Virus record (IMG/VR): IMGVR_UViG_3300037422_000298
DNA: 64,000 bases
Source of the DNA: a virus
Taxonomy: Duplodnaviria > Caudoviricetes
Reading direction: 5' to 3' (one strand)
Shown: piece by piece, positions 1-64,000 of the stretch
Position numbering within the stretch: the first letter of the stretch is position 1
How the letters are laid out: each line of letters starts with the position of its first letter
Notes under the pieces: generated by a model
Databases searched by the model: none
The model's input: the letters and a program-made list of their open reading frames with translations, nothing else
What the model was told of the DNA's origin: nothing
Program-made: the position numbers and the translations under genes

Positions 1-17
1 CTCGCTTTGCTGAATAA
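1..17. promoter_or_regulatory. Recurrent upstream motif CTCGCTTTGCTGAATAA (cut by window edge)
   Basis: Identical to part of 48267-48288; near copy at 2539-2560; all precede + strand genes. Confidence 0.55.
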
Positions 18-77
18 CTTGATCTAGTCTGGTGTCTATCAGGCGAACCGAACAACGAGCAACACGGAGGCCTGAAG

Positions 78-323
78 ATGACGTCCATGCGCGATGCGAT
101 CATGTCGAACCCCACGCTGGCTGCGACCGTTCACCAGAACCAGGAGCAGCGTCGTATCGCAGCTCAGCTGCGCGACGTGCGGCGCGCCAAAGCGCAGCGT
201 GATGCTGCGATCATCGCCTTGATCAAGGCGCGGCGGAACAAGAAGCGCTCGCGTCCGTTGCTGGAACAGGTGTTGGCCTGCGTTGCACGGGTGCGGTTCA
301 CGCAGGAGGTTCTGGCGGCGTAG
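78..323 (+). CDS. Hypothetical protein
   Basis: GGAGG RBS upstream of ATG; first gene of + strand run. Confidence 0.6.
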   Translation: MTSMRDAIMSNPTLAATVHQNQEQRRIAAQLRDVRRAKAQRDAAIIALIKARRNKKRSRPLLEQVLACVARVRFTQEVLAA

Positions 324-352
324 CCCGCTCGCGGGCGCAGCCCGCTTCTGAC

Positions 353-419
353 GGCTCTGCCGCGGTTGGTCCCGGCTGAGGTTTGAGTCCCCGTGGCGGT
401 TCGATCCCGCCCAGAGCCG
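353..419 (+). ncRNA. tRNA-like element (degenerate)
   Basis: Acceptor-like stem GGCTCTG(353-359)/CAGAGCC(412-418) and T-arm GGCGG-TTCGATC-CCGCC (395-411); D/anticodon part short and non-canonical; no encoded CCA. Confidence 0.45.
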
Positions 420-477
420 CGAAAAAGTCTTCGGTCCAGGTCGACCGGGGAGCCCCCATCACCACCAAGGAGCGCAC

Positions 478-741
478 GTGAAGAAGCCCAACAGTCCATC
501 GGCGACACCGCCCGCACAAACCGCCCAACCCGCACGGCCGACCTGGCTCTTCAACTGGGTTGGTGGCGGCTACAACACCGTGCAGGCCAATACGCGTGAG
601 GAAGCGCTGCAGCTCGCGCGAGCGAAGGGTGCACCCTCGGGCACGTTCAACGGCCTCACGGTCGACGAGCGCACGCTTCACATCGCAACGGACGCCGAGA
701 TCGCCAAGTGGGATCGCTGGGGCGCCTCGATGTTCAACTGA
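478..741 (+). CDS. Hypothetical protein
   Basis: AGGAG RBS, GTG start. Confidence 0.6.
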   Translation: MKKPNSPSATPPAQTAQPARPTWLFNWVGGGYNTVQANTREEALQLARAKGAPSGTFNGLTVDERTLHIATDAEIAKWDRWGASMFN

Positions 742-748
742 GGCCACC

Positions 749-943
749 ATGAAGACGCTCGTCACCACCAGCAAGAAACAGTTCCCCGGCGGCGTGACCA
801 CGGCCTACGTTCTCGACGAAGGCGCGACCTACGGTGTCTCCGTGATCACCCGCTTCGATTCCGGGAACTACATCACCAACTACAAAGAGTCGGGCATGCA
901 GCCCGCCGAGGCGCTGAAGACCGCCGAGTTCTACACCCGCTGA
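749..943 (+). CDS. Hypothetical protein
   Basis: GAGG RBS; ATG re-picked within ORF 560..943. Confidence 0.55.
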   Translation: MKTLVTTSKKQFPGGVTTAYVLDEGATYGVSVITRFDSGNYITNYKESGMQPAEALKTAEFYTR

Positions 944-954
944 AGGAGCCGACC

Positions 955-1335
955 ATGACCACGAAGCAGAAGGATCCTCGACCTGAAGAGATCGCGGCAG
1001 ACGCCGCGAAGGCCAGCGAGCGCGGTAGCCACCGCGAGGCCGAGAAGCTGTACCTGACGGCCGCGGCACGCGCCTCGGCGTACACCAACTCGCCGACGAT
1101 GAAGAAGAACATGGCGCATTGGGACAAGTGCGCTTCGCGCGAGCGGCGCTTGGCAGAGTTGACGCGCGAAATGTCGCCGCACGTGCCGCTCGCCGTCGAG
1201 CTGACCGAGGACGAGAAGGCGATGGCGTCGAACGGCGACATCATTGGCGCGATCAAGAACGTGCGTGCCCGGATGGGCATCGGACTCAGGGACGCCAAAG
1301 ACGCCGTCGATGCCTACCGCGCGAGGATGCAGTAG
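955..1335 (+). CDS. Protein with C-terminal ribosomal bL12 (L7/L12) CTD-like domain
   Basis: IGAIKNVRARMGIGLRDAKDAVD resembles the bL12 motif AIKxVRxxTGLGLKEAKDxVE; AAGGAG RBS. Confidence 0.7.
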   Translation: MTTKQKDPRPEEIAADAAKASERGSHREAEKLYLTAAARASAYTNSPTMKKNMAHWDKCASRERRLAELTREMSPHVPLAVELTEDEKAMASNGDIIGAIKNVRARMGIGLRDAKDAVDAYRARMQ

Positions 1336-1337
1336 TC

Positions 1338-1766
1338 ATGACCAAGCTCAACGCCATCAAGATCGTGTTCGAACGCGCCGAGGGTCGCGTCGAGGAGTGC
1401 ACCAAGCACGTGTTCGAGGGTCCGACGTGCTGGGAAGACGTCGAGGCGCACATTCGCAAGGCGCGCATGACCGCGCCCGCGACGGGCGGCTACGACAAGT
1501 GCGACGTCGAGATCACGTACGAGAAGGACGCCACGGGCGACCAGCTGACGTACTCGCTGCGCTACGACATGCAGCACCCCGACCGCAGCGGCTACGGCGA
1601 CACGCTCGCCAAGCACGTGGCGTCGAGTTGGCTGTTCTATTCGATGCGTGAGACGCCGTCGCACCTGACGCGCGAGCAGCACGTGCGCGTGCTCAAGAAC
1701 ATCGGCGCCGACACGGCTGAATGGTCGCGACTGATCGATACGTACGCCGTGCCGGGGTTGGCATGA
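1338..1766 (+). CDS. LPD25-like (polyvalent protein domain) protein
   Basis: GGYDKCDVEI...YSLRYDM pattern. Confidence 0.45.
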   Translation: MTKLNAIKIVFERAEGRVEECTKHVFEGPTCWEDVEAHIRKARMTAPATGGYDKCDVEITYEKDATGDQLTYSLRYDMQHPDRSGYGDTLAKHVASSWLFYSMRETPSHLTREQHVRVLKNIGADTAEWSRLIDTYAVPGLA

Positions 1767-2582
1767 TTGGCTACAACCTCTACTACGTCCCGCGTGATCA
1801 GCACCCTGAGACGGGCGACGCGTGGGAGGGTGAGCCGGTGTTTCTGCACTTGAGCTACAGCACGTGGGCCGAAGCCGAAGCGGCCCGTCGTGTGCTCAAG
1901 ACGCTGTACCACGACAGCGGCGGGCACATCGAGATCGATGTCAGGTCCGCGCCGAATACGCACATGCCGGGTGAAGGAGCGTAGTCGTGACCGACGACAA
2001 GCTCAAGCAGCTCAAGACGCGCGTCTACGAGCTGTACGGCCGTCAGCATCTCTACGACCCGCGCAACATCTTCATCGACACGCAGCCCAAGACGCGGCGC
2101 CACGAAGACAAGATCCCCGGTTGGTCGGGGACGTGGGTCGACATCTCGGTGTTCGTTCCCGACGACGACGAGGAGGGTCAGTAGTTCATGCAGGCGTTCC
2201 CCGAAGAACATCTCGGCATCATGAATCGCGTCGGTTACATGAAGAAGCTCGCGACGAGCCTCGTTGCCGACTACAACACTGGCGTTGCCATCAACCAGGT
2301 TGATGCGTTCACGCTCGCTCGGTTGGTTCAGGTCTTCTTCGAAGACGATCTTCCCAAGCTGACCGCAAAGGAGCCGCAACCGTGATCTACAAGAAGGTCG
2401 TCTCCGATGCGGAATTTGCAGCGTGGGCCGAGAGCTGCAAGCCCTGCACGTACTGCGGCGCCAAGTTCATCGGGCCGGTTTGCGCGTGCGAGAAACGGCT
2501 ATTGCAAAGGCCGATCCCGGGAGCGATCGACCAACAATTTACTCTCGCTTTGTCGAATAAACGTCCGCGGCGCGGCGTCTAG
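1763..2582 (+). other. Four small hypothetical genes (1763-1984, 1987-2184, 2188-2385, 2382-2582)
   Basis: Abutting or overlapping stop/start codons; the last has CxxC motifs. Confidence 0.55.
2539..2560. promoter_or_regulatory. Recurrent motif TTACTCTCGCTTTGTCGAATAA
   Basis: Near-identical to 48267-48288 and 1-17; upstream of TATGAT -10 (2602-2607). Confidence 0.55.
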
Positions 2583-2614
2583 TATTTTGAACTGGGTCAC
2601 GTATGATTCTGAAC

Positions 2615-3226
2615 ATGAGCAACACCAAAGGCTACCAAGTTCGGCTCACGCTGGAACAGAAGACCGAGATCCAGTCGCTCTACGCCAGCGGAACGCCGTA
2701 TACGACGATCATCAAGCGGTTCAAGTGCAGCACGGGTAGCTTCTGGAACGTCGTTCGCGGACTGCAGCATCAGATTCGCGACGCAAGGTTCGAGCAGAAC
2801 GTTGCGAGGATCTCGGCGCTCACCGAGGCCGAGGTTGGTTGGATCGCCGGAATCGTTGATGGTGAGGGCTACATCGGACTCGTCGAGGACGGCGACCGTG
2901 AGACCCTGACGCCGCGCGTAGACGTGTACAGCACCACCAAGTGCATGCAGACCGAGTTGAATCGCCTAGTCGGCGCTGGACATCTCGGACAGAAACGGCC
3001 GCGCGACGGCGAGAAGCAGCTCTTTGGGTGGTCGCTCTGGTCGGTCGAAACCATCGGGCCGTTCCTCGAAGTCATCACACCGTATCTAGTCGTCAAACGA
3101 CGTGTGGCGCAGGTCGTTTTGGACTTTTGTTCGCGCCGCCGCGCGCTGCGCGGTCAACCGTACGACGCTCGCGATTGGCGCGCACTCAAGCGTGTCCGCG
3201 AGTTGAACAAGAAAGGTCGCTCATGA
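2615..3226 (+). CDS. LAGLIDADG homing endonuclease with N-terminal HTH-like region
   Basis: WIAGIVDGEGYIGL motif; downstream PYLVVKR typical of the family. Confidence 0.8.
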   Translation: MSNTKGYQVRLTLEQKTEIQSLYASGTPYTTIIKRFKCSTGSFWNVVRGLQHQIRDARFEQNVARISALTEAEVGWIAGIVDGEGYIGLVEDGDRETLTPRVDVYSTTKCMQTELNRLVGAGHLGQKRPRDGEKQLFGWSLWSVETIGPFLEVITPYLVVKRRVAQVVLDFCSRRRALRGQPYDARDWRALKRVRELNKKGRS

Positions 3227-4614
3227 GCAAACTCGAACTGTCTATCAACGTGAAGTACTTGCCGGATTGGGGCTATTGGGAGGGTTTGAGGGAGCTGGTG
3301 CAGAACGGCAAGGACGCGGAGACCGAGTTCAACGCGCCGCTCAAGGTCACGTTCTACAACAACACGCTGCGGATCGAGAACGAGGGTGCCGAGCTGACGC
3401 GCGAGGCGTTGCTGTTCGGTACGTCGAGCAAGGTCGGCCGCAGCGACATGATCGGCAAGTTCGGCGAAGGTCTCAAGCTCGGCGTGCTCGCGCTGGTACG
3501 TGGCGGCCGGAGCGTCAAGATCCGCACGGGCGGTGAGGTGTGGACGGCGTACATCGCACGCAGCGAGCGCTATGACGCGGACGTGCTGCACTTCGACTGC
3601 AAAGGCGGCAACGAAGAGAAGCGTCGCGTGCGCGTCGAGATCGACAACGTCAGCACGGCGGACTGGGATACGGTCAAAGACCGCTTTCTGTTCCTGTCGA
3701 AGGTCAAGCAGGACGATCGTGTCGACACGAACCGCGGCACGCTGCTGCTCGGTGACAAGTACAAGGGTCGGGTGTTCGTCAAGGGCATCTACGTGCAGAC
3801 CGATCAGCGTCTCAGCTACGGCTACGACTTCCGCGACGCCGAGATCGATCGCGACCGCAAGATGATCTCGTCGTGGAACCTGCAGTGGGAGACTGGCCAG
3901 ATCTGCTCGGAGGCGGCGGCCAAGCGGCCCGACCTGCTCGATCCGTTCTTCAACATGATGCTCGACGGCAAATCCGACGTCGCGGGCCTGGAGAACAGCC
4001 CGTACTACGCGAACAAGGATCTGCAGAAGAAGGTCGCCGAGAAGTTCACCGCGAAGTTCGGCAAGGACGCGTTGCCCGTCGCGACGTTGGCGGAATCGGC
4101 CGAGATCGAGCACCTCGGCAAGAAGGGTGTCATCGTCAGCAAGTCGCTCGGTGCCGTGCTTGCCGAGACGCTTGGTGACAAGCAAGAGCTGCAGAAGCAG
4201 CTTCGCGAGGAAGTCGTCAAGACGCTGTCGTGGAGCGATCTCGACGAGTCGCAGCGGACGTCGCTCTGGGAAGCGCTCTACTTGATCGCCGTGGCCCGGC
4301 CCGACCGTGATGTCACTACGGCGATCGAACGCGGCGAGAAGGTCGTCGCCCCGGACAAGCTCTCTGCGCAGAAGCTGATGGATCTTGTCGACGTCGTCGA
4401 GTTCCGGTCGCCGACGCTGATGGGACAGTTCAAGGACGGCCGCCTGCTCGTCGCTTCGCGGCTGCTGGCCGACCGTGACCTGACGCTGGAGACGCTGGTG
4501 CACGAGTTCGCGCATCGCGATGGCGGCGACGGCGAGAAGGGCCACGTCAACGCGATCGAGGCGCTCTGGCGCGACATCGTCAAGTTCCTCCGCAACGGAG
4601 GCAAGGCGTCGTGA
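3223..4614 (+). CDS. GHKL (HSP90/MutL-type) ATPase with C-terminal HExxH motif
   Basis: LRELVQNGKDA (N box), IENEG, IGKFGEGLKLG (G2), TLVHEFAH. Confidence 0.8.
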   Translation: MSKLELSINVKYLPDWGYWEGLRELVQNGKDAETEFNAPLKVTFYNNTLRIENEGAELTREALLFGTSSKVGRSDMIGKFGEGLKLGVLALVRGGRSVKIRTGGEVWTAYIARSERYDADVLHFDCKGGNEEKRRVRVEIDNVSTADWDTVKDRFLFLSKVKQDDRVDTNRGTLLLGDKYKGRVFVKGIYVQTDQRLSYGYDFRDAEIDRDRKMISSWNLQWETGQICSEAAAKRPDLLDPFFNMMLDGKSDVAGLENSPYYANKDLQKKVAEKFTAKFGKDALPVATLAESAEIEHLGKKGVIVSKSLGAVLAETLGDKQELQKQLREEVVKTLSWSDLDESQRTSLWEALYLIAVARPDRDVTTAIERGEKVVAPDKLSAQKLMDLVDVVEFRSPTLMGQFKDGRLLVASRLLADRDLTLETLVHEFAHRDGGDGEKGHVNAIEALWRDIVKFLRNGGKAS

Positions 4615-7600
4615 AGCTCGATCTCTCCCCCGACGAGCTACGGGCTATCGTCGAGCGGATCGACCTCCCGTTCGACACGTCTCGCGACGAGTACACCGGC
4701 ATCTCGCCGACTGTGCGCTCGGCGTTCAACAAGCTCTCGAAAGCGAACCATGAAATGCGTGCGGCCGAACGCGCAGTGATCATCGCGACGTTCAAGACGC
4801 CCGAAGGCGAGATCACCGCGCGCGTCACGCGTCTGCCCGACGGCGTCGCTGCGATGGCCTTCATGACCGACGTGCACGTGCACGGTGACTGGACGCTCAT
4901 TCGCAGCGCCGATGACACCGGTATCGAGTGGCGCAGCAACGGCATGATCGTCCCGACGCCGACCGACGACGAGCTGTCCAAGAACAAGAAGAACGCACTC
5001 CGCAACGCGACGCGGGCGATGCTCGCGTGGGTGCTGTCGTGAAGCGTCAGCGCTACGCAGCGAAGCACCGGCTTGATTTCGCCGACGGTGTGTCAGTTCC
5101 GCGGAACACGATCTTGACGACGCCGCGCATTCCCGCGTGGGCACGCATCCTGCTGCACGGCTGCGTGCCGTTGCATGTTCAAGGCAAAGTCCGCATCGTC
5201 GCCGACCACGAAGTCAAGGAGATCAAGTCGTGACGTGGACCATGTTGCACATGCAAATGAGGTCCAGCGGCCTGGCGGCCGACATCGTACGTGAGACGCG
5301 TACGCTGATGGCAGTATCGCCGGAGTGGTTGTTGCCGCTCTCTGCCGAGCAACGCGCAGCAGAGACGCGCGCCCAGGTCGAGATCCTGCACGCGATCAAG
5401 CAGCACCTGGATGGCAGCCACGCCGGACACAGCAACGAACGCCGTTACATCGCGAGCCGTGCTGTCGTCGTAACGGGTCCGACGGACGACGATGGCGTCT
5501 CGATCAAGTGCAACGATCCGATCTGTCGCGCGTGGTATCGGCGCGATGAAGGAGAAACTCCGTGAACAAACCCGACGACATCAACATCATCGCAGACACC
5601 GGCTGGCAACACGTAGCGCTGACATCGCGGCCGAGCCGCGGCATCAACGACTACATGCGTGAGATCAAGTTCGCTGATCAACTCAACGACGATCAACTCA
5701 AGGCCGTGTGCCGCTGGCTCGAATGCGACAACTGCCCCGGCTGGACCGGCGTAAAGGCACAGCTGTTGTTCGGCTCGAACAGCACGCCCGTCGAGTATCG
5801 CTTCACTTGCACGTATGATTCTAGCGATTAGTCTGTCGTGAGCGAGATCGTCGTCAAGATCGTTCAGGCGCCGCTCGAACCGCGGCTTGCGCATTCCGTC
5901 AGCTTCGATGAGACGGACGCGCGCGAATGGGCGCGCTTCGCGATGAAGCACAACGGCTGGCAGGCACCGTGCGTCATCGGCATGCCAGTGCCGTCGCGGC
6001 AGAGCAACTTCAGTGACGTGGAGGTTGCGGTCGCGATCGCCGCGCCCGACGGGCGCGTCGCGGTCTGGTACGGCCAGGCGACGACGGGGTGGGAGAACAA
6101 CCGCGGCGCGCGCCGTCGTCGTCGTGAGGTGTCTTGCTACGAAGCGGGACTGTCCGTACTCGGCTGTCGTGCCGTCGCCGCCATTTGGGATGATCGCCGC
6201 AGGCGCGGCGGCGCGCGCGACGTCACACCGTTGGCGTTGGCGGCCTGCCGCGTGCTGCACGCCGACGTATTCGGCTACGAATCGGCGCCGCGTGATCGGC
6301 TGTTGCGTGAATTCGCGCCGCTTTGCGGCGCCCAGCGGCCAGAGACGACACATCTGATACGCGCGTCCGACGATGCGCTGCTGGCCGCGAGCACGCTACT
6401 GATGCTCGATAACTACCAGGGCGCGTGTGCGTTGCTGGCTGGAAAGGGAGTCTACGAATCGTGACCGCAAAACCGAAAACGAAGCTGCCTATCGTCGTCG
6501 ACGCCACTGGCATGCGTCGCATGATCAAAAAGTTCCAGTGTCCGGGTTGTGTTCGCGGCTGCGATCTCGACTGCGGCGCGTTCAAGCTCGCCGACAAGCT
6601 CGGCGGTACCGAAGCGTTTCAGTGCGCAGGCCATGTCGCCGGAACGATGATTCTGGGTGGCGGCATGGTCGCGCTCGGGCTGCCCAAGGGCTTCAACAAG
6701 GTCGGCGCGCTGCACTATGGCTCCGGCGCCATGACGAGCAACATCCGACTGTGGCTCGACGGAGCGATGCCGCAGTGGGACGACTTCAACGTCCCCGTGT
6801 GGGCGATGAAAGAGGGCAAGTACACGTTCGTTCGGACGTACTCGCCGCGCATCAACACGGGCTGGGTCGACGTGATCGAAGACGGACCGATCGTCGCGAA
6901 GATCGTATGCAGGCCCGACACGCGACCGATCGACGTTGCCAAGTTCCACGGGGAGATCGACTGATGTCGGATTCCAAGAAACGCCAACGCATCCAACGGC
7001 CAACGTCGACGACGATTCCGTTGCCGACGTCGGACGACAACCCGTTCCCGAAGCGTCGTGCCGCGCTGTTCGCTTCTGGCGGCAAACGCGTCGAGAAGAT
7101 CGAAGACGCCAACTACGTGCGCATTTGGCTCGAAGACGGCACCGAGATCGATGTCGAGCTGTTCCAGCGACACGGCTGGTCGTTGCTCAACGTTCGCAGT
7201 CCGACCGACATGCTGATGGTCGTGCCGGACGCAGCGAACACCATCTATATCGGGAAGCGCCGTGAAGATCCGATGTGAATACTTCGAGCGCTACGGCGAC
7301 TCTGGTCGAAAGGGACTGTGCGAAAGTCCAGCGACGTTGGCGCTAGTAAAGAGCGACGTGCGGCCCGCGATTCGTGTTTGCGGCCACCACGCAGACACGA
7401 TCGTGTCGAGGTTTCCAGAACTGGGCGGCGTCAAAGATCGATTCATACCAGTCACGTCCCTCGACGAGTTCGGCCGGGTGCGATGAGCTACGAGATTCAA
7501 CTCGACGAGTTCGCCTGCAGCAATGCGTGCCGCGGCTCCAGTACTGTGAAGATCGCCGAAGAAAGCGGTCGTTCGATTCACTGGGGCAACGCGAGCCATC

Positions 7601-8013
7601 ACGGTGAAACGCGACCGATCGTCACGGTCAAGATCGGCTTCTTGTCGATCACGGTCGACGAAGCGATCTTCGGCGCCAACGGCAAGAAGAAGCTGAGCGC
7701 ACTGCATCACCGCTACGTCTTTCAGATCATCGACGAGGAACAAGAACAACGCCGCCTCGCAGATACGACGCCCGCGAACCGCTTCGATGCTGCGACTGCG
7801 GCGGTCACCGCAGGCGACTACGAGCTGGCGTGCAACATCGAGTCGTCGGTGCTCGACATGATCGTTCTGACCGCCGTGCAAGCGCTCGCGAAGAACGCCA
7901 CGGTCGAGCACATCGCGGGCATCCTGCGCGAGGCATCGTACGAATCCACGCGCATTTACCGTCGGGGTTTCGATGCCGCGAAGACGGAATTGCGAACGTG
8001 GCTCCAAACTTAG
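4611..8013 (+). other. Run of hypothetical genes (4611-5042, 5039-5233, 5230-5565, 5562-5831, 5838-6464, 6461-6964, 6964-7278, 7262-7486, 7483-8013)
   Basis: GTGA/ATGA overlaps chain the ORFs; no recognisable domains. Confidence 0.55.
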
Positions 8014-8016
8014 CTC

Positions 8017-8045
8017 TTGACAAGTTACTCTTGCTTTGATAGACT
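8017..8045 (+). promoter_or_regulatory. Sigma70-type promoter
   Basis: TTGACA(8017-8022)-N17-TAGACT(8040-8045), intergenic, AAGGAG RBS downstream. Confidence 0.7.
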
Positions 8046-8073
8046 CAGGTCAGATGGTAGAAGGAGCACCCCG

Positions 8074-9579
8074 ATGAGTGACAAGAACTGGTTCGAAATC
8101 GATCCCAAAGGTCTGGCCAAGCTGATCGAGCGGCGCGGCAAGATCGCGCTGGTCCACGAGCTGATCGCGAACGCACTCGACGCCGACGACTCGAAGCTCG
8201 TCGAAGTCCTGTTGGAGCCCGAGGAGGGCGTGCCGCACGCGACGGTGGTCGTGCGCGACGACTCGCCTGGCGGCTTCGCCAACATGAGCGACGCGTGGAC
8301 GCTGTTCGCCGAGTCGAGCCGCAAGAGCTACGCGAACAAGCGCGGCCGGTTCAACCTCGGCGAGAAGTTGATCTTGGCGCTGTGCAACGAGGCGTCGATC
8401 ATCTCGACCAGTGCAGCGGTGATGTTCGACCACCGCGGACGGCATGCCATGAAGGCGCGGCGCCCGAAGGGCACCGAGTTCATGGGCATCGCGCGAATCA
8501 CGCGCGCCGAACTGGCCGAGATCAAGACTGGCCTCCGCAAGATCATCGCGCCGTTGGGGGTGACGGTTCTCGTCAACGGCGACAAGTTGCCGACGCGGAA
8601 GACGCTCAAGACCGTCGAGGCAACGCTCGCGACGGAGATCGCCGACGACGAGGGCATCCTGCGCCGCTCGGCGCGCAAGACGACCATCGACATCTACGAG
8701 CCGCTGCCTGGCGAGACGGCGATGCTTTACGAGATGGGCATCCCGGTCGTGGAGACCGGCGACAAGTGGCACGTCGACGTCCAGCAGAAGATCCCGCTCA
8801 ACATGGACCGCGACAACGTGACGCCCGCGTACCTGCGCGACGTGCGCACGCTCGTGGTCAACGCGATGCACGACCAGCTCACCGAGGCGGACGCCGCGTC
8901 GACGTTCGTGAACGAGGCGCTCGCCGACGAGAACGCGGCACCGGAAGCCGTCAGCAAGGCGCTCGACCTCAAGTACGGTGTCAAGCGCGCGATCTGGGAT
9001 CCGAACGATCCCGAGGCGAACATGAACCTGACCGCGCAGGGCTACACGCTCATCAAGGGCGCGCAGCTGACTGGTGCGCAGTGGGCGAACGTCAAGAAGC
9101 ACGACGCGCAGCGCACGCGGCCCGCCGGGCAGATCGCACCGACGAAGAAGGCGGTGTTCGGTCCCGACGGCGAGGACGTCTGGGTGCCGCACGAGAAGTG
9201 GACGCCCATGATGCGCGCCGTCGTCGAGTACACGCGCGAGATCTGCAACGCGCTCCTCGACACGGCCATCAGCGTCAACGTTCTGTCCGACATCCGGTTG
9301 TCGTACGCTGCGTGCTATGGCGACCAGGGCTTCGTGTTCAACCTCGGGCGGCTCGGGCACAAGTTCTTCGACCGTGTGATGGAAGAAGTGCCAGACGGCG
9401 CCGTCACGGGTTGGCGGCCGACCGTCGAGCTGAACGGGCTGATCATCCACGAGCTGGGACATCACATCGAGAGCAACCACCTCGACGAGAAGTATCACGA
9501 GGCGCTCTGCAACCTCGGCGCGAAGATGACGGCGCTCGCGTTGGCGAATCCGAAGCTGTTCTTTCGAGGTGTGAAGTGA
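8074..9579 (+). CDS. Second GHKL ATPase with C-terminal HExxH motif
   Basis: VHELIANALDA, VRDDSPGGF, RGRFNLGEK, GTEF; IIHELGH near C-terminus. Confidence 0.8.
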   Translation: MSDKNWFEIDPKGLAKLIERRGKIALVHELIANALDADDSKLVEVLLEPEEGVPHATVVVRDDSPGGFANMSDAWTLFAESSRKSYANKRGRFNLGEKLILALCNEASIISTSAAVMFDHRGRHAMKARRPKGTEFMGIARITRAELAEIKTGLRKIIAPLGVTVLVNGDKLPTRKTLKTVEATLATEIADDEGILRRSARKTTIDIYEPLPGETAMLYEMGIPVVETGDKWHVDVQQKIPLNMDRDNVTPAYLRDVRTLVVNAMHDQLTEADAASTFVNEALADENAAPEAVSKALDLKYGVKRAIWDPNDPEANMNLTAQGYTLIKGAQLTGAQWANVKKHDAQRTRPAGQIAPTKKAVFGPDGEDVWVPHEKWTPMMRAVVEYTREICNALLDTAISVNVLSDIRLSYAACYGDQGFVFNLGRLGHKFFDRVMEEVPDGAVTGWRPTVELNGLIIHELGHHIESNHLDEKYHEALCNLGAKMTALALANPKLFFRGVK

Positions 9580-11502
9580 GCCCGCAGTCCTCGGAGCTTC
9601 GTAGCGCCGCATTCAACTACGGGAATAGCGAGATTGCTGACGACGCGGCGTGGGTGCGTCTGCACAACGCAGCAATCGACTACGTCTCGATGCTGCTCAC
9701 GGGCGGCGCTGCTGACGGTGCGCGCTTCGAGGGCGACTGCAAGAAGTGGTTGGAGTTCGTGCGGGCGAATCCCAACGCCTTCGCGCGTGCGCTCGAAGAT
9801 CTGAAGTACCTGAAGAGGACATGACTGTGAAGTTCTCGCTCCCCGACTGTTCGACGGCCAAAGACTTCGCCAAGCGGCTTCGTCCGTTTCCGATCGGCCT
9901 TCTTCGGCAGATGAAGACCGAACGCGAAGTCGCCGTCGTTGAGCTTCGCGAGATCGAACGCGAGATCACGCGCCGACGTCCGGCGAAGACCGTGCACTAC
10001 ACGGTCGTGCTCGACGACTTGCATCACGGCAGCGGCATCTGGTTCTTCTACCCACAAGCGAACGGCAAACGACGTCGCGTGCATCCGCGCGGTCCCGGCG
10101 GCGGCACGAAGTATCCGCAGGACATCTGCGCCGACGAGGTCGACGCGTGGATGAAACGTGAGGGCATCACGCACGTGTTCGCCGAGACCGAGGACAACGA
10201 GACCAGCCCCGAGTGCATCAAGCACGGCAAGCACACACGCGCCACGTTCATCAAGTGGTGGCGTCAACTCGAAGATCAAGACGAAAGTTTCGTTCGATGA
10301 AACGATACGTTCTACTCAAGCTCACGATCCCGCAGGCTCAAGCGGCGCTGAATGCGTGCGATTTGATCGCCGAACAGCTACGCGCCGATGGCGAAAACAA
10401 ACGCGAGGCCGAGCTGTACCAGCGCGCCAGTGACACCATCGAAAGGCAGCTGTCCTCGTGAGGCGCACGGTCAAAGCCGCTGCGACGCACGGCGAAGTCG
10501 GCATTCAACGAGTCGGCGTGTCGCAAGTCCAGATCGATCTCGGCAGCACCGAGATGCAGCTGTTGAGCGAACACGAGGTGCTCGACCTGATCGAGCTGCT
10601 GACGCGAACGCGCTTGGAATTCCAGCGCGAGCGAATGCAGAAGGAGGGCCTGTGAAAATCGCTGCTGAATCCGGTGAACGCGTCACCGTCATCGTTCCAT
10701 CACGGCACGTAAGCAATTGCGCCGTCATGATCGAAGACGACCAGCGCAACAATCTCGTCGAGGTGGTCATCGAAGACGGCCTGATCGGCAACGTCAAGGA
10801 GAACGTCGCGCGTCGATACAGTCATGTCGAAGACCGCCTCACGTTGTGGGCACATTTGGTCTCCGAACACGGCTCGTGTATCGGGCTCGACATGTCGCTC
10901 GACGAGCTGATCAAGGGACACGAGCAAGAGCACAAGGGCCCCGGAACGATCCGGAACCACGACCCCAATTCGCGCGAGGCGCGCCTGCCGAAGATCATCA
11001 CCGTGCTCAGCGAGTCGGATCATTACGGCTTGCCGAGGATGACCGACGAAGAACTGCGGGCACATGCGAGAAGCGTCAACCGCGAGATCGAGTTCCGCCT
11101 CAGAGCAGCCGACGACGACTACGAAGGCAGCTTCCGCGAGGCCGCTGACAACGAAGGTGCACGCATCGCAGCTGGGTCGAGGAAGGAAGACTGACCGTGG
11201 CCAAGTACGAACTGGAGATCACGATCCGTCCCGAAGACGTCGACAAGCGGCATACGCTCGCGTCGCGGATCGACATGGCACTCGCGCTCAGTGGCTGCCG
11301 GATCACGGCGGGCGAGTACGACGTGATCATCGAGCGCAAGAGCGCAGCGCAGCTGCGTCGCGAAGCGAAGGCCGAAGCGGAGGCCAGTGCCGCTGCGCCG
11401 GAGGCTTCGAGCGACGAGCCGAACGCGTGTCCTCGGTGCGGCAAGTGGTGGTGCGCACGTGCGACCGGATGCACCGGCAACGCGGAGAGCGCCGCGCCAT
11501 GA
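9576..11502 (+). other. Run of hypothetical genes (9576-9824, 9821-10300, 10297-10461, 10458-10655, 10652-11194, 11197-11502)
   Basis: Overlapping stop/start chain. Confidence 0.55.
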
Positions 11503-12230
11503 GCAATCTCAAGAAGCCGCCGAAGCCCGAGCAGCACGCGCACCCGTCGTACGGGATGCTCTCGATCAGCCGCAGCATGAACACGAACGCGACGCGTCTG
11601 TTCGGCAGCTCGCTGAAGTCGCACCACGGGACGATTCGCCTGTCGGTACACCCCGGCTACATGCAGCACGAGCTGAACCACGACTGGTATCACGCGACCA
11701 CGCAGACGCTCTTCGAGATCGAACTGTCGGCTGCGCAGTTCGCCGAGGCGATCACGTCGCTCAACTCCGGCCAGACGCCGTGTACGATTCGGTTCAACAA
11801 CGGCTTCATCGAAGATCCGCCCGACATCGAGACCGAAGTCGAACGCGTCAAGAATCGTTTTGGCGCCGACCTCAAGGACATGATCCAGGTGCTCAGGGAG
11901 CGCCGCGCCGAGATCGAGAAGCTGACGAGCAAGCTACCCGACAAGGCCAAGCGGCAGCTCAAGATCGAACTGGACGTGATGATTCAGCAGCTGACATCGA
12001 ACGTCCCGTACGTGCTGGAACAGTTCGACAAGGCGACGGAGAAGGTCGTCACGTCGGCGAAGACCGAGATCGAGAACTTCACGATGCACGCGCTCCGCGC
12101 GGCTGGCCTCGAAGCAATCGCCGAGGGCAGACTACCCAAGATGCTCGCGGCGAGTGCCGACGTCGACAAGGGACCGTGCCCGGAGTGCGTCGAGTATGGC
12201 TCGTGCAGCGTTCACCGGGAAAAGCCGTGA
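11499..12230 (+). CDS. Conserved-looking phage hypothetical protein
   Basis: HPSYG...LFGSS...EIELSAAQFAEAITS...PCTI pattern recalled from phage hypotheticals; ATGA overlap. Confidence 0.55.
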   Translation: MSNLKKPPKPEQHAHPSYGMLSISRSMNTNATRLFGSSLKSHHGTIRLSVHPGYMQHELNHDWYHATTQTLFEIELSAAQFAEAITSLNSGQTPCTIRFNNGFIEDPPDIETEVERVKNRFGADLKDMIQVLRERRAEIEKLTSKLPDKAKRQLKIELDVMIQQLTSNVPYVLEQFDKATEKVVTSAKTEIENFTMHALRAAGLEAIAEGRLPKMLAASADVDKGPCPECVEYGSCSVHREKP

Positions 12231-12867
12231 AGAAGATCATCACCTGCGGCGAGTGCGCCGTCGTCATCAAGGGCCAAATCCAGTTCCACGAGTGCGACCC
12301 GGCGTTGAAGCGCATCACCGAGATCGGCAAGCGCGTTCGCGCCAGAGCCCAGCGTTACGAGACAATGGCGCGGACGGGCTTTGTTGCCGGTGAAGAGCAC
12401 CTCGTCAAACGCGCCGCAGAGATCAGCGCGATCCTCGGCGAGATCGCAGACGCGATCGAAGGAAAGTCATGAAGAATGCGAAGCGCAAGACAAAGCCAAC
12501 GCGAATGCCACGGCCAAAGCGGGTGCGAAGGCCCGTGCGGCGGCGATCCACTACGACCGCTGACGGACAGGGCTGCCAACGGCAGCTTGCTGTCGATGCT
12601 CAAGAGAAACAGCTCCGACAGCTCAACACTGACGCCTGCGTTGCCATCGGCTTCGATCGTGCGGCGGCCGAGAAGCTCTCGCCTCCGACGCTGGCGTTTC
12701 ACTTCGGGCTCGTAGAACACGGCTACGAGGTTCACATGTTCGACGAGGGCAAGTACGTCGGCGCCGTGTGCCACGATTTCAGCGGCAATCACAAGGTTGA
12801 TGACCTGAAAGAGTCACTCGTCGACGCGATCGAGAAGGCGTTCAAGGAATGGAGAGCCGAGCTGTGA
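12227..12867 (+). other. Two hypothetical genes (12227-12472, 12469-12867)
   Basis: Overlap chain. Confidence 0.5.
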
Positions 12868-13373
12868 GCGACGAGAAAAAGGTCGAGGTCAAATCGGCGT
12901 GCCCGGTGCCGTGCAAGGTTTGTCCGTGGCGGTTGTCGAACCAAGGCACCAAGCATCCGCACAACTTCTATTCCAAGTCCAACCTTGCGCGACTTTGGAA
13001 AGGCCTTCGTGAAGGCGTACGAATGTCCTGTCACGAAACTGATCCACGCATGGCGGAGTTCGCGGGCTACGAGTCGCTCGCCGAGCGCGACGTCACGCAC
13101 GAGTGTGCAGGTGCCCTGACGCTGCAGCAGCGCGAGCTGATGAAGTATCAGGACATCGTGCTCGCCGATCCGTCGAGCAGGAAAGCACTGCAGGAGTACA
13201 AGCAGCAGCACCCCAAAGGCCTCACGCGCAACGGGCTCGTCGAGCTTGTCGAGCGGTTTGTCTTCGGCGGTACCGGGCTCGACGGTGTCGCGATGTCAAC
13301 GCCGGATCTGAACGACACCGAAATCGGCTACGACGTGATCGGTGCGTGGCGCGTGCGTGGAGGCAACAAGTGA
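12864..13373 (+). CDS. DUF6283-like Cys/His protein
   Basis: PCKVCPWR...SCH...ECAGA. Confidence 0.55.
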   Translation: MSDEKKVEVKSACPVPCKVCPWRLSNQGTKHPHNFYSKSNLARLWKGLREGVRMSCHETDPRMAEFAGYESLAERDVTHECAGALTLQQRELMKYQDIVLADPSSRKALQEYKQQHPKGLTRNGLVELVERFVFGGTGLDGVAMSTPDLNDTEIGYDVIGAWRVRGGNK

Positions 13374-16362
13374 AAGACGAGATCGACGAGTGGGCAGACG
13401 AGATCGTCAGGAAGATCGTCGAGGCCGAACGCCTTGGCGGCGGCTTTCGGCTCTACCACGAGCAAGCCGCGCGCGAGATCGCCGAGCGCGTACGCAAGGC
13501 GGAAAAGCAGTGACGGCTATCGACGGACTCGCGCACGCTACTTGGTGCATGTACCAGCCTGTACATGGGCGTGTCATTTGCGACTGCGGTGCGGTCACGC
13601 GCGCAAACCGTAATCACTGGGGCCCGCACCGCGACAAGATCGCGGAGATCGGCCCCGGCTGGGAAAAGTTTCTGAGCCGTCTCGATCTATCGTACTGGCC
13701 CGAGACCGAGCGCAACATGCTGCGTGGACAGGACGGCGGGGCGTTCAATGTCGCAGTACGGTTCCAATCGATCGCGTGCGATCTCGAAAAAGAGGACCCG
13801 CCGTATTATTGGTCGTCGTACTACTTGCTGGCGCGGATCATCGAGAAAACTCGGCGTGACATGACCATGCTAGAAGCTGTCGAAGCGATCGCGATCGCGT
13901 TCCTGGCGGGGAGCCTGCACTACCGCGACGTCATTCGGCAGTTCAAGCAAATGGAGATTTGGCCGTGAGCGATACGAAGGACGACAAGATCATCGGGGTC
14001 AAGATCAAGCTCTCCGAGTGCGAACACGGCAAGCTGAACATCACGGGTGTCGAGCCGATCCGCGAAAGCAGCGTTGCGTACAGCGCACCCGATGCGGACA
14101 AGATTTTGCGATCGCCAATGGTCGGCGGCGGCAATCGACTGTACGCCGAGAACTGGGATCGCAATTTCGGTCCGCGCACCAAGCTCTCGTCCGATGACGA
14201 AGTGAACTGAATGTTGCAGTTATCGGTCTGCACACCGTTATGAGTTCTTTAACACGATCGCGAGGTGCGTTGTGAAGTCGCTCGTGTTTCGAACCGACGC
14301 GCCGCACACGGTCGAGCTGACCTGGAAGCACGTGTATTGGACAACGCAAGGCTCGCTCGGACCCGAAGTCCACTCCAAGCTCATGCTCGTCGCATCTCGG
14401 CGCACACTCGCCGATATGCTCGTCGAGGTCGACGACGGTGCGAACATCGAAGACACACGCGCAGCGATTCAAGCCGCAGCGGCGGCCGACGACTGGGCGA
14501 CCGCGGACGAGATCGCGCGGCGCTACAGTTTGGTGGTTTGTCTACGTTGCGCCGACGACGTTTCGACCCGGCCGACGTGGCGACTGCATCATCTACTACG
14601 GCACGTCCAAGAAACCATCGACGAGCGCACGCCCGGCTGGGGTGAAGTGTGCGGTCCGTGCGCCGTCATCGTGCTGGACCTGAAAGCGAAGGCGAAGAAA
14701 AAATGATGAAGTGGCCCTACATCCAAGGCGAGTTGGACAAGCTCGACGACGAAATCTCGCTGGCGCTCCAACGCTTCCAGGACATCGTTCGCCAGCGACG
14801 CCCGGCTGGCTATCCAGTCGACGTCGCGTTCCCACCGTGGGGCAAGCTCGCGTGGAGCGGTCGCCGCGGTCGCTGGCGTCTCGTCGTCATCGACGAGGAC
14901 GAATGCGAAGACCTACTATCGATGCCACGGCTGTGCCGCTCGGACGCTTGTATGGTTCTGCCGAAACTCGCCGAGCGGTTAGGGATCTACAAACCATGAT
15001 CAGCTACGCCGAGCGCGAGATCTTCACCGATCGCGAGATGTCGCTCTGGTGCGACGCACGCGATCTGGTTGCCCGCGTCGGCCCCAAATGGGGCAACGAG
15101 CTACGCTGCCACGAGTTGGTGCGCGCCGCGCACCGCGTGCTGGCCGTGCTGCGCTTTCGAAACGTGCCCTATGAGACCGCGATCATCGACGGCAAGCTGA
15201 ATGCGATCGAGCACAGCTGGCTAGTCGTGCCTGCACAAGGGCCACGCGGGTTGACCCGGACGGCGATTCTCGATGTCTACTGTCCGGGCCGTGTTCCGCA
15301 GGTGCAGCTGATCGACAACCACTTCGCGGTCGCGCGTGGCTACGAAGAGGGTCCCGCGCGCGAGGATATCAAGCTCGACATCGTTGAGAAACTCGTCAAC
15401 GAAATGAGCAGGAGGGGCACGTGATTCCAGGGCTGACCGAGATCACCGAAGAAGACATCACGACGAAGACGCAGTTCGTGGCCGCGTTGCGCCGGTTTCT
15501 AGCGACAGGAAAAACCACGACGCCGTACCATCACGATGAGTACAGCCCGAGTCGCGGCGAGCTGTTGCTAATCGACGCCATCGCGCGCTACTTCGAAGAC
15601 CACACCGAGATCGACGACCAAGAACTGGGCCTCAACTGGTTCTGCGATCTGAAGAAGCATCTCGTCGACGCGTTCGAGGAGTTCCGCACGCACCCCAAAC
15701 ATCAGGTGCTGCGTGAGACGTACAAGAGCCAGATGGGCGGCGTATGGCCGGAAGGAATCCCGGACCTGCTCGACGTTCGCGGCAGTTTCGGGTGGCAGCA
15801 CGTAACGCGTGACTTGGTCGAACTGCTGCCGCTGATCGCAGGGCGCTGCGGTGGCGCGTGGCTCAAGCGCGATCTCGATGGCTACTTTCACGCCGAGGCC
15901 GAAGTGATCAATCATGCGTGGCGGCGGTTCATCCGATGTTGCTATCGACCGTTCGCGCCGCAGCTCAAGCAGGTGCAGCATCGTGGCAACAGCGGCTTGT
16001 TTGGTCGCACGACGCTCCGTAGCTACGGCACAGCAGGTCGGGTCATGTTCACGTTCGCGCGAACAGAGGCACCGTCGGACGTGCTCGCGAAGGTCACCGA
16101 GCTGGTGAACACCGAAGGCGTCACGGCCGAGAATAAGGTCGCCGCGCTGGAAGCGCTGCTCATGATCGTGCCTTCACCAGACAGCGGCCCCGACGCGCAA
16201 CAGATTACGTTCGTCGCCGACGACAGTGACCTGTACGGGTTTCGTTCTGGTATGAACTTCCCCGATGTCGGGTACGCCAAGTGCGTCGAGATGATCAACG
16301 ACGTGATCGATCACTGGGATCCGGCCAAATTCGTCGTTGACTCCGACGTCACATTGGGGTGA
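13370..16362 (+). other. Run of hypothetical genes (13370-13513, 13510-13968, 13965-14210, 14272-14706, 14703-14999, 14996-15424, 15421-16362)
   Basis: Overlap chain, protein-like composition. Confidence 0.55.
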
Positions 16363-16382
16363 TCGCGCTTGCTACGAAGCTC

Positions 16383-16411
16383 TTGACAAGTTTCTAGGCG
16401 CAAGCTAGTTT
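16383..16411 (+). promoter_or_regulatory. Sigma70-type promoter
   Basis: TTGACA-N17-TAGTTT, intergenic, same CTCTTGACAAG context as 8014. Confidence 0.6.
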
Positions 16412-16420
16412 CGAGGCACA

Positions 16421-19400
16421 GTGACGGCGTACTATGATGAATTGAACCGGCAGGTCAGCGCGGCTTCGCGCGACGAAGCGACGTTCCTGCTCGAAGTCGC
16501 CAAGGTGGAAGCCCGCGCGCAGCGTGCCGTCGAGGCGGTTGCGAAGCTCGACGGCTTCCCCGATGACCTCAAGACCAAGATCGCTCGCGCGATCGAGAAG
16601 TCCAAGACGAAAGAGGCTCTCGGCTACCGACTGGCAGTTCGCGCGTCCGAGCTGCTCAGCGATCTGCACTCGATCTTTCACGACGTCGCCTCGCGTCGGA
16701 TCGAAACACCGTTTGGCGTGCTGTCAGACGACCCCGAAGGAACGCTCAGGCGCCTCGACGCAAACGGCAAGGACGCGTTCGACGATCATCTCGCTGAGTG
16801 TGCCGACTGCGAAACGCTCGCGACGCTCGGCAAGGACTCGTTCTGCGAAGCCGGAAACGTGCTCGAAAAGCAATGGTCCGCGGTCAACGATCTGATGGCC
16901 GAAGGCGTGCCGACGGAGAACTGGCCCAAGTGAGCGTCAACTGGACCAAGAAAGAGTTCGCGTCGAAGCTCAAGAGGATCGACGTACCGGCGAAGGACGT
17001 GCGCGTCGGCGATATCGTGTTCTTCGACGGTGATCCGTGGGGCATCGCGCGCGTCGAGAAGAAACGGGGAGACGAAAGCGGAACTATGAAGCAACATTCC
17101 GAGAAAGACCTCGCACGCGCAAAGCGCGTACGCGAGAAGCACATCGCGCGCATGACGGTGCTGTATGGCGCGTGCACGTGCATGTACCCGCTCTGCAAAC
17201 TTCGAAACAGCCACGGTCACGAAGATGGCTGTCCGGCAATCGTGCTGTGGCAGAAGTTTCGTGACGAAGACGCCGATGCGCGCGCGGAGCTGGATCTGTG
17301 AAGTGGCTCAAGTACCAACACAAGTTCTCGTCGGGCCGCAGCGCCTGGCAGTGGATGCCCGTCGACAACGACACGACCGAAGAGTCTGTACGCGAGGACG
17401 GCATCCTCGACGACATCGTCAACGAGTACAGCTACTCGGACAAGTACAGCGGCGTCGACTTCCACGTCGTCGACAAGGCGCCGACGTGGGTCTTGCGCCA
17501 GAAGCTAGGTTACGCCGTCGAACGACGCGAGGCAGCGAATCGCGAATACGCGCTGTACAAGGAATTGCTAGAAGGTGCGGCGTACGACTGCCCGCAGTGC
17601 AAGGACGCGACGGCGGCGGAATCCGCGCACTACAAGCAGCACGGTACGGGTGTCGCGATCAAACCGTGCCCGACGTGCGGGCTCGACATTCTCGTCGATA
17701 CCGTCCCGTTCTGGCTCATGCCCGACGACAAGGACGCCGTGAAGCTGCTCGGTTCGCTCGTCGAGCAGGGACCGCGCAGCGTCAAGAGCAAGACGTTCCG
17801 TTGGCCCGTCGAGGACAAGGACGAAGAGGCTGCGTACCACCGGCTCAGCAAGCTCGGGCTTGCAGGCGGTTCGATCTACCAGAACACGTACGAGATCCAC
17901 GCTACGCCGTCTGGCGAGACCGAGTGGAAGAAACACAAGGAGCGCAAGTGAACTGGAAGATGTTTGGGAGCCGTTCGTTCATCCTGTCGTTCATCGCGGC
18001 GTTCACCGTCAGCTTCTTCGGGATCACGCTTGGCTGGGACACGGTCGTTGCGCAGCTGATCGTTGTCGTCGTCGGTATGTCGATCGGACTCGCGATTGGC
18101 TACACGATCCGGCGGGCGCGCGGGGACTTCCGACGGTGATGAAGACGCGCACGACCGAAGAGCAGCGCAAGTTGTTGCACGAGTTCCTAACGAGCCGAAT
18201 TGTAGAAGACGACGATCCGCATCGGCAGATCAGCTACTCGGTCGCGTGCCAGGCGTTGCTCGATCTCGACGACGTTCTGTTTCGGCTAGAGACCATCGAG
18301 AGTCGGTTGCGCGCGGCGCACGACGGTGTCAGCTCTGCAGAGCGTTCGATCAGCGCGTTGCTTCTGGATGCCGCACGATGATGAAGAACCACGAGATCGT
18401 CCGTGCGTTGCCGAAGCTCAAGACGCTCAGGCTCGACTTGGAGACTCTCAAGGATCAGATCATGCGGTTGCAGAAGCAGTCGCTGCAGCTGCAAGGTGAG
18501 GTCGGCGTTCTCGGCGAGGTCACCGACGTTATCGACGGCATCGCGGTTCGCGTGGACACGGAACCGAACATCTACGGCAAGGTCTATAAGATCGCCGCCG
18601 TCGGCTCTGACATCGAGCGCCAAGCTGACGTCTACCCGAACGCGAACACGTCCGTCGGCGGCGTTGCCAAAGACTGGGGACTCAAGCTCTACGGTCCGCG
18701 AAAAGCCTTCGGCGGTTTCGAGGAGCAGTGGCTGATGACCGGATGGGCGTATCGTGACGCCGTCGAAGTAGCACAGCGCTGGATGGCTCGCGGTGAAGTT
18801 CCGACTGAACAGCAAAAGCAGCTGGCCCTCGCGCGACACCGTCTCGATCCCGAAGGGCGTGCGACCAAGCGCCGTCGTGAAGCGTTCGAGGCCGCGTGGC
18901 TCGCAGATCACAAGCAGCTCGCCGAGGAGATTCTGCTCGGGTGGGTGCGACCCTCCAAGGCACTTCCAAAGAAAGCTAAAGCCCATGCCTGACTACAAGA
19001 CGACCGACTACTGCAAGGTCTGCGGCGAGTCACCCGAATCTGGAACGCACATGTTGCCCGGTCACGGGCACACGTACGTGCCGCCCGACAGTGTCGTGTG
19101 CTCGTGCCCACCGCGCTACCACGGCGTTCTGCATCACGTCGAATGCAACCGTCAGGGACTGCGTGCCGAGCTGCAACAGGCCGCCGAGCGCGCGATCGGT
19201 GTCCAGCGCGTCAAAATCGAGACGCGACCGGGCTTCCCACAGTTCGGTCAGTTCCTCGGGCTCCTCCTCGACGAGCGTGGGGACGTACAGGCCGTCGTTC
19301 GTCTCGATCACTACGGGCTCATGCTCAAGACTGCACATCCATCGCGCGTCGTACCCGTGACACCCGAAGAAGAGGAGCTACACAAGCCGTGAGCCACTTC

Positions 19401-19622
19401 GTTACGTCAGCGGATTCGGACTACTTCATTGGCGAGTGTCCGCATGACTGCTACCCCGACAAGTTGCCGTGCATCAGCTGCGTCGAGGCGCAGCGCCAGT
19501 TCGAGCACGCGGAGCGCCTACGCGTCGCGCTGGTGGGCGCCTACTTCAAACACCATCAGCAATGGCCGCAGTCGAGCTACATCGATGATGTCGTCGCGAC
19601 GTTCAACGAGCACAAGCCGTGA
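16421..19622 (+). other. Run of hypothetical genes (16421-16933, 16930-17301, 17298-17951 with two CxxC, 17948-18139 two-TM, 18136-18381, 18378-18992, 18985-19392, 19389-19622)
   Basis: Overlap chain. Confidence 0.55.
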
Positions 19623-20170
19623 CCTGGCGTGCACCACTCGCGGTTCAGCTCGTGCCGATGATGAATCGCGATCTCTTCGTCGGCGCGCATCAAACGCACT
19701 TGCCGATACCGCCGCATCCGGGCGCGTTCGGCATCAAGCGTAAGCACCACACGCACGAAGGCGTCGATCTCTACTGTCCGCAGGGCACGCCCGTCTACAC
19801 GGTCGAGCCCGGGGTCGTCGTCGCCGTCATCCCATTTACTGGTCGACTCGCGGTACCGCCATCGCCGTGGTGGCGTGAGACCGACGCCGTGCTTATCGAG
19901 GGCGCGAGCGGCGTGGTTGTGTACGGCGAGATCCAGCCGCGGGTCGGGATCACCGTCGGAGAGCGTTTTCAGCGTGGCGACTTGGTCGGCTACGTTGTAC
20001 AGGTGCTGACCAAAGACAAGGGCTACCCGATGTCGATGCTGCACCTCGAACTGCACGTGCTGGGTACGCGGAACGCGTACGACTGGGTCGACGAACGGCC
20101 GCCGTCGCTGCTGGACCCGACGCCATTTCTGTTCGAGGCTGCACTGGAAGGTGAAGGTGAAGCAGCATGA
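19619..20170 (+). CDS. M23 family metallopeptidase
   Basis: HEGVDL (HxxxD), GTPVY, GDLVGYV, LHLELH. Confidence 0.8.
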   Translation: MTWRAPLAVQLVPMMNRDLFVGAHQTHLPIPPHPGAFGIKRKHHTHEGVDLYCPQGTPVYTVEPGVVVAVIPFTGRLAVPPSPWWRETDAVLIEGASGVVVYGEIQPRVGITVGERFQRGDLVGYVVQVLTKDKGYPMSMLHLELHVLGTRNAYDWVDERPPSLLDPTPFLFEAALEGEGEAA

Positions 20171-20535
20171 TCGACAAGCTCATCATCGGACCGCAACGGC
20201 GCTCTGAGATCATAGCTACGGTTCGTGGGGAGCCGTACACCGAGGAGGGTGCACCCGACAACTCGCATCCTGCGGCTATCCGTCGATGGGCGCACGAGGT
20301 GCATCTCTGGCGCCGATCATTGGCGGTCTGTACTTACTCTCCGATGGTGATTCGCGCTGTCATCGAGGTGTGGGACAAGGATCCACTGATACCGTCGTGG
20401 ATCGTCTTGCGCTCCCAGAACGGTAAAGACACGCCGCTTCTCGATGTCAAGAGCCCTGAGTGGCTTGCGCACTTCGCGATCGAAGACCTCTACATGATGC
20501 ACGAGTTCGATGCCGTCCTGAATGGTGATGCATGA
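20167..20535 (+). CDS. Hypothetical protein
   Basis: ATGA overlaps on both sides. Confidence 0.5.
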   Translation: MIDKLIIGPQRRSEIIATVRGEPYTEEGAPDNSHPAAIRRWAHEVHLWRRSLAVCTYSPMVIRAVIEVWDKDPLIPSWIVLRSQNGKDTPLLDVKSPEWLAHFAIEDLYMMHEFDAVLNGDA

Positions 20536-20951
20536 GCAACGAAATCTGCAGCGCGTGCGGGAAGGCCCGGAAAGACGTCAAACAGCTGATCGAGCTGTCG
20601 CGTGGACACTTCTGGGCCTGCAATGAATGCATCCGTCTGTGGGCCGACATCTGCGGCCTCACGAGGGACGTCAAGCAGGTTCTTCCAGGTCTGCAACGTG
20701 CGCACGGCCGCCATGCACGGCGCGCGGAGCGCGTCGACATACACGACATCGACCTGCCCAAGACCACGAAGGAGTTTGCGCAGTACCTTCGCGACATCGC
20801 TGACCAGGTCGAGCGCATCCCCGACAAGCCGTTACAGCTCGATGAAAACGCTGTCGAGATCGGGTTCTACTACGGCAACCCGATGTTCCCGCAGATGCCG
20901 ACCGGCTTGCACTTCGCCGTTGACTTCGCGTCAACAGAACTAACCCGGTGA
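20532..20951 (+). CDS. Protein with ClpX-type C4 zinc finger
   Basis: CSACGKARKDVKQLI...ACNECIRL. Confidence 0.7.
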   Translation: MSNEICSACGKARKDVKQLIELSRGHFWACNECIRLWADICGLTRDVKQVLPGLQRAHGRHARRAERVDIHDIDLPKTTKEFAQYLRDIADQVERIPDKPLQLDENAVEIGFYYGNPMFPQMPTGLHFAVDFASTELTR

Positions 20952-21338
20952 CGGCTGCGACGGTTTCTCGTCGTCCGATCTGGGTCTTGGTCGAGGTGTG
21001 CTCTCCACGGGGACCGCACGCCTCGATGTACAAGACGTATCGATGCACGACGGAGGGCTGTCGCGCAATGTGTACGGTTATCACGGTGGACGAAACGCGC
21101 CCACCGCCGGACAGCTGCGAGAAGTGTGGCGCTCGCGATGCCTGATGATCTCGCTGGCTGGGGCTACTGCGGGGCCTGCCGCAAGATTCACGCGCGCGAC
21201 CAGGACGGGCTCATGTGCGACGACCCCAGGCCGCTACCCCGAGCGACAATCGCACCTGGGATCGGCCGCCCGCGGCGGCTCTGGCGTTGGCTGACCAGGC
21301 CGTTTTCTCGACGGTGATCCCGCTTTGTGCACTTACTC

Positions 21339-21367
21339 TTGACTTGTTTTGAATGACCTGGCATGCT
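21339..21367 (+). promoter_or_regulatory. Sigma70-type promoter
   Basis: TTGACT-N17-CATGCT in an AT-richer intergenic gap. Confidence 0.5.
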
Positions 21368-21584
21368 CAGGCGTAGAGATGCTCGAAATGGATGATGACA
21401 CTCTGACGGCGATGGCCCTACGCGAGCACGCGCAAACCTGCGAGGACATCGCCCACAAGCACACGGCGGGTTCCGATAGCCGCGGTGCCTGGCTCCGTCG
21501 TGCCGAACGCTGTCGCGAGTTGGCTCGCCGACACGAAACGGCCGCGAAGGTTTTGCGGGGCGCTCCCGCCGCCCGAGGTCAAGC

Positions 21585-22085
21585 ATGAGCACCAAGATCA
21601 TCCTCGAAATCGAGTCCGGCCTCGCGTCCGAGGAAGCCGAATTCGTCAAGCAGTTGCTCCGTGACGCCATCGGCGAGTTCATCACGGCGCGGTCAGGGCG
21701 CGGCTCGGACCGCCGTGTCGAGAACACGCCGGACCCTCACGACGCGACGGTCGAATACGTGCGCAAGCGCTACCCAGACCTGTCGGTCGAAGCGCACCTG
21801 CAGAAAGTCGATGAGGTGCGCGCACGCAAGGCGATCGCACGTAAGCTACGGCGCGCCGTCGACGACATGAAGATCGAAAACGACGAGGCGCTACCGATCC
21901 GTGAACGCACTTGCGAAGTGCTGCCGACGATCTTCGGATCGTCCGTCGAAGACGAGGCCAAGGCGCAACCGAAGGGACCGAAACAGACGCAGTGCACGCC
22001 GTGCCAGGGCCTCGGCTCGATCGAGCTGACCGGTCAGCGCTGCCGCGTGTGTGGCGGTAGCGGATGGGTAAAGACGAAGAAGTAG
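21585..22085 (+). CDS. Hypothetical protein with C-terminal DnaJ-type zinc finger
   Basis: CTPCQGLG...CRVCGGSG (CxxCxGxG twice). Confidence 0.65.
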   Translation: MSTKIILEIESGLASEEAEFVKQLLRDAIGEFITARSGRGSDRRVENTPDPHDATVEYVRKRYPDLSVEAHLQKVDEVRARKAIARKLRRAVDDMKIENDEALPIRERTCEVLPTIFGSSVEDEAKAQPKGPKQTQCTPCQGLGSIELTGQRCRVCGGSGWVKTKK

Positions 22086-22088
22086 GTC

Positions 22089-24740
22089 ATGACCGACGTT
22101 CGCAAGACCTTGCTCGATTCGATGCAGCGCTCGTCGTTGCTGGGTAAGCCTCACGCAAAGCGTACGGATCTGACGAGTCTCGCTGCTTCGGCGTCGCATG
22201 CGATGCAGATGCGCGACGACGATTCGTGGCGACAGTTCCTCGATCAGGTTCTTCGCGACCTGAAAGACGTCGATCGCGCAACGCTGCAACAGCTTGCTGA
22301 AGAAGCTGATCAGCTCCGTGAAGGCAACGTCAAGTCCGACGCGCGCGTTAAGTTTGCGCAGAAGGTGATCGCGCTCGCGACGGGCGACCGGCCGTTCGCG
22401 CTCGATGTCGCCGAGGCACCGACGGATCCGTTCGTCGCGCTCCAACGGCGCACACAAGAAGTCACGGCGCGGATTCGCAGTCGCGAAGCAGACGTACAAC
22501 GCGTCGAGGCCGAAGCGCGGCAACTCCTACAGCGCCATCAAGCGAATCCGACCGCGACGTCGATCACCGAGATCGAAGCGCTCGAAACCAAGCTGCGCGG
22601 TCTTAGGGCCGAGATCGAAGGGTTCAAGCGTGAGATGGCGATGCTGGAGACGCTCTCGGCAGAGAAGAACGCCGACAACGACGTCCGCGACATCACCATC
22701 ACCGTCGGCTATCTGCCGTATCCGGCGGTCTCTGGGCCGATCCCGGTCTACCCGGTCATCATCGTCGAGTTTGCCAACGTGGCCAACTTCAAGGCCGACC
22801 AGCTCCGTCAATTGGAGTTAGCGATCGACGAAGACGGCCGCTACAAGCTCTACGCGAACGGCGATGAAGACGGCGCGTTTGCAGAAACCGACGAGCCCGT
22901 CGAGACCACCTCGCACAACGCGTTTCAACGGCTCGCCAAGCACTGGGGCTACTGGTTTCTGCGCGTGTGTGGAACGCTGAACGAGTGGGACTTTCAGATC
23001 ATCGGCAACAAGGTCTACCCGCTTCAGCATCCCATCGAATCGACGCTGTCGGTCATCGAAGGCACGCGCGAAGATGCGTACGCGCTCGTTGCAGTGGGAT
23101 CGCGTCACCACGATCGGGTCGCGGTCCGTGCCGAAGCCGAGAAGCTATGTGATCGCTTCGAGACGCTCGTCGGCAAACTGCCGGTCAAGCGTCGGGGGTT
23201 GCAACACACCAAGGGCATCGTTCACGCGCGCGTCGTCCAAAAGAACCTGAAGGACATGAACGCGAACGCACAGTGGGTGCGGCTCGACGAAGACAAGCTC
23301 GTAGCGCAGCTCAAGAAGATCATGGGTGGTCCATTCATCTCGGTCGTCTGGGAGCGCGTCCGTACCGGCGTCGACTTCGTGCAACTGATGCCTCGGACCG
23401 AAGGCAATCGCGGTCCCGACATCTGGCTGCGCGCGAAGCACGGCTACAAGGCTTGCAGCAATCACGCACACAAGATTCAGGCATTCGGACAAGAGCTGCC
23501 GCTCGAAGACTTCAAGCCCGAGAACGTCGAGAGCCTTCGCGAAGAGGACGTGGCCAATGTCCGCCACTTCTATCAGGTTCCGAGCGACCGCTTGCGCGGC
23601 GCGAAAGCGTCACGCATCGAAGCGAGCACCGACACGCCTGCAGGTGAAGTCGACAGGCAGACGCACGAAGCAATCGTTCAGAACTACCTGCGGCTCTGCC
23701 AAGTGGTGCGTGTCGCCGCGAGCGGCAATGACGCCAACGCTCAGAAAGTATGGCCGCTGCTTCGCGACGCCGTGATCTTCGAGCTTCCGACGGCTGCGTA
23801 CTTGACGCTCTACGAGGAGTTCTTCCGCTACTGCGTTCGCTCGGCGAAAGTCGATCCCGATGTCCCGTTGAACCAGCACAGCGAGAAGCAGCGCAAGCGT
23901 GTGATGGACGTAATCGGTACCGGTGCCGATGCGCCATTCCCCGAGAAGCTGCCGTTCAAGTCGTGCTTCTTCGCGTATGGCGCGGGCGTCAACGACGATC
24001 CCAACAGCGAATTGTTGGAGAGCGAGATGCGCGCGCGAGAAGGCGGCGACGTTCCGCCGAGCGTCGGCAAGCTCTACGGCCATCTCGTGACGGAGAAGGG
24101 CATCGTCGTCAACTTCCGTTACATCGAGAACATTCACGACGGCCAAGCGGGTGTTGTCTTCGTGTTCGATCGCGATCCGTCGTCGGTAAAAGGCGAGAAG
24201 TGGGACCGCCCGCATTCGATGTCGCCGTGGATCATCAACGCACTCGTGTCGTACGTGAACGAGCACAAGAAGTTGGTCGAAGCAGGCAAGAACGGCTTCG
24301 GGTATCAGTCGCTCATCAAGAAGACGGCCAAGGGCCTGTCGATGAAGCCGCCAATTCCGCCGCCGTTCTACGTCGTCTACTTGAAGGACGAACTGGTCCG
24401 CGAACAGGCTCGGCAGCGCGCGTCGTCGATCAAGCGACATATCGACTGGCAGCACCGTTGGCAGGTGCGCGGGCATGACTGTCTTCGGTTCATGCGTGGA
24501 CCGTTGCCGCTTGATCCCGAGCTGGAGCAAGAACTGCGGGCGCGCAGGTACAAGATCTTCACCGTCGAGCAGCCCGATTCGGAGACGTTCATGGCGCTCG
24601 CCAAGCGAGGCGTGCCGCCCAAGGGCAGCGACGAGTGGATCGCGGTGCTCGCGTACTGGCGCGACAGTTTCACGAAAGGTCCGTCCGACAAGCCGCTGAT
24701 CGAGAGCGTCCGACGGTCGACGAAGACGTGGGGCGAATAG
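22089..24740 (+). CDS. Large hypothetical protein (883 aa), N-terminal coiled coil
   Basis: Long clean ORF; C-terminal HRWQVRGH...WRDSFTKGP. Confidence 0.75.
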   Translation: MTDVRKTLLDSMQRSSLLGKPHAKRTDLTSLAASASHAMQMRDDDSWRQFLDQVLRDLKDVDRATLQQLAEEADQLREGNVKSDARVKFAQKVIALATGDRPFALDVAEAPTDPFVALQRRTQEVTARIRSREADVQRVEAEARQLLQRHQANPTATSITEIEALETKLRGLRAEIEGFKREMAMLETLSAEKNADNDVRDITITVGYLPYPAVSGPIPVYPVIIVEFANVANFKADQLRQLELAIDEDGRYKLYANGDEDGAFAETDEPVETTSHNAFQRLAKHWGYWFLRVCGTLNEWDFQIIGNKVYPLQHPIESTLSVIEGTREDAYALVAVGSRHHDRVAVRAEAEKLCDRFETLVGKLPVKRRGLQHTKGIVHARVVQKNLKDMNANAQWVRLDEDKLVAQLKKIMGGPFISVVWERVRTGVDFVQLMPRTEGNRGPDIWLRAKHGYKACSNHAHKIQAFGQELPLEDFKPENVESLREEDVANVRHFYQVPSDRLRGAKASRIEASTDTPAGEVDRQTHEAIVQNYLRLCQVVRVAASGNDANAQKVWPLLRDAVIFELPTAAYLTLYEEFFRYCVRSAKVDPDVPLNQHSEKQRKRVMDVIGTGADAPFPEKLPFKSCFFAYGAGVNDDPNSELLESEMRAREGGDVPPSVGKLYGHLVTEKGIVVNFRYIENIHDGQAGVVFVFDRDPSSVKGEKWDRPHSMSPWIINALVSYVNEHKKLVEAGKNGFGYQSLIKKTAKGLSMKPPIPPPFYVVYLKDELVREQARQRASSIKRHIDWQHRWQVRGHDCLRFMRGPLPLDPELEQELRARRYKIFTVEQPDSETFMALAKRGVPPKGSDEWIAVLAYWRDSFTKGPSDKPLIESVRRSTKTWGE

Positions 24741-26273
24741 ATGGGCCGTCGAGGCACACTCAGTCAACTGTTGCGCAGCGGTCGCGGGCCGCGCCCTCGC
24801 TCAAACGGCGCACACACTGGACCGTTGCGCAAGATCATATCGACAGAGTATCGCGGCGACACACCCTTCGAGACGTTGGCGTGTGGTCACGTGATCATGG
24901 CGAAGCGCGATCTCATGGGCTTCACCAACGCTGTTCGTCGACGGTGCTGGAAGTGCAAGCAATGACCCTCACCGAGGCGCAGAACTGGATCTCGGCGCAC
25001 GCCGTGATCGAGCAGGGCTACTACCTCGACGGCGACAACGGGCAACCGAACCCGTCCGTTGTGTACTGCCGCAAGCACGCCAGTACGATGGCGCGGCGAC
25101 TTACCAAGAATCGTCGCAAGACGATCTTGGAGGTCCAGTACAACTACTGCGAAGCCTGGGGCGGCAGTGATCTCGTCGAGTGGTGCGGCATCAAGAGTTG
25201 CGGCATCACGCTCGACAGCGGTGGCCTGACCGACGATGGCGTGCGTTGGGCGCTTGGCATGGATGAGGAGCACCCGGTTTCGTTCGTCGCGAGCATCGAC
25301 GAGTTAGAGTTGGTTCAGCGCGCGATGAAAGGAAACTCCGTTCGACTGCAAACCAAATACAACTGGCAGCTCTGGCTCTCGCAGGTGCTTCGTCGGCAGA
25401 AGGGCATCACGAAGAAACAGCGTCTCGCGTTCGAGGCTGCGTGGCTGGTCGGTGAAACGGCCTTCGCCCTCGATCTTCTACGTCGTCGACGGAGGGCATG
25501 ATGCCGCGGCACCGCTTGATGATGTGGATGGACCCGCGCAACGCGGTCGCGTTCGCGGCCGAGATCGCCGAACTGGCAATCATCCGTTGGCGCGACGAGC
25601 TACGTGACGAAATCTACGACGTCGTCGCGATGCAGCTACACGCGAATCGCGCGTTCGAGCTAAACCGTGCCGATGATGCTGTTCGCGATCGCTACGCCAA
25701 ATTTCAAGATGGCGAGGCTGGAAAATTGTATCGGCTGTTTCGTGCGCGCTGGGGCGACGGGCACTCCGTGCGCGCCGTGTTCAAGCTCGTCGACGACGTC
25801 GGCCATGCGTGGCAGCGCCCCGAAGGTTGTATCAGCGCCGTCTACCGTCATGCCGTGCGCACGGGGCTTCGACTCGACCTGGTGCAGGGTGCAGAGATGT
25901 CGTACCGGTTCCGCGATCAGGATCCTGAAGGCGTTCTCGACGAGGATCATCGCTTGGCGTTCGAGGCCGCGTGGTTGACGGGCAATCATCGATTCGCCAT
26001 GAAGCTGCTGCATTCTGGTTTGCTGGAGCGAACCGTATGAGCAAACACTGGCTGCGTCAGATCGAAGACCTGCGTCCCGGCGATGCGTGCGAGTTTCGCT
26101 ACCCAGCGCGCACCGAATGGCGTCGCGCGACCGTTCGTGTGAACGGCATGCACAGCTGGTGGACGGTTTTCGACGAGATCGAAAACAAGATCGTCGAGGG
26201 GCTTTACATCGAGATGATCCGGTTGCCGGGTCAGACGGAAGCGTGGGCACACACGCAACGAGGCCCACGATGA
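24741..26273 (+). other. Hypothetical genes (24741-24965, 24962-25501, 25498-26040, 26037-26273)
   Basis: Overlap chain; two share an RLAFEAAWL motif. Confidence 0.55.
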
Positions 26274-26803
26274 AGATCAAGCTCGTAGAAAGATTGCCGC
26301 CAAAACCACGCCTTCGCGATCTGGCTTGGCTTGCCGGACTCTACGAAGGCGAAGGTAGTTGCAGCATCGTCCGCCGATATAGCAACCGACCGGCGGCGCG
26401 TTTTCACTTGGCGAGTACGGATCGTGACGTCGTGGAGCGTGCGCAGCGTATCGCTGGAATGGGTTCCATTTCGTCGTCGCAGAAACCCAAGGGTAAATTC
26501 AAACGCAGACCCAAACGTACCTATCTGTGGGAGGTATCGCGAAGGGCGCACGTCACGCGGCTGATCCTATGGTTGCTGCCATTTGCATGTGAACGTCGCC
26601 GTGCACGTCTTGAAGAGGCGTACGCAGTAATGACGGCTCCGATGCCGTGCAAGTTCGGCGGACACATCCTCACAGCGAAGAACACTGGAAGGTGGCCCGG
26701 CGGCAGTAAGAAGTGCCTCGACTGTGCTCGTATCGCGAGGGCGCGGAAAATCGTACTCCAACAGAAACGCCGCGCACAGACGCGCCTTCGGAGGCGATCG
26801 TGA
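26270..26803 (+). CDS. LAGLIDADG homing endonuclease with C-terminal Cys/His motif
   Basis: LAWLAGLYEGEGSC; STDRDVVER; CKFGGH...CLDC. Confidence 0.8.
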   Translation: MKIKLVERLPPKPRLRDLAWLAGLYEGEGSCSIVRRYSNRPAARFHLASTDRDVVERAQRIAGMGSISSSQKPKGKFKRRPKRTYLWEVSRRAHVTRLILWLLPFACERRRARLEEAYAVMTAPMPCKFGGHILTAKNTGRWPGGSKKCLDCARIARARKIVLQQKRRAQTRLRRRS

Positions 26804-27177
26804 GAGTCAAGATCGTCGAGGTGACGAACGGGATCGCCAACTGGGGCAAATTTTTGCTCGGCCGCTTCGACACGGAGTGGGACTACAAGTCCGCCATCGA
26901 CGGCATCTCGATCATCGCCGGTCGCGGCTGGAGCCTCGATCACTTCCTCCTGCTCGATCTACAAACTGGCGAAGGTGCGATCTTCCGTCCAGGCGGCCTC
27001 GCAAAAGCGGACCTCGACAAGCATCGGATCTGGGTCTGTCCGATGTACGAGCCGTTCCTGACTTGGCTCTACAAGCAGCCTGACCCGTTTGCGATCCCGA
27101 CACACGTCGACTTGCCCGATGCCGAGTTTGCGTTCGCTGGCTATCGACGACCAGGACCCGCCGACGAGACGCGATGA
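26800..27177 (+). CDS. Hypothetical phage protein
   Basis: GGAGG RBS, GTGA overlap. Confidence 0.6.
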   Translation: MRVKIVEVTNGIANWGKFLLGRFDTEWDYKSAIDGISIIAGRGWSLDHFLLLDLQTGEGAIFRPGGLAKADLDKHRIWVCPMYEPFLTWLYKQPDPFAIPTHVDLPDAEFAFAGYRRPGPADETR

Positions 27178-27476
27178 AGAAGCCCTGCAACAACTGCCCG
27201 TTCCGACCCCGTACGTTCACGCCGCTCAGCGGCGAAGACGTCGCAGCAATGCTCGACGAGGTCATGGGTCGGCCGTCGTTCTTCATGTACTGCCACAAGG
27301 ACATGTTGCTTCAGGACGTCGAATGTACAGGCTCGGTGCTTTTCAAGAAGAGCGACCAGAGCGGCGAGGTTTTCAAAGACGAGAAGGCGCTCGTCCGTGC
27401 GCACGCACGGACGCGACGTCCGACAGAATTTCACTGGCGCCGCGACGAGTGCTTCGAAATCGACGAGGACACATGA
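27174..27476 (+). CDS. DUF6283-like Cys/His protein
   Basis: KPCNNCPFR...YCHK...ECTG. Confidence 0.5.
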   Translation: MKKPCNNCPFRPRTFTPLSGEDVAAMLDEVMGRPSFFMYCHKDMLLQDVECTGSVLFKKSDQSGEVFKDEKALVRAHARTRRPTEFHWRRDECFEIDEDT

Positions 27477-28107
27477 TCACTCTCAACAAACGTGAATGCA
27501 GAGCGCTCTACCTCGCGCTTCACCGTGGCGCTCAACGTGAAGGTGAAGACGTTCTCGGGCTGATCCTGAAGACGTCGGGTGCACAGATCCTCGACGGCGA
27601 CAGTGAAATTTGTGCACTGGTTGACAAAATTCGATGTGGGGCGGCCGAACAGAAGTATCCGCTCTACGAGATGAAGTTCGAAGACGGCGCGCACTACCTA
27701 CCGCTCGATGAAGCGGCGTCCTGGTACGACTGCGGCTGGCTCAAGGTCGAGATCGGCAACTGGGTTCTCACGCGCGATTCAAAGTCCGTTGAAGACGTCC
27801 CCAATACCCGTCGAGCGATGACTGCAGGCGATCGCGAAGTGATTCGTTACGCGGCTGATCGCCACAGCGAGAGCAAATGACACGCTTCCAACAGTGGCTT
27901 TACAAGCTCGGCTTCGGTCGCTTCAAGCGCTTTCGTCGCTGGGTCGGCGGTGTGTGGATCGATCGCTACATCGAACCGACGCCGCATTCGTCGGAGTGTC
28001 CATATTGGAAATGGATGTTCGATCCGGGCGCGCGATTTGACGACCGCGCGGGCGCCATCGAACAGTGGCCAGTGAAGCTGCCGAAGGCACGGAGCCTCAA
28101 GTCATGA
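27473..28107 (+). other. Two hypothetical genes (27473-27880, 27877-28107)
   Basis: Overlap chain. Confidence 0.5.
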
Positions 28108-28472
28108 CACTCGACGAGTTCATTGCAGAGAGTGTCGAACGACTTACTGCCAGCAACGTCGCGTCGCGGATGCACATCAAGGAACCCGGCTTCGACGTGT
28201 TGTATGTTCGACTCGCGCGGCGCTGCATCGACGGTGTGGCGCACAAGCCTGTGTTGGACATCGCGGACGCGGCTGTTCAAACGACCCATCGAGGGCGCGG
28301 CGTGTTCACCGACTTCCTCGATCGCGTGCGCGATCAGTATCCGGCGCTGCACCTCTACGTCGAGAACGTGATGGAAGAGCGCTTTCAGAAACACCTCGAA
28401 CGCTACGGCTTCACTGTCGTCGAACCACGCCTCGACCCGCCGTGCTACTTCTTGCCCGCGAGGACACCATGA
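28104..28472 (+). CDS. GNAT-like N-acetyltransferase
   Basis: VQTTHRGRGVF (motif A, R-G-x-G) and LERYGF. Confidence 0.6.
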   Translation: MTLDEFIAESVERLTASNVASRMHIKEPGFDVLYVRLARRCIDGVAHKPVLDIADAAVQTTHRGRGVFTDFLDRVRDQYPALHLYVENVMEERFQKHLERYGFTVVEPRLDPPCYFLPARTP

Positions 28473-28732
28473 CCGATCGCATTCGCCATCTCACCATCAC
28501 GCTCGACGAAGACACACGTACCGATGATCTCGATTCGATCGTGTCGGCGATCTTGCACATTCGCGGCGTAGCAAACGTCGAACGCCACGTCGTGCGATTC
28601 GAAGATCACCTCGCGCGCGAAGCGGTCCGTGCTGAGATTCGACACGACTTGCACGAAGCGATCGAGCGCGCTTTCAATCGCAAGGGTCTCGAACGAAGCC
28701 TCGCCGAGCGCAAGGACAGGGACAAAGCGTGA
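28469..28732 (+). CDS. Hypothetical protein
   Basis: GAGG RBS, overlap. Confidence 0.55.
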   Translation: MTDRIRHLTITLDEDTRTDDLDSIVSAILHIRGVANVERHVVRFEDHLAREAVRAEIRHDLHEAIERAFNRKGLERSLAERKDRDKA

Positions 28733-29136
28733 TGCTGCAACGTACACCACAAACCTTCGAGCCTGCGAACGACTACGCGTTCATGCACGGCGAGACGTAC
28801 TGTGGGGCCGTCCCCGAAGGTGACGGCAGCTATCCGCACCACTGTCTGCACGGCGCATCGACAGGCGACGACCTGGCGTGCTGCTGGTGCGGTGACGTCT
28901 TCGTCGGTGATGGTAACCACACCGTACACGGTGACAACTTCCATCCGTTGACCAAACGCGAAGTCGAAGTCGCGCAGCTGCTTGCCGACGGGCTGATCAA
29001 CAAGACCATCGCCGTGAAGCTCAAGATCTCGCCGTTCACGGTCAACTTCCACGTCGACAACATCATCAAGAAGCTCGGTGGGAAGAACCGCGTCGCGGCG
29101 ATCGCGGCAGCGATTCGACGAGGCATCATCCCGTGA
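28729..29136 (+). CDS. LuxR-type HTH regulator with Cys/His N-terminus
   Basis: LTKREVEVAQLLADGLINKTIA...ISPFTVNFHVDNIIKKLG..NR. Confidence 0.85.
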   Translation: MMLQRTPQTFEPANDYAFMHGETYCGAVPEGDGSYPHHCLHGASTGDDLACCWCGDVFVGDGNHTVHGDNFHPLTKREVEVAQLLADGLINKTIAVKLKISPFTVNFHVDNIIKKLGGKNRVAAIAAAIRRGIIP

Positions 29137-29579
29137 CGACGATCGCTGAATTGGTCCAGCACTGCGACGACGCACTGAAAGACCACCAGCGCGTGACACC
29201 GGGCCCGTGGCAGTGGTGGACGAGCAATTCGGTTCGGCGTCTTAGCAGCCCCAAAGGCGACGGCGATGTTCTACACGGCTCACGGCATCCAATCGACGGT
29301 GTCGTCGACATCGTCGGCAACGAGCACGACAAGAACTTCATCGCAGCTGTGCGCGTGCGCGAGCCGATCATCGCGGACTCACTGCGCGAGCTGCTCAAGG
29401 CACTAGAAACGTGTTTCGATAACAACGGCCTCTCGGCCGACGGCTTCATCGAGATCCTCGAATCGAACCGACGTCTGCGTACCAAGCTCGGCGAGGCGTG
29501 CGATTTGGCAGAAACACTGCTTGGCGACAAGAACGATCCACGGATCGCTGAACTTCGTCAGGAGGCAACGAAACGATGA
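29133..29579 (+). CDS. Ead/Ea22-like phage protein
   Basis: TPGPW...NFIAA pattern. Confidence 0.45.
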   Translation: MTTIAELVQHCDDALKDHQRVTPGPWQWWTSNSVRRLSSPKGDGDVLHGSRHPIDGVVDIVGNEHDKNFIAAVRVREPIIADSLRELLKALETCFDNNGLSADGFIEILESNRRLRTKLGEACDLAETLLGDKNDPRIAELRQEATKR

Positions 29580-30415
29580 TCAAGCTCGGTATCGGAATCC
29601 CGGCATACGGCTCTCACCTCGATGTCGGTCACGCGGCCATGTGGCTCGGGCTCGGCGCGGCGCTGCTCGAAGCGCGCGACAAGGTCACGTTGCATTGGTT
29701 CGCCGAGTACCATATCAACGGCATCGATCTGTGCCGCAACACGATCGTCTACGACGCGATGCAAGCGGGCTGTGACTGGGTCTTCATGATCGACGCCGAT
29801 ACGTTTCATCGCTCGACGGGCGAGAACGGTGTCGCTGACGCGATGGCCGACGCCGGAGTCGACATCATCCAGATGATCCGTGACGCCGATCGTGGCCAGT
29901 ATCCACACTGGACCGGTGATCGCCACGAGCTGCGTCCGATCTCGATGCCGCGCGCGGACCGCCATAACGGCGTCGCACTCGTCGGCGCACCAGTTCGCGG
30001 TCGCGGGGGTGCACAAGGCGTCTGCGTACAAGAATTGATCGAGTACACGGGCGATCCCGGTGATGACAGCCGACCGTTCCGCGTCGGTGGGATGCTGCCA
30101 CTCGAACGTATCCGTGGACACGTCTTCTCGGTTGGCCGTATCGGCGGCGCGTGCATCGCCGTGAACTGTGGCTGGCTGCGCAAGTACTGGCCCAAGGCGC
30201 CGTGGTTTGTCATGGAGCACGACTACAGCGAACGGCCATCCAACGCGCGCGGCGAGGACTACTCGATCTGCGACGGCATCTGGGAGCGCGGCGGCGTCGT
30301 GCTCTGCGACGGCCGGTTCGTGCCAGAGCACGTCGATCGTCGACGACTCGTAGGCGAAGACGACGAAGACGACGAATACGAGGAGGTCGTCGAAAAGACG
30401 ATTCCTACACTGTGA
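29576..30415 (+). CDS. GT-A fold (family 2-like) glycosyltransferase
   Basis: IGIPAY, CRNTIV, FMIDAD (DxD), GEDYSIC. Confidence 0.75.
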   Translation: MIKLGIGIPAYGSHLDVGHAAMWLGLGAALLEARDKVTLHWFAEYHINGIDLCRNTIVYDAMQAGCDWVFMIDADTFHRSTGENGVADAMADAGVDIIQMIRDADRGQYPHWTGDRHELRPISMPRADRHNGVALVGAPVRGRGGAQGVCVQELIEYTGDPGDDSRPFRVGGMLPLERIRGHVFSVGRIGGACIAVNCGWLRKYWPKAPWFVMEHDYSERPSNARGEDYSICDGIWERGGVVLCDGRFVPEHVDRRRLVGEDDEDDEYEEVVEKTIPTL

Positions 30416-30723
30416 AGAACCTCCTCAAGCTCGCAACCGTCGCGCTGATCGCGAATGCGATCAGCTGTAGGTACGATCCATCTCGTACGCCCAGTAGTGA
30501 CGACCCCGACGCAGGTGCGTGCGTCGACACGGATGCAACCTGCGCTATGCCCGATGCCGTGCCCAATGACGCGGTCGTCGACGGTCCACCCAACGACGCC
30601 GTCGGTTGCACGACGCACATCGAGTGCCATCAGATGACGGCTGGAACGTGCTGCGTGGATCCTGGCCCGACAGGGCAGTGCGTTCCCGGCACGATCATCG
30701 CGACCGTGTGCGTCCCAGATTGA
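30412..30723 (+). CDS. Cys-rich putative lipoprotein
   Basis: Signal-like N-terminus ending AIS-C, PDA-rich linker, Cys-rich C-terminus. Confidence 0.55.
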   Translation: MKNLLKLATVALIANAISCRYDPSRTPSSDDPDAGACVDTDATCAMPDAVPNDAVVDGPPNDAVGCTTHIECHQMTAGTCCVDPGPTGQCVPGTIIATVCVPD

Positions 30724-30790
30724 TCGCGCACGCGATCGACCGTGCCAACACGCTCTTGACTTGTCCACAGATGAGAATATGCTCTTGACA
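30722..30790 (+). promoter_or_regulatory. GATCGC-N4-GCGATC palindrome plus tandem TTGACT/TTGACA promoter elements
   Basis: Palindrome 30722-30737; TTGACT 30756, TATGCT 30778, TTGACA 30785. Confidence 0.5.
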
Positions 30791-30837
30791 AGAACGGAAA
30801 GGGCCGCGATTCAACCAACCCACGCGGCAGTGAAGTG

Positions 30838-31852
30838 ATGAGCAGCAGTAACGTACGAGCAGTCCCAACCTCAACCGAAGGTCTTCGAGCCGCAGCACAC
30901 GACATCGCCAACATGCTCGCGACCAGCGACGTCGGCGGCGAGTGCTATCACGGCGGTCAACACGCGTGCTTTTCGCGACAAGGGCGCAAGCCGTTGCCGC
31001 TCTACAAGGTCGAAGAAATGTGTGAGCGCTGCGCGGCGTCGTGGCACGCCGTGATGGCCGCAACGCTCCTCGACTCGGTCGTCATCTCGCAACAGTTCCT
31101 CGGCCTCGAACCGACCACGAAGCTCGAACAGCACTTCCTTCACAGCAGCAACGGCGCGGCAGTCGTCGGCGCGACAGTGGCTGCGAAGGCCAGGCGTCAG
31201 CCAGCAGTGCCGCCGAAGGCGCGCAAGCGGAAGGTGAAGGTCAAGGAGTCGACGCGATTCTCAAGGGAGCCGCCGGAGGCCGTGGATGACGCGTTCAGTT
31301 TGAGCGTCGAGCCGCAGAAGCAGTCCAAGCAGTACTCGGTGGAGGAACGCAAGCAGATCGCCGAGTACTACAAGACGCTGCCGCGCAGTCAGAAGGCGCC
31401 GTTCAATCGACGCTACAACGTGAAGGTCTGGCAGATGCGGGACTGGGCGAAGTGATCTGATGATGACCATCAAGAATCTGTCGTCCGCGGATCCGCGGAT
31501 TCGCGACATTGTCAAAAAGCATCTTCGGGCAGCACGATCTGCAATCTCCGAGGAGATCGCACGCGAGCTGACGGAACCACTGCTCGAACAGTGGGGACTG
31601 ACGCGCGAAGATCTCGCGACGCCGTACAACGAAGTGCCCGAAGCCGCACAGGCACGTGAGCCGGTCACCTCGGCAACGTTGATCTACGATTTCGACAACG
31701 CGGACAGACCCAGCGACGAGTCGCAGAACTTCTCGAACATCCACCGTCGATCTGTGACGACGCATCTGCGATTCTGCACGAGCGCACCTGCTTTGGCGCC
31801 GCCGCGTGCGAAGCGCAAGCGCAAGACTCGTCAACCCAAGAAGAAGCCATGA
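30838..31852 (+). other. Two hypothetical genes (30838-31455, 31460-31852)
   Basis: Clean ORFs downstream of promoter. Confidence 0.55.
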
Positions 31853-32763
31853 CCGCACTCGAAACCGCCGTCTCGCGAAGCACCAAGCTCCGACCACGTA
31901 CGAAGGAGCTGTACCTGCAGCACGTTCGCGCGTTCCTCTCGTTCATGCGGGAGGAAAACGGTGAAGAGGCCACCGACAGCTACGATCCGAAGCCGTCGGA
32001 GTTCACGTCCGATATCGCAACCGCGTGGCGCGACGACATGCGCAAGCGCAAGATCCGGCCAGAGAGCGTGAACGTTGCACTCAACGCGCTTCGCTACGCG
32101 GCACAACGTGCAGGCTACACGTTCGTCGAGAATGTCGAGCGACTTCAAGTTCGACGCCGCACGCAATCACGGAGCAAGGACCAGGCGCTCGACTGGAAGG
32201 ACGGTCGCAAGCTCGTGGCCGCCTGCGACGGTCCGAAGGGACGTGATCTTCGTGATCGTGCCATCGTCACGCTCGGGCTGCGAACAGGCATGTTGCGCTT
32301 CTCGATGTGCCAGCTCGACTTCAAGGACATCACCAAAGGCTCGCTGACCTTCACCAAGAAGGGCGGCGAACAGCACACGATCGCACTCGACGACGTTACC
32401 AACGAAGCGCTGCGTGCGTGGATGCGCTGGCTGGCTGCACGCGACGTCAAGGACGGCTTCGTGTTCCGTTCGCTTGGACGACAGCGCGTCAGCCCGAGGG
32501 ACGATGTCGCCATCGGCGATCAGCTGACACCAGACGGTCTGTACCGCGCTCTTCGCGAACGCGCACGCAAAGCCCAACTCGATGACCTACACCCGCACGT
32601 GTTTCGGAAGACGTTCCTGGCGTGGGTCAAGAAGGTGGGCGCGAAGCCACTCCAAATCGAAGCGGTCACTGGGCACAAGTCAGATGGCGTCGGCGGCGAA
32701 GGCGACATCGCGACACCTCCTGCGAACATGCTGCTGCCGTCGTGGGAAGACCGTCTCAAGTGA
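31849..32763 (+). CDS. Tyrosine recombinase/integrase-family protein, apparently lacking catalytic Tyr
   Basis: LRDRAIV..GLRTGMLR, KKGG, LHPHVFR, VTGH; no Tyr after the last His. Confidence 0.8.
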   Translation: MTALETAVSRSTKLRPRTKELYLQHVRAFLSFMREENGEEATDSYDPKPSEFTSDIATAWRDDMRKRKIRPESVNVALNALRYAAQRAGYTFVENVERLQVRRRTQSRSKDQALDWKDGRKLVAACDGPKGRDLRDRAIVTLGLRTGMLRFSMCQLDFKDITKGSLTFTKKGGEQHTIALDDVTNEALRAWMRWLAARDVKDGFVFRSLGRQRVSPRDDVAIGDQLTPDGLYRALRERARKAQLDDLHPHVFRKTFLAWVKKVGAKPLQIEAVTGHKSDGVGGEGDIATPPANMLLPSWEDRLK

Positions 32764-33014
32764 CGGACGATCCCGTCGAACACGCGCGTCAGCGTGCGCG
32801 TGAGCGCGTGCGCCAGGAGGACGAGAAACTGGCCGGGCTCGAAGCCGAGATCGCACGGCTCGCGACAACGTTGCCAGGTCCCGTTCTGCTCGCGCTCGTG
32901 CGCGTGCTCGTCGAGATGGTCTGCTCGGCACAGGGTCCCACCTTTCGCGTGCACAACAAGATCAAGTTCTACGAAGGCGTCTTGGGGACGTTGCGACAAA
33001 ACGGCGTCGTATGA
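32760..33014 (+). CDS. Hypothetical protein
   Basis: Overlap chain. Confidence 0.5.
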   Translation: MTDDPVEHARQRARERVRQEDEKLAGLEAEIARLATTLPGPVLLALVRVLVEMVCSAQGPTFRVHNKIKFYEGVLGTLRQNGVV

Positions 33015-33347
33015 AGCTCCGCAAGCCCTGTGAAAATTGCCCCGTACTGGCATCCAGAACACTTCGAGCAGATCTGGCGCAACTGGCAAGACGACGGCAC
33101 GCACCTCATGCTCTGTCACAAGGCGAACAACATGCCGGAAGGTACGCCGAACCGCGAGAAGCCGATCTGCCAAGGCTGGATTCGTGTGATGGGGTTTGAG
33201 TCGATCGGCGTTCGCATTGCCGCCATGCACGGTGAGATCTCCGTCGAGGAAGTCGAAGACACGACCTCCATCGAGCTGTTCCCGACATTCGAGGCGATGC
33301 TACGCGCGAACAAGATCAAGCTGCCCAGGCGGAACAAGTTCGTATGA
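33011..33347 (+). pseudogene. Frameshifted DUF6283-like gene
   Basis: MKLRKPCENCP in one frame; YWHPEHF...LCHK...ICQGW continues in the +1 frame after about 33044. Confidence 0.55.
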
Positions 33348-33664
33348 AGAAGCGTCCCGCCGAGTTCTACATGTATGGCGTGATCTCCAACGAGAGTGCG
33401 TACGTCGGGCGGTGTGTCGAGTTTCCAGAGCTGCGCTACGTCGCGGCATCGCCGAGTGAAGCACTCAGCGGTGTCACGCAACTTGTCGAGAACGAGTTGC
33501 GCATGACGTGCGATCCCCCGGAGCCGTTGTCGCGCAAAAAGTTCAGCGGCAAGATCGCAGTTCGTGTTACGCCGGACCTGCATCGCAGGCTCGTACTTCA
33601 AGCGGCCGAACGTGGCGTCTCGTTGAACAGCCTGATCAATTCGAAGTTGTCGTGGAGTCTGTGA
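33344..33664 (+). CDS. hicB: HicB-family antitoxin (orphan)
   Basis: YVGRCVEFPEL...SPSEAL...FSGKIAVRVTPDLHRRL..AAERGVSLN. Confidence 0.8.
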   Translation: MKKRPAEFYMYGVISNESAYVGRCVEFPELRYVAASPSEALSGVTQLVENELRMTCDPPEPLSRKKFSGKIAVRVTPDLHRRLVLQAAERGVSLNSLINSKLSWSL

Positions 33665-33666
33665 AT

Positions 33667-36407
33667 ATGGGTGCGCATCTGATCGACGGAGAATTTCAAA
33701 GCGACAAGTACCCGACGTGCCCGCGCGGCAAGGTCCCGCTCAGCGTCAAGGACAAGACGGCTCAGGATTTGTTGTGGGAGTACGCCCAGCGTCGGCGCGT
33801 CGTCGATGCTGAATTCTCCGACGATCTCGAAACGGCGCTTTGCAATGTGGGTTTTCGTCCACCGACGGTGATTGGACCAATGAAGGCCTATCGCGTGTGG
33901 GTTACGATGCCGGATGGTGTAGAAACGACGGGGTCGGCGCCGTACGAACGACGTGAACGAGCAGACACGCATTGCACCGAGCAGCGAGAACGGCGCGACG
34001 CTCGATGGAAGCACGAAGTTCGTGAAGAGGTACTTCCTCGCGACGATGCGCGGCTGGGACGGGTCTCCTCCATCATCCTTGGCGATGATGAACATTGGAC
34101 CGAGGTGAGACTGAACGAAAAGCGGCCGACGAACGAAAGCGTGCTCGCCATCGCCATTCGGGACGTGCTCAAGGCGTGGGACAGCGGCGAGATGAACAAG
34201 GCCGAGTTCGAGCACAAGATGCGTGAGGTGATCTACCACTTCACGCGGACGTATCATCCGCTTGACAAGGACACCGAGGCGCTCGTGTTCGTGGCGAAGC
34301 TCGCCTACCAGTTCAAACTCCGACACGCGGGCTTTTTCATCGGCGGCACGAAGATCCAGCCGTTCTGGGACGCGATCGACGACTTGCCGAGCGGTTTGAC
34401 GAACGAAGCACACCGCGAGATGGAAGCCGAGATCGCAACATGGAAAGCGGATCGGCCGCGATGAAAACTAAACCTCGCAAGCGCGTCACGTGCTTTTCCT
34501 GTAGCCGTCGGCGAATCAAGTACGCTGACGGCCTGTGTGAGACCTGTCATCGTGTTGCCGTCAACGTCGGCCGCCGTCTTGCGATCATCTTCGATGGCGC
34601 GCGATGGCACGTTCGGTCGATTCGGCTGATCGAACACGATCTGGATCTCGATGAGAAGATCTATCGATGCGACAAGCCGATCAGCAACGATCACCGCTCG
34701 ATCGAAGACGCAGTCGCTTCAGCAAAGAGGTACCAACGTGTCGCGTGACTTCAAGCCGATCGATCCCAACAGCGCCCCATCGACACGCAACGCTCGAACG
34801 AAAGATCCAGGAGAAGCGTGAACCGCTACATCATGAAGCCGCCGATGCGCCTCGACGCGCACGGCCACTCGCTCGAACGCTTCATCGAACGCTGGTGGCC
34901 GTGGACACCCACAGAGCTGCGCCTACGTAGCCCGAACAAGAAGGCTGCAGCGCTGCAGCCGCGACTCGCGGAGCTGAAGATGGCGGTCGCTTCGCGTGCG
35001 TACCACGTCGAGAACATCCCTGACGAAGATCAGAGCATCTGGGCATGGACGGTCTGTGCCGGGCCCAACCAAGGCCGCACGGCGTTGATGGTCGTGTCGC
35101 AAGACGGCACAGTGCGAACCGTGTTGCCGCCAGAAGCGAAACGTCCCGCGAACCGTCGGAGGTCGTCGTGATAAAGAAGGTCTACGAGATCGTTACCTTC
35201 GAAGATGCCGGGTACTGGATGCTGCTCGAAGACGGCATCGGGATGGCCAAGAGCAAGTCACGGAACGCGCTCAAGCGCATCCGTGATGCACTGCAAACGG
35301 CGCAAGAGACCGGCCTGATCGGTTTGACCGTCGAGATCGAGGGCGTGAAACGCGGCATCGTGCAAGCGATCAGCGACCGCGCTGACTTGATCGTTCGGCG
35401 TACGGGCGTCCTGCAGACTGACAATCTCGAAGTCTGGCCAGTGCATGCATGTCGTCTCGTCGAGCCCGACAAGATCGACACGCCGACGCCGTGGAACGAT
35501 CCAGCAATTGGCGTCATTCCGGCTATCAAGTTGCTCGAACGTGTATTGGCGTGCGGCATCGATACGATGGGGCACGAACTTGAAACCGTCGCCGACGACA
35601 TCAAGAAGTTTCTCAAGGCACGAGAGGACGCACAGCCTACGCCATGAAGACCAACCAAGATCAAGAACATGTCGACGAAGAGGCGCCCACGCGCACGGTG
35701 CCGTGTAGCATCCATCCGCTGCATCGCGTGAAAGTTCGCACCGACGGCTCGCGTTCGGGCTGCGTGATGTGCGAAGACGCAATCGCTGACCTGACTCGAA
35801 AGGACGGACGATGACCACTGACTACCGTCGAGCAATGACTGCACTCGCGCTTGAACTACCACAAGAAGTTCATCGGCACATCGCAGATCTGTTCGAGCCA
35901 CTGATCGCCGAACACGAGACGAAAGCGATGTCTGTTCTGCAGCCGTGGGTCATGAAGCTCCCGCTTCGCGCGCAGGGCACACTCCTCACTGGCTTTCGTG
36001 GTTGCGATCTCGCACCGAAGAATCCTGTCACGATCGACGAGAGAAACGGCTGCTCGACGGGCGAAGACACCGTCCCGCGTCAGCTCGTCGCGTACTTGCG
36101 TTTCCTGACGCTCGTAGCTGCGGATCCGCGCGAGATCGACGTCCCCGGCGCGTGGTTTCAATCCAAGCCACCGGAGAAGTGGAAGCCGTCGCAGCTCTCG
36201 CACTATCCACTGCACTGGTACGGCCACCTCATGCACTGCTTCGAGGTCGTTGCCTACCTGCGGCCGATCGACGACGAGCACACCGATCGCGCGATTGGTA
36301 TCTACACGCGGCTCGTGCGCGCGCTGCATCTGAACCCTGAGACGAAGGCGCAGATGCTCGAACGCCTGACCGAAGACCGCATCGCGAAGGGCGACGTCGT
36401 CTCGTGA
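33667..36407 (+). other. Hypothetical genes (33667-34464, 34461-34748, 34818-35171, 35168-35647, 35811-36407)
   Basis: Overlap chain and RBS; protein-like composition. Confidence 0.55.
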
Positions 36408-36658
36408 AGGACGAGAAGAAGGCTGCGCTCGAAGCGAATGGCTGGAAGGTCGGCGACGCTGCGCAGTTCTTGGAGATGTCCGAGGCCGAGAAGCAAGCGA
36501 GCCGTCTCATCCACAAGTACGGCCGCGACGGTGCGCTCAAGGCCGTCAAGCAGAACGTCAAGAAGGCCGTCAGCGAGGCCCAGGAAGAATTCTGGGAAGC
36601 CGTTGGCGACCTGATCGAAGAGACCTGCGAACGCCCCGAACAGGAGAACGTCTCGTGA
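36404..36658 (+). CDS. Small protein resembling the N-terminus of XRE-type antitoxins, no clear HTH
   Basis: KKAALEANGWKVGDAAQFLEMS. Confidence 0.4.
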   Translation: MKDEKKAALEANGWKVGDAAQFLEMSEAEKQASRLIHKYGRDGALKAVKQNVKKAVSEAQEEFWEAVGDLIEETCERPEQENVS

Positions 36659-37353
36659 CCAAGCTCATTCTCGCGCTCGACGTCCCGAGCTACGACGACG
36701 CGATGCAATTCGTCGAGTCGATCGAAGGCAATGTACACCTCGACTGGGTCAAGGTCGGCCTGGAGCTGTTCATCTCCGACGGTCAGCGCGTGATGGATGC
36801 AATGTCGAAAGCCGGGTTCAACATCATGCTCGATCTGAAGCTGCACGACATCCCGGAGACCGTCGCTCGCGCGACGGCGCGCGCAGCAGACCTTGGTGCA
36901 GACATGCTGACGATTCATGCCGCGGGCGGCCCGGCGATGATCGCAGCGGCGAAGAAAGCTGCGGGTGACACCAAGATCCTCGCGGTGACGGTTCTGACGT
37001 CGCTCGATGAAGACGACCTGGTCAAGATCGGTCACAGCCCGACGCCGCACAAGACGCTCGTACGCGACCTGGTTCTCCGGCGACTCCGACTGGCCGAAGA
37101 CAACGGTGCCGACGGCGTCGTCTGCTCGCCGCTCGAAGTTCAGACCCTCAAGATGAACGTGATCCGCGGGATGTTGTTCGTGACGCCTGGGATCCGTCCA
37201 TCGGGCGGCGACACGGGCGATCAGAAGCGCGTCGCCACGCCAACGGGTGCCCGCGAAGCGGGCGCGAGCTTCATCGTTGTCGGGCGGCCGATTCGTGACG
37301 CGAAAGACCGGGTCGCGGCCGTAAAGGGCATCCTGGCGGAGCTGACCACGTGA
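36655..37353 (+). CDS. pyrF: Orotidine-5'-phosphate decarboxylase
   Basis: LILALD, VKVGLELF, DLKLHDIPET (DxKxxD), AVTVLTS, VTPGIR, DQKR, VVGRPI. Confidence 0.95.
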   Translation: MTKLILALDVPSYDDAMQFVESIEGNVHLDWVKVGLELFISDGQRVMDAMSKAGFNIMLDLKLHDIPETVARATARAADLGADMLTIHAAGGPAMIAAAKKAAGDTKILAVTVLTSLDEDDLVKIGHSPTPHKTLVRDLVLRRLRLAEDNGADGVVCSPLEVQTLKMNVIRGMLFVTPGIRPSGGDTGDQKRVATPTGAREAGASFIVVGRPIRDAKDRVAAVKGILAELTT

Positions 37354-38245
37354 TGACGCTCAGGAAGCTCCTCGACCAGATCGTCGACGACGGCATCAAG
37401 GCCTGTAGCGAGTCGTACAAGGACGACGCGAAGAAGCGCGAGGGCGCGATTGCAGGCTTCGAGGCATGCCGCAACAAGTCCGTGTTCGAGCTGCGACAGA
37501 TACTAGGTGTGGCGAGCAACGCTGCAGACGTGGCACGCGCCGTCGACCGCGAGAACTACTGGTACCTGCGCTGCTTCCACGCCGAGGTCGAGTGGGTCTG
37601 CAACGTCGTATCGGCGTGCCTGCAGAATCAAGGGCTCGATCCCATCGTCACGCCGATGCGCGGCTACTTGAAGGCTGCCGAGATCGTCGGCGTCGACGGC
37701 GACACGACACTCAAAGAGTTCATCGAACGTCGACAAAACTGATGACAAGCGAACGCCACAACACGATCTGGTCGCTCGAAGTTGCCGAGCGGCGCTTTTT
37801 GCGCGCGCACGGTTGGACGCTCGAACCGAACCGCGGTTGGATCCCGCCTGCGAACTTTCCATTCAAGCGTCGAGGTGCGTACTCACGCGGTCACGCCGTG
37901 AATGCGCAGAAGCAGCTTCTGTATAACCCGATGTTTGGCGGCGATCGCCTGGAGCAGCTGTAGGGGAGAACGATGACGTTTCAAGTACGACGCAACACGG
38001 CCGACGGAATCCTCGACGAAGTCGCTCTCGGTGGCGCGATCAAGATGGAGACGCTGCAGGAGTTGCTCAAGCTACTCGGCGAGAAGACGGATTACTTGTT
38101 CCACATCGCCGTCGAGATTCACACGCCGATGATGCTCAAGACGATCGACAACGAAGGCGACGCGCTCGACACGATCAGTCGGCTGCGCGCCGCTCCTGCG
38201 AAGAGCATCAAGCCTGCACCGAAGAAGTCGTCGCGAAAGAAGTGA
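37350..38245 (+). other. Three hypothetical genes (37350-37742, 37742-37963, 37973-38245)
   Basis: Overlap chain and RBS. Confidence 0.55.
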
Positions 38246-38265
38246 TCTCTCTTGCGACAACGCTC

Positions 38266-38301
38266 TTGACAAGTCGATCGTGAATCGTCTACGACCATAC
38301 T
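38266..38301 (+). promoter_or_regulatory. Promoter elements upstream of RAMP-like gene
   Basis: CTCTTGACAAG context (TTGACA 38266-38271); CATACT 38296-38301, 7 nt before ATG 38309; spacing between them non-canonical. Confidence 0.4.
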
Positions 38302-38308
38302 TTCCGCG

Positions 38309-39166
38309 ATGTCACTAGGGGCATCGAGAACAACGAGCAGGGAGAACGAAGAGCACATGCGTACGCAGCAACAGCATCAGAGCAACGGAAACGGACACGT
38401 CCCCACGCGCGGTGACGTCATGAAGCGCGGGCGCGCAGCACTCGTCGACACCGACGAAGACGCGCCGCCCAAGCGGCGCGGGCGCCCGCCGAAGATGACG
38501 CCGTCGCCGGAAGTGATCGAGCTGCCCGCGGCGAAGGGCAGGAAGGGCAAGGCTGCCAAGGGTGCCGACAAGGGCGAGCTGTCGATCCCGGAGCTGGAGA
38601 CGGCCGAGATCACGTTCACGGTTCGCGGCCTCACGTCGCTGATCGTCCACCGCTTCGGCGAGAAGTCGCGCAAGCAGATGGAAGACAACCAGCAGGGCGT
38701 CGCGCGTCACAAGAAGGCGCCCAAGGTTCCCGAAGACGAATTCCGCAGCTCGCTCTACGTGATCGACGCGAAGAAGGGCATCTACGGCTTTCCGGCGTCG
38801 GGCTTCAAGAAGGCGATGGTCTCGGCGTGTCGCTACGCCGAAGGCGTCACGATGACGAGGATGCTCGGCGCGTTCCACATCATCGGCGATCTGCTGCCGA
38901 TCAAGGGTCCGCCGCCCAAGATGCGCACCGACGTCGTGCGCGTCGGCAAGTTCGGTTCGAAGACCTCGGACATCCGCTACCGCGGCGAGTTCACGGACTG
39001 GAGCGTCGACGTCAAGATCCTCTACAACGCCAGGGTTGTGAACAAGCAGGTGCTCGCTCACCTACTCCACCTCGCAGGCTTCTCCGTCGGCATCGGCGAG
39101 TGGCGTCCCGAGAAGTCGGGACAGTTCGGCATGTTCGAGCTGGCGAACAAGTCGGTCGGTAACTAG
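38309..39166 (+). CDS. Stand-alone Cas7/RAMP-like protein with disordered AT-hook N-terminus (alternative start 38357)
   Basis: ITFTVRGLTSLIVH (beta1), YGFPASGFKKAM (cf. IPGSSLKG), C-terminal Gly-rich loop GFSVGIGEWRPEKSGQFGMF; KRRGRPPK AT-hook. Confidence 0.7.
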   Translation: MSLGASRTTSRENEEHMRTQQQHQSNGNGHVPTRGDVMKRGRAALVDTDEDAPPKRRGRPPKMTPSPEVIELPAAKGRKGKAAKGADKGELSIPELETAEITFTVRGLTSLIVHRFGEKSRKQMEDNQQGVARHKKAPKVPEDEFRSSLYVIDAKKGIYGFPASGFKKAMVSACRYAEGVTMTRMLGAFHIIGDLLPIKGPPPKMRTDVVRVGKFGSKTSDIRYRGEFTDWSVDVKILYNARVVNKQVLAHLLHLAGFSVGIGEWRPEKSGQFGMFELANKSVGN

Positions 39167-39182
39167 TACTTCGTCGACGAGA

Positions 39183-39214
39183 AACGCCGTGATCGCAGCA
39201 GCGATCACGGCGTT
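39183..39214 (+). terminator. Perfect 14-bp hairpin after RAMP-like gene (terminator or array leader)
   Basis: AACGCCGTGATCGC-agca-GCGATCACGGCGTT followed by a pyrimidine-rich tract. Confidence 0.55.
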
Positions 39215-39279
39215 CGTGTTCGTTCTCTGAAAACCGTTGTTCCATCGTCGCGCAAGCAAGCGCGACGACGTCATGGTGA

Positions 39280-41814
39280 GGCAGTCAAGGTGCGGCGCTG
39301 CAGGGCTCGGCGTATCAGGGTCTGGCTCTGTAGGGTCCGGCAACGGTATGGTCGCGCACGGCAGTCCACGTACGGCACGGCGTTGTGTGTTTCGGCGTCG
39401 CAAGCTACGGCAGTCCAGGTCCGTTGCGGCTTCGTTCGTCGCGGCGCGGAAAGGTCGCGCTCGGCAGTCTCGGAATGTCAGTGCAGGTCTGGGTCAGGCC
39501 GCGTTTGGCCCGGCTGCGTTTGGCCCGTCAAGGTGCTGCAGGGCAGTCATGGTTCGGTGCTGCATCGCACTGCTTGGTGTCGTCGGGCTCGGTCCGACGC
39601 GTCGAGGTTAGGCAGTCTTGGTAGGGCTCGACGTGGTCCGTTCGCGCAAGGATCGTTCTGGCTTGGCGCGGTTTCGCAGTCTCGGTCGGGTGAGTCGCCG
39701 CTTGGTGCCGTTGGGCATCGCGCGGTCAGGCACGTCGAGGCAGTCATCGTTTGGTGAATCAGCGCTTGGTTCGTTGAGGCATCGTGCGGCATCGCAGTCA
39801 GGGAATCGCTGGGCAACGCTGGTCCAGGCAACGCACCGCTCGGCATCGCCGTCGAGGTTTGGCGCGTAATGGTTCGTCAAGGCTACGCATGTTTGGGTTG
39901 GGCCGTCTCGGCATGTTTGGATCCGGCTAGTCAGTGTACGGCTAGGCGCCGCGCGGTATGGAGAGGCAGTCAGGGTCTCGGCGCGGCAAGTCAGTGTACG
40001 GCTAGGCGCCGCGCGGTATGGAGAGGCAGTCAGGGTCTCGGCGCGGCAAGTCAGTGTACGGCTAGGCGCCGCGCGGTATGGAGAGGCAGTCAGGGTCTCG
40101 GCGCGGCAGTGCTGCGCCAGGTAGCGCATGTTCTGGCCGGGCTGTCAGGGTTTCGCATCGCATCGCAGTGCGCGATACGGCAACGTCCGTTTCGGCGGTG
40201 CGTGGTAGGGCAGTCTGGTTGCGGCAGCGTCTGTTCAGTCAAGGCATGTTGTCGTTCGGCAGTCAGGGCAAGTTCAGATCCGGCGTTGCTCGGCTCGGCG
40301 TGCGCCCGTTTCGTCACGGCCAGGTGCGGTTGGGCCGTCGTGTCGAGGCATCGCTACGTCCGTTCCGTCAGGGCGCGGCACGTCGGGGCCGTCCAGGTTC
40401 GGCGCGTCAGTGCTGGGTCCGACTTTGCGGGGCAGTGTCCGGCGGGGCATGACAGTCGAGGACAGGCTGGTCACGGTTGGTTACGGTCGTGCCTGGTTTG
40501 GCAGTCATGGTTTGGTTCGGTACCGCTGGTCTTAGTTGGTCATGCCCGGTCTCGACGTGGTTCGGCAGTCGCGTCTCGGTATCGGCAGTCTTGGTAGGTC
40601 AGCGTCGGTCTTGGCAGCGTTCGGTGTGATCGGGTTCGTTACGGCAGTCTGGGTCCGGCGAGGTTTGTCAACGCAGTGCACGGCAACGTACGTCTCGGTG
40701 GGGCAGTCAAGGCACCGCATCGCGGGTCTAGTTGCGTCTCGGTTCGTTTCATCTCGGCAAGGCATGGCCGTCTTGGCAAGGCATCGCCCGTTGCGGCGCC
40801 GTCCGGCCAGTTCTGGTTTGGTAGTGCGTCTTCATGGCAGTCGTGGCTTGTTCCGGCGCGGCCCGTTGTGGTGTTTCATTGCTTGGTAGGGCAGTCGCGG
40901 TTCGTTTCGGCAGCGCGCGTCTGCGTCCGGCATTTGCTCGGTTGGTCGCGGCAGCGGTATGGCCGTCGTGGTCCGTCGGCGTTTGTTCGGGCTAGTTATC
41001 GTCTCGCGCGGCTCGGCAGTTTCGTCTGGGATCGGTTCGGCCTGCTGGGGCAGCGCGTGGCATCGCATCGCATGGCCGTCTTGGTTTCGCACGTCAAGGC
41101 TCGACAGGTTCCGGCTAGGCGCCGTACGGTGCGGCCGTCTAGTCACGGTTGCGCTGGTCGCGGCAGTTTTCGGTTGGTCGCGGTAGTGCATCGTCCGGCA
41201 TCGGCGCGGCAGTCCCGTCGGGGCGTCGTCTCGCTTCGCAAGGCAAGGTCAGGCGAGGACTCGTTTGGCGAGGCAGTCATCGCCAGGTTCGTCGAGGCAG
41301 TGCGAGGCATGGATCGGTTCGGTGGAGTTCGGCGCGGCAGTCGCGGTAGCGCGGGGAAGTGCCCCGCTAGGCAAGGCGTCGCTCGGCGCGGTCAGGCAGT
41401 CCCGGCGCGTCACGCTTTGGCAGCGCTTGGCGGGGTACTGTGTGTCGAGGCAGGGCCGTCTGGGTTAGGTCCGGCGTGTCGCGGTTCGGTTCTTCACGCG
41501 AGGGTGCGGTACGGCATCGCAGTCTTGGATCGTCTCGGCATGGCCGGTTCCGGCAGAGCAGTTCACGGCTAGGTACGACGCGGCAGTCGGTCATGGTCAG
41601 GTGAGGATTGCATCGCAGTGCGCGGCGCCGCCGGGCGTGGCTGTCTTGGTCAGGCGAGGCTCGGTCTCGTGCGTCGCGGCGAGGTTTGGCAGTCTCGGCG
41701 CGGTGGCGTACGGCTCGACAAGGTTCGGCAAGGCCCTGCAGGGCAGTCATGGTTAGGTCCGTCGGGGCGTGATCCCGTGCGTCGCGGTCCGGCACGGCAG
41801 GCATGGCAAGTCGA
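39280..41814 (+). ncRNA. Non-coding GGY-NN pentamer array, about 42 units separated by GGCAGTC-like delimiters (putative guide-RNA array)
   Basis: About 43 delimiters (GGCAGTC/GGCCGTC/GGCTGTC/CGCAGTC) mostly spaced 49/54/59/64/69 nt (9+5n); 5-nt periodicity; G-rich, A-poor + strand; no credible ORF. Confidence 0.8.
39929..40108 (+). repeat. Three exact tandem copies of a 60-nt array segment
   Basis: 39929-39988, 39989-40048 and 40049-40108 are identical. Confidence 0.95.
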
Positions 41815-41839
41815 GAGTGACTTGTGCTAGAGTTGATCG

Positions 41840-42379
41840 ATGGCGCGCGCAGCAACAAGGCAGTCTCGATCGCGGCAGCGATCTACGCATTGGACGTATC
41901 ACTTCAAGGCCGTCGAGGGCAGCCGGTACACCGATCAGGATGCACAGCGTATCGGTCCCGAGTTGACGCGTATCGCGCAACGCGATGGTGAAATTCGCCC
42001 ACAAGCCGTCGTCGACGAAGCACGCTCGCGGCGCTCGCCGTTTCACCGACATTTCCAATGGGACATCCAGAAGGCCGCCGAACAACACTGGCTCGACACT
42101 GCTGGACGGTTGATCCGCGCGATCAAGATCGAGGTCGTCAGCGGACCACAGCGTGCACCCAAGGAAGTCCGTGCGTTCGTCAAGATCGATCGCGCGACCG
42201 GTTATCGTCCGACCATTGAAGTGTTTCAGCGCGACGACTACCGCAACGCGGTGCTCTCGCGTGCACTCGAAGAGCTGGAAGTCTGGAAGAAGCGCTACGA
42301 GAACTTCGTCGACTTCAGCGAAATCTTCGGCGACGTCGCGCCGATCATTGTACAGGCTCAACAGCGGCTGCGAGCGTAG
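41840..42379 (+). CDS. Array-associated hypothetical protein
   Basis: Directly after array; TGC-TAGAGT extended -10 six nt before ATG; VVDEARSRRSPFHRHFQWD...AAEQHW..AGRLIR. Confidence 0.7.
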   Translation: MARAATRQSRSRQRSTHWTYHFKAVEGSRYTDQDAQRIGPELTRIAQRDGEIRPQAVVDEARSRRSPFHRHFQWDIQKAAEQHWLDTAGRLIRAIKIEVVSGPQRAPKEVRAFVKIDRATGYRPTIEVFQRDDYRNAVLSRALEELEVWKKRYENFVDFSEIFGDVAPIIVQAQQRLRA

Positions 42380-42621
42380 CCAGTGGAGCCGCGGAGCGGC
42401 CGTTGGCGTCTCGCGTTGCAGAGTGAGCTGTGCGAGTGTTTCGACTGTGCGAGTCCGACGTGTGACGAGCGCTTGTGGATCGCGTACAGCGTGCTCGATC
42501 GTTTCATCTGCGCGTTGTGCGGCCATCAGGCGAGCGATCGACGTACGAACATCACGGCGTGCAAACGCCGTTGTGGGTACGTGTTCCAAGAAGATCTTCC
42601 GCGCGCTACGGTGGTCCAGCG

Positions 42622-44150
42622 ATGAGCGTTTCCAAGTGTCCACACGGCATCTTCACGCACAGCATCTCGAACCGCTGCCCGATTTGCTTCGGCGTCGACG
42701 CGTACAACAGCGACGCGATTCCGATCGTCGGCCACGGCAACGGTTGGTTGCTGCACAAAGGCGACTTGGTCTGTCCTGAGTGTGGCGGTCCGCGTACGGC
42801 AGGCTGGGGTGCGTACGACAACAGCAAGCGCAGTACGCCACCCGACCCGAAGAATCCGAACGACTGGCCGACGACGTGTTACGCCTGCACGAGCGGCAAT
42901 TCGAAGGCTGCGATCTTGAAACGTACTGCGCACGAAGCTCAGCGCGGCGTTCGCAAGACACCCGGAGCAAAGTGATGGGACGTCGAACCTACGAAGCCAA
43001 GATGATGATCGTCACGCCCGACATGGACACCGGGATGATCGTCTTCGCTAACGAACACGTGCACCGTGACATCGACGAGCTGGGCTCGCGCATGCTGGAA
43101 GACATCCTCGGCAAGCAGCAGCCACCCGATGCAGGCGTCTGGATCTGGGAAGGCAAGCAGGTTTGGTCATCAGGCTACCGCGGTCCTGACGGTGACTACG
43201 ATACCGACGTCGACTACCGCGACGGCACGTGGCGTCGTCCTACGGAGACCGAGATCGCACAGCTCGTCCGCGGCGAATCACCGTGGCCGAGGCCGCCAGC
43301 GGAGGACGCTGATGACTGAAGCAGAACGCGATCTGTTGATGATGGCCAACTACTACGAACCGGACCTCCCTCAAGCGTTGGCCAAAGCGATGGCGAGTGT
43401 CGACGTAGATCAGTTGCGAGCCCTCGCGCTCAAGTACATCAACGCGACCAAGGTGCTCGTCGACGGTGTAGACACCGTGCTGAGGCCGCGATCGTGAAGA
43501 CGTACCGCGCGATGCGCGTCACCCGAGCACCGATCTCGCCACCACTCTGCGCACAACACTTCAAAGAGACCGACGATGTGCTTCTCAAGGCGGATGACGT
43601 TGAAGTCGAAGAGCTAGACGATCCCTACTGCATCATGTGTCAGACAGCTGCTGCGCCCGACCGCACGTGCGGGAGCTGTGGCAAACCGCTCCACCCAAAC
43701 TGGCATGCGGTGTATTGCTCGAACGAGTGCGCGATCGCTGACTTGTGATAAGGTCCGCGGCTCGCATGAGCCCGGGATCTACAGTCGCAGCAGCGATCGA
43801 CGCAGATTGCGAAGCCTTGGAGCTTCTCGCCGTCGAGGTCCAGCTCAACGGCGCGACATCGCTCGCTAGCCAAGAGCTACTTGTGATACTGTCGGCGCAT
43901 GCTCGCCGCCGTGGAATTGCCCGAGAAACTCTGTGTGGTCCGCTGGACCGGACGTGTACGGCTGCACGTGGAAGTGCTGACCGTCTGCGGTATGAAGATG
44001 GACGCTGCTGATGGTGTCGTGCAGGTCCCAGACTTCATCTTCGACGGCCGACCTGTACTCAGCATCAGCGACTTCGGTGGCAAGGGACGTCGCCCGCTCA
44101 AAATCTGCGACGACTGCAAGAACGCAGTCGTCGCAGCGATCAAGGGCTAG
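42622..44150 (+). other. Small hypothetical genes (42622-42975, 42975-43319, 43312-43497, 43494-43748, 43899-44150)
   Basis: Overlap chain; several CxxC motifs. Confidence 0.5.
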
Positions 44151-44596
44151 AAGCGCCGAGCGCGACTGATCCCGAAGCCGATCGCGGCGATCCCTACAGC
44201 GATCGCGACGCCGATTCCGATCTTGGTTCCGGTCGACAGTCCCGCCTGTCCGCTCGTCACCCCCGCGCTCGTGTTGTTGACGTCCGCGACTACAGGAATG
44301 ATCTTGTCGGCAGCGCCACCCTGTTGAACAGCGAGTAGCCCGACTTCGGTGCGATCGTCAGCCGTCGCGATCGACTGTAAGAGCGTTCGAACGTCTTCGT
44401 TCGATGTCCCGTTGGCCGCTTTCGCGATGCGGTCCGCGAGCTGCGTCTTCTCGTCTTCCGTGAGGCCAAATAGATCAATGCCGCGCACACCGTTCACGCG
44501 GAATCGCGGATCGACTGGCGGCAGGATGTTCTCGACGTAGAACGGGACCACGGCGTACGGCCACGGATACGGTGCGCGAGGTTCGAGTGCGATCAT
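44147..44596 (-). CDS. C-terminally anchored membrane protein, paralog of 47254-47862
   Basis: FGLTEDEKTQLA vs FGALTEDDKNKLA; TM plus basic tail. Confidence 0.7.
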   Translation of the reverse strand: MIALEPRAPYPWPYAVVPFYVENILPPVDPRFRVNGVRGIDLFGLTEDEKTQLADRIAKAANGTSNEDVRTLLQSIATADDRTEVGLLAVQQGGAADKIIPVVADVNNTSAGVTSGQAGLSTGTKIGIGVAIAVGIAAIGFGISRARRF

Positions 44597-45603
44597 ACTG
44601 CGAGCCTTTCTCGTCGCACGTAGCGACGGCCGAATGCACTTGGATCTGGTTTCACCCACGGTGGTGGCGGTTCGTCCATGTAACGCAGGTGCATCTTGGC
44701 CGCCTTATAGGCGAGGTAGATGTCCTCTTCGGAATACCCCTCGTCGACCAGCTGATCGTGGATCTCTTTCTTGGGCACCTCATACGAGAGCGCTTGGGCG
44801 ATGCGGTTGATCAGTCGCTCGTCGACGATGCCGAGACCTCGGCGCTTTCCGAACGGTGCTTGTGCGGCGCGCCTCGCAGCACGCAGCACCAACCAGCTGA
44901 GTCCGACGAGGCCAACGACGGCAACGACGCCGATCGCGATCTTGGCGCCTGCTGACGTATCGGTCGTCAACGCATCTGGCGGCGTGGTCAGCGCGACGGC
45001 TAGCTGCTTGCCTGCGATCACGGCGCCGGGCTGCGTGAAGTGTACGCCATCGCTAGCGCGCCCCGCGACCGCGGTCAACGGTCGTGCATCGATCGTGCGA
45101 TCGGCGCCGAAGACCGTACGCAACGCGTCCAACATGATCGGCGCGCCTTGCGTGTAGCGGGCGTCTTGGTACGTCGGCGGTCCGATCGCGAAGATTTCGA
45201 CGTTACCGAGCTTGTCGCGGTACGCCTGTTTGATGCGCGTCAAGTCTTGAATCGTCCGTGCGATCGCCGCCGACGACACGCCGTTGTCGATGTCGTTGGT
45301 GGCCAACATGATCACGATCTTGGTCGGCCGAAACGCGACATCGTTGGCGATCAAGTTGCTGGCGTCTTCGTTGATGAAAAAGCTGCGAGCCGATCGTCCG
45401 ACACGTGCGTCGATGCGTACAGCTTGCGCCTGTAGATCTTCGAGCAGGTGTGCTGCCATCACCGCGCCCGGCGCCGATGACAACGCGGGCGCGGTACCAC
45501 TCCGGTCGCCCGCGCGAACATCGATGATCGTGGGGCCTGCATCGGGACCTGAGTGCGAGAGGCTGTCACCGAAGATCAAGATGCGTTCGCCTGCGACGTT
45601 CAC
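44593..45603 (-). CDS. SGNH/GDSL hydrolase with TM anchor
   Basis: IFGDSL (block I), MLATND (III), DGVH (V); TM about aa 220-240. Confidence 0.85.
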   Translation of the reverse strand: MNVAGERILIFGDSLSHSGPDAGPTIIDVRAGDRSGTAPALSSAPGAVMAAHLLEDLQAQAVRIDARVGRSARSFFINEDASNLIANDVAFRPTKIVIMLATNDIDNGVSSAAIARTIQDLTRIKQAYRDKLGNVEIFAIGPPTYQDARYTQGAPIMLDALRTVFGADRTIDARPLTAVAGRASDGVHFTQPGAVIAGKQLAVALTTPPDALTTDTSAGAKIAIGVVAVVGLVGLSWLVLRAARRAAQAPFGKRRGLGIVDERLINRIAQALSYEVPKKEIHDQLVDEGYSEEDIYLAYKAAKMHLRYMDEPPPPWVKPDPSAFGRRYVRRERLAV

Positions 45604-46550
45604 TCGTCGCTCCAGTCGCCGTCATCCCAGTCACGCCCGAGGAAACGCCCTGGGTGGCGTTTGGCGACGCGCTTGGAGACCTGCCAGGCGCCGAATGCGA
45701 GTCCGAGCAAGCTGCCGACGAGCAGCGTACCGACCAGGAACTGTTTGCCGGAGCTGGTCGGCGGCGCGCCTGGTGTGCCGCAGATCGGCAGGTTCGCGGG
45801 CCACACCGGGCGCATACTCGCGGCGACGATGCTGCCTTCGTAGACGGGATTGCCGAAGAACGTACGAGCACGCTCGATCAGTTGCTTGCCTTCGAACGAC
45901 TCAGGTTTGAAACCGAACGTGCGAAACTGCGTCGTCTTCCAGTGATCGACGCCGGGAATCGGCCCGACCCAATACTTGCCGTTCTTCGCTTCGCTCAGGA
46001 TGCGGTTCATCGGAACGGGGAAAAATTTCTTGAATTCGAGACCGTCCTGATCGTCGGCGCCGTGGTTGATGTTCTCGCTCTTGCCGCTGATCACGAGGTC
46101 CGCGAGCAGCGCAGACAGGATGCTCGGGTCGCGGCTAGTGGCCGCAAAACGACCGGTATTGCGCCCGCCAGGTACGTTGATCTCGCCGTACAGTTTCGTC
46201 GGCTGCGTGAACAGAAGCAGCCCGTTGACGTCTTGCTTGCGCCGCTTGGCTTGGTTGACCGCAACCTCGCCGACAGCGACGCGTTCTTCAGCGGTACCAC
46301 TGCCGACTTCGCTGTGGATGTAGCGCGCGAGCGTGTACATGTTCAGGTCGAGTGCTTTGCCCTTCGGCCAGAACGTCGACGCTTGCAGTTGTTTCTCGGC
46401 GCTCGCGCGCATGGTCTCGGGCGCGCATCGAATCTCGCCGGTTTCATCCGGTTTGCAGCCCGACGTCAGAATCGTCTTGTCGGCAGGGCCGCCGACCATC
46501 GGCGCGAACGTCGGGTGCCACGACGCATAGCAGTCAGGCGTTGCGGCCAT
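45600..46550 (-). CDS. SleB/Hydrolase_2-like cell-wall hydrolase with TM anchor
   Basis: TLARYIHSEVGS...RVAVGEVAVN; C-terminal TM. Confidence 0.6.
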   Translation of the reverse strand: MAATPDCYASWHPTFAPMVGGPADKTILTSGCKPDETGEIRCAPETMRASAEKQLQASTFWPKGKALDLNMYTLARYIHSEVGSGTAEERVAVGEVAVNQAKRRKQDVNGLLLFTQPTKLYGEINVPGGRNTGRFAATSRDPSILSALLADLVISGKSENINHGADDQDGLEFKKFFPVPMNRILSEAKNGKYWVGPIPGVDHWKTTQFRTFGFKPESFEGKQLIERARTFFGNPVYEGSIVAASMRPVWPANLPICGTPGAPPTSSGKQFLVGTLLVGSLLGLAFGAWQVSKRVAKRHPGRFLGRDWDDGDWSDE

Positions 46551-47250
46551 GTCTCACCCTCCGATGATGCTCGCGACGTCCGAGAGCGACTGCGGCGCGC
46601 TTCGCAAGAACCCACGCGAGCCAGCTGAGTCCGGCGAGACCTCCGACGGCGACCGTACCGATCACGATGTTGCGACCGGTCTTGCTTTCGGGCTGCGGCA
46701 CCGTCGCGAGTGGTTGCGGACGATCGCGGAACAGTGGAATACCCAGCTCGCGTGCGGTCGCGACGACTGTTGACGCATAGTTGTCGACAGGTAGCCATGG
46801 CTCGCTGGGAATGCCCGTCCCGAAGCCGAAATCGTTCGAGAAGCCTGTCGATGGTTTCCCGACGGTCTCGGTGATCGCCGGGATCAACGCCGCGGGCACG
46901 CTCAGATCGAAGTGCAGGTGCGGGCCTTCGGACAGGCCCGTGTTGCCAGACACGCCGATCTGTTGTCCCTTCGTCACGCGTTGTCCGCGCGTGACGAGCG
47001 CGCGAGATAGGTGGAGGTAGCGCGAGACGACACTGTCGTCGTGCGTCAACGCGACAAAGATTCCCGCGTCGCTTGTACCCGTCGGGTCGACGTTCCTGAC
47101 CGTACCGTTGGCGACGGCCAAGATCGGCGTGCCGACCGCGAGTGGAATGTCGAGTGCTGGATGGATTCCCGTCGAACGCATGCGCCACCCATCACCAATC
47201 GTCACGTTGACGTTGGTGGGCGCAACACGGCCGAGCGCGAGGTCGATCAT
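46534..47250 (-). CDS. M23 peptidase with TM anchor
   Basis: HPALD, RYLHL, IGVSGNTG, GPHLHF; C-terminal TM. Confidence 0.85.
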   Translation of the reverse strand: MIDLALGRVAPTNVNVTIGDGWRMRSTGIHPALDIPLAVGTPILAVANGTVRNVDPTGTSDAGIFVALTHDDSVVSRYLHLSRALVTRGQRVTKGQQIGVSGNTGLSEGPHLHFDLSVPAALIPAITETVGKPSTGFSNDFGFGTGIPSEPWLPVDNYASTVVATARELGIPLFRDRPQPLATVPQPESKTGRNIVIGTVAVGGLAGLSWLAWVLAKRAAVALGRREHHRRVRHGRNA

Positions 47251-47253
47251 GTA

Positions 47254-47862
47254 CTATCCTCGACGACGGTAACGCTTGGAGGTTGACGTGCGCCGACGGC
47301 GACGACCGAAGCCACCACGTTTGGGCTTCGCGAAGCCCTGCGCGAGCGCGATCGTCGGTGTGATGATAGGGAACAAGGCGCCCATCAACCCCCACCAGAT
47401 CGCCCAGCCAACGCTGTCGTTGCGCTTGTAGCCGTGATAGACGCTTGCCGCGAACGAGGCCGTGCTCGCGATACCCCATGCAATGCGAAACGGTGTCGGC
47501 AGCGGCTTGAAGAGCGTCTTGATTTGCGCATCACTCTGGATGTTTTGCAGGGCGGTGTTGATGCGTGTCGCGTCGCCGCCGAGCGCGATTGCTTTCACGG
47601 CGACGTCTGAGCGTTCTTGCGCGTCGGTGATCACCGCGAGGATGGGTTGGACATCGGCGCCGCTGTTGGCGGCGTTCTTGACCTGCTCCGCGAGCTTGTT
47701 TTTATCGTCTTCGGTCAGTGCACCGAACGCGCCGAAGCCGGGGATGTTGAACGGCACGTGCTGCACGAACCCGCCACCGCCTTCGACGATCGCGACGTCG
47801 TGAGGGCGCACCGGGTAGATGGTCTCGTCGCCGAGCGCAGAAGTGGCAAGTGCAGCTAGCAT
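47254..47862 (-). CDS. Membrane protein with Arg-rich tail
   Basis: Two hydrophobic segments, GGFG-RRRRR tail. Confidence 0.7.
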   Translation of the reverse strand: MLAALATSALGDETIYPVRPHDVAIVEGGGGFVQHVPFNIPGFGAFGALTEDDKNKLAEQVKNAANSGADVQPILAVITDAQERSDVAVKAIALGGDATRINTALQNIQSDAQIKTLFKPLPTPFRIAWGIASTASFAASVYHGYKRNDSVGWAIWWGLMGALFPIITPTIALAQGFAKPKRGGFGRRRRRTSTSKRYRRRG

Positions 47863-47939
47863 TTGCAGATCCTACACCGAAACAGCCGCTTGATCGCGCG
47901 AGCGATCGCGTTGTAGCGTCCGCCAAAACGGGGGAATCG

Positions 47940-48182
47940 ATGGCCAAATTCAAACCGACCGACGATCCGGTCTGGGGCTACTACGGCAAGCATCCTGCGC
48001 AGGCACGCTCGCAAGAGGAATTCACCGCGCTCGCTCGCGCGACGAAGCTGCGGACGCTGTTCGACATGTCCGAGCGCGAGATCCGCGCGCTGGAGCAGTT
48101 CTACGGCTGTCGCATCGTGCGGCCGGATCGCCCGAAGCGTGCCCGGCGATCGACTGGCGGCGCCGCCGCCGCGAGAGCTTGA
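47940..48182 (+). CDS. Hypothetical protein
   Basis: GGGGA RBS-like upstream. Confidence 0.45.
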   Translation: MAKFKPTDDPVWGYYGKHPAQARSQEEFTALARATKLRTLFDMSEREIRALEQFYGCRIVRPDRPKRARRSTGGAAAARA

Positions 48183-48266
48183 TCCCGGCCGGGATCTGCG
48201 GCTGACCGGGTCTAAATACCCGGAAATCCGCCCGAATCTGCCTTATAGAATCAGCTACTTACGAGT

Positions 48267-48288
48267 TTACTCTCGCTTTGCTGAATAA
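48267..48288. promoter_or_regulatory. Recurrent motif TTACTCTCGCTTTGCTGAATAA
   Basis: Matches 1-17 and 2539-2560; heads the + strand island. Confidence 0.55.
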
Positions 48289-48353
48289 TGGTGGCTTCCT
48301 GCGCGTCGTACCTGGCACAATTGCCAAGTAGCTCTCGCTAAGGAAAACACCCC

Positions 48354-48830
48354 ATGGCTACGCAAGACACGCAGGACGCTCCCAGGCCCGGTCGACTGAT
48401 GGACGGTGCCCAGGCGCGCAAGTTCGTTCTCGGCGGGAACGCTCGTGTGACGCTGGTCAGCGTCAAGACCGGCACGCGGTTCACGTTTCGCGTCCGTGCG
48501 AAGAACTTCCCGATCCCCAAGGGCGAGGCTGCGGCGCCGCCTTGGTTCGTGGCCCTCCTGACGGGGCGGGACAACAACTCGGACTACACGTTCCTCGGGA
48601 CGATCTTCGAGGACAACTCCTACCGTCACAGCCACAAGAGCCGCGTGACGCCGGATGCGCTGTCCGCGAAGGGTTTCGCGTGGGCCTGGGCCTACCTCGC
48701 CAAAGGCGAGCTGCCGCCCGGCTGCGAGGTGTGGCACGAGGGTACTTGTGGTCGTTGTGGGCGTGGGTTGTCGGTCCCGGAGTCGATCGCTCGCGGGCTC
48801 GGCCCCGAGTGTGCAGACGGAGGATTCTAG
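48354..48830 (+). CDS. DUF6011-like zinc-finger protein
   Basis: CGRCGRGLSVPESIARGLGPEC; AAGGA RBS. Confidence 0.75.
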   Translation: MATQDTQDAPRPGRLMDGAQARKFVLGGNARVTLVSVKTGTRFTFRVRAKNFPIPKGEAAAPPWFVALLTGRDNNSDYTFLGTIFEDNSYRHSHKSRVTPDALSAKGFAWAWAYLAKGELPPGCEVWHEGTCGRCGRGLSVPESIARGLGPECADGGF

Positions 48831-48833
48831 GTC

Positions 48834-51800
48834 ATGACGACGAAGTTCAAACACGGCACGTTGGACGAGCACCGCGGCGACGGTGGTCGTTACGTCAAAG
48901 CTGATCGGTGCGACGCCTGTGGCAAGGCGTGCAACGAAGCGACGCGGATGACCGACGACGAGGTGTGCGAAGGCTCGGACGGTCCGGGATTCTTCCTGTG
49001 CGATCGCAAGCGCTGTATGGCGAGCTACGCCGAACTGCCTGTCGAGGCGCGCCGGGAGCTGTTCACCGCGCAACGCGCGAAGAACGGGAGCTGCTAGCCA
49101 TGACGACGAAGACCAAGCTCAAGTGGCATCGCGAGGGTTACGACCGGTACGAGGATCAGTACCTCATTCCAGTCGGGCAGGAGCGCACCGAGGACGACGA
49201 TCTCAACGTCGACGCAGCGGTTGCGTGGATCAAGATCGCGTACAGCCGTGTCCGGTTCTTCAATGGACGCGGCGGTGAAGGCGAAAGCAGGCCTGATTCC
49301 TACGTCGCGTACGTGCAGGACACGGGTCGGCGCCGTCACCTCGGCCGTGCGATCGTCGAAGGTGCAACGGAAACCGCGCATGTCGGAGGGTTGTTCTCCG
49401 ACAAGATGGAGCGTTCGTTCACGACGCTGCGTGCTGCGAAGAAAGCAATCGCGGCCGAACTGGCGAAGATCGAAGCTGAGAGCGCGGCGCACTTCGGCCA
49501 CAAGGGCGGCGAGTGCGAGCGCTGCGACGCCGCTGACAAGATCATCGAGCGCTTGGCGGTCGAAGATGCGCATGGCGGCGCTTGGCAGTCGACGGACGAG
49601 CTTCCCAACGAGCTGTGTATGGATGCTGCGTCGTGCAGTGTGTGTGGCGGTCCGTTGATGCCGCTCGGCGCACTCGGGACGGTCAATCACTTCCGGTGCC
49701 GCAACTGCGGCATGGACTCGCACGCGAGGAGCGCGTCGTGAAGATCAAGCTCGATAACCTCGATCGCGACGACGGCTCCGTCATGATCACGACCGTCGAC
49801 GATCGACCGTTTCTTCTGACTGCCCTACTCGCTGAGGGCTACGACGTCGATGATTCGGAGTACGTCGAGCCAGCTCGTCCAAGGAGCGCGTCGTGATGTC
49901 GTTCTACGTTGCAGTCCCGAACGTGCATCCGATCGTGTATCAACTCGTGGACACGGTGCCCGTGTCGACCGATCGGCACCGGAACTGGCGCGGCTACGCC
50001 TTCGAGCAGACGCCCGAGTTCATCGTCCACAGCAAGATGCACGGCAGCCACGACAAGGCCAAGCCGTACGTCGTGCGCGGCGTCGACAAGAGTGGTCGAC
50101 TGCTCGTACAGACGATCGCCGAGAGCGTGACCGAGTACGACAAGATCGACACCTGGCACGAGATCGACGGCGAGTACACCGTCGAGGGCTACCGCTTCAA
50201 GCGTTACGCGCTCAAGCCGATGCTGACGCTGATCAAGCTCGGCGTGACCGCGGCGAAGACTCGTGCACGCGTCGAGAAGAAGGCCGCGAAGCAGGGCGAG
50301 CGAGACGAGAAGTGCGGTACGTGTCCGTGCTGCTTCGGTGACTACGTCGTGACGACGGCCCACCTTGCAAGGTATCGACACGTGACGACCAAGATGGTTC
50401 ACCACGGCTACGTGACGACCAAGATGGTTCACCACGGCTACGAACGGCCAGGCTACGGCTACATCGTCGGTGATTGTCACGGCGTCGGGTTCGAACCGTT
50501 CGAAGTCTCGTGTGAAGGCACGAAGTCGTGGCTCAACCAGCTTCGTGGCATCTTGAACTACCGCCGCGAGGCGCTGCGACAACTGGATCTCCACGATCAG
50601 ATCACCGTCGAGTACAAGGTTCGTCGTGGCTGGGGCGGCAAGGCGCAGCTCGAAAAGAAGATCATCAAGCGTGGCGAAGATGGCTTCAAGGAGGCCGTCG
50701 AGAATCGTCGATACGAGCTGGAACGCGACATCGAGAAGATCACGCGCGACATCGGCGAGTACGAGAAGCGAATCGCCGAATGGAAGCCGCAGCCGTGGCC
50801 TCGCGTCCAGAAGGGCAAGTGACATGTCGCAAGAGCTGTTGAACTACAAACGCGTCGATCTCATCAACTGCTCGCCGCACCAATGGTGCGAGGTGCTCGC
50901 GCTCGCGGCGAAGATCGGCGTCACCGACGCGATGGTCGGGAACAAGGAGCGTTCGCGCAAAGACCTAGCAGCGCTGCTCGCAACTGACCATCGCGTCGGT
51001 CACGCGCGTGCGCTCAAGAGCGCGTACAGCGCCGGGCGCTTTCACGTCGACGTGATGGGGAAGGACTAAATGAAGCGCGTCGACATCAAGGCAATCCTGC
51101 GCGATCCCGTGCAGCGTCGAGAGCTGTGCGTGCGAACTATCATTGCTACGCAAGCGCGCGAAGGCATCGTCACTACGCGTGCGCAGGCCGAGGCTGCGTA
51201 CGACAACGTCCAGAAGGAGCGCAAGTAACCGTGTCGAATCCAGTCCATCTGCAGCTCGAACGCGAGATCGTCAACATGATCGAGTCGACGATCGAGGACA
51301 CGCGCGTCCCGGATGCCGTTGCTGCGCACGCGGACAAACGTGCAGGTAAGCCGGTTACATCCAAGGACGCTGAGACGCTCGAAGCACAGCTCGGTATCCC
51401 CGTTCGAATTTCGAAGCGCTACGGCATGACACACGTAGCGTGGGCGAAGGGTGAACCGCCCAACCCGTGGCGGGATGAAGGCTCGATCTTGATCTCGAAC
51501 AGCGACACGGGCGTGCGCTGGCCGACCGCCGATGAACTGCGCAGGAAAGAACCAGCGCACTACGGTGCGCGCGACGAGCGCAACCAGAAGCGTCGCCAGC
51601 TTCTGCAGGAACACGTTACGATGCGCGACGCGATCGGTCGCGCAGGCGTTCCCGAGATCACCGACCAGTCGATGATCTATCGTGCCGCGCAGGCAATCGT
51701 CCAGTTTCGCGAGGCGCGCGAAGCACTTCGCAAGCTCTTCGACTACGACGAACCGTTGCACGTCGTGCGCTACAACGTCAGCCGCATGCTTGGAGTGGAT

Positions 51801-52704
51801 GTTCTATGAAAGTTCCGCTGCCAACGATCAATCTGTCTGCCGAGAACATCGTCGAGAATCGACGCATTCTCGTAGACGCTGTCAAGCAGTACAAGGGCGC
51901 GATTCAGGCATGCGAGGGCCTGCTCAAGGCCAATGCCGCGTTGTGCGAGCATCCTCAGAAGGTGAAGCACTACGATCCGGGCTACGGGGGTGGCGGCTAC
52001 TCGCACTCGGAGTGTCAAATTTGCGGCGCGCGGTTGCTGTAATGCCCAAGCTCGATTTGACCGAACAGGAAGTCCGTCGGCTCGAACAGAAGCTGCGCGG
52101 GTCGCCGGAGTATGGTCCCGACAACTTGCCGTACAAGATCTGGCGCAAAGCTGCTGACGAATGCAACAAGCTCGACGACGTCGAGTACCGTCGACTCTAC
52201 GGTGTTGGGCTGCCGTGGAACCTTCGGAAGTGACCCGATGAAGATCAGTGCAGAGGAACACGAGCACCGTATGCGCATCGGCGACGCCGAGCTAGCGCTC
52301 TCGAAAGCTGTCCTCGACATCGAGAAGAAGTACCAACTGACTGTCGACGAGCTAGCAAAGCTACTCGTTGATCGTGCATCACGAATCCTCGAAGATGGCA
52401 TCGCCATCGAGCGGGGACAGGCAAAGTGAGAAGAAAGGCCTATAGACCGCCTGGCTGGGCAGAACAGCCTGTCTCTTGGGCCTTTTCAGTGGCTTTCAAG
52501 AAGCCTCGCGGGAAGCGATTGCTTTGGATTTCAACCGACGCGCAGGATGAAGTGAAGGCCTCACGACAAGCCCAACGCTACGTCGAGGAGAACTATCCCG
52601 ACAACGAATACGGGATCAGTCGAACCTACTGGCGCCACTGGCGCGGATACAGCGAGCCGATCACGAAGGACGAATACGAGTTTGCCTTGCAGCGTCGCCG
52701 CTGA
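48834..52704 (+). other. Accessory island of hypothetical genes (48834-49097, 49100-49741, 49738-49896, 49893-50822, 50824-51069, 51070-51228, 51231-51809, 51806-52042, 52042-52233, 52238-52429, 52426-52704)
   Basis: Overlap chain. Confidence 0.55.
50380..50439 (+). repeat. Exact 30-nt in-frame tandem duplication
   Basis: ACGTGACGACCAAGATGGTTCACCACGGCT twice (VTTKMVHHGY twice). Confidence 0.95.
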
Positions 52705-52737
52705 TCTCGCCAGTGAGTGTCGCCGCCGGAGGCGGCG

Positions 52738-53052
52738 CTACTTGAGGCGGATCTCGATAGTGACGGGGCCGATGAAGCCGCTCCGGCCCTGAACTTGGAG
52801 GCGGCGGGTCTCGCCGGTCAGAAGCTGCGCTTGGACGGCATTGCGGGTATTGGGTACCGCGGCGGTGAGCTTGGTCGTCCAGTTGGCGTCGGTCGCGTTC
52901 GTCAAAAACGCCTTGATGGTCGAGTCGGCGCGACAGTCGTCGGCCATCTCTTGCTGCGTACGAGAGGTGGTCGTGTCGCCTTGCCCATCGCTGATCCATT
53001 GGTACTGCAGCGCGTTCGGCAACGTAGCTTTGAGTTCGAGTGCAGCAGCCAT
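52738..53052 (-). CDS. Hypothetical protein
   Basis: Clean ORF continuing the - strand module. Confidence 0.55.
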   Translation of the reverse strand: MAAALELKATLPNALQYQWISDGQGDTTTSRTQQEMADDCRADSTIKAFLTNATDANWTTKLTAAVPNTRNAVQAQLLTGETRRLQVQGRSGFIGPVTIEIRLK

Positions 53053-53061
53053 ATCGCCAGC

Positions 53062-53331
53062 TTAACACTCCGGCGGCGCGGCTGCGACGATCGCCTGGCC
53101 AACGGCGCCGACGCCGACGATGCTAAGACCGATCACGAGGGGCGCTTTGCTGTCTTTGTTGCTGCTGGTGACCCGCAACAGACCGCCGAGAATGGCGCCC
53201 CCAACAAGTCCAACGATGGCGCCGAGCGCTGCGCCTTCGACAGCTCGTGATGCGCGAGACTGCGGTCGGCAGCTCTGTTCGTCAGCGTGCGGTTCGCAGT
53301 GTCGCGCGAGCGATCGTCGTCGATGGCGCAT
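53062..53331 (-). CDS. Small two-TM (glycine-zipper) protein
   Basis: GAALGAIVGLVGG; ends PEC like its upstream neighbour. Confidence 0.55.
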   Translation of the reverse strand: MRHRRRSLARHCEPHADEQSCRPQSRASRAVEGAALGAIVGLVGGAILGGLLRVTSSNKDSKAPLVIGLSIVGVGAVGQAIVAAAPPEC

Positions 53332-53807
53332 CAGCACTCCGGCTTGTGCGCGCCAACGGCCAGTCCGGCGATGGCGCCGACGACCGTGATGCCGCTGGCG
53401 ACAACGGCCATGTTTCGGAAGCGTTTGACGGCCTCGACAGGCGCGGTCACGCTGGTTTGCGTTGTCACGACGGCGAGCGCGACACCCCCGCCAATCATGC
53501 CGCCGAGAAGGGTACCGATCAGAAACCCGACGCTGCCGCGCACCCAGCGCGGACTGTCCGAACAGGCGGCGTCTCCGAAACCGTTCTGCTTTAACAGAAG
53601 TTGTTCGTGTCTTACTCCCGTTCGTCGAATGTAGTAAGGACGACCCTTGTTTTCGCACAGGTGATCGAGAGCAATTTCACGTGCGATTCCTCGATCACGC
53701 GTGTGCTCCATTTCGACGTCTGTCCCCAACTTGAGTTGAGCAGGATCGACATCCTTGGCCGTGCAGCCATGCCGTCGAGCGTAGCCGTTGGGTATACGGT
53801 AGCGCAT
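53331..53807 (-). CDS. DUF5661-like domain plus two TM helices
   Basis: LKLGTDVEMEHT...IAREIALDHL.E...YY, then GFG and TMs. Confidence 0.65.
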   Translation of the reverse strand: MRYRIPNGYARRHGCTAKDVDPAQLKLGTDVEMEHTRDRGIAREIALDHLCENKGRPYYIRRTGVRHEQLLLKQNGFGDAACSDSPRWVRGSVGFLIGTLLGGMIGGGVALAVVTTQTSVTAPVEAVKRFRNMAVVASGITVVGAIAGLAVGAHKPEC

Positions 53808-53844
53808 GCCTCGACGATACCACAGGCGATCGCGGGAGCGATCG

Positions 53845-54081
53845 CTACGCGGCTTCGACGCCGGGCAGCCCCAATCCTGACCGCAGGAGGTCTCGAACCG
53901 CGGCCGACAGGTTCGGCCGGTCGTAGTTCTTGGCACGTGGCGGAATGCCTTCGAGCTTGCGTGCATGCGCTTCGAGCTTCTCGCGTAGCTCGTCGTCGAT
54001 CACGACGTGCAGATGCGAGATGCGATCGTTGGCGCGACTGGCGCTCGATCGCGTACGGGACTGACGTTTGGACTTGCTCAC
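53845..54081 (-). CDS. Ribbon-helix-helix DNA-binding protein
   Basis: LHVVIDDELREKLE...NLSAAVRDLL; TATAAT 7 nt before GTG. Confidence 0.65.
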   Translation of the reverse strand: MSKSKRQSRTRSSASRANDRISHLHVVIDDELREKLEAHARKLEGIPPRAKNYDRPNLSAAVRDLLRSGLGLPGVEAA

Positions 54082-54127
54082 GCGTGCGATTATACTCGCG
54101 CTTTGCGCGAAGTGCTAGTCTTCCGCG

Positions 54128-54553
54128 TTACGTGTCCCACTCGTCGCGATCGCTGGCGCGACTGAGTGATCGTGCTGCGAAGACACCGGCAACTGCGAGG
54201 GCAGCAAGCCCGATTACGCCGCCGAGGATGATCTTACGCGACGTCGTCTTGCGCGTTTCGTCGTCGGTAGCTTGCCCGAGTCCGAATGTCGGCACGCCTG
54301 GCTGTAGGTACATGTTCTGATCGAACAGGTAGTGATAGCGGCCGGTCTGCGCGCGCGGGTAGTGCCGACCGACCACGCCTTGGTAGATTCGGCTCTGATC
54401 GTAGTACATCGGCGCGACAGGAAACCCGGCCGCGTAGAAGTCGGGGAAGCCGTAGCGGTAGCCGCCGACCCATCGCCTGACGAGGTCGTTCGCGCTCTCG
54501 TAGTGAGGCACGTACGGCGCGTCGGGCTCGATCGCGAACTCGGCGGTGAACAT
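54128..54553 (-). CDS. Tyr-rich membrane protein
   Basis: FGLG boundary then TM. Confidence 0.65.
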   Translation of the reverse strand: MFTAEFAIEPDAPYVPHYESANDLVRRWVGGYRYGFPDFYAAGFPVAPMYYDQSRIYQGVVGRHYPRAQTGRYHYLFDQNMYLQPGVPTFGLGQATDDETRKTTSRKIILGGVIGLAALAVAGVFAARSLSRASDRDEWDT

Positions 54554-54560
54554 CTACGAC

Positions 54561-55523
54561 CTACCAGCTCCGGCTACGGCGGCCTCGACGTCCGCGACCG
54601 AGCGCGGGTCTGTAGCTGTCTTCATACGCCATCGCAGGCTTGTGTCGCGCGGCGGAGACGGCTGCGAGTGCCGTGAGGCCGACCATCGCGGCAGCGGTGC
54701 CGATGATGAGACCGGTCTGCGGCCCTCGGGTTGCGCCAGGCTTCACGAACGGGAGCGCCTCGATCGTCGTCGGATCGAGCGCCGTTTGAACCGGCTGGTT
54801 GTTGCGCGCTTTGAACGCCGTCACCAGCGTGTCGAAGTTGTTCGAGACGTCGTTCAGGTACTCGGCAACCTCCGACGACATCTCGGCGAGAATGCCGTTG
54901 TTCAGCGGATTGATGAACGCGATGGCGACGTTCCGGTTCGGGATCTGTTTGAGCGCGCCCGCAAACGTGATTGCGAGTGCCGTCGGGCCACGCGTGCTGT
55001 CACCGACGATGCCGTCGATGCCGCCACCGCCGCCGGTCGCGATCGGGTTGTCCTGGATTTCACCGATGCGCGCACAGTTGCTGAACGTTCCTGATCCGTC
55101 TTCGCGCGGGAACTCGGCGCAGAGCTGATCGTCGGACAACTGCCCACGCAGACCAGCGTTGACGAGCGTGATGAGGCGATCCACGGCCTGCTGCATGCGG
55201 CGGATCGGCGCCTTGGCGCCGTCGCCGGTCTGGTTCAGGACGCACTGGACACGGTTCGTGTTCGCTTCCTTGTTGCAGAAGACGACATTGCCGAGACCGA
55301 ATCCTGCGGGATCGCCGACGAAGGATGCCGGTAGCGGTTGGCCGTTGTTGAAGGCGTTGAAGTCGCTGACCGGCTGTCCGAATCCGGCGAAGTAGCCGAA
55401 CCCGGTTGGAGGTTGTGGCGCGTTGAAGCGGCTGAAGTACTGCGCGAACGTTGCCGGTTGTGCTTGCCCGAAGCCGTGGCCGTAACCATAGCCCCAACCA
55501 GGAGTGTACGTGCTTGCGAGCAT
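54561..55523 (-). CDS. Membrane-anchored protein with peptidoglycan-binding-like motif
   Basis: GIDGIVGDST; repeated GFG; TM plus Arg tail. Confidence 0.65.
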   Translation of the reverse strand: MLASTYTPGWGYGYGHGFGQAQPATFAQYFSRFNAPQPPTGFGYFAGFGQPVSDFNAFNNGQPLPASFVGDPAGFGLGNVVFCNKEANTNRVQCVLNQTGDGAKAPIRRMQQAVDRLITLVNAGLRGQLSDDQLCAEFPREDGSGTFSNCARIGEIQDNPIATGGGGGIDGIVGDSTRGPTALAITFAGALKQIPNRNVAIAFINPLNNGILAEMSSEVAEYLNDVSNNFDTLVTAFKARNNQPVQTALDPTTIEALPFVKPGATRGPQTGLIIGTAAAMVGLTALAAVSAARHKPAMAYEDSYRPALGRGRRGRRSRSW

Positions 55524-55577
55524 GGATTTTGCCTCTTGACTGAGCCTACCACAAAGTCGATCGCGCAAGCGATCGCG

Positions 55578-56360
55578 CTACCGCTTGGGACGCTTTTCCC
55601 AGCACCGCATGACGACGTTGGGGCTCGACGGTACGTCGCACGGTATCTGTCGAAAGCCTGCTTTGCGAAGTGCTTGCGCGCGACCGGGACGCCGTCCTTC
55701 CCACCATTCCTCGTCGTATCCCAACTCGGCAGTGTGTTGCCGACGGCGGTAGCGGCGCACGGCAACGATCGTTCCGATTGCGGCAGCGGCGATCCCGCCC
55801 GCGATGATCCATACGAACAGCGGCACGCGCGTCGCGTCGCAGATCTCGCTGATCTCGATCGCCTTCGCTTGTTCGGTGCCGCGAACGCTCTTGCACATCG
55901 TCTTGGCGCGCGTGCACGCTGGGCTCGAACGGCTCTCACGACACGCATCGACGACTTGTTGGATGACGGACTTGATCTCCGGCGGCGGCGGTTCTTGCTG
56001 AGTCGCTACGACCTCAGCTGGCGTCGCAGACGACTGCAGCACGCCGACGGCTTCGAGATCGCGCACCATGGCCTGCAGCTGCGTGATCAACTCCGGTGCT
56101 GCTGCAGCTAGCTCCTCGCGGGTCGTCGGTGCTGTCGCGTTGGCGATCGTGGCCGCTTTCTGTGCGGCAGCGAGAGTCTCGTCGCCGATGAAGCCGTCGA
56201 CGATGATCGGCGTGAACTTGTCGCCAAGAGTCGCGAAGCGGTTGATCAACACCTGCAGCGTCTTGAATTGATCGTGAATTGCTCCGATGCCGAAGCAGAT
56301 CGGTAGCGGGTCGCCTGCCTTGTCGACGCACTTGAAGTCGGTGTTGATCGTCAGTGCCAC
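55578..56360 (-). CDS. PG-binding-like membrane-anchored protein (paralog 1)
   Basis: TDFKCVDKAG.PLPICFGIG...LQ...IVDGFIGDET; TM. Confidence 0.7.
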   Translation of the reverse strand: MALTINTDFKCVDKAGDPLPICFGIGAIHDQFKTLQVLINRFATLGDKFTPIIVDGFIGDETLAAAQKAATIANATAPTTREELAAAAPELITQLQAMVRDLEAVGVLQSSATPAEVVATQQEPPPPEIKSVIQQVVDACRESRSSPACTRAKTMCKSVRGTEQAKAIEISEICDATRVPLFVWIIAGGIAAAAIGTIVAVRRYRRRQHTAELGYDEEWWEGRRPGRAQALRKAGFRQIPCDVPSSPNVVMRCWEKRPKR

Positions 56361-57103
56361 CAGCTGAAGTCCTTGTCGGAGGCGGTACTGTCGTCACCGT
56401 CGAAGTCATCGTCGCCGTCGAGATCGTCTTCGCCGTCGAGATCGTCTTCGCCGTCGAGATCGTCGTCGCCGTCGAGATCGCTATCGTCGTCGCCGTCGAG
56501 ATCGTCGTCGGCACCGAATGCAGGCTGCAGGCGTGTCTTCCGTCGGTAGTACATGAAACCGACACCACCAACGACAGCAACTACTGCGAGACCGCCGAGG
56601 ATCCACGGCAGGAATTTCTTGAGCGTGGATTTGGGAGCCGGGCCGGTGGTTGCTGCGATGATCTCGTCGGCGGCTTCCTTGGGCAACTCGGCTGTTGTGG
56701 TTGTCGCAGTGATCGGATCTACCGGTTGGCCTGGCGGCGCGAGTTTCGCAGAATCGAGCCTTTCTTGTTCTGCGATAAGCCGGTCAAGCCGCGCTGTGAG
56801 TTCGACTGCTTGCGTTGTGAGTTCTTCTTTGGAGTTCGGGGACTGTCCCGACAGCAAAGTGCTTTGGAAAACTTTCTGTACAAACGCGAGTGTTGCAGGT
56901 CCAACGAAGCCATCGACGACAAGCGGTGTCTCGATAGCTTCGGTGAAGGGTAGGCCTACGTTGAGTACAAGACGGAGGCGATTCAGACTTCGCTGCAAGA
57001 GCTGCAGCGCGATGTGGTTGTTGTCGCCAATGCCGAAGCAGATCGGCAGCGGGTTACCTGCGCGGTCGACGCACTTGAAGTCTGTGCCTTGAACGAGCGG
57101 CAT
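56351..57103 (-). CDS. PG-binding-like membrane-anchored protein (paralog 2), acidic tail
   Basis: Same N-terminal domain; DDLDGE repeats. Confidence 0.7.
   Translation of the reverse strand: MPLVQGTDFKCVDRAGNPLPICFGIGDNNHIALQLLQRSLNRLRLVLNVGLPFTEAIETPLVVDGFVGPATLAFVQKVFQSTLLSGQSPNSKEELTTQAVELTARLDRLIAEQERLDSAKLAPPGQPVDPITATTTTAELPKEAADEIIAATTGPAPKSTLKKFLPWILGGLAVVAVVGGVGFMYYRRKTRLQPAFGADDDLDGDDDSDLDGDDDLDGEDDLDGEDDLDGDDDFDGDDSTASDKDFSWWH
56391..56510 (-). repeat. Imperfect 18-nt coding repeat (DDLDG[DE])
   Basis: TCGCCGTCGAGATCGTC recurs. Confidence 0.85.
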
Positions 57104-57106
57104 CGG

Positions 57107-57883
57107 CTATCGCCTCGAACGCCGTTTTGAGGTCTTCTTCGAACGCTTGCGTTTCGAGCGCTTCGTGCGGCCTTTGCCGAGCGCCGCCTTGGGCGCTGTT
57201 GTTGCTGGCGGTGGAAGCGTCGACGCGGATCGCGTCGGTGCAGCCTGCGTCGCCTTGTGTCGATAGTAGGCAAAGCCGACGGCGCCGACGATCACAACCG
57301 CTGCGGCACCGCCTAAAACCCAGGGCAGGATGCTTTTCTTTTCGGGCAACGCTGCGACGGCCGCATCGGCGGCTTCTACAGTCGGCGCGGTCGTGCTCAC
57401 GGTGACTTCGTCGGCAGCTTTCGAGGGTACGCCTGCCTGTTTGACGATCTCCGTGGTCGGTTGAACGGGCTCGCCACCTGGCGCGAGCGCCTCGCCGCCT
57501 TCTACGGCGAGCGCTTCGAGCTGCGCGATGATCTCGCGCGCGTTCTGTGCGACCAGTTCCTTGGTTGTTGTATCCGCGCCCAGGTCACTGGCGAGTCTTC
57601 CGAGTGCTGCAACGGTCAACGGACCGATGAAACCGTCGACGATAAGCGGCGTGAACGCACGCGACAGCGAGAACTTATTGATGCGCTGTTGCAGCGTTTG
57701 AAGAAGTGCATGGTTCGCAGCGCCGATCCCGAAGCAGATCGGAAGTGGCTTGCCCGCCTTGTCGACGCACTTGAAGTCGGTGCCCTGCGCGAGCGCCTGG
57801 CCCAAGTTGGCGGGTGCGTAGCCGTACCCGTAGCCGCCGTAGGATGCAGGAACCATGGCCATCCGCCCCCAAACGTGTATCAC
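57107..57883 (-). CDS. PG-binding-like membrane-anchored protein (paralog 3), basic tail
   Basis: Same domain after ANLG; K/R-rich tail; start uncertain. Confidence 0.7.
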   Translation of the reverse strand: MIHVWGRMAMVPASYGGYGYGYAPANLGQALAQGTDFKCVDKAGKPLPICFGIGAANHALLQTLQQRINKFSLSRAFTPLIVDGFIGPLTVAALGRLASDLGADTTTKELVAQNAREIIAQLEALAVEGGEALAPGGEPVQPTTEIVKQAGVPSKAADEVTVSTTAPTVEAADAAVAALPEKKSILPWVLGGAAAVVIVGAVGFAYYRHKATQAAPTRSASTLPPPATTAPKAALGKGRTKRSKRKRSKKTSKRRSRR

Positions 57884-57991
57884 GCACCGCCTGGATCGGT
57901 CAAAGATCGCGCGAGCGATCGACCGTCAGAATCGCGTCGAAACCTCGATCACGCCCGCGATCCAGAGTAGGATGAACGAGCAAGGCGCATC

Positions 57992-58315
57992 GTGACGAAC
58001 TCCATGAACCCCAACGGATCGCGCGTGGTGGTCGTGCTTTTCACGATCCCCGGTTGCGACGCGTGCCGCGAGTACAAGCCGCGCTTTCAGCGCGTCGCGC
58101 AGCATTACCAAGGACACGTGCCGGTCATGATGCTCGATGCAAACGATCCGCGGTGTGCAGACCTCGCGAATCGTTTGAATGTCACGAACGTGCCTGCGAC
58201 GTTCGCGTTGCGGCGCCCTACAGGCATGATTCGCATCGAAGGCGCAATTCCTGATTCTCAAATCGCGTGGCTGTTCGGTATTGCTGCGCGCGAAGCTGCA
58301 AGTCCAAACTACTAG
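57992..58315 (+). CDS. Thioredoxin-family protein
   Basis: FTIPGCDAC (CxxC), VTNVPAT (cis-Pro). Confidence 0.85.
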   Translation: MTNSMNPNGSRVVVVLFTIPGCDACREYKPRFQRVAQHYQGHVPVMMLDANDPRCADLANRLNVTNVPATFALRRPTGMIRIEGAIPDSQIAWLFGIAAREAASPNY

Positions 58316-58328
58316 AGGAGATGACCAC

Positions 58329-58652
58329 ATGATGTACGCCAGTTTTCGCGGCGCTGACGGGCAAGTTCTCGGTCAGGTCGCTGTCGATCCGTCTGCGGCC
58401 GGTGGCCTGCAGGGAGCGCTCGCCGATGCCGTCGAGAAGCTGCAGCGGACCGGCAACCTGCCAATGAACGCGCGACCGATCCCGCCCGCGTTCTTGCCGC
58501 CGGGACCGCCGCAACCCGTCTCGCAGTCACGGCCGTTCGTGTGCCAGCTACGCTACCTGACGCGCGCACCGAACGGTCAAGTGCTGTGGGCGGTCCGCTC
58601 GATCAACTGCCCCGTCGGCCTGCCGCCCGGCACGTACATCCACACGCCGTAG
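58329..58652 (+). CDS. Hypothetical Pro-rich protein
   Basis: GAGGAG RBS. Confidence 0.55.
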   Translation: MMYASFRGADGQVLGQVAVDPSAAGGLQGALADAVEKLQRTGNLPMNARPIPPAFLPPGPPQPVSQSRPFVCQLRYLTRAPNGQVLWAVRSINCPVGLPPGTYIHTP

Positions 58653-58661
58653 CGGCGGCGC

Positions 58662-59312
58662 TCAGTAGTAGCCGTAGCCGTAGCCACCGTAGTAGCCGAA
58701 CGTCGACACCGTGTCTGGCGGCGTCGGCGTCGGCGTGACCGGCGTCGGCGTGACTGGGGCAACCGGCGGCGTCACTGTCGTTGGAGTCTCGGCCTGCTTC
58801 TTGGCCTCGTCGGCAGCGGTCTTTGCCGCGACAGCTGCCGTGATCAGGCCACCGACCGTCGTCATCGCGCCGAGCCACAACGCGGGCGCCCACACGCGCT
58901 CGGTGCGCGCGAGACCGAACGCAGCAGCGAACGTGAGCATCGTGATCGCGCCGCTACCAACTGCGATGGGCACGCCGAGCGTGACCATCTTGTTGCGGAT
59001 GGCTTGAACGCGCTCCGCAACGGTCTGCGTGATCGTCGCTTGCATCAGTGCGCCATCGGCGCCAAGACCGAACATGCGCCGTGCGGCAGTTGCTCTTGCT
59101 GTGGCAACAGACGCTTTGCGCGCAAGCTGCCAGCGTCGATTGGCCTGCATGAGGGCTTGAGCAGCAGCGCCTTCCTTGGGAACGCTGATGCAACATGTAT
59201 CGACGCAATATGTTCCCTCCGAGTCCTTCCCCCATTTACAGCAGTAGCAAACCGTCTGGGTCTCCACTGCGTTAAAGCCGGAGAATGAATTGTTCGATTG
59301 GATGGCGAGCAT
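58662..59312 (-). CDS. Membrane protein with Cys-rich N-terminus and PT/GY-rich tail
   Basis: MFGLG boundary, two TMs, GGAG RBS. Confidence 0.65.
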   Translation of the reverse strand: MLAIQSNNSFSGFNAVETQTVCYCCKWGKDSEGTYCVDTCCISVPKEGAAAQALMQANRRWQLARKASVATARATAARRMFGLGADGALMQATITQTVAERVQAIRNKMVTLGVPIAVGSGAITMLTFAAAFGLARTERVWAPALWLGAMTTVGGLITAAVAAKTAADEAKKQAETPTTVTPPVAPVTPTPVTPTPTPPDTVSTFGYYGGYGYGYY

Positions 59313-59385
59313 GGTGCGATCTCCACCGGGTAGTGTCTTTTACACTAACCGATCGCGCGAGCGATCGCGAGCAGTTGCTTGCCGT

Positions 59386-60149
59386 TCAAGCGCCGTTTTT
59401 ACGCGTGTCCGGGAACTTCCGGTCTGCGTACCGAAAGGTGACGTAGAACAAGCTGCAAGACAGTAGATCGATCCCGAGCACTGTCGCAGTCGGCCACGAG
59501 GGCGGGAACATGCCCGCGATGTAGACCGGGATGTAGATCGCGAAGAAGATCAGCGCGCAGATCGCGAGGCTGATCGGGTTGCTACGTGCGCGCCACGAAC
59601 GCACGAAGCGGATGAGCACTGGCAGCCACGCGAGGGCGAGGGCGCAGGCAATGCCGAGGGGTACAGCGGTTTCTGGCACGTGGATGTTTCACGACTTCGA
59701 GACGACCCGGTGGCCGGTGCCGTTCATGGTGTCGGTGAGATCAGTGCTCGCGCGCCCGAACCGCTGTACGTGTCGCCGCTGTGCGACCTCGGCGGCGTCG
59801 TGAATGCGCTGATCGACGATGGCCGTCTCCACCTTGATGGAGCGTCGTTGACGGTATTGCCACAGTCGTAACGTCACGACGAGGACCACGAACACGATCA
59901 CTGAAGCGATGAAGGACCACATGTTGTTCACTTCTCCTTTTCAGGATCGAGGTCTGGTTCTTTGCCCTCTTCGAGGGCGGCAACTTCGGTCGGGACGTCG
60001 AGCGTCTTGGCCATGACAGCAACGGCGATCGCGATTCGCTTTAGCTCACTGCGCATGTCTCGCAGCTCGCGCGTGTACATCTTCATGAGCCACACCGAGA
60101 AAGCGATTGGGAACCCCCATCGCTCGATCAGTGTTTGAAGGATGTCCAC
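59386..60149 (-). other. Three small membrane proteins (59386-59679, 59689-59931, 59928-60149); the last is holin/YvrJ-like
   Basis: Hydrophobic helices; WGFPIAFSVWLM resembles the GFPIA motif. Confidence 0.5.
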
Positions 60150-60167
60150 GGCTCACGTCGACGCAGA

Positions 60168-60416
60168 TTACATCTTGCTCGCGACGCAGCTGCGGAACTG
60201 CCGTCCGTGCTTGCCGCGGCACGCGCGCGAGGCCTTTGCGAGAGCGCGCTTGTATGGCGCGAGGTGCCGCGTCGATGGCTTCTTGCGCGGCGAACAACCT
60301 GCGCCGGTCTTGCCGCGGAACGAGATCACCTTGCCGCGTTTGGTCTTGAAGCGAACGATGCCGGTACGGCACCCACCACGGCTCTTGCTGCGCTTCCTCT
60401 TGCGTGCACCGAACAT
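60168..60416 (-). CDS. Small very basic protein
   Basis: MFGARKRKRSK...; AGGAG RBS. Confidence 0.7.
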   Translation of the reverse strand: MFGARKRKRSKSRGGCRTGIVRFKTKRGKVISFRGKTGAGCSPRKKPSTRHLAPYKRALAKASRACRGKHGRQFRSCVASKM

Positions 60417-60435
60417 ACTGTTCTCCTGTTGCGCC

Positions 60436-60594
60436 TTAGCGCTTGACGAAGGGATTCGGACGGACCGCTGGGCGCACCGCCGGACGAGCCGGTTGTTGAC
60501 CCGGAACCGTGCGCACGCAGCAGTTGCTGTTCGCGCCGGGACGCGGACCTACTACGGGACGCACAGGTACTTTGGGAGCACGACGACCGAACAT
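60436..60594 (-). CDS. Small Arg/Pro-rich protein (52 aa, not in ORF track)
   Basis: MFGRRAPKVPVRP...KR*; extended -10 six nt upstream. Confidence 0.55.
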   Translation of the reverse strand: MFGRRAPKVPVRPVVGPRPGANSNCCVRTVPGQQPARPAVRPAVRPNPFVKR

Positions 60595-60716
60595 GCCGCC
60601 ATCCTAGCACGATCCCAAGAGCGATCGCGCAAGCGATCCGCGCGAGAACGTAGACGATCCCGACAGCGACTGTTTGACCGTTTCGTTGGGTCCTCGTACA
60701 GTCGAGCCCAAGCGCC

Positions 60717-61730
60717 ATGGCTCAGATCAACCCCCGTACGTTCGCGGATGCCAAACAGCTCGGGGACGGAATCTACGAGTTGATCCTGACGAACTGGGGC
60801 AACCGCGGTCAGCGGCGCGATCCGAACAACGGCTCGTTGCAGTATCCGCCAGTCAAGAACCTTCCCGGGACAGCGACGCCGTTCATGCTCGAAGGTGCGA
60901 TCCCGATCGTTCCTCCCGATGGCAACTTTCTACTGCCGCCGATTCCGAGCTTGTTTGGAATCGCCATTGCGCCTCGTAGTACGGTAGACCGCTGCATTTT
61001 GAACTTCCCAGCGCTGCCGGGTGTTCCCGCCGACGAGACGCCGTTCCCAGCGGAGGGCGCGGACACAACTTGGAATGTCGCCACCGACAAGATCATCACG
61101 ATCCCAGAAGGCTTCGTGAACTACGGCGGCATCCTTGCTACCGAGCAAATCCTGAGCACGCACTCACCGCTTGTCGGTCAACTCGTTGGTCCGATCCTCA
61201 TTCGCGCGCATACGTCGACGCAGTTCGAGGACAGCTACTTCGCGCTCGATCCTGCAGGTACGGATACGTTCGGAACGGCGCTCAACGAGTTTCCCGGATC
61301 GCTCGGTCCAGGATTTTTCTACACGCCCGAGCTGCGACTTTTGCTCTACATGACGAGCAAAGGCGTCCTGCCGCCAACCAAGCGCGCGCCGTCAAACTGG
61401 GTTGGAAGTCTTCTTGCGCTCTATCCGTTGGCGGGCGGGATTGCACCACGGGTCTTCCCGATCATGGGAAGACGACACATCACGATCACGCTCGTCAATC
61501 CGACGGGCGGCGCGGCGACTGTCAACGCACGCGGCACGTTCAATGATCTGTCGAATTTCCCGAGCACGTTCGACCTCGGGACGTTGGAAGCAGATCTCGG
61601 GACGGCGGCTCTTGCGGCAGGGCCATCAAGCGCTGTCATCAACATCGAGAATCCAGGCTGCGCGTTTCTGACGCTGACAGCCTCTGGTGGCCTCTTCAGC
61701 GTCCGTTTCAGCGTTACTGCATTCGATTAG
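60717..61730 (+). CDS. Beta/Pro-rich hypothetical protein, possibly virion
   Basis: Clean 337-aa ORF, beta-rich C-terminus. Confidence 0.6.
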   Translation: MAQINPRTFADAKQLGDGIYELILTNWGNRGQRRDPNNGSLQYPPVKNLPGTATPFMLEGAIPIVPPDGNFLLPPIPSLFGIAIAPRSTVDRCILNFPALPGVPADETPFPAEGADTTWNVATDKIITIPEGFVNYGGILATEQILSTHSPLVGQLVGPILIRAHTSTQFEDSYFALDPAGTDTFGTALNEFPGSLGPGFFYTPELRLLLYMTSKGVLPPTKRAPSNWVGSLLALYPLAGGIAPRVFPIMGRRHITITLVNPTGGAATVNARGTFNDLSNFPSTFDLGTLEADLGTAALAAGPSSAVINIENPGCAFLTLTASGGLFSVRFSVTAFD

Positions 61731-62188
61731 GGAAAACAGATCCCGTATGGCTCACGCCCGGCCGGTACCGTGTAGAGCGTGCACTTGTTCTGAGTACTCG
61801 GGAACGCTGAGCACTCAGCATCGACGAGGCACAGCTTGTAGCACCTGAAGAAGTTGCCGAAGTCGTCGCCGAGGCAAGTCGTTCCGGCGATGCAGTCTGT
61901 GTCTACACCGCATCCACCGCCGAGCGGCATCGTGCCTTCGGCCTTGCACGTCGTGACCATTCCGTTGTCGTTGGGGTGACAGCCCTGATTTGCACCGCAA
62001 TCCTGCGCGATCGGATCGCAGCAGGCGTCACACGGTGCATAGGAGACAGCTGGGCCGTCGGGCCTCGCGTCGCCGCCGCCATCGTTGGACGGCGCGTCGG
62101 TAGAACCGTCGTCGATGGTGTCATCACCACTTGTCCCTGAGCTTCCACAACCGATCGAGATCGTCGCAACCAAAATCACGCTTCGCAT
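61727..62188 (-). CDS. Cys-rich putative lipoprotein
   Basis: MRSVILVATISIG-C lipobox-like, D/G-rich linker, many Cys. Confidence 0.65.
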   Translation of the reverse strand: MRSVILVATISIGCGSSGTSGDDTIDDGSTDAPSNDGGGDARPDGPAVSYAPCDACCDPIAQDCGANQGCHPNDNGMVTTCKAEGTMPLGGGCGVDTDCIAGTTCLGDDFGNFFRCYKLCLVDAECSAFPSTQNKCTLYTVPAGREPYGICFP

Positions 62189-62232
62189 GTTACTCTCGGC
62201 TTGTTTGTACGCTAGAGAGACGCGCGATGCTG

Positions 62233-62270
62233 TGAGGTTGTTCACGAAGTCTTTTTCGTGAACAACTTCA
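62233..62270. terminator. 16-bp intergenic hairpin
   Basis: TGAGGTTGTTCACGAA-N6-TTCGTGAACAACTTCA, one G-T pair. Confidence 0.55.
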
Positions 62271-62275
62271 GCTTG

Positions 62276-62626
62276 TTAGAGATTGCTGAACGACAGGATC
62301 CACCAATCGGTCACACCATCCGAAACGACGAGCATCGCATCGTACTGGTCGGGCAGCGACTGTGAAACTGCACCGTCGATCAGGTCACCGACACTCGGCG
62401 CGATCGTCGTCGCGCCCGCAGCACCGACGTTCTTGATGTAGAACGCCTTGCCACGATTCTCGTTGGCGGGCGGTAGCGTGATCGTGATGGCGCCTGTTGC
62501 GAGGATGACACTGTCGCCGCTGTCTTCACCTGCCGCAAACGCCGCGTTGACTGCAATCACGCCGTAATGCAGGTACGGATGGTTGATCAAGTTGTAGCGA
62601 TCGTCCCAAGTCTCTCCGTCTTTCAT
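62276..62626 (-). CDS. Virion fibre/spike-like beta domain protein
   Basis: ITITLPPA...FYIKN...IDG...LVVSDG..WWI pattern typical of phage fibre modules; AAAGGA RBS. Confidence 0.55.
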   Translation of the reverse strand: MKDGETWDDRYNLINHPYLHYGVIAVNAAFAAGEDSGDSVILATGAITITLPPANENRGKAFYIKNVGAAGATTIAPSVGDLIDGAVSQSLPDQYDAMLVVSDGVTDWWILSFSNL

Positions 62627-62642
62627 GGCGCTGTCCTTTCGA

Positions 62643-62945
62643 TCATTGAAGCGGTAGAGCCTCGGAAGCCGTCACTGACATGATGCCGCCGACTGCAGCA
62701 CCGACGGCGTACAGGCCTTGTTTGGGTGCGAGGATGAAGGAGTGCTGCTCGCCGGGGAACACCCGATACGACGCTGTCGTCGGAACCGGTGAGAGATCAT
62801 TCACCGTGAGGCTGATGAAGATCACGACGGGACCAACGTTGTTCACCAACACGCGCAGTGGATGCGTCGCCGCTTTGGCAAGCGTCGTCGGCGACGTCGA
62901 ACCAACTGGTTGGATGGTGTAGGTCTCGAAGTTCGTGTTCTGCAT
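62643..62945 (-). CDS. Small beta-rich protein, possibly virion
   Basis: Alternating hydrophobic strands. Confidence 0.55.
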   Translation of the reverse strand: MQNTNFETYTIQPVGSTSPTTLAKAATHPLRVLVNNVGPVVIFISLTVNDLSPVPTTASYRVFPGEQHSFILAPKQGLYAVGAAVGGIMSVTASEALPLQ

Positions 62946-62963
62946 CGTGCGCTCGCGCCGCTA

Positions 62964-63500
62964 CTAACGGACTTCGCTCGGCGGACCGATGATGTCGAGG
63001 TAGCCCTGGAAGTTGACTTCGACGCGGACGAACTGAACTGGCACACGCTCGGGTTCGATGTTGTCGTCGAGAATCACGACTGCCGGAAAGTCGAGCGTGT
63101 CGATCTGGACCTGGAAGCCCTCGCTGCGAACGATCGTGTAGGGCTCTTCGAGATCCCACGCGCCCGTGTTGCGCGCGAGCAGAAGGCTGACGAGCGTCGC
63201 CGACTTCGTGAGGTTCTCGTTCTTCGAGAAGTCGAGGATACGAAGCCGAACGCGCCGTTCCATCGTCGTCGGCTGCGGTTCGAGGATCGTCGGGTTGACG
63301 AAACCTTCGGGCGTGCCCTTGGCCGTGAGCCCGATCTTGGCGCGATGGATCTCGAACGGCTTGTCGACGTTGTGGAGGAAGCTCGCTTCCGGGAAGACGA
63401 TGCCGGAGAGATTCGGGCCGACGTCGAGTTCTGCTGCGATGTTGTACGGGATGCGGAAGGTGATGTCCTTCCCGGCAAATTGCAGTGGTAGACGGCCCAT
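62964..63500 (-). CDS. Beta-rich protein, possibly virion
   Basis: GAGGAG RBS before MGRLPLQF; strand-like pattern. Confidence 0.6.
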   Translation of the reverse strand: MGRLPLQFAGKDITFRIPYNIAAELDVGPNLSGIVFPEASFLHNVDKPFEIHRAKIGLTAKGTPEGFVNPTILEPQPTTMERRVRLRILDFSKNENLTKSATLVSLLLARNTGAWDLEEPYTIVRSEGFQVQIDTLDFPAVVILDDNIEPERVPVQFVRVEVNFQGYLDIIGPPSEVR

Positions 63501-64000
63501 GTGGTCTCCTCGCGAGGTCGATCGCAGCAGCGACTGGTGTACGCACACCATCACGTACCTGTCGGATCTCCGCAAGACCGTTTGCTATTTATCAGATACG
63601 AAGGATTGTAAGCTCTGATCGTGCCTCGTCGAATTGCCAAGACCGTGTTGCCCGTTGAAGGTCTGTTTCGCTTCGATGTCGTCGTTCGCCGCGAAGGCGA
63701 CGGCGGTTTGCGCGTCGCAGTCCCAGCCGCGATCGTGCGCGGTCTCGTGCACGTTGGATGGGCGGGACGTTGGCTCGACGTCAAGCTCGACGACGAGCAT
63801 TTCAAGGCAGCTGTTCGACCGCACCCGACCTCGGTGATGTTTGCACTACCGAAGCGTCATCGCGGCGGAGTGCAAGCCGGAGATCGCGTCGTACTCGAAA
63901 TCCAGAAAGCCAACGGGCCGCGCGCGCCGAAGGCGCGACGCGTCCGTGGCGAGTGGCGTCCGGCGACTGCGACGTTGTCGTTGCCGTGGCTGCGTAGCTA

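What the first reader, a model, noticed from the sequence alone, without database searches (positions are those of the whole stretch)
38309..42379. Compact candidate RNA-guided system: lone Cas7/RAMP-like gene + GGY-NN array + partner gene
Seen: a gene with RAMP-like hallmarks (beta1 strand, FPASGFK, C-terminal Gly-rich loop), two hairpins, a 2.5 kb periodic non-coding array and a 179-aa gene, all on one strand. No cas1/2/3/5/6 and no CRISPR repeats are recognisable in the window. Established: Cas7 RAMPs polymerise along guide RNA with a fixed nucleotide period. Inference: the protein binds one GGY-NN pentamer per subunit, with GGY as the handle and NN displayed, so each unit is a guide that reads its target non-contiguously. 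From memory this matches phage systems reported recently as VIPR (RAMP protein plus GGY/NN RNAs); I cannot verify that assignment here. No nuclease is visible, so silencing of competing elements or host genes is more likely than cleavage.
Basis: partly seen in the sequence, partly recalled or inferred. Interest (0 to 1): 0.97.

Follow-up and report, generated by a model that had tools for sequence, protein, structure and literature searches.

The report
Phage VIPR locus with ~45-guide array
This is a real example of the VIPR systems described in 2026 (a lone Cas7-like protein, guide RNAs built from GGY-NN five-letter repeats, and an accessory gene), here in a large uncultured phage with an unusually long array, one guide of which exactly spells a conserved motif of a widespread prophage gene family.

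Summary

- **Protein.** ORF 38357-39166 is a RAMP-fold protein. It matches the solved SUSP1 Vipr protein (profile E 7.8e-12), and its best structural matches are all CRISPR Cas7, Cas5 and Cas6 proteins (Z up to 11.2).
- **Array.** 39272-41801 is a one-strand array of about 480 YNNGG pentamers in roughly 40-50 units. The units are separated by a 4-nt C[AC]GT junction. This is the 'staggered' layout that relatives share, usually with CAGG.
- **Accessory gene.** The 179-aa gene sits next to vipr in 108 of 148 related loci. Its fold is unknown.

New here:

- Under the published 1-nt-skip rule, guide 41460-41519 matches a motif of P63C-domain prophage genes, 24/24 in 53 of 80 viral contigs analysed. 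All matches are in frame with the skipped base at wobble. Seven other guide cores gave nothing that held up.
- The array's NN letters read as codon positions 1-2 only after reverse-complementing (r 0.81 vs -0.20). Most relatives show the opposite polarity, and I cannot explain this.

Expression, processing and binding are untested. The kind is already published, and this scan has noted it in at least 215 other genomes. I file it as a new member of a known kind.

The parts
38357..39166 (+). vipr: 269-aa RAMP (Cas7-like) protein. An alternative upstream ATG at 38309 would give 285 aa. The core is residues ~80-265.
   Evidence: phmmer match to PDB 36pp_D 'SUSP1 Vipr protein', E 1.1e-5; profile E 7.8e-12. 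AF2 core pLDDT above 90. Foldseek top hits are Csm3 (E 4e-6). VIA-align Z 11.2 to Csm3 and Cmr, with the top 31 hits all CRISPR RAMPs. 894 homologs found. phrog_4652.
38357..38590 (+). N-terminal ~78-residue low-confidence basic tail of Vipr. It carries an AT-hook-like KRRGRPPK motif (residues 39-46, nt 38471-38494).
   Evidence: pLDDT 45-56. 16 K+R in the first 75 residues. GRP-type motifs occur in the N-terminal tails of 14 of 45 aligned homologs. That it binds DNA is inference.
39183..39214 (+). Terminator-like hairpin directly after vipr (14-bp stem, weak T tract).
39245..39268 (+). Second hairpin (9-bp GC stem), just upstream of the first pentamers.
   Evidence: Function unknown.
39272..41801 (+). 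vrRNA array: about 480 YNNGG pentamers in roughly 40-50 units of mostly 9-15 pentamers. Units are separated by G-C[AC]GT junctions ('staggered' layout) and have no long invariant tail.
   Evidence: There are 50 GC[AC]GT sites (19.8/kb vs 4.05/kb elsewhere; shuffles average 9, maximum 17). Spacing modulo 5 equals 4 in 31 of 49 intervals; median spacing 54 nt.
39924..40108 (+). Three tandem copies (98-100% identical) of a 60-nt stretch of the array, indicating a recent duplication of guide units.
41460..41519 (+). Guide whose 12 NN pairs (TG TA CC GT GC TC TC AC AG GC AC AT) are the antisense of codon positions 1-2 of [I/A/V]VALVDEATGYQ in P63C-domain phage proteins.
40842..40891 (+). Guide that decodes (antisense) to L-K/N-I/M-T-T-G-A-G-K/N-T, a Walker-A-like motif. 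This is a tentative match to ResIII-type helicase genes.
   Evidence: Only 18/20 matches were found, none exact.
41840..42379 (+). vap-like accessory gene (179 aa, phrog_15946, no Pfam family, no recognisable fold).
   Evidence: Homolog adjacent to vipr in 64/80 viral loci (E<=1e-3) and 108/148 loci overall (E<=1e-8). AF2 pLDDT 89. No Foldseek match and only unspecific helical-hairpin matches. Atlas clusters are viral hypothetical proteins.

Best explanation
The locus is a VIPR (Viral Interference Programmable Repeat) system carried by a large uncultured phage.

By homology to the characterised SUSP1 system, the mechanism is inferred as follows. Vipr protomers polymerise along each vrRNA, one per GGY-NN pentamer. 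They flip out GGY and present the NN pairs. The NN pairs base-pair with DNA that reads NN-x-NN-x, skipping one target base per repeat. Binding then silences transcription of the bound gene.

Here the guides are packed head-to-tail in a 'staggered' array. Each unit ends in a fixed GGCAG followed by T, so the next unit starts one base out of register.

The guides are written against codon positions 1-2 of conserved protein motifs, with the skipped base at wobble. One guide therefore covers many diverged copies of a gene. At least one guide is aimed at P63C-domain genes of other phages and prophages, so the likely role is silencing of competing mobile elements. Host defence genes are a possible second target class.

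Shown here: protein family and fold, array anatomy, conserved gene neighbourhood, and one exact target family.

Inferred: transcription and processing of the array, filament assembly, DNA rather than RNA as the target, silencing, and the role of the accessory protein.
For: Protein:
- PDB SUSP1 Vipr is the only significant sequence match (E 1.1e-5; profile E 7.8e-12).
- The residues that contact G1/G2/Y3 in SUSP1 (R138 and D177-W178-R179, paper .720927) align to R225 and E264-W265-R266 in 285-aa numbering.
- RAMP fold: Z 11.2 to Csm3; Foldseek probability 1.00.

Array:
- 36-fold excess of in-phase YNNGG, on one strand only.
- GGY conserved and NN variable.

Comparative:
- Most of the 148 related loci carry a same-strand pentamer array next to vipr and the accessory gene.
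- The unit junction is a 4-nt short repeat across the family: CAGG 363, CAGT 40, CTGG 26, CCGT 25. This fits the '1 nt overlapping' staggered arrays of fig. S18 in the discovery paper.

Target:
- The 10-unit core of guide 41460 gave 81 IMG/VR stretches, of which 80 were analysed.
- Flanking units match in 77/80 and 56/80 (1/16 expected by chance); 53 are 24/24.
- All are in frame and antisense, in 300-350-aa ORFs with Pfam P63C (7/7 tested) and phrog_2384.
- The 57 distinct target 29-mers vary only at the skipped positions, across contigs of 36-67% GC.
- Seven other guide cores of 18-20 specified bases gave 0, 0, 0, 7, 1 and 0 hits in the viral scans, and the hits failed extension. Background is therefore about zero.

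Other:
- No self-target in the window.
- A ~90-94% identical soil-metagenome contig keeps the flanks but aligns only in pieces across the array, with unit-sized skips. This is consistent with guide turnover.
Against: - No RNA data exist for this element, so transcription, processing at the junctions and RNP formation are untested.
- Only 1 of 8 guides searched has a located target. The Walker-A-like guide reaches only 18/20 (23 hits vs 5 for the backwards control).
- The host is unknown and no whole genome is held, so host or resident-prophage targets could not be searched properly.
- 47% of pentamers depart from a strict GG (GT 18%, CG 16%), so some units may be decayed.
- The type II hallmark, an invariant 3' tail with a pseudoknot, is absent. 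How unit ends are defined is therefore unknown.
- The accessory protein has no recognisable DNA-binding fold.
Confidence: 0.88

Rival explanations
1. Same machinery, but the main job is counter-defence. The guides would chiefly silence host genes such as restriction or helicase-type defence enzymes, rather than rival phages.
For: The guide at 40842-40891 decodes to a Walker-A motif. Its <=2-mismatch matches in 401 Pseudomonadota genomes (23 vs 5 for the backwards control) lie antisense and in frame in ResIII-domain ORFs. Seven of eight guide cores have no match in viral contigs, which leaves room for cellular targets.
Against: No exact host match was found. The 18/20 matches rest largely on the generic TGAGKT motif. 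The single 19/20 hit lies in a 141-aa ORF. The one firm target is a phage/prophage gene family.
Confidence: 0.25
2. This clade variant acts on RNA. Because the guides are antisense to coding strands, the Vipr-vrRNA filament would bind mRNAs rather than, or as well as, DNA.
For: The array's NN composition matches codon positions 1-2 only in reverse complement (r 0.81 vs -0.20; 0.85 without the triplicated units). 30 of 35 units prefer the antisense reading (binomial p 2e-5). Both located matches are antisense. The closest solved folds are the RNA-targeting type III backbone proteins Csm3 and Cmr4.
Against: SUSP1 VIPR binds dsDNA and forms an R-loop triplex (papers). Most relatives of this same clade show the opposite, sense polarity (69 of 81 arrays), and sense guides cannot pair with mRNA. 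The AT-hook-like tail suggests DNA contact. Antisense guides pair equally well with the non-template DNA strand.
Confidence: 0.1
3. The array is a decaying or non-functional pentamer satellite left beside an orphan RAMP gene.
For: Nearly half of the pentamers deviate from GG. There is no expression evidence.
Against: - An exact 24/24 match of one unit to a conserved gene motif, far above background.
- Junction motifs at regular 5k+4 spacing.
- The same anatomy in most of the 148 related loci.
- The NN composition tracks codon usage.
- vipr and the accessory gene are intact, with strong codon bias.
Confidence: 0.03

Closest known systems
VIPR systems with 'staggered' vrRNA arrays (bioRxiv 10.64898/2026.04.26.720920, fig. 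S18 legend)
   Same: A lone Vipr RAMP gene, an accessory gene and a GGY/NN pentamer array. Adjacent vrRNAs abut with a one-base register overlap (GGCAG followed by the next unit). There is no CRISPR array and no cas1/cas2.
   Different: The junction here is C[AC]GT rather than the family's usual CAGG. The array lies between vipr and the accessory gene, whereas most relatives have vipr-vap-array. At ~2.5 kb it is longer than in any of the 148 relatives fetched; the next longest is L021 with 0.73 + 1.2 kb. The paper states that staggered arrays were not among the layouts confirmed by sRNA-seq. Which of the seven types this is cannot be told from the text held.
Type II VIPR of Escherichia phage SUSP1 and the Pseudomonas fulva prophage (same preprints; PDB 36pp)
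   Same: Homologous Vipr protein with conserved thumb Arg and G-loop [D/E]-W-R. The 1-nt-skip reading has wobble-aligned targets in conserved coding sequence of competing elements.
   Different: Sequence similarity is confined to the C-terminal third (E 1e-5). SUSP1 has 4 vrRNAs, each with an invariant 3' tail and pseudoknot; here there are ~45 units without a tail. Published natural targets lie on both strands, whereas here the guides are strongly antisense. The Vipr here has a ~78-residue basic N-terminal tail with an AT-hook-like motif, which the papers do not mention.
Class 1 CRISPR backbone proteins (Cas7 family: Csm3, Cmr4/6, Csf2)
   Same: RRM/RAMP fold with thumb and glycine-rich loop (Z 9-11). 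Polymerisation along a guide with a fixed nucleotide period is inferred.
   Different: No CRISPR repeats and no other cas genes. The period is 5 nt with 3 flipped bases, instead of 6 nt with 1. The guides are genome-encoded, with no acquisition genes (cas1/cas2) seen.

Membership tests
VIPR system | Vipr protein: RAMP fold with RRM core, thumb and glycine-rich loop | tested here: met
   AF2 model with core pLDDT above 90. VIA-align Z 11.2 / 154 aligned residues to Csm3, with the top 31 hits all CRISPR RAMPs. Foldseek E 4e-6, probability 1.00. G-loop GIGEWRPEKSG.
VIPR system | Sequence homology to an experimentally characterised Vipr | tested here: met
   PDB 36pp_D SUSP1 Vipr: phmmer E 1.1e-5; family profile E 7.8e-12. 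It is the only significant PDB sequence hit.
VIPR system | Residues that read GGY in SUSP1 (H17, R138, D177, W178, R179) | tested here: inconclusive
   R138, D177, W178 and R179 align to R225, E264, W265 and R266. These positions are invariant or nearly so in the family. A His sits on the first strand (IVH, residues 96-98 of the 269-aa form), but it lies outside the aligned stretch, so its equivalence to H17 is not shown.
VIPR system | vrRNA genes: tandem YNNGG repeats (at least 4 units) with conserved GGY and variable NN | tested here: met
   About 481 pentamers. Y 94%, G 75% and 76% at the two G positions, NN near-uniform. 36-fold enrichment, one strand only.
VIPR system | Minimal locus: vipr plus an accessory (vap) gene, no CRISPR array, no other cas genes | tested here: met
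   The accessory homolog is adjacent in 108/148 related loci. No repeat-spacer array in the window. No Cas family among the 25 ORFs scanned against PHROGs. The remaining small ORFs were not scanned.
VIPR system | Accessory gene belongs to one of vap1-vap6 | not testable with these tools
   The paper's vap sequences and figures are not held. The protein is phrog_15946 and has no Pfam family or recognisable fold.
VIPR system | Guides match natural targets under the 1-nt-skip (NNx) rule | tested here: met
   Guide 41460: 53 contigs at 24/24 and 80 at >=20/24, all in P63C-domain genes. Seven other guides gave no convincing match.
VIPR system | vrRNAs are expressed, processed and bound by Vipr; the complex represses its target | not testable with these tools
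   This needs RNA sequencing and binding or reporter assays.
Type II VIPR (SUSP1 type) | Each vrRNA ends in an invariant structured 3' tail (pseudoknot) | tested here: not met
   Units are separated by only 4 nt (C[AC]GT). No conserved tail was found, and no Rfam or hammerhead match.
CRISPR-Cas class 1 | CRISPR repeat-spacer array and further cas genes (cas5, cas6, cas1/2, effector nuclease) | tested here: not met
   No such repeats in the 64 kb. No cas families in the scanned ORFs.

The most novel reading that the evidence does not exclude
Arrays of this Vipr clade are polar: within one array nearly all guides read the same strand of their target genes. Most relatives carry sense-reading guides. 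This phage's ~45 guides are antisense, so they pair with the coding strand and, in principle, with the mRNA. If real and functional, this points to one of two things. Either the filament needs a particular strand, or the (unknown) process that makes new guides has a direction. The window's array would then represent an inverted, possibly RNA-capable variant.
Probability: 0.15. Interest if true: 0.75.

Novelty: new member of a known kind. Interest (0 to 1): 0.5.

Why it matters
VIPR was described only in 2026, and its experiments cover type II systems with a few tailed guides. This locus adds three things.

- **A staggered array with a located target.** It is a large, cleanly parsable example of the 'staggered' layout that the discovery paper did not confirm experimentally. 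One guide has an exact, statistically clear target: a conserved motif of P63C-domain phage genes found in contigs from 36 to 67% GC. This illustrates how wobble-skipping lets one guide cover a whole gene family.
- **An unreported strand polarity.** Guide arrays in this clade appear to be polar. If confirmed, this bears on how guides are made or how the filament blocks transcription.
- **Cultured phages for testing.** The same vipr-array-vap module occurs in Gordonia phage UmaThurman and in Mycobacterium smegmatis phages. In UmaThurman the array is annotated as a protein gene (gp40). The predictions can therefore be tested in ordinary laboratory hosts.

Tried and rejected
- **Fourier spectrum.** A global period-5 spectrum over the array shows nothing, because the register slips at each junction. 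I replaced it with in-phase pair counts and a register-tracking segmentation.
- **Self-targeting.** No guide exceeds shuffled-guide maxima anywhere in the 64-kb window.
- **Targets in related loci.** Nothing above null in the 148 related loci. In the 80 P63C loci only the P63C guide itself scores above null, so the guides do not converge on one element there.
- **Kinase-like guide (41748).** 0 exact hits for 9 units in viral contigs.
- **Triplicated guide.** 0 hits.
- **Guide 40146.** 7 hits, all failing extension, in short or broken ORFs.
- **Guide 39681.** 1 hit, failing extension.
- **Guide 41342.** 0 hits.
- **Walker-A guide.** 0 exact hits in viral contigs. The best genome hit (19/20) lies in a 141-aa ORF.
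- **Whole genome.** None is held.
- **RNA runs.** No RNA holder is listed among the sequencing runs.
- **Vipr-accessory complex prediction.** No verdict.
- **Accessory protein.** No Pfam family, no Foldseek match, only unspecific helical-hairpin matches.
- **Promoters.** No sigma-70-like promoter in the locus.
- **P63C literature.** A literature search for P63C gave nothing relevant. What I say about that domain's origin rests on the Pfam name and my memory of Iyer, Koonin and Aravind 2002.


Full report
**What is there.** On the + strand lie, in order:
- a 269-aa gene (38357-39166; an upstream ATG at 38309 would give 285 aa);
- two hairpins;
- a 2.53-kb non-coding stretch (39272-41801);
- a 179-aa gene (41840-42379).

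The non-coding stretch has no codon periodicity. It is saturated with in-phase YNNGG pentamers: 32.5 in-phase pairs per kb against 0.9 per kb in the rest of the window, none on the other strand, and GG autocorrelation peaks at 5, 10, 15 and 20 nt.

A register-tracking segmentation gives about 481 pentamers:
- position 1 is a pyrimidine in 94%;
- positions 2-3 are close to uniform;
- positions 4 and 5 are G in 75% and 76%.

The pentamers fall into units of mostly 9-15, separated by a 4-nt junction: CAGT 24 times, CCGT 8 and CTGT 2. G-C[AC]GT occurs 50 times. That is 19.8 per kb against 4.05 per kb elsewhere, and shuffles reach 17 at most. Spacing is 5k+4 in 31 of 49 intervals, with a median of 54 nt. 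Three 60-nt stretches at 39924-40108 are 98-100% identical tandem copies.

**The protein.**
- Pfam finds nothing. PHROGs gives phrog_4652, of unknown function.
- Against all PDB sequences the only significant hit is 36pp, 'SUSP1 Vipr protein' (E 1.1e-5). A profile of 45 homologs raises this to 7.8e-12.
- The aligned stretch contains the residues that the cryo-EM paper names as reading G1, G2 and Y3. Thumb R138 aligns to R225, and G-loop D177-W178-R179 aligns to E264-W265-R266.
- The AlphaFold model has pLDDT above 90 over residues 80-265. Its best structural matches are all CRISPR RAMPs: Csm3 Z 11.2, Cmr Z 11.2, Cas7-11, type IV and type I Cas7, Cas6.
- The first ~78 residues are of low confidence and basic, and contain KRRGRPPK. 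GRP-type motifs recur in the N-terminal tails of 14 of 45 homologs. The papers held do not mention this.

**The literature.** VIPR systems (Vipr RAMP protein, vrRNAs of alternating GGY/NN, a vap accessory gene, mostly in phages) were reported in 2026. The papers establish the following:
- the NN pairs read dsDNA with one skipped base per repeat, and the complex silences transcription;
- structures show one protomer per repeat and an R-loop triplex;
- a third paper shows that the skipped base falls on wobble positions of a conserved recombinase active-site segment in satellites.

The discovery paper lists 'staggered arrays with overlapping vrRNAs', described as '1 nt overlapping positions'. It says that only the ribozyme-interspersed and single-vrRNA layouts were confirmed by sRNA-seq.

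**Comparative evidence.** 894 homologs were found. In 148 related loci from viral contigs, genomes and metagenomes:
- the 179-aa gene has an adjacent homolog in 108;
- most loci have a same-strand pentamer array next to it;
- the unit junction is a 4-nt short repeat throughout: CAGG 363, CAGT 40, CTGG 26, CCGT 25.

Read in GGYNN register, every unit ends in GGCAG, and its last G (here a T) starts the next unit. This is the one-base overlap of the published staggered arrays.

The usual gene order is vipr-vap-array. The window has vipr-array-vap, as do L038, L059 and, in part, L012, L021 and L072. The window's array is the longest of the set; the next is L021 with 0.73 + 1.2 kb.

The same module occurs in cultured phages. 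In Gordonia phage UmaThurman the 'gene' gp40, between the vipr and vap homologs, is in fact a staggered CAGG array.

**The accessory protein.** The model is confident (pLDDT 89). It has no Pfam family, no Foldseek match, and only unspecific matches to its C-terminal helical hairpin. Its Atlas neighbours are viral hypothetical proteins. I cannot say which vap it is.

**Targets.** I applied the published NNx rule, with shuffled-guide controls.
- No guide matches the window itself or the 148 related loci.
I tested this at the DNA level.
I analysed 80 of them.
- In those 80, the two flanking units match in 77 and 56 cases, and 53 are perfect 24/24.
- All lie in frame and antisense in 300-350-aa ORFs. 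These carry Pfam P63C (7 of 7 tested) and belong to phrog_2384. The motif sits 10-20 residues before the Pfam domain.
- The 57 distinct target sequences differ only at the skipped positions and come from contigs of 36-67% GC.

Seven other guide cores serve as empirical background. They gave 0, 0, 0, 7, 1 and 0 viral hits, and the 8 hits failed extension.

The Walker-A-like guide (40842-40891) has no exact match. At <=2 mismatches it hits 23 sites in 401 Pseudomonadota genomes, against 5 for the backwards control. Ten of the ten sites fetched are antisense and in frame, and nine of these lie in long ORFs. All five that I tested carry ResIII. I treat this as tentative, because much of the match is the generic TGAGKT.

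**Strand polarity.**
- The array's NN composition correlates with codon positions 1-2 of the window's own genes only after reverse-complementing: r 0.81 against -0.20. Without the triplicated units the figures are 0.85 against -0.23, and with strict-GG pentamers only 0.76 against -0.02.
- Of six orientation/frame models, 'antisense, positions 1-2' is the best by 76 bits or more.
- 30 of 35 units prefer antisense to sense (binomial p 2e-5).
- In 81 non-redundant arrays of relatives the reverse holds. 69 lean sense (45 by more than 10 bits) and 12 lean antisense (3 by more than 10 bits). Pooled, r is 0.61 forward and -0.31 reverse.

The papers report natural targets on both strands and no strand requirement in the reporter assay, and they do not discuss a bias. 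The composition test is indirect. Only two located matches, one of them tentative, back it for this window. I record it as unexplained.

**Context.**
- The window has 62% GC and about 90 mostly small ORFs.
- It carries a tyrosine integrase (31849-32763) and an M23 peptidase (46534-47250, minus strand), with few PHROG matches otherwise.
- It has no tRNA genes and no close relative among deposited phages.
- It was assembled from a freshwater metagenome.
- Earlier notes of this scan, unchecked by me, place it in a phage genome of more than 220 kb.
- A soil-metagenome contig of 35,385 nt is about 90-94% identical over vipr and the genes on both sides. Across the array it aligns only in pieces, with skips of 35-174 nt. 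This fits turnover of whole guide units.

**Verdict.** The locus is a member of the published VIPR family with the staggered-array layout, not the type II layout. Expression, processing, binding and silencing are inferred by homology. It is a new member of a known kind. Its added value is one firm natural target family and an unexplained array polarity.

Noticed in passing
L249:1063-1386 (Gordonia phage UmaThurman NC_031249.1, 33362-33685): The annotated protein gene gp40, between the vipr homolog (gp39) and the vap homolog (gp41), is a staggered YNNGG array with CAGG junctions. It is probably misannotated as coding. This gives a cultured phage with the same vipr-array-vap order as the window.
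   Followed up: partly
related loci L001-L148 (arrays next to vipr): The NN composition of 69 of 81 non-redundant arrays reads like codon positions 1-2 in the forward (sense) direction. That is the opposite polarity to the window's array. Published work does not mention a strand bias.
   Followed up: partly
window 36655-37353 (+): A 232-aa ORF whose N-terminus (KLILALDVP...) looks to me, from memory, like an orotidine-5'-phosphate decarboxylase. It had no PHROG hit. This would be an auxiliary nucleotide-metabolism gene in a phage.
   Followed up: no
window 56364-56535: Seven copies of an 18-nt tandem repeat. It lies at the junction of two minus-strand ORFs (55578-56360 and 56351-57103), probably within the 3' end of the latter.
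   Followed up: no
window 50380-50439: A perfect 30-nt tandem duplication inside ORF 49893-50822.
   Followed up: no
window 31849-32763 (+): A tyrosine integrase (phrog_1, E 1.5e-24) in what earlier notes call a giant phage. It hints at a temperate or integrating lifestyle.
   Followed up: no
window 41840-41885: The pentamer pattern and one more GGCAGT junction (41859) run into the first ~45 nt of the accessory gene. Its first 16 residues are basic, unconserved and of low confidence. The array's 3' end and the gene's 5' end therefore overlap in sequence character.
   Followed up: partly
window 33000-47000 vs soil metagenome runs X2/X3: A ~90-94% identical relative of this phage region occurs in soil metagenomes on a 35,385-nt contig. 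It has several replaced segments in the flanking genes as well (for example 35159-35934 and 37744-37970).
   Followed up: partly

What the first reader, a model, noticed from the sequence alone, without database searches (positions are those of the whole stretch)
39280..41814. Two-level code in the array: 5-nt register with information mainly in the NN dinucleotides
Seen: delimiters at 39280, 39360, 39409, 39463, 39542, 39611, 39675, 39739, 39793, 39847, 39901, 39965 ... 41688, 41742, 41796 (about 43). Most spacings are 9+5n (49, 54, 59, 64, 69, 79). Example 39542: GGCAGTC-at-ggttc-ggtgc-tgcat-cgcac-tgctt-ggtgt-cgtcg-ggctc-ggtcc-gacgc-gtcga-ggtta. The triplet is GGY or a close variant (CGY, GTY, TGY, GAY) with position 3 nearly always a pyrimidine, while the NN strings differ between units. 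A decaying microsatellite would not keep register while randomising two fixed positions. Inference: each unit encodes about 18-30 nt of specificity and the delimiter is a processing site.
Basis: partly seen in the sequence, partly recalled or inferred. Interest (0 to 1): 0.92.

Follow-up and report, generated by a model that had tools for sequence, protein, structure and literature searches.

The report
Phage VIPR guide-RNA array, about 40 guides

Summary
Bases 39280-41814 form a strand-specific array of GGY-NN pentamers. Entropy is about 1.1 bits at positions 1-3 and about 1.95 bits at positions 4-5. The array is broken about every 49-79 nt by a one-base register slip at GGCA|GTC.

The upstream gene is a Vipr protein (HMM hit to PDB 36pp SUSP1 Vipr, E=8e-12; Csm3/Cas7 fold; RNA-contact residues conserved). 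The array matches the "staggered vrRNA array" of the VIPR preprints (bioRxiv 10.64898/2026.04.26.720920).

Three results made here show that the NN carry information:
- NN positions evolve at 8.5% against 19.6% for four-fold codon sites in a roughly 90%-identical relative.
- Reverse-complemented NN have the composition of codon positions 1-2 (r=0.79).
- One guide (41458-41521), read with the published one-base-skip rule, matches 54 IMG/VR contigs exactly. Every match is in frame on IVALVDEATGYQ of P63C-domain proteins.

Nine other guides gave no convincing exact match. Transcription and processing could not be tested.

This scan has found VIPR arrays in at least eight other genomes. This is a new member of a known kind, with an unusually long array and no structured tails.

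The parts
38309..39166 (+). vipr gene (P0001, 285 aa from the first ATG; relatives are called from 38357). Residues about 100-278 form the RAMP core. Residues 1-95 are a basic, low-complexity extension containing RGRPPK.
   Evidence: The family profile hits PDB 36pp 'SUSP1 Vipr protein' at E=7.8e-12. The AF2 model has pLDDT 91 and its best folds are Csm3/Cmr/Cas7 RAMPs. H17, R138, W178 and R179 of SUSP-type Vipr are conserved and D177 is E. It matches phrog_4652 and has no Pfam hit.
39183..39214 (+). 14-bp hairpin followed by a weak T-rich tail, between vipr and the array (terminator- or attenuator-like)
   Evidence: z = -3.2 for 39160-39300.
39280..41814 (+). Staggered vrRNA array of about 40 units. 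Each unit is GTC-NN, then (GGY-NN) x 8-14, then GGCA, and the next unit starts one base out of register.
   Evidence: There is no excess RNA structure and no Rfam family. The same architecture lies next to Vipr homologues in every viral locus with enough flank and in 39 of 51 genome loci, against 0 of 54 control phage loci.
41458..41521 (+). Guide whose 12 NN (TG TA CC GT GC TC TC AC AG GC AC AT) are antisense to codon positions 1-2 of IVALVDEATGYQ
   Evidence: 54 exact matches in IMG/VR, all in frame with varied wobble bases. 7 of 7 tested ORFs are Pfam P63C. The codon before the motif is Gly, not Leu, so the terminal GGCA(G) does not pair.
39924..40108 (+). 60-nt tandem triplication inside the array (99% identical copies)
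   Evidence: An otherwise identical contig (L073) has two copies.
41840..42379 (+). Candidate vap (vipr-accessory) gene, P0002, 179 aa
   Evidence: Homologues lie next to vipr in L001, L007, L008, L013 and L017 and in Gordonia and Mycobacterium phages. It matches phrog_15946. There is weak winged-helix-like fold similarity, Z 4-6. It is not detectably related to SUSP2 vap1.

Best explanation
This is the guide-RNA (vrRNA) array of a virus-borne VIPR system. By homology with the characterised SUSP1 and P. fulva systems, the + strand is transcribed and Vipr protomers (gene at 38309-39166) polymerise on the RNA, one per pentamer. Each protomer buries the GGY bases and presents the NN dinucleotides. 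The NN of one unit (9-15 pentamers, 18-30 nt of specificity) pair with a DNA strand while every third target base is skipped. This forms a gapped R-loop that blocks transcription of genes of competing phages or satellites. Because the skipped base falls on the codon wobble position, a guide effectively reads a peptide motif. The guide at 41458-41521 reads IVALVDEATGYQ of P63C-domain (Ant-like) phage proteins. Units are set apart by a one-base register break at GGCA|G, with no structured tails, so the array yields about 40 different guides. Shown here: the array anatomy, Vipr homology, selection on NN, the codon-like antisense composition, and one guide-target family. Inferred from the literature: RNP formation, the triplex/R-loop and silencing. 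Not shown: transcription, the position of RNA ends, and the host.
For: Vipr identity rests.

The vipr-plus-array module is conserved across viral loci and across 39 of 51 genome loci from many phyla, against 0 of 54 control loci. The register break GGCA|G(T/G)Y is shared by relatives.

Selection was measured against a roughly 90%-identical relative (L010). Substitutions per phase are 6.5, 5.6, 14.5, 8.5 and 8.5%, against 19.6% at four-fold sites. NN versus four-fold sites gives p=2e-9, and position 3 changes are almost all C<->T. In the P63C guide, L010 differs at three GGY positions and at none of the 10 shared NN.

Reverse-complemented NN composition correlates with codon positions 1-2 of the window's genes (r=0.79; direct r=-0.27). 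The per-guide log-likelihood ratio averages 3.75 bits against 3.73 simulated for all-antisense guides, and 29 of 33 are positive.

Target evidence: a pattern with 24 fixed bases has 54 exact IMG/VR hits. My estimate of the chance expectation is below 0.01. Seven other patterns gave 0 or 1 hit in the same collection. All 54 hits are in frame, in proteins 25-100% identical to one another, on contigs of 36-67% GC.

There is no self-target and no P63C gene in the window.
Against: Only 1 of 10 guides scanned gave convincing exact matches. The tools allowed exact matching only, whereas the preprint accepted 80% or more NN match. No RNA data could be obtained, so expression and cleavage at GGCA|G are unverified. 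The preprint itself did not report sRNA-seq for staggered arrays. The accessory gene is assigned by synteny alone and its fold match is weak. The selection estimate uses BLAST-aligned blocks (84% of the array), which favours conserved units.
Confidence: 0.9

Rival explanations
1. The same Vipr-vrRNA complexes act mainly on messenger RNA, as antisense binders, rather than on DNA. The guides would silence by blocking or destabilising transcripts.
For: The guides appear to be almost uniformly antisense to coding strands in codon register, and the P63C guide is complementary to the sense strand. That is what an mRNA-directed system would need. The structural preprint reports that VIPR can form a guide-RNA duplex with ssRNA targets.
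Against: In the characterised systems, targets lie on both strands. Both strands silence a reporter, dsDNA is bound specifically, and ssRNA gives mostly incomplete filaments without the stabilising third strand. An antisense bias could also arise from how guides originate or from selection. Nothing here distinguishes DNA from RNA targets.
Confidence: 0.07
2. The array is a protein-binding scaffold or sponge, like TRAP on (G/U)AG-NN repeats. Only the GGY triplets would matter and the NN would be unconstrained spacers.
For: This was my first reading. The triplet-plus-2-nt spacing, near-maximal NN entropy and rapid loss of alignability in relatives with 71-76% identical Vipr fit it.
Against: NN evolve more slowly than four-fold sites and more slowly than the Y position. 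NN composition is codon-like in antisense. One unit matches a protein motif exactly in 54 contigs. The protein is a Vipr, not a TRAP-like ring.
Confidence: 0.02
3. The stretch is a decaying pentanucleotide satellite, or it is protein-coding sequence, as automatic gene callers annotate it.
For: Gene callers place ORFs of 222-298 aa inside the array. The G/T-rich strand has few stop codons.
Against: There is 5-nt and no 3-nt periodicity. The register is kept over 2.5 kb with recurring one-base slips at one motif. The array is conserved in association with vipr across phyla. NN are under purifying selection.
Confidence: 0.01

Closest known systems
VIPR systems with staggered vrRNA arrays (bioRxiv 10.64898/2026.04.26.720920, fig. 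S18)
   Same: A Vipr RAMP gene lies beside an array of GGY/NN pentamers on the same strand. Adjacent guides abut with a 1-nt overlap or register slip, with no tail between them. A small accessory gene is present. The context is viral. No guide targets the element itself.
   Different: The array has about 40 guides in 2.5 kb. Arrays next to 39 other Vipr homologues sampled here span 300-775 bp, and the preprint describes a few vrRNAs per locus. The composition test suggests nearly all guides are antisense to coding strands, whereas the preprint reports targets on both strands. According to the preprint text, staggered arrays were not verified by sRNA-seq.
Type II VIPR of Escherichia phages SUSP1/SUSP2 (PDB 36pp; bioRxiv 10.64898/2026.04.26.720927)
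   Same: The Vipr fold and the GGY-contacting residues are shared (H17, R138, D/E177, W178, R179). Both have 9-16 pentamers per guide, and the 1-nt-skip rule reproduces a natural target family.
   Different: SUSP-type vrRNAs are separate units of about 100 nt, each with a leader and a conserved pseudoknotted 3' tail, placed on both sides of vipr-vap1. Here there are no tails and no excess structure. Vipr identity is only about 23%. The accessory protein is unrelated to vap1. This Vipr has a 95-residue basic N-terminal extension.
Class 1 CRISPR-Cas backbone (Cas7/Csm3 on crRNA)
   Same: The RAMP fold is shared (Foldseek E about 1e-5 to Csm3/Cmr). The protein polymerises along a guide RNA with periodic base flipping, as described in the literature.
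   Different: The period is 5 nt with three guide bases hidden, against a 6-nt period with one base flipped. There is no repeat-spacer array and no cas1/cas2 or other cas genes nearby. The system is carried by a virus.
TRAP-trp leader RNA ((G/U)AG triplets with 2-3 nt spacers)
   Same: A triplet-plus-dinucleotide period is read by a protein oligomer.
   Different: In TRAP the spacers carry no information and the protein is an 11-mer ring of a different fold. Here the dinucleotides are the informative part.

Membership tests
VIPR system | Vipr protein: a minimal RAMP (RRM core, G-loop, thumb) homologous to characterised Vipr | tested here: met
   The profile of 30 homologues hits PDB 36pp SUSP1 Vipr at E=7.8e-12. 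tblastn reaches SUSP2 and Felixounavirus vipr. The AF2 model has pLDDT 91.4 with top folds Csm3/Cmr6/type VII Cas7.
VIPR system | Residues that hold the GGY bases (SUSP1 H17, R138, D177, W178, R179) | tested here: met
   Alignment A3: H, R, W and R are identical and D177 is replaced by E (GIGEWRP against GVGDWRP). The Y-pocket residues E71/M72/C173/T175 are not conserved.
VIPR system | vrRNA genes: tandem GGY/NN (YNNGG) pentamers, about 9-16 per guide, beside vipr on the same strand | tested here: met
   units of 9-15 pentamers, starting 114 nt downstream of vipr, on the + strand.
VIPR system | GGY conserved and NN hypervariable between guides | tested here: met
   Entropy is 1.06/1.09/1.17 bits against 1.96/1.94 bits. 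NN strings of different units are unrelated.
VIPR system | Natural targets follow the 1-nt-skip rule, with skipped bases on codon wobble positions, in competing mobile elements | tested here: met
   Met for one guide: 54 of 54 exact IMG/VR matches are in frame in P63C-domain phage genes. Nine other guides gave none or one chance-level hit, with exact matching only. Antisense codon-1,2 composition supports the rule for the array as a whole.
VIPR system | No self-targeting by its own guides | tested here: met
   No match of 80% or more under skip 0-2 in the 64-kb window beyond the shuffled background. There is no P63C homologue in the window. Only 64 kb of a contig of up to 241 kb was available.
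VIPR system | Adjacent vap accessory gene | tested here: inconclusive
   P0002 is syntenic with vipr in distant relatives. Its fold is weakly winged-helix-like (Z 4-6). It could not be matched to a named vap1-6 family and is not vap1.
VIPR system | vrRNAs are expressed, processed and bound by Vipr | not testable with these tools
VIPR type II (SUSP1-like) | Each vrRNA ends in a conserved structured 3' tail (pseudoknot); accessory gene is vap1 | tested here: not met
   There are no tails between units and no excess folding energy. P0002 is unrelated to SUSP2 vap1. Compare the SUSP2 locus.
VIPR staggered-array architecture | Adjacent vrRNAs overlap by 1 nt, so the end of one marks the start of the next | tested here: met
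   37 one-base register slips at GGCA|GTC-type junctions, matching the fig. S18 legend. The RNA ends themselves were not observed.
CRISPR-Cas | Direct repeats alternating with spacers, plus cas1/cas2 or an effector module | tested here: not met
   No long direct-repeat family other than a 60-nt triplication. No Pfam or PADLOC cas hits in neighbours. No Rfam CRISPR repeat.

The most novel reading that the evidence does not exclude
In this tail-less, roughly 40-guide array the one-base register break itself may define guide boundaries. A Vipr filament would stop where the 5-nt phase slips, and host nucleases would trim between filaments. The near-total antisense, in-codon-register bias of the guides, together with the interspersed gain and loss of units between 90%-identical viruses, may reflect a still unknown guide-generating process, for example capture from transcripts. 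The alternative is slow mutation and selection alone.
Probability: 0.15. Interest if true: 0.75.

Novelty: new member of a known kind. Interest (0 to 1): 0.35.

Why it matters
VIPR is a very recently described RNA-guided system proposed as an ancestor of CRISPR RAMPs. This locus adds an uncultivated, high-GC virus whose array is several times longer than those sampled elsewhere and has no structured tails.

It also offers a clean natural example of a guide aimed at a protein motif (P63C / Ant-like) that stays matched across phages of 36-67% GC, because wobble bases are skipped.

Two analyses used here need no known target and could be applied to any VIPR array: substitution rates by pentamer phase, and the antisense codon-composition test.

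On the practical side, automatic gene callers annotate false ORFs across such arrays.

Tried and rejected
- **First hypothesis.** I started from a TRAP-like oligomer on RNA with NN as free spacers. I rejected it after the Vipr hit and the selection, composition and target results.
- **Database searches on the region.** Rfam and tRNA scans found nothing in the window. Megablast of the region against GenBank phages found no match.
- **Protein family searches.** Pfam, NCBIfam and PADLOC gave nothing for either flanking protein.
- **Exact 1-nt-skip scans of other guides.**
  - 40840-40893 (decodes to L-K/N-I/M-TTGAG-K/N-T): 0 hits.
  - 40144 core: 0 hits.
  - 41746: 0 hits.
  - 41137 (HExxH-like decoding): 0 hits.
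  - 40337: 0 hits.
  - 39797: one hit in a 32.5% GC contig, out of frame, taken as chance.
  - Metagenome scans of 40391 and 39546: 0 hits.
  - The first-stage decodings to a helicase Walker A and a kinase motif therefore remain unverified.
- **Local mismatch-tolerant search.** All guides against 746 kb of fetched loci under skip 0, 1 and 2 found nothing above shuffled controls except the P63C guide.
- **Accessory protein.** Foldseek of P0002 against the PDB gave no match at E<=0.001. The VIA wide search gave only weak winged-helix-like rows.
- **Host identification.** Genome relatives of Vipr reach at most 50% identity and are spread over many phyla, so there is no host call.
- **Unavailable resources.** The whole genome and sequencing runs were not available.
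- **Promoter scan.** No sigma-70-like site was found near the array.

Full report
**Observation.** The stretch 39280-41814 is a real, strongly non-random feature.
- Base identity at lags 5, 10 and 15 is 0.38-0.40, against about 0.23-0.29 at neighbouring lags. The coding DNA upstream shows only the usual 3-nt signal.
- The + strand is G- and T-rich (GC skew +0.14 to +0.19).
- GGCAGTC occurs 26 times in the array, 3 times elsewhere on the + strand and 3 times on the - strand.
- A phase-tracking parse reads the whole region as G-G-Y-N-N pentamers. Entropies are 1.06, 1.09 and 1.17 bits at positions 1-3 and 1.96 and 1.94 bits at positions 4-5.
- The parse finds 43 register breaks. Of these, 37 are the same one-base slip, nearly always at GGCA|GTC, GGCC|GTC or CGCA|GTC.
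- A unit is therefore GTC-NN, then 8-14 GGY-NN pentamers, then a 4-nt GGCA.
- Tandem Repeats Finder sees only a 60-nt triplication at 39924-40108.
- No Rfam family, tRNA or excess RNA folding is present in the array.

**What it belongs to.** The gene just upstream (38309-39166, P0001) has no Pfam hit but hundreds of relatives.
- Every related viral locus with enough flank carries a 5-nt-periodic, G-rich array nearby on the same strand.
- Among genome loci from many bacterial phyla, 39 of 51 do, against 0 of 54 unrelated phage loci.
- A profile of the family hits one solved structure, PDB 36pp 'SUSP1 Vipr protein' (E=7.8e-12).
- The predicted structure (pLDDT 91) resembles Csm3/Cmr/Cas7 RAMPs.
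[quoted passage not shown] They report the following: Vipr polymerises on vrRNAs made of alternating GGY/NN; the GGY bases are buried by the protein; the NN pair with DNA while one target base is skipped; natural targets are competing phages and satellites; and the skipped base usually falls on the codon wobble position.
- The residues reported to hold G1, G2 and Y3 (H17, R138, D177, W178, R179) are conserved in P0001, with D replaced by E.
- The preprint also describes 'staggered' arrays in which neighbouring vrRNAs overlap by 1 nt (fig. S18 legend). That is the register slip seen here.
- The SUSP2 locus, read for comparison, has separate vrRNAs with leaders and structured tails, so this locus is not of that (type II) architecture.
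- The downstream gene (41840-42379, P0002) travels with vipr in distant relatives, including Gordonia and Mycobacterium phages. It has at best a weak winged-helix-like fold and is unrelated to SUSP2 vap1. I call it a candidate vap on synteny alone.

**Do the NN carry information here?** Three independent tests say yes.

1. *Evolution.* A relative about 90% identical (L010) has a largely collinear array. In aligned blocks, substitutions per pentamer position are 6.5, 5.6, 14.5, 8.5 and 8.5%. Four-fold degenerate sites of seven flanking genes differ by 19.6%. NN are thus constrained (p=2e-9 against four-fold sites; p=0.001 against position 3). Position 3 changes almost only C<->T, as a pyrimidine pocket would allow. 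About three quarters of the guides are shared with L010. Two are still recognisable in a relative whose Vipr is 76% identical, while the rest of that array is unalignable. Units are gained and lost throughout the array, not at one end.

2. *Composition.* The reverse complement of the NN has the dinucleotide make-up of codon positions 1-2 of the window's own genes (r=0.79). The direct reading does not (r=-0.27), and other codon phases fit worse. Per guide, the log-likelihood ratio for antisense against sense averages 3.75 bits. Simulation of purely antisense guides gives 3.73, and 29 of 33 guides are positive.

3. *A target.* The 12 NN of unit 41458-41521 were written with one wildcard between dinucleotides, giving 24 fixed bases.
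   - The pattern matches 54 IMG/VR contigs exactly.
   - All 54 sites lie in frame in ORFs of about 300-370 aa and encode IVALVDEATGYQ with varied wobble bases.
   - Seven of seven tested ORFs are Pfam P63C proteins, phrog_2384, with weak similarity to anti-repressor Ant.
   - The proteins are only 25-100% identical to one another and come from contigs of 36-67% GC.
   - The codon before the motif is Gly, so the terminal GGCA(G) is not part of the pairing, while all 12 full pentamers are.
   - The window has no P63C gene and no self-match.
   - An earlier first-stage note on this genome had guessed this decoding from memory. It is now verified.

**Limits.**
- Nine further guides gave no exact match, or a single out-of-frame hit in a 32.5% GC contig that I treat as chance. 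The collection scans accept exact patterns only, whereas the preprint accepted 80% or more NN match, so this says little about those guides.
- The proposed Walker-A and kinase-motif decodings remain unverified.
- No RNA evidence could be obtained. Transcription, the promoter (none of sigma-70 type found) and cleavage at GGCA|G are therefore inferred.
- The host is unknown.
- The surrounding genes are mostly viral dark matter, with an integrase and a few PHROG hits.

**Verdict.** This scan has already met it in at least eight other genomes. It is a new member of a known kind.

Points of some interest remain:
- The array is very long, about 40 distinct guides, against 300-775 bp in the other loci sampled.
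- It has the tail-less staggered layout, which the preprint did not verify by RNA sequencing.
- The guides show an apparent uniform antisense orientation.
- One guide reads a protein motif across very diverse phages.

Noticed in passing
window 39924-40108; L073:1145-1269: The 60-nt block inside the array is present in three copies in the window. An otherwise 99.98-100% identical metagenomic contig (JGI 3300043185) has two. This is either real copy-number polymorphism or an assembly difference.
   Followed up: partly
window 38309-38600: This Vipr has a basic, low-complexity N-terminal extension of about 95 residues that includes an AT-hook-like RGRPPK. SUSP-type Vipr and many homologues (about 195-215 aa) lack it; others carry similar extensions.
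   Followed up: no
window 39290-41572; L073:1090-2733; L010:6982-7677: Automatic gene calls place 'hypothetical proteins' of 222-298 aa inside the array, because the G/T-rich strand has long stop-free frames. These are annotation artefacts.
   Followed up: partly
window 41859 and 41908: Two further delimiter-like heptamers (GGCAGTC, GGCCGTC) lie 49 nt apart inside the first 70 nt of the P0002 reading frame. That stretch codes for a poorly predicted N-terminus (pLDDT below 50). The 5' end of the accessory gene may overlap or derive from array units.
   Followed up: no
window 41212-41275: One guide has a strongly 'sense-like' NN composition (log-likelihood ratio -8.3 bits), unlike the other 32. 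It may target the opposite strand or a non-coding site.
   Followed up: no
window 39797-39850 and 40337-40390; L015:4382 and 3935: Two guides keep 19/20 and 18/20 NN bases in a relative whose Vipr is only 76% identical, although the rest of the arrays no longer align. These are long-lived guides whose targets were not found.
   Followed up: partly
window 36655-37353: An orotidine-5'-phosphate decarboxylase gene (Pfam E=4e-59) sits among phage-like genes about 1 kb upstream of vipr and is conserved in the related viral contigs. It may be an auxiliary metabolic gene.
   Followed up: no
Gordonia phage ODay MW534375.1 10361-11596; Mycobacterium phage Quico KR997968.1 37707-38689: Cultured actinophages carry adjacent homologues of both P0001 (vipr) and P0002, annotated as hypothetical proteins. 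They could serve as laboratory models for this vipr/vap pair.
   Followed up: no

Follow-up and report, generated by a model that had tools for sequence, protein, structure and literature searches.

Phe/Leu-Gly pairs at module borders of membrane proteins in a giant uncultured phage: possible cutting sites of a C39-type peptidase

Genes and promoter-like boxes of the minus strand

The window, by which we mean the whole stretch of 64,000 nucleotides analysed here (IMG/VR record IMGVR_UViG_3300037422_000298, Caudoviricetes), encodes on its minus strand 13 proteins in which a Phe-Gly or Leu-Gly pair marks the border between modules (Table 1). These tagged proteins are co-regulated, mostly membrane-anchored and come from a giant uncultured phage. 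The 15 instances of the pair given in the initial annotation all lie where it had placed them, within minus-strand genes that have homologues elsewhere, but they belong to these 13 proteins rather than to the at least 14 it had counted; nor do they form a single block from 44147 to 60594, the genes from 47940 to about 53300 being on the plus strand. Long minus-strand open reading frames at 48267–53068 proved to be antisense artefacts, none of which that annotation had used. A palindromic promoter-like box is common to the tagged genes: allowing up to two mismatches, the search gave 17 matches against 0.76 expected, and in the five of the six boxes in Table 1 whose downstream sequence was read (all but that at 60623) an extended -10-like element comes next, upstream of a start codon.

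Table 1. Minus-strand genes and boxes of the window, with the positions of their (F/L)G pairs
Position (strand)	Feature	Pairs and what adjoins them	Support
44147–44596 (-)	149-aa protein, C-terminal membrane helix; paralogue of 47254 middle domain	FG 44465–44470 just ahead of shared domain; FG 44171–44176 at helix end, then short basic tail	
44593–45603 (-)	SGNH/GDSL-like esterase, membrane helix, tail with extra C-terminal domain	FG 44848–44853; LG 44830–44835; FG 44629–44634 before basic end	Lipase_GDSL_2, 28.8 bits (under cut-off 32.9)
45600–46550 (-)	Candidate SleB-like cell-wall hydrolase, C-terminal membrane helix	LG 45636–45641, then acidic tail	
46534–47250 (-)	M23 peptidase, C-terminal membrane helix	N-terminal LG 47230–47235; LG 46579–46584 before basic tail	PF01551, 85.8 bits; both sites in 2/2 homologues
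47254–47862 (-)	Membrane protein, two-helix hairpin	Leader LG 47830–47835; FG 47722–47727 before shared domain; FG 47305–47310 before poly-Arg tail	Alignment of homologues: leader 5/5, internal 4/5, tail 6/6
47892–47908 (-)	Palindromic promoter-like box, one of six ahead of tagged genes		
53828–53844, 55559–55575, 57905–57921, 59351–59367, 60623–60639 (-)	Other boxes		
53331–53807 (-)	DUF5661 pro-domain, then conserved Cys-containing membrane domain with Cys at end	FG 53574–53579 between the two	DUF5661, 31.1 bits
53845–54081 (-)	78-aa protein, basic N-terminus	G-L-G-L-P at end	Conserved in relatives
54128–54553 (-)	141-aa protein	LG 54275–54280 between conserved N-domain and variable spacer with membrane helix	7/7 homologues
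54561–55523 (-)	320-aa protein: aromatic-Gly-rich ML leader, body, membrane helix, basic tail	FG 55467–55472 and 55377–55382 ahead of body; LG 54597–54602 before basic tail	
55578–56360 (-)	First of three paralogues, C-terminal membrane helix	LG/FG 55719–55724, then mixed tail	
56351–57103 (-)	Second paralogue, C-terminal membrane helix	LG/FG 56513–56518, then acidic tail	
57107–57856 (-)	Third paralogue, C-terminal membrane helix; the only one with an N-terminal leader	Leader ends in LG 57800–57805; LG/FG 57176–57181, then basic tail	
58662–59312 (-)	216-aa membrane protein, ML leader with Cys-rich insert, aromatic-Gly-rich C-terminus	LG 59061–59066 ahead of conserved body	
59386–59679, 59689–59931, 59928–60149 (-)	Three small proteins, one operon with tagged genes		Conserved in relatives
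60168–60416 (-)	82-aa very basic protein	M-F-G start (60408–60413), then Lys/Arg run	

Among the enzymes, the esterase has homologues in which the tail motif occurs only when the extra domain follows it, and the AF2 model of the 45600 protein (pLDDT 89) finds its best Foldseek match, a weak one, in the SleB catalytic domain (E 0.7, TM 0.63 on target). In the second group of genes, homologues of 53331 have different leaders or none, with the motif at the aligned column in 5/7 and, in an additional one, no more than four columns away; homologues of 54128 diverge beyond the motif, three relatives carrying an extra domain of about 150 residues. An alignment of the 54561 protein with its homologues (13 sequences, the most divergent at 44% identity) shows P306, A307, G309 and R310 to be invariant, its P-A-L/F-G-R site being fixed between variable flanks; G49 is also invariant, and its AF2 model falls below pLDDT 50 for residues 1–50 and 248–320. 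The three paralogues share a peptidoglycan-binding-like motif (the PG_binding_3 match is weak) and have unrelated tails. At the junction ahead of the 58662 body, the short leader of relatives ends in FG, and relatives of 60168 have a 10-residue leader ending in LG ahead of the matching Lys/Arg run. The small proteins of 59386–60149 have no clear junction motif; a membrane helix is predicted in 59386 (by eye) and 59689, and none was found in 59928–60149.

Enrichment and modularity of the pair

Across 17 minus-strand proteins there are 58 (F/L)G pairs where 34.3 are expected (sd 5.4), a 1.7-fold excess that none of 2000 within-protein shuffles attained; FG alone occurs 29 times against 11.3. The comparison with plus-strand proteins that the initial annotation had called for bears it out, the 83 such proteins of the window holding 95 pairs against 98 expected. 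In two further 200-kb phages of high GC, the membrane proteins likewise show no excess, with 74 pairs for 89 expected in one and 204 for 250 in the other. Position matters as well: a pair falls within the first 30 residues in 10/17 minus-strand versus 12/83 plus-strand proteins (p=3e-4), a count that takes in a few non-leader sites such as that in the GDSL block, and a pair followed by a charged tail lies in the last 60 residues in 10/17 versus 8/83 (p=3e-5). Sites beyond the 15 listed include the N-terminus of 46534, residues 48–49 of 54561, residues 324–325 of 44593 and residues 226–227 of 57107.

The pair also holds its place. For 12 sites, 68 of the 74 homologue-site cells keep hydrophobic-(G/A/S) at the aligned column, while the adjoining leaders and tails vary, vanish, or switch between basic and acidic. 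Alignment upheld the earlier claim that paralogue homology starts at the motif: paralogues begin or end their likeness there, with basic or acidic tails attached, and homology stops at the membrane helix. Leader length varies between 3 and about 75 residues among homologues, a DUF5661 insert being possible, and some homologues terminate precisely at the hydrophobic-Gly. Leaders and tails thus appear, from these alignments, to be optional modules joined at the motif, which is a real conserved boundary signal rather than an effect of composition.

A C39 peptidase in the relatives

Searching the window by tblastn with the peptidases of three relatives returned no match better than E 0.04, in agreement with the earlier statement that no protease can be identified in it. 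In relatives L001/L002 and L004, a membrane-anchored Peptidase_C39 adjoins the equivalent enzyme cluster (Pfam PF03412, cut-off 22: 60.6 bits at L002:3573-4187 and 61.6 bits at L004:8461-9009), and the relatives G001, G002 and G003 have one copy each. An alignment of 38 sequences leaves Q22, C28, H112 and D128 (Gln, Cys, His and Asp; catalytic and oxyanion residues) invariant. Among the readable sites of 57 homologues, the catalytic domain is preceded by (L/F)G in 50/56 and by L-A or L-S in four more, and is followed by (L/F)G before the membrane helix in 47/54. A viral cysteine protease bearing the motif is thus present in the lineage, and the motif on both sides of its domain reproduces the arrangement of viral proteases that release themselves. 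The enzyme belongs to clan CA and is not of the Ulp1/adenain-like type that the initial annotation had suggested looking for: for clan CE, a search with Peptidase_C48 found no match in G001–G003. Another member of the C39 family, P0154 (longest contig 241 kb), occurs in the same two samples as the window's exact protein and has neighbours with hydrophobic-Gly poly-Arg tails; linked by these shared samples, it is likely this genome's own copy.

Tags occur genome-wide in G001 and G002, both of which have the anchored, motif-flanked C39, and were not seen in G003 and G004, 200-kb phages of similar GC with a distant soluble C39 only. The association of tags with this type of C39 is a comparison of three genomes with two. 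The suggested search for standard tailed-phage machinery found no Pfam match in the three near-complete relatives G001–G003 to PF05065, PF03237, PF03354 or PF04860 (HK97 capsid, two terminase models and portal), four models that divergent genes may escape; the more distant G004 gave one weak terminase match (20.7 bits). FtsK-type ATPases (PF01580), whose divergent forms may also escape Pfam, had no match in G001–G003, and Pfam gave no protein-primed polymerase in the relatives.

Tag-and-trim and its alternatives

The location of the pairs at module junctions, together with a lineage C39 peptidase flanked by the same pair, leads us to suggest that the pairs are probably cutting sites. That they serve a viral tag-and-trim system, with the C39 peptidase as the most likely enzyme, we hold with about even confidence. 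The junction signal of this lineage-specific system would be Phe/Leu-Gly or, put more precisely, a hydrophobic residue and Gly, the latter at times replaced by Ala or Ser. On this view viral membrane proteins are made with an N-terminal leader, typically Met-Leu, a few residues and hydrophobic-Gly, and in many of them a charged tail (poly-Arg/Lys or poly-Asp) is attached, again by hydrophobic-Gly, some 10–20 residues past the membrane helix. A virus-encoded, membrane-anchored C39-type cysteine peptidase would cut after the Gly; leaders, and some if not all tails, would be removed in this way, and the enzyme would free itself from its own leader and anchor. The purpose could be virion maturation or the timed activation or release of cell-wall enzymes. 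In single-pass proteins, the N-terminal and post-helix sites lie on opposite membrane faces and the C39 domain is N-terminal of its own helix; one anchored enzyme could therefore reach both only if cutting precedes insertion.

The main rival, which we regard as possible but on the unlikely side, is an uncut hinge or sorting tag: the hydrophobic-Gly would cap a juxtamembrane helix or close a flexible leader, and leaders and tails would be retained as signals, whether to direct proteins to the viral membrane or the site of assembly, to bind DNA (basic tails) or to balance charge, the C39 peptidase being merely one more tagged membrane protein. The sites on both membrane faces favour it, as does the AF2 model of 45600, in which the motif (residues 304–305) stands directly behind a long membrane helix ending at residue 298, with a disordered tail beyond. 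Most of the 1400 representatives of the 47254 hairpin domain end in Q-G-F-G plus a few (3–5) basic residues, a mere protein end that, in hundreds of proteins, it would be purposeless to cut. Both the model and these ends are compatible with a structural cap. The motif is moreover degenerate in the 45600 family of 141 homologues (hydrophobic-G, hydrophobic-S-G or hydrophobic-R-G) and missing in most of the distant ones, three-residue leaders (M-F-G, M-W-G) would be odd substrates, and the conserved Met-Leu start, unaccounted for by a protease that reads hydrophobic-Gly alone, suggests a recognition signal over a mere cutting site. Yet a plain hinge needs no hydrophobic residue ahead of the Gly, nor does it require unrelated proteins to share one pair at borders of every kind, N-terminal, internal and C-terminal. 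In about 90% of the 57 C39 homologues the pair encloses the catalytic domain of the protease, and one permanent function is hard to assign to basic and acidic tails on paralogues.

It is improbable that the junctions are cut by another enzyme, such as a transglutaminase-like membrane protein, a papain-like C1 peptidase or a host protease, while the C39 peptidase does another task. Each membrane face could have an enzyme of its own, and G001 does encode a Transglut_core-like membrane protein inside a Met-Leu-tagged, tail-anchored block, but that match is borderline (23.2 bits, cut-off 23); the Peptidase_C1 gene belongs to untagged G003 and is absent from tagged G001 and G002, whereas C39 alone is single-copy in all three and its anchored, motif-flanked form accompanies the tags. 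A chance effect of Gly-rich, high-GC membrane proteins is hardly credible: some instances do lie within Gly-rich membrane helices or aromatic-Gly low-complexity ends, but the shuffles, the plus-strand and other-phage controls and the positional conservation largely refute it.

Tailed phages, adenoviruses and giant eukaryotic viruses are all familiar cases of maturation by proteolysis. Our reading of the literature turned up no account of a phage that uses a C39-type peptidase, nor of phage membrane proteins with a leader-and-tail code in common. Should the pairs be cut, this would reveal the way in which a large and little-known group of phages sorts its membrane proteins and activates them, would allow mature protein ends to be predicted by a simple sequence rule in hundreds of metagenomic genomes, and would mean that a bacteriocin-leader peptidase was recruited to virus assembly or lysis timing; if uncut, the common tags would still be a compact sorting signal.

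A close parallel to tag-and-trim lies in the C39 double-glycine leader peptidases (the ComA, PCAT1 and LahT domains), with which the lineage enzyme shares its PF03412 score of about 61 bits, the four invariant residues and, as putative substrates, short N-terminal leaders with a small last residue. Known C39 enzymes cut at Gly-Gly, Gly-Ala or Gly-Ser, and the sites here, which likewise end in G, A or S, agree with this; however, Phe or Leu and not Gly precedes that residue. In contrast to C39 domains fused to ABC exporters and acting on small secreted peptides, the lineage enzyme is virus-encoded and stand-alone with its own C-terminal membrane helix, and it would act on at least a dozen large membrane proteins as well as charged tails. 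AvrRpt2 (MEROPS C70, clan CA), which is self-processing and cuts membrane-tethered substrates after Phe-Gly at PxFGxW sites (10.1101/583054), offers a precedent in the same clan for cutting after F-G. P-x-F/L-G is the sequence at three sites of the window, and the L004 peptidase scores above the C70 cut-off as well (24.8 against 19 bits), but this plant-pathogen effector has no membrane anchor, the Trp two places past the cut is absent here, and the lineage peptidase resembles C39 far more closely than C70.

The short common N-terminal tags on unrelated proteins recall the capsid targeting sequences of T4, which steer proteins into the particle and are later cut off by the prohead protease gp21 (compare gp175 of the phiKZ type). 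That T4 protease, a serine enzyme with the assemblin fold of herpesviruses, cuts after Glu in tailed-phage proheads; the tags here, by contrast, are on membrane proteins, in a lineage whose relatives lack Pfam matches to the capsid, terminase and portal families searched. The cluster at 44147–47862, with its esterase, SleB-like, M23 and two-helix hairpin proteins, resembles PRD1-type membrane-associated lytic enzymes and holin-endolysin cassettes and could be a lysis cassette instead of a set of virion proteins; unlike in those systems, the enzymes have no signal peptide, and each is provided with a C-terminal membrane helix and, after the motif, a charged tail.

As with adenain (AVP) in adenovirus, a single cysteine protease of the virus would process numerous unrelated particle proteins at motifs that contain Gly, very basic proteins that bind DNA among them, and the basic, leader-bearing product of 60168–60416 is reminiscent of adenovirus core precursors. 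The differences are clan (CA against CE), a bacterial host and a virion location that is only putative here. The maturation-protease reading of the initial annotation is partly supported, by the conserved motif and the motif-bearing protease of the lineage, but not as regards an Ulp1/adenain type or an adenovirus-type motif, and the internal membrane that it proposed is hypothetical. The consensus (M/I/L)XGX-G or (M/I/L)XGG-X does not fit window sites, which have R, V, G, P or A four residues ahead of the cut and F or L two ahead of it. More tentatively, we envisage that very large uncultured bacterial viruses tag and trim their membrane- and DNA-associated proteins proteome-wide during assembly by means of a self-releasing, anchored C39 peptidase, which would be a counterpart of adenovirus maturation derived from a bacteriocin-processing enzyme.

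Conserved Gly junctions in the minus-strand proteins

Within the window, Phe/Leu-Gly ([FL]G) occurs 58 times in the 17 minus-strand proteins with homologue support, against 34.3 expected (sd 5.4), a count that none of 2000 shuffles reaches, and FG alone is 2.6-fold enriched in the same set. In contrast, the 83 plus-strand proteins hold 95 against 98 expected, so that the enrichment over plus-strand proteins anticipated in the initial annotation is borne out; the 15 sites it listed are all present, in 13 proteins rather than the at least 14 it counted. The motif lies within the first 30 residues of 10/17 minus-strand versus 12/83 plus-strand proteins, and is followed by a charged tail in 10/17 versus 8/83. 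Nearly all of the 17 carry a C-terminal membrane helix, without a signal peptide. Aromatic-Gly low-complexity stretches (Gly-Tyr, Gly-Phe repeats), found at the ends of proteins 58662, 54561 and 57107 (named by start coordinate) and their relatives, may represent sticky or interfacial segments and may inflate the [FL]G count.

Among homologues, the broader hydrophobic-[GAS] pair is kept at the aligned column in 68 of 74 cells (12 sites). The post-helix site of 54561 does not vary among 13 sequences with identity down to 44%; all 6/6 homologues retain the site ahead of the 47254 poly-Arg tail, and 7/7 that of 54128, with complete sequence divergence beyond it. In the esterase family (44593) only members with an extra domain behind the motif possess it. 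The earlier claim that paralogue homology starts at the motif holds: 44147 and 47254 are alignable from it onward, and the 57107 leader is missing in its two paralogues, with which shared homology stops at the helix. The tails, described as strongly basic or acidic, include both kinds among these three paralogues, one of them being mixed. Leaders range from three to about 75 residues, the longest including a DUF5661 domain, and some homologues terminate exactly at the hydrophobic-Gly. Structure models leave the leader of 54561 (residues 1-50), and the tails, disordered; with a pLDDT of 52, the AF2 model of 54561 is too poor to support fold searching, and profile searches of solved structures with alignments A1 (54561 family) and A3 gave no match. 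Leaders and tails, here called tags, behave as add-on modules attached at the motif.

The DUF5661 domain lies within the leader, upstream of the junction, in 53331-53807 (-) and also in certain C39 peptidases from relatives (P0156, P0160), where it behaves like a removable pro-domain. Nearly all homologues of the 53331 family (L005, L007-L011) share a Lys-Pro-Glu-Cys end (window 53331-53336, -), and the conserved Cys suggests a disulfide or modification.

Gene organization and predicted products

The window (GC 62%) is phage-like, with small, densely packed genes. Its gene call was checked against relatives gathered by protein search and retrieval of syntenic loci, of which L011 is collinear with 44.6-64 kb (protein identity about 40-80%). 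Long minus-strand ORFs within the central plus-strand block were rejected as antisense artefacts, none of them used in the initial annotation, and 53331-53807 is taken as a real gene because of its DUF5661 match and homologues. Cultured phages, searched by DNA and by protein, gave no close match for the region, 47254 or 45600; most cluster proteins have no match in PHROGs or Pfam, and 62862-63491 none recorded on look-up.

Gene units and sequence features of the window
Feature	Position	Strand	Basis
Plus-strand genes	up to 44150	+	gene call
Operon A	44147-47862	-	gene call
Gene block	47940 to about 53300	+	gene call
Cluster B	53331-60416	-	gene call
Aromatic-Gly stretches	58662-58700, 55470-55510, 57800-57845	-	sequence
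Box, six copies ahead of tagged units	47892-47908, 53828-53844, 55559-55575, 57905-57921, 59351-59367, 60623-60639	-	
Box, further copies	2513, 16578, 28319, 30722, 41868, 48784, 54147		

The box, a palindrome of 17 bases (CGATCGCT-N-GCGCGATC), has 17 matches in the window at <=2 mismatches against 0.76 expected, and an extended -10-like element follows each of the five minus-strand boxes whose downstream sequence was read (47892 to 59351), ahead of tagged genes. Since tagged units share these boxes, A and B appear to be one regulon, of which the box is probably the common promoter or operator.

The products of operon A are an SGNH-like esterase whose Pfam score falls short of the cut-off, a candidate SleB-like hydrolase with a weak Foldseek match, an M23 peptidase, and a protein with a two-helix hairpin that belongs to a very broad viral family. 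Cluster B contributes the paralogues with similarity to peptidoglycan-binding proteins, a number of small membrane proteins and the strongly basic protein of 82 aa. The products might serve a membrane-containing particle as entry enzymes, or else make up a lysis cassette. Pfam searches of the relatives came up empty for HK97 capsid (one family), terminase (two), portal (one), FtsK and protein-primed polymerase; in the relative L014, the 8.5 kb past the window's end likewise hold no Pfam match to a capsid family.

For the hairpin domain (47254-47862, -, residues about 120-182) some 1400 representative relatives were found, of which 645 score E below 1e-10. Most are short viral proteins whose end is Q-G-F-G followed by a basic tail. 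The domain belongs to no Pfam or PHROG family and may be holin-like. A protein-atlas search with 47254 returned low-scoring leads only, and an IMG/VR pattern scan no relative of 45600. Among the 45600 relatives P0011-P0023, some have the membrane helix of the SleB-like domain at the N-terminus instead, often followed by F-G or L-G, and others fuse the domain with the SGNH esterase into one polypeptide of about 545 aa. The 82-aa protein (60168-60416, -), which relatives share, contains several Cys and >30% Lys/Arg and is a possible DNA-condensing core protein.

Tags and the anchored C39 peptidase

In the 221-kb relative G001 (CheckV 100% complete), analysed whole, 22/37 proteins with a Met-Leu/Met-Phe start have [FL]G within 25 residues, versus 47/312 other proteins (p=1e-8), and membrane proteins make up 14/20 of tagged versus 56/329 of other proteins; a cluster of small soluble proteins has poly-Arg ends attached via hydrophobic-Gly. 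A second relative, G002, shows a similar, weaker pattern. Two comparison genomes of similar size and GC (G003, G004) show no tag signal, which argues against a composition artefact, and encode only a distant soluble C39 without Gly junctions or membrane helix. On these few genomes, tags would thus go with the anchored C39 type.

No protease had been identified in the window, and our search found none there either; for the Ulp1-type enzyme suggested for the rest of the contig, the relatives gave no Pfam match to Peptidase_C48. A Peptidase_C39 gene does adjoin operon A in relatives, one copy in each of three near-complete genomes. In its 57 homologues the catalytic residues are intact, and [LF]G closes both a Met-Leu-type leader (50/56 readable) and a basic stretch (47/54 readable), so that the enzyme is bracketed by the motif; linker, membrane helix and Arg-rich end follow. 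In IMG/VR, C39 homologues lie at 15 loci. P0154 (catalytic domain at about residues 16-150) comes from both samples that yielded the exact window protein (JGI 3300043185, SRR13020435), on a longest contig of 241 kb; it is probably the C39 copy of the window's own genome, and its neighbours have hydrophobic-Gly poly-Arg tails. The contig L013, which carries P0154, encodes a GP88-family protein split by a LAGLIDADG-containing intein (L013:253-2703, precomputed Pfam matches). Against phage records, the sole match of the relatives' C39 is one uncultured 595-kb phage.

Competing readings of the junction

We favour, at about even chances, a putative C39 enzyme that would cut after the junction Gly. 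Against it stand sites on both faces of single-pass proteins, leaders of only three residues, the 45600 family, with its degenerate junction and, in distant homologues, short tails of no special kind, and the wide hairpin family, whose proteins simply end in Q-G-F-G and a few basic residues, as fits a structural cap. As the main rival we regard a hinge or sorting tag that stays uncut, which is possible but rather doubtful. Cutting by another enzyme is improbable. One such enzyme, a second candidate protease, is a G001 membrane protein with a borderline Transglut_core match (L033:7097-7942, G001 67097-67942; 23.2 bits, cut-off 23), located at 60.5-70.4 kb among Met-Leu-tagged proteins, several with a hydrophobic stretch and then an Arg run at their end. 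Chance is nearly excluded by the shuffles and the flat plus-strand count.

Known signals were rejected by their motif rules: a lipobox in the 53331 family, with Cys four residues after the Gly and no hydrophobic region before it; prepilin-type sites; and sortase, exosortase and rhombosortase-type signals, in which the motif precedes the helix, whereas the junction here lies after it. We found no published description of such a tag system. The motif-bracketed layout of the C39 enzyme resembles that of self-releasing viral proteases, and AvrRpt2, a related clan-CA enzyme, recognises PxFGxW (10.1101/583054).
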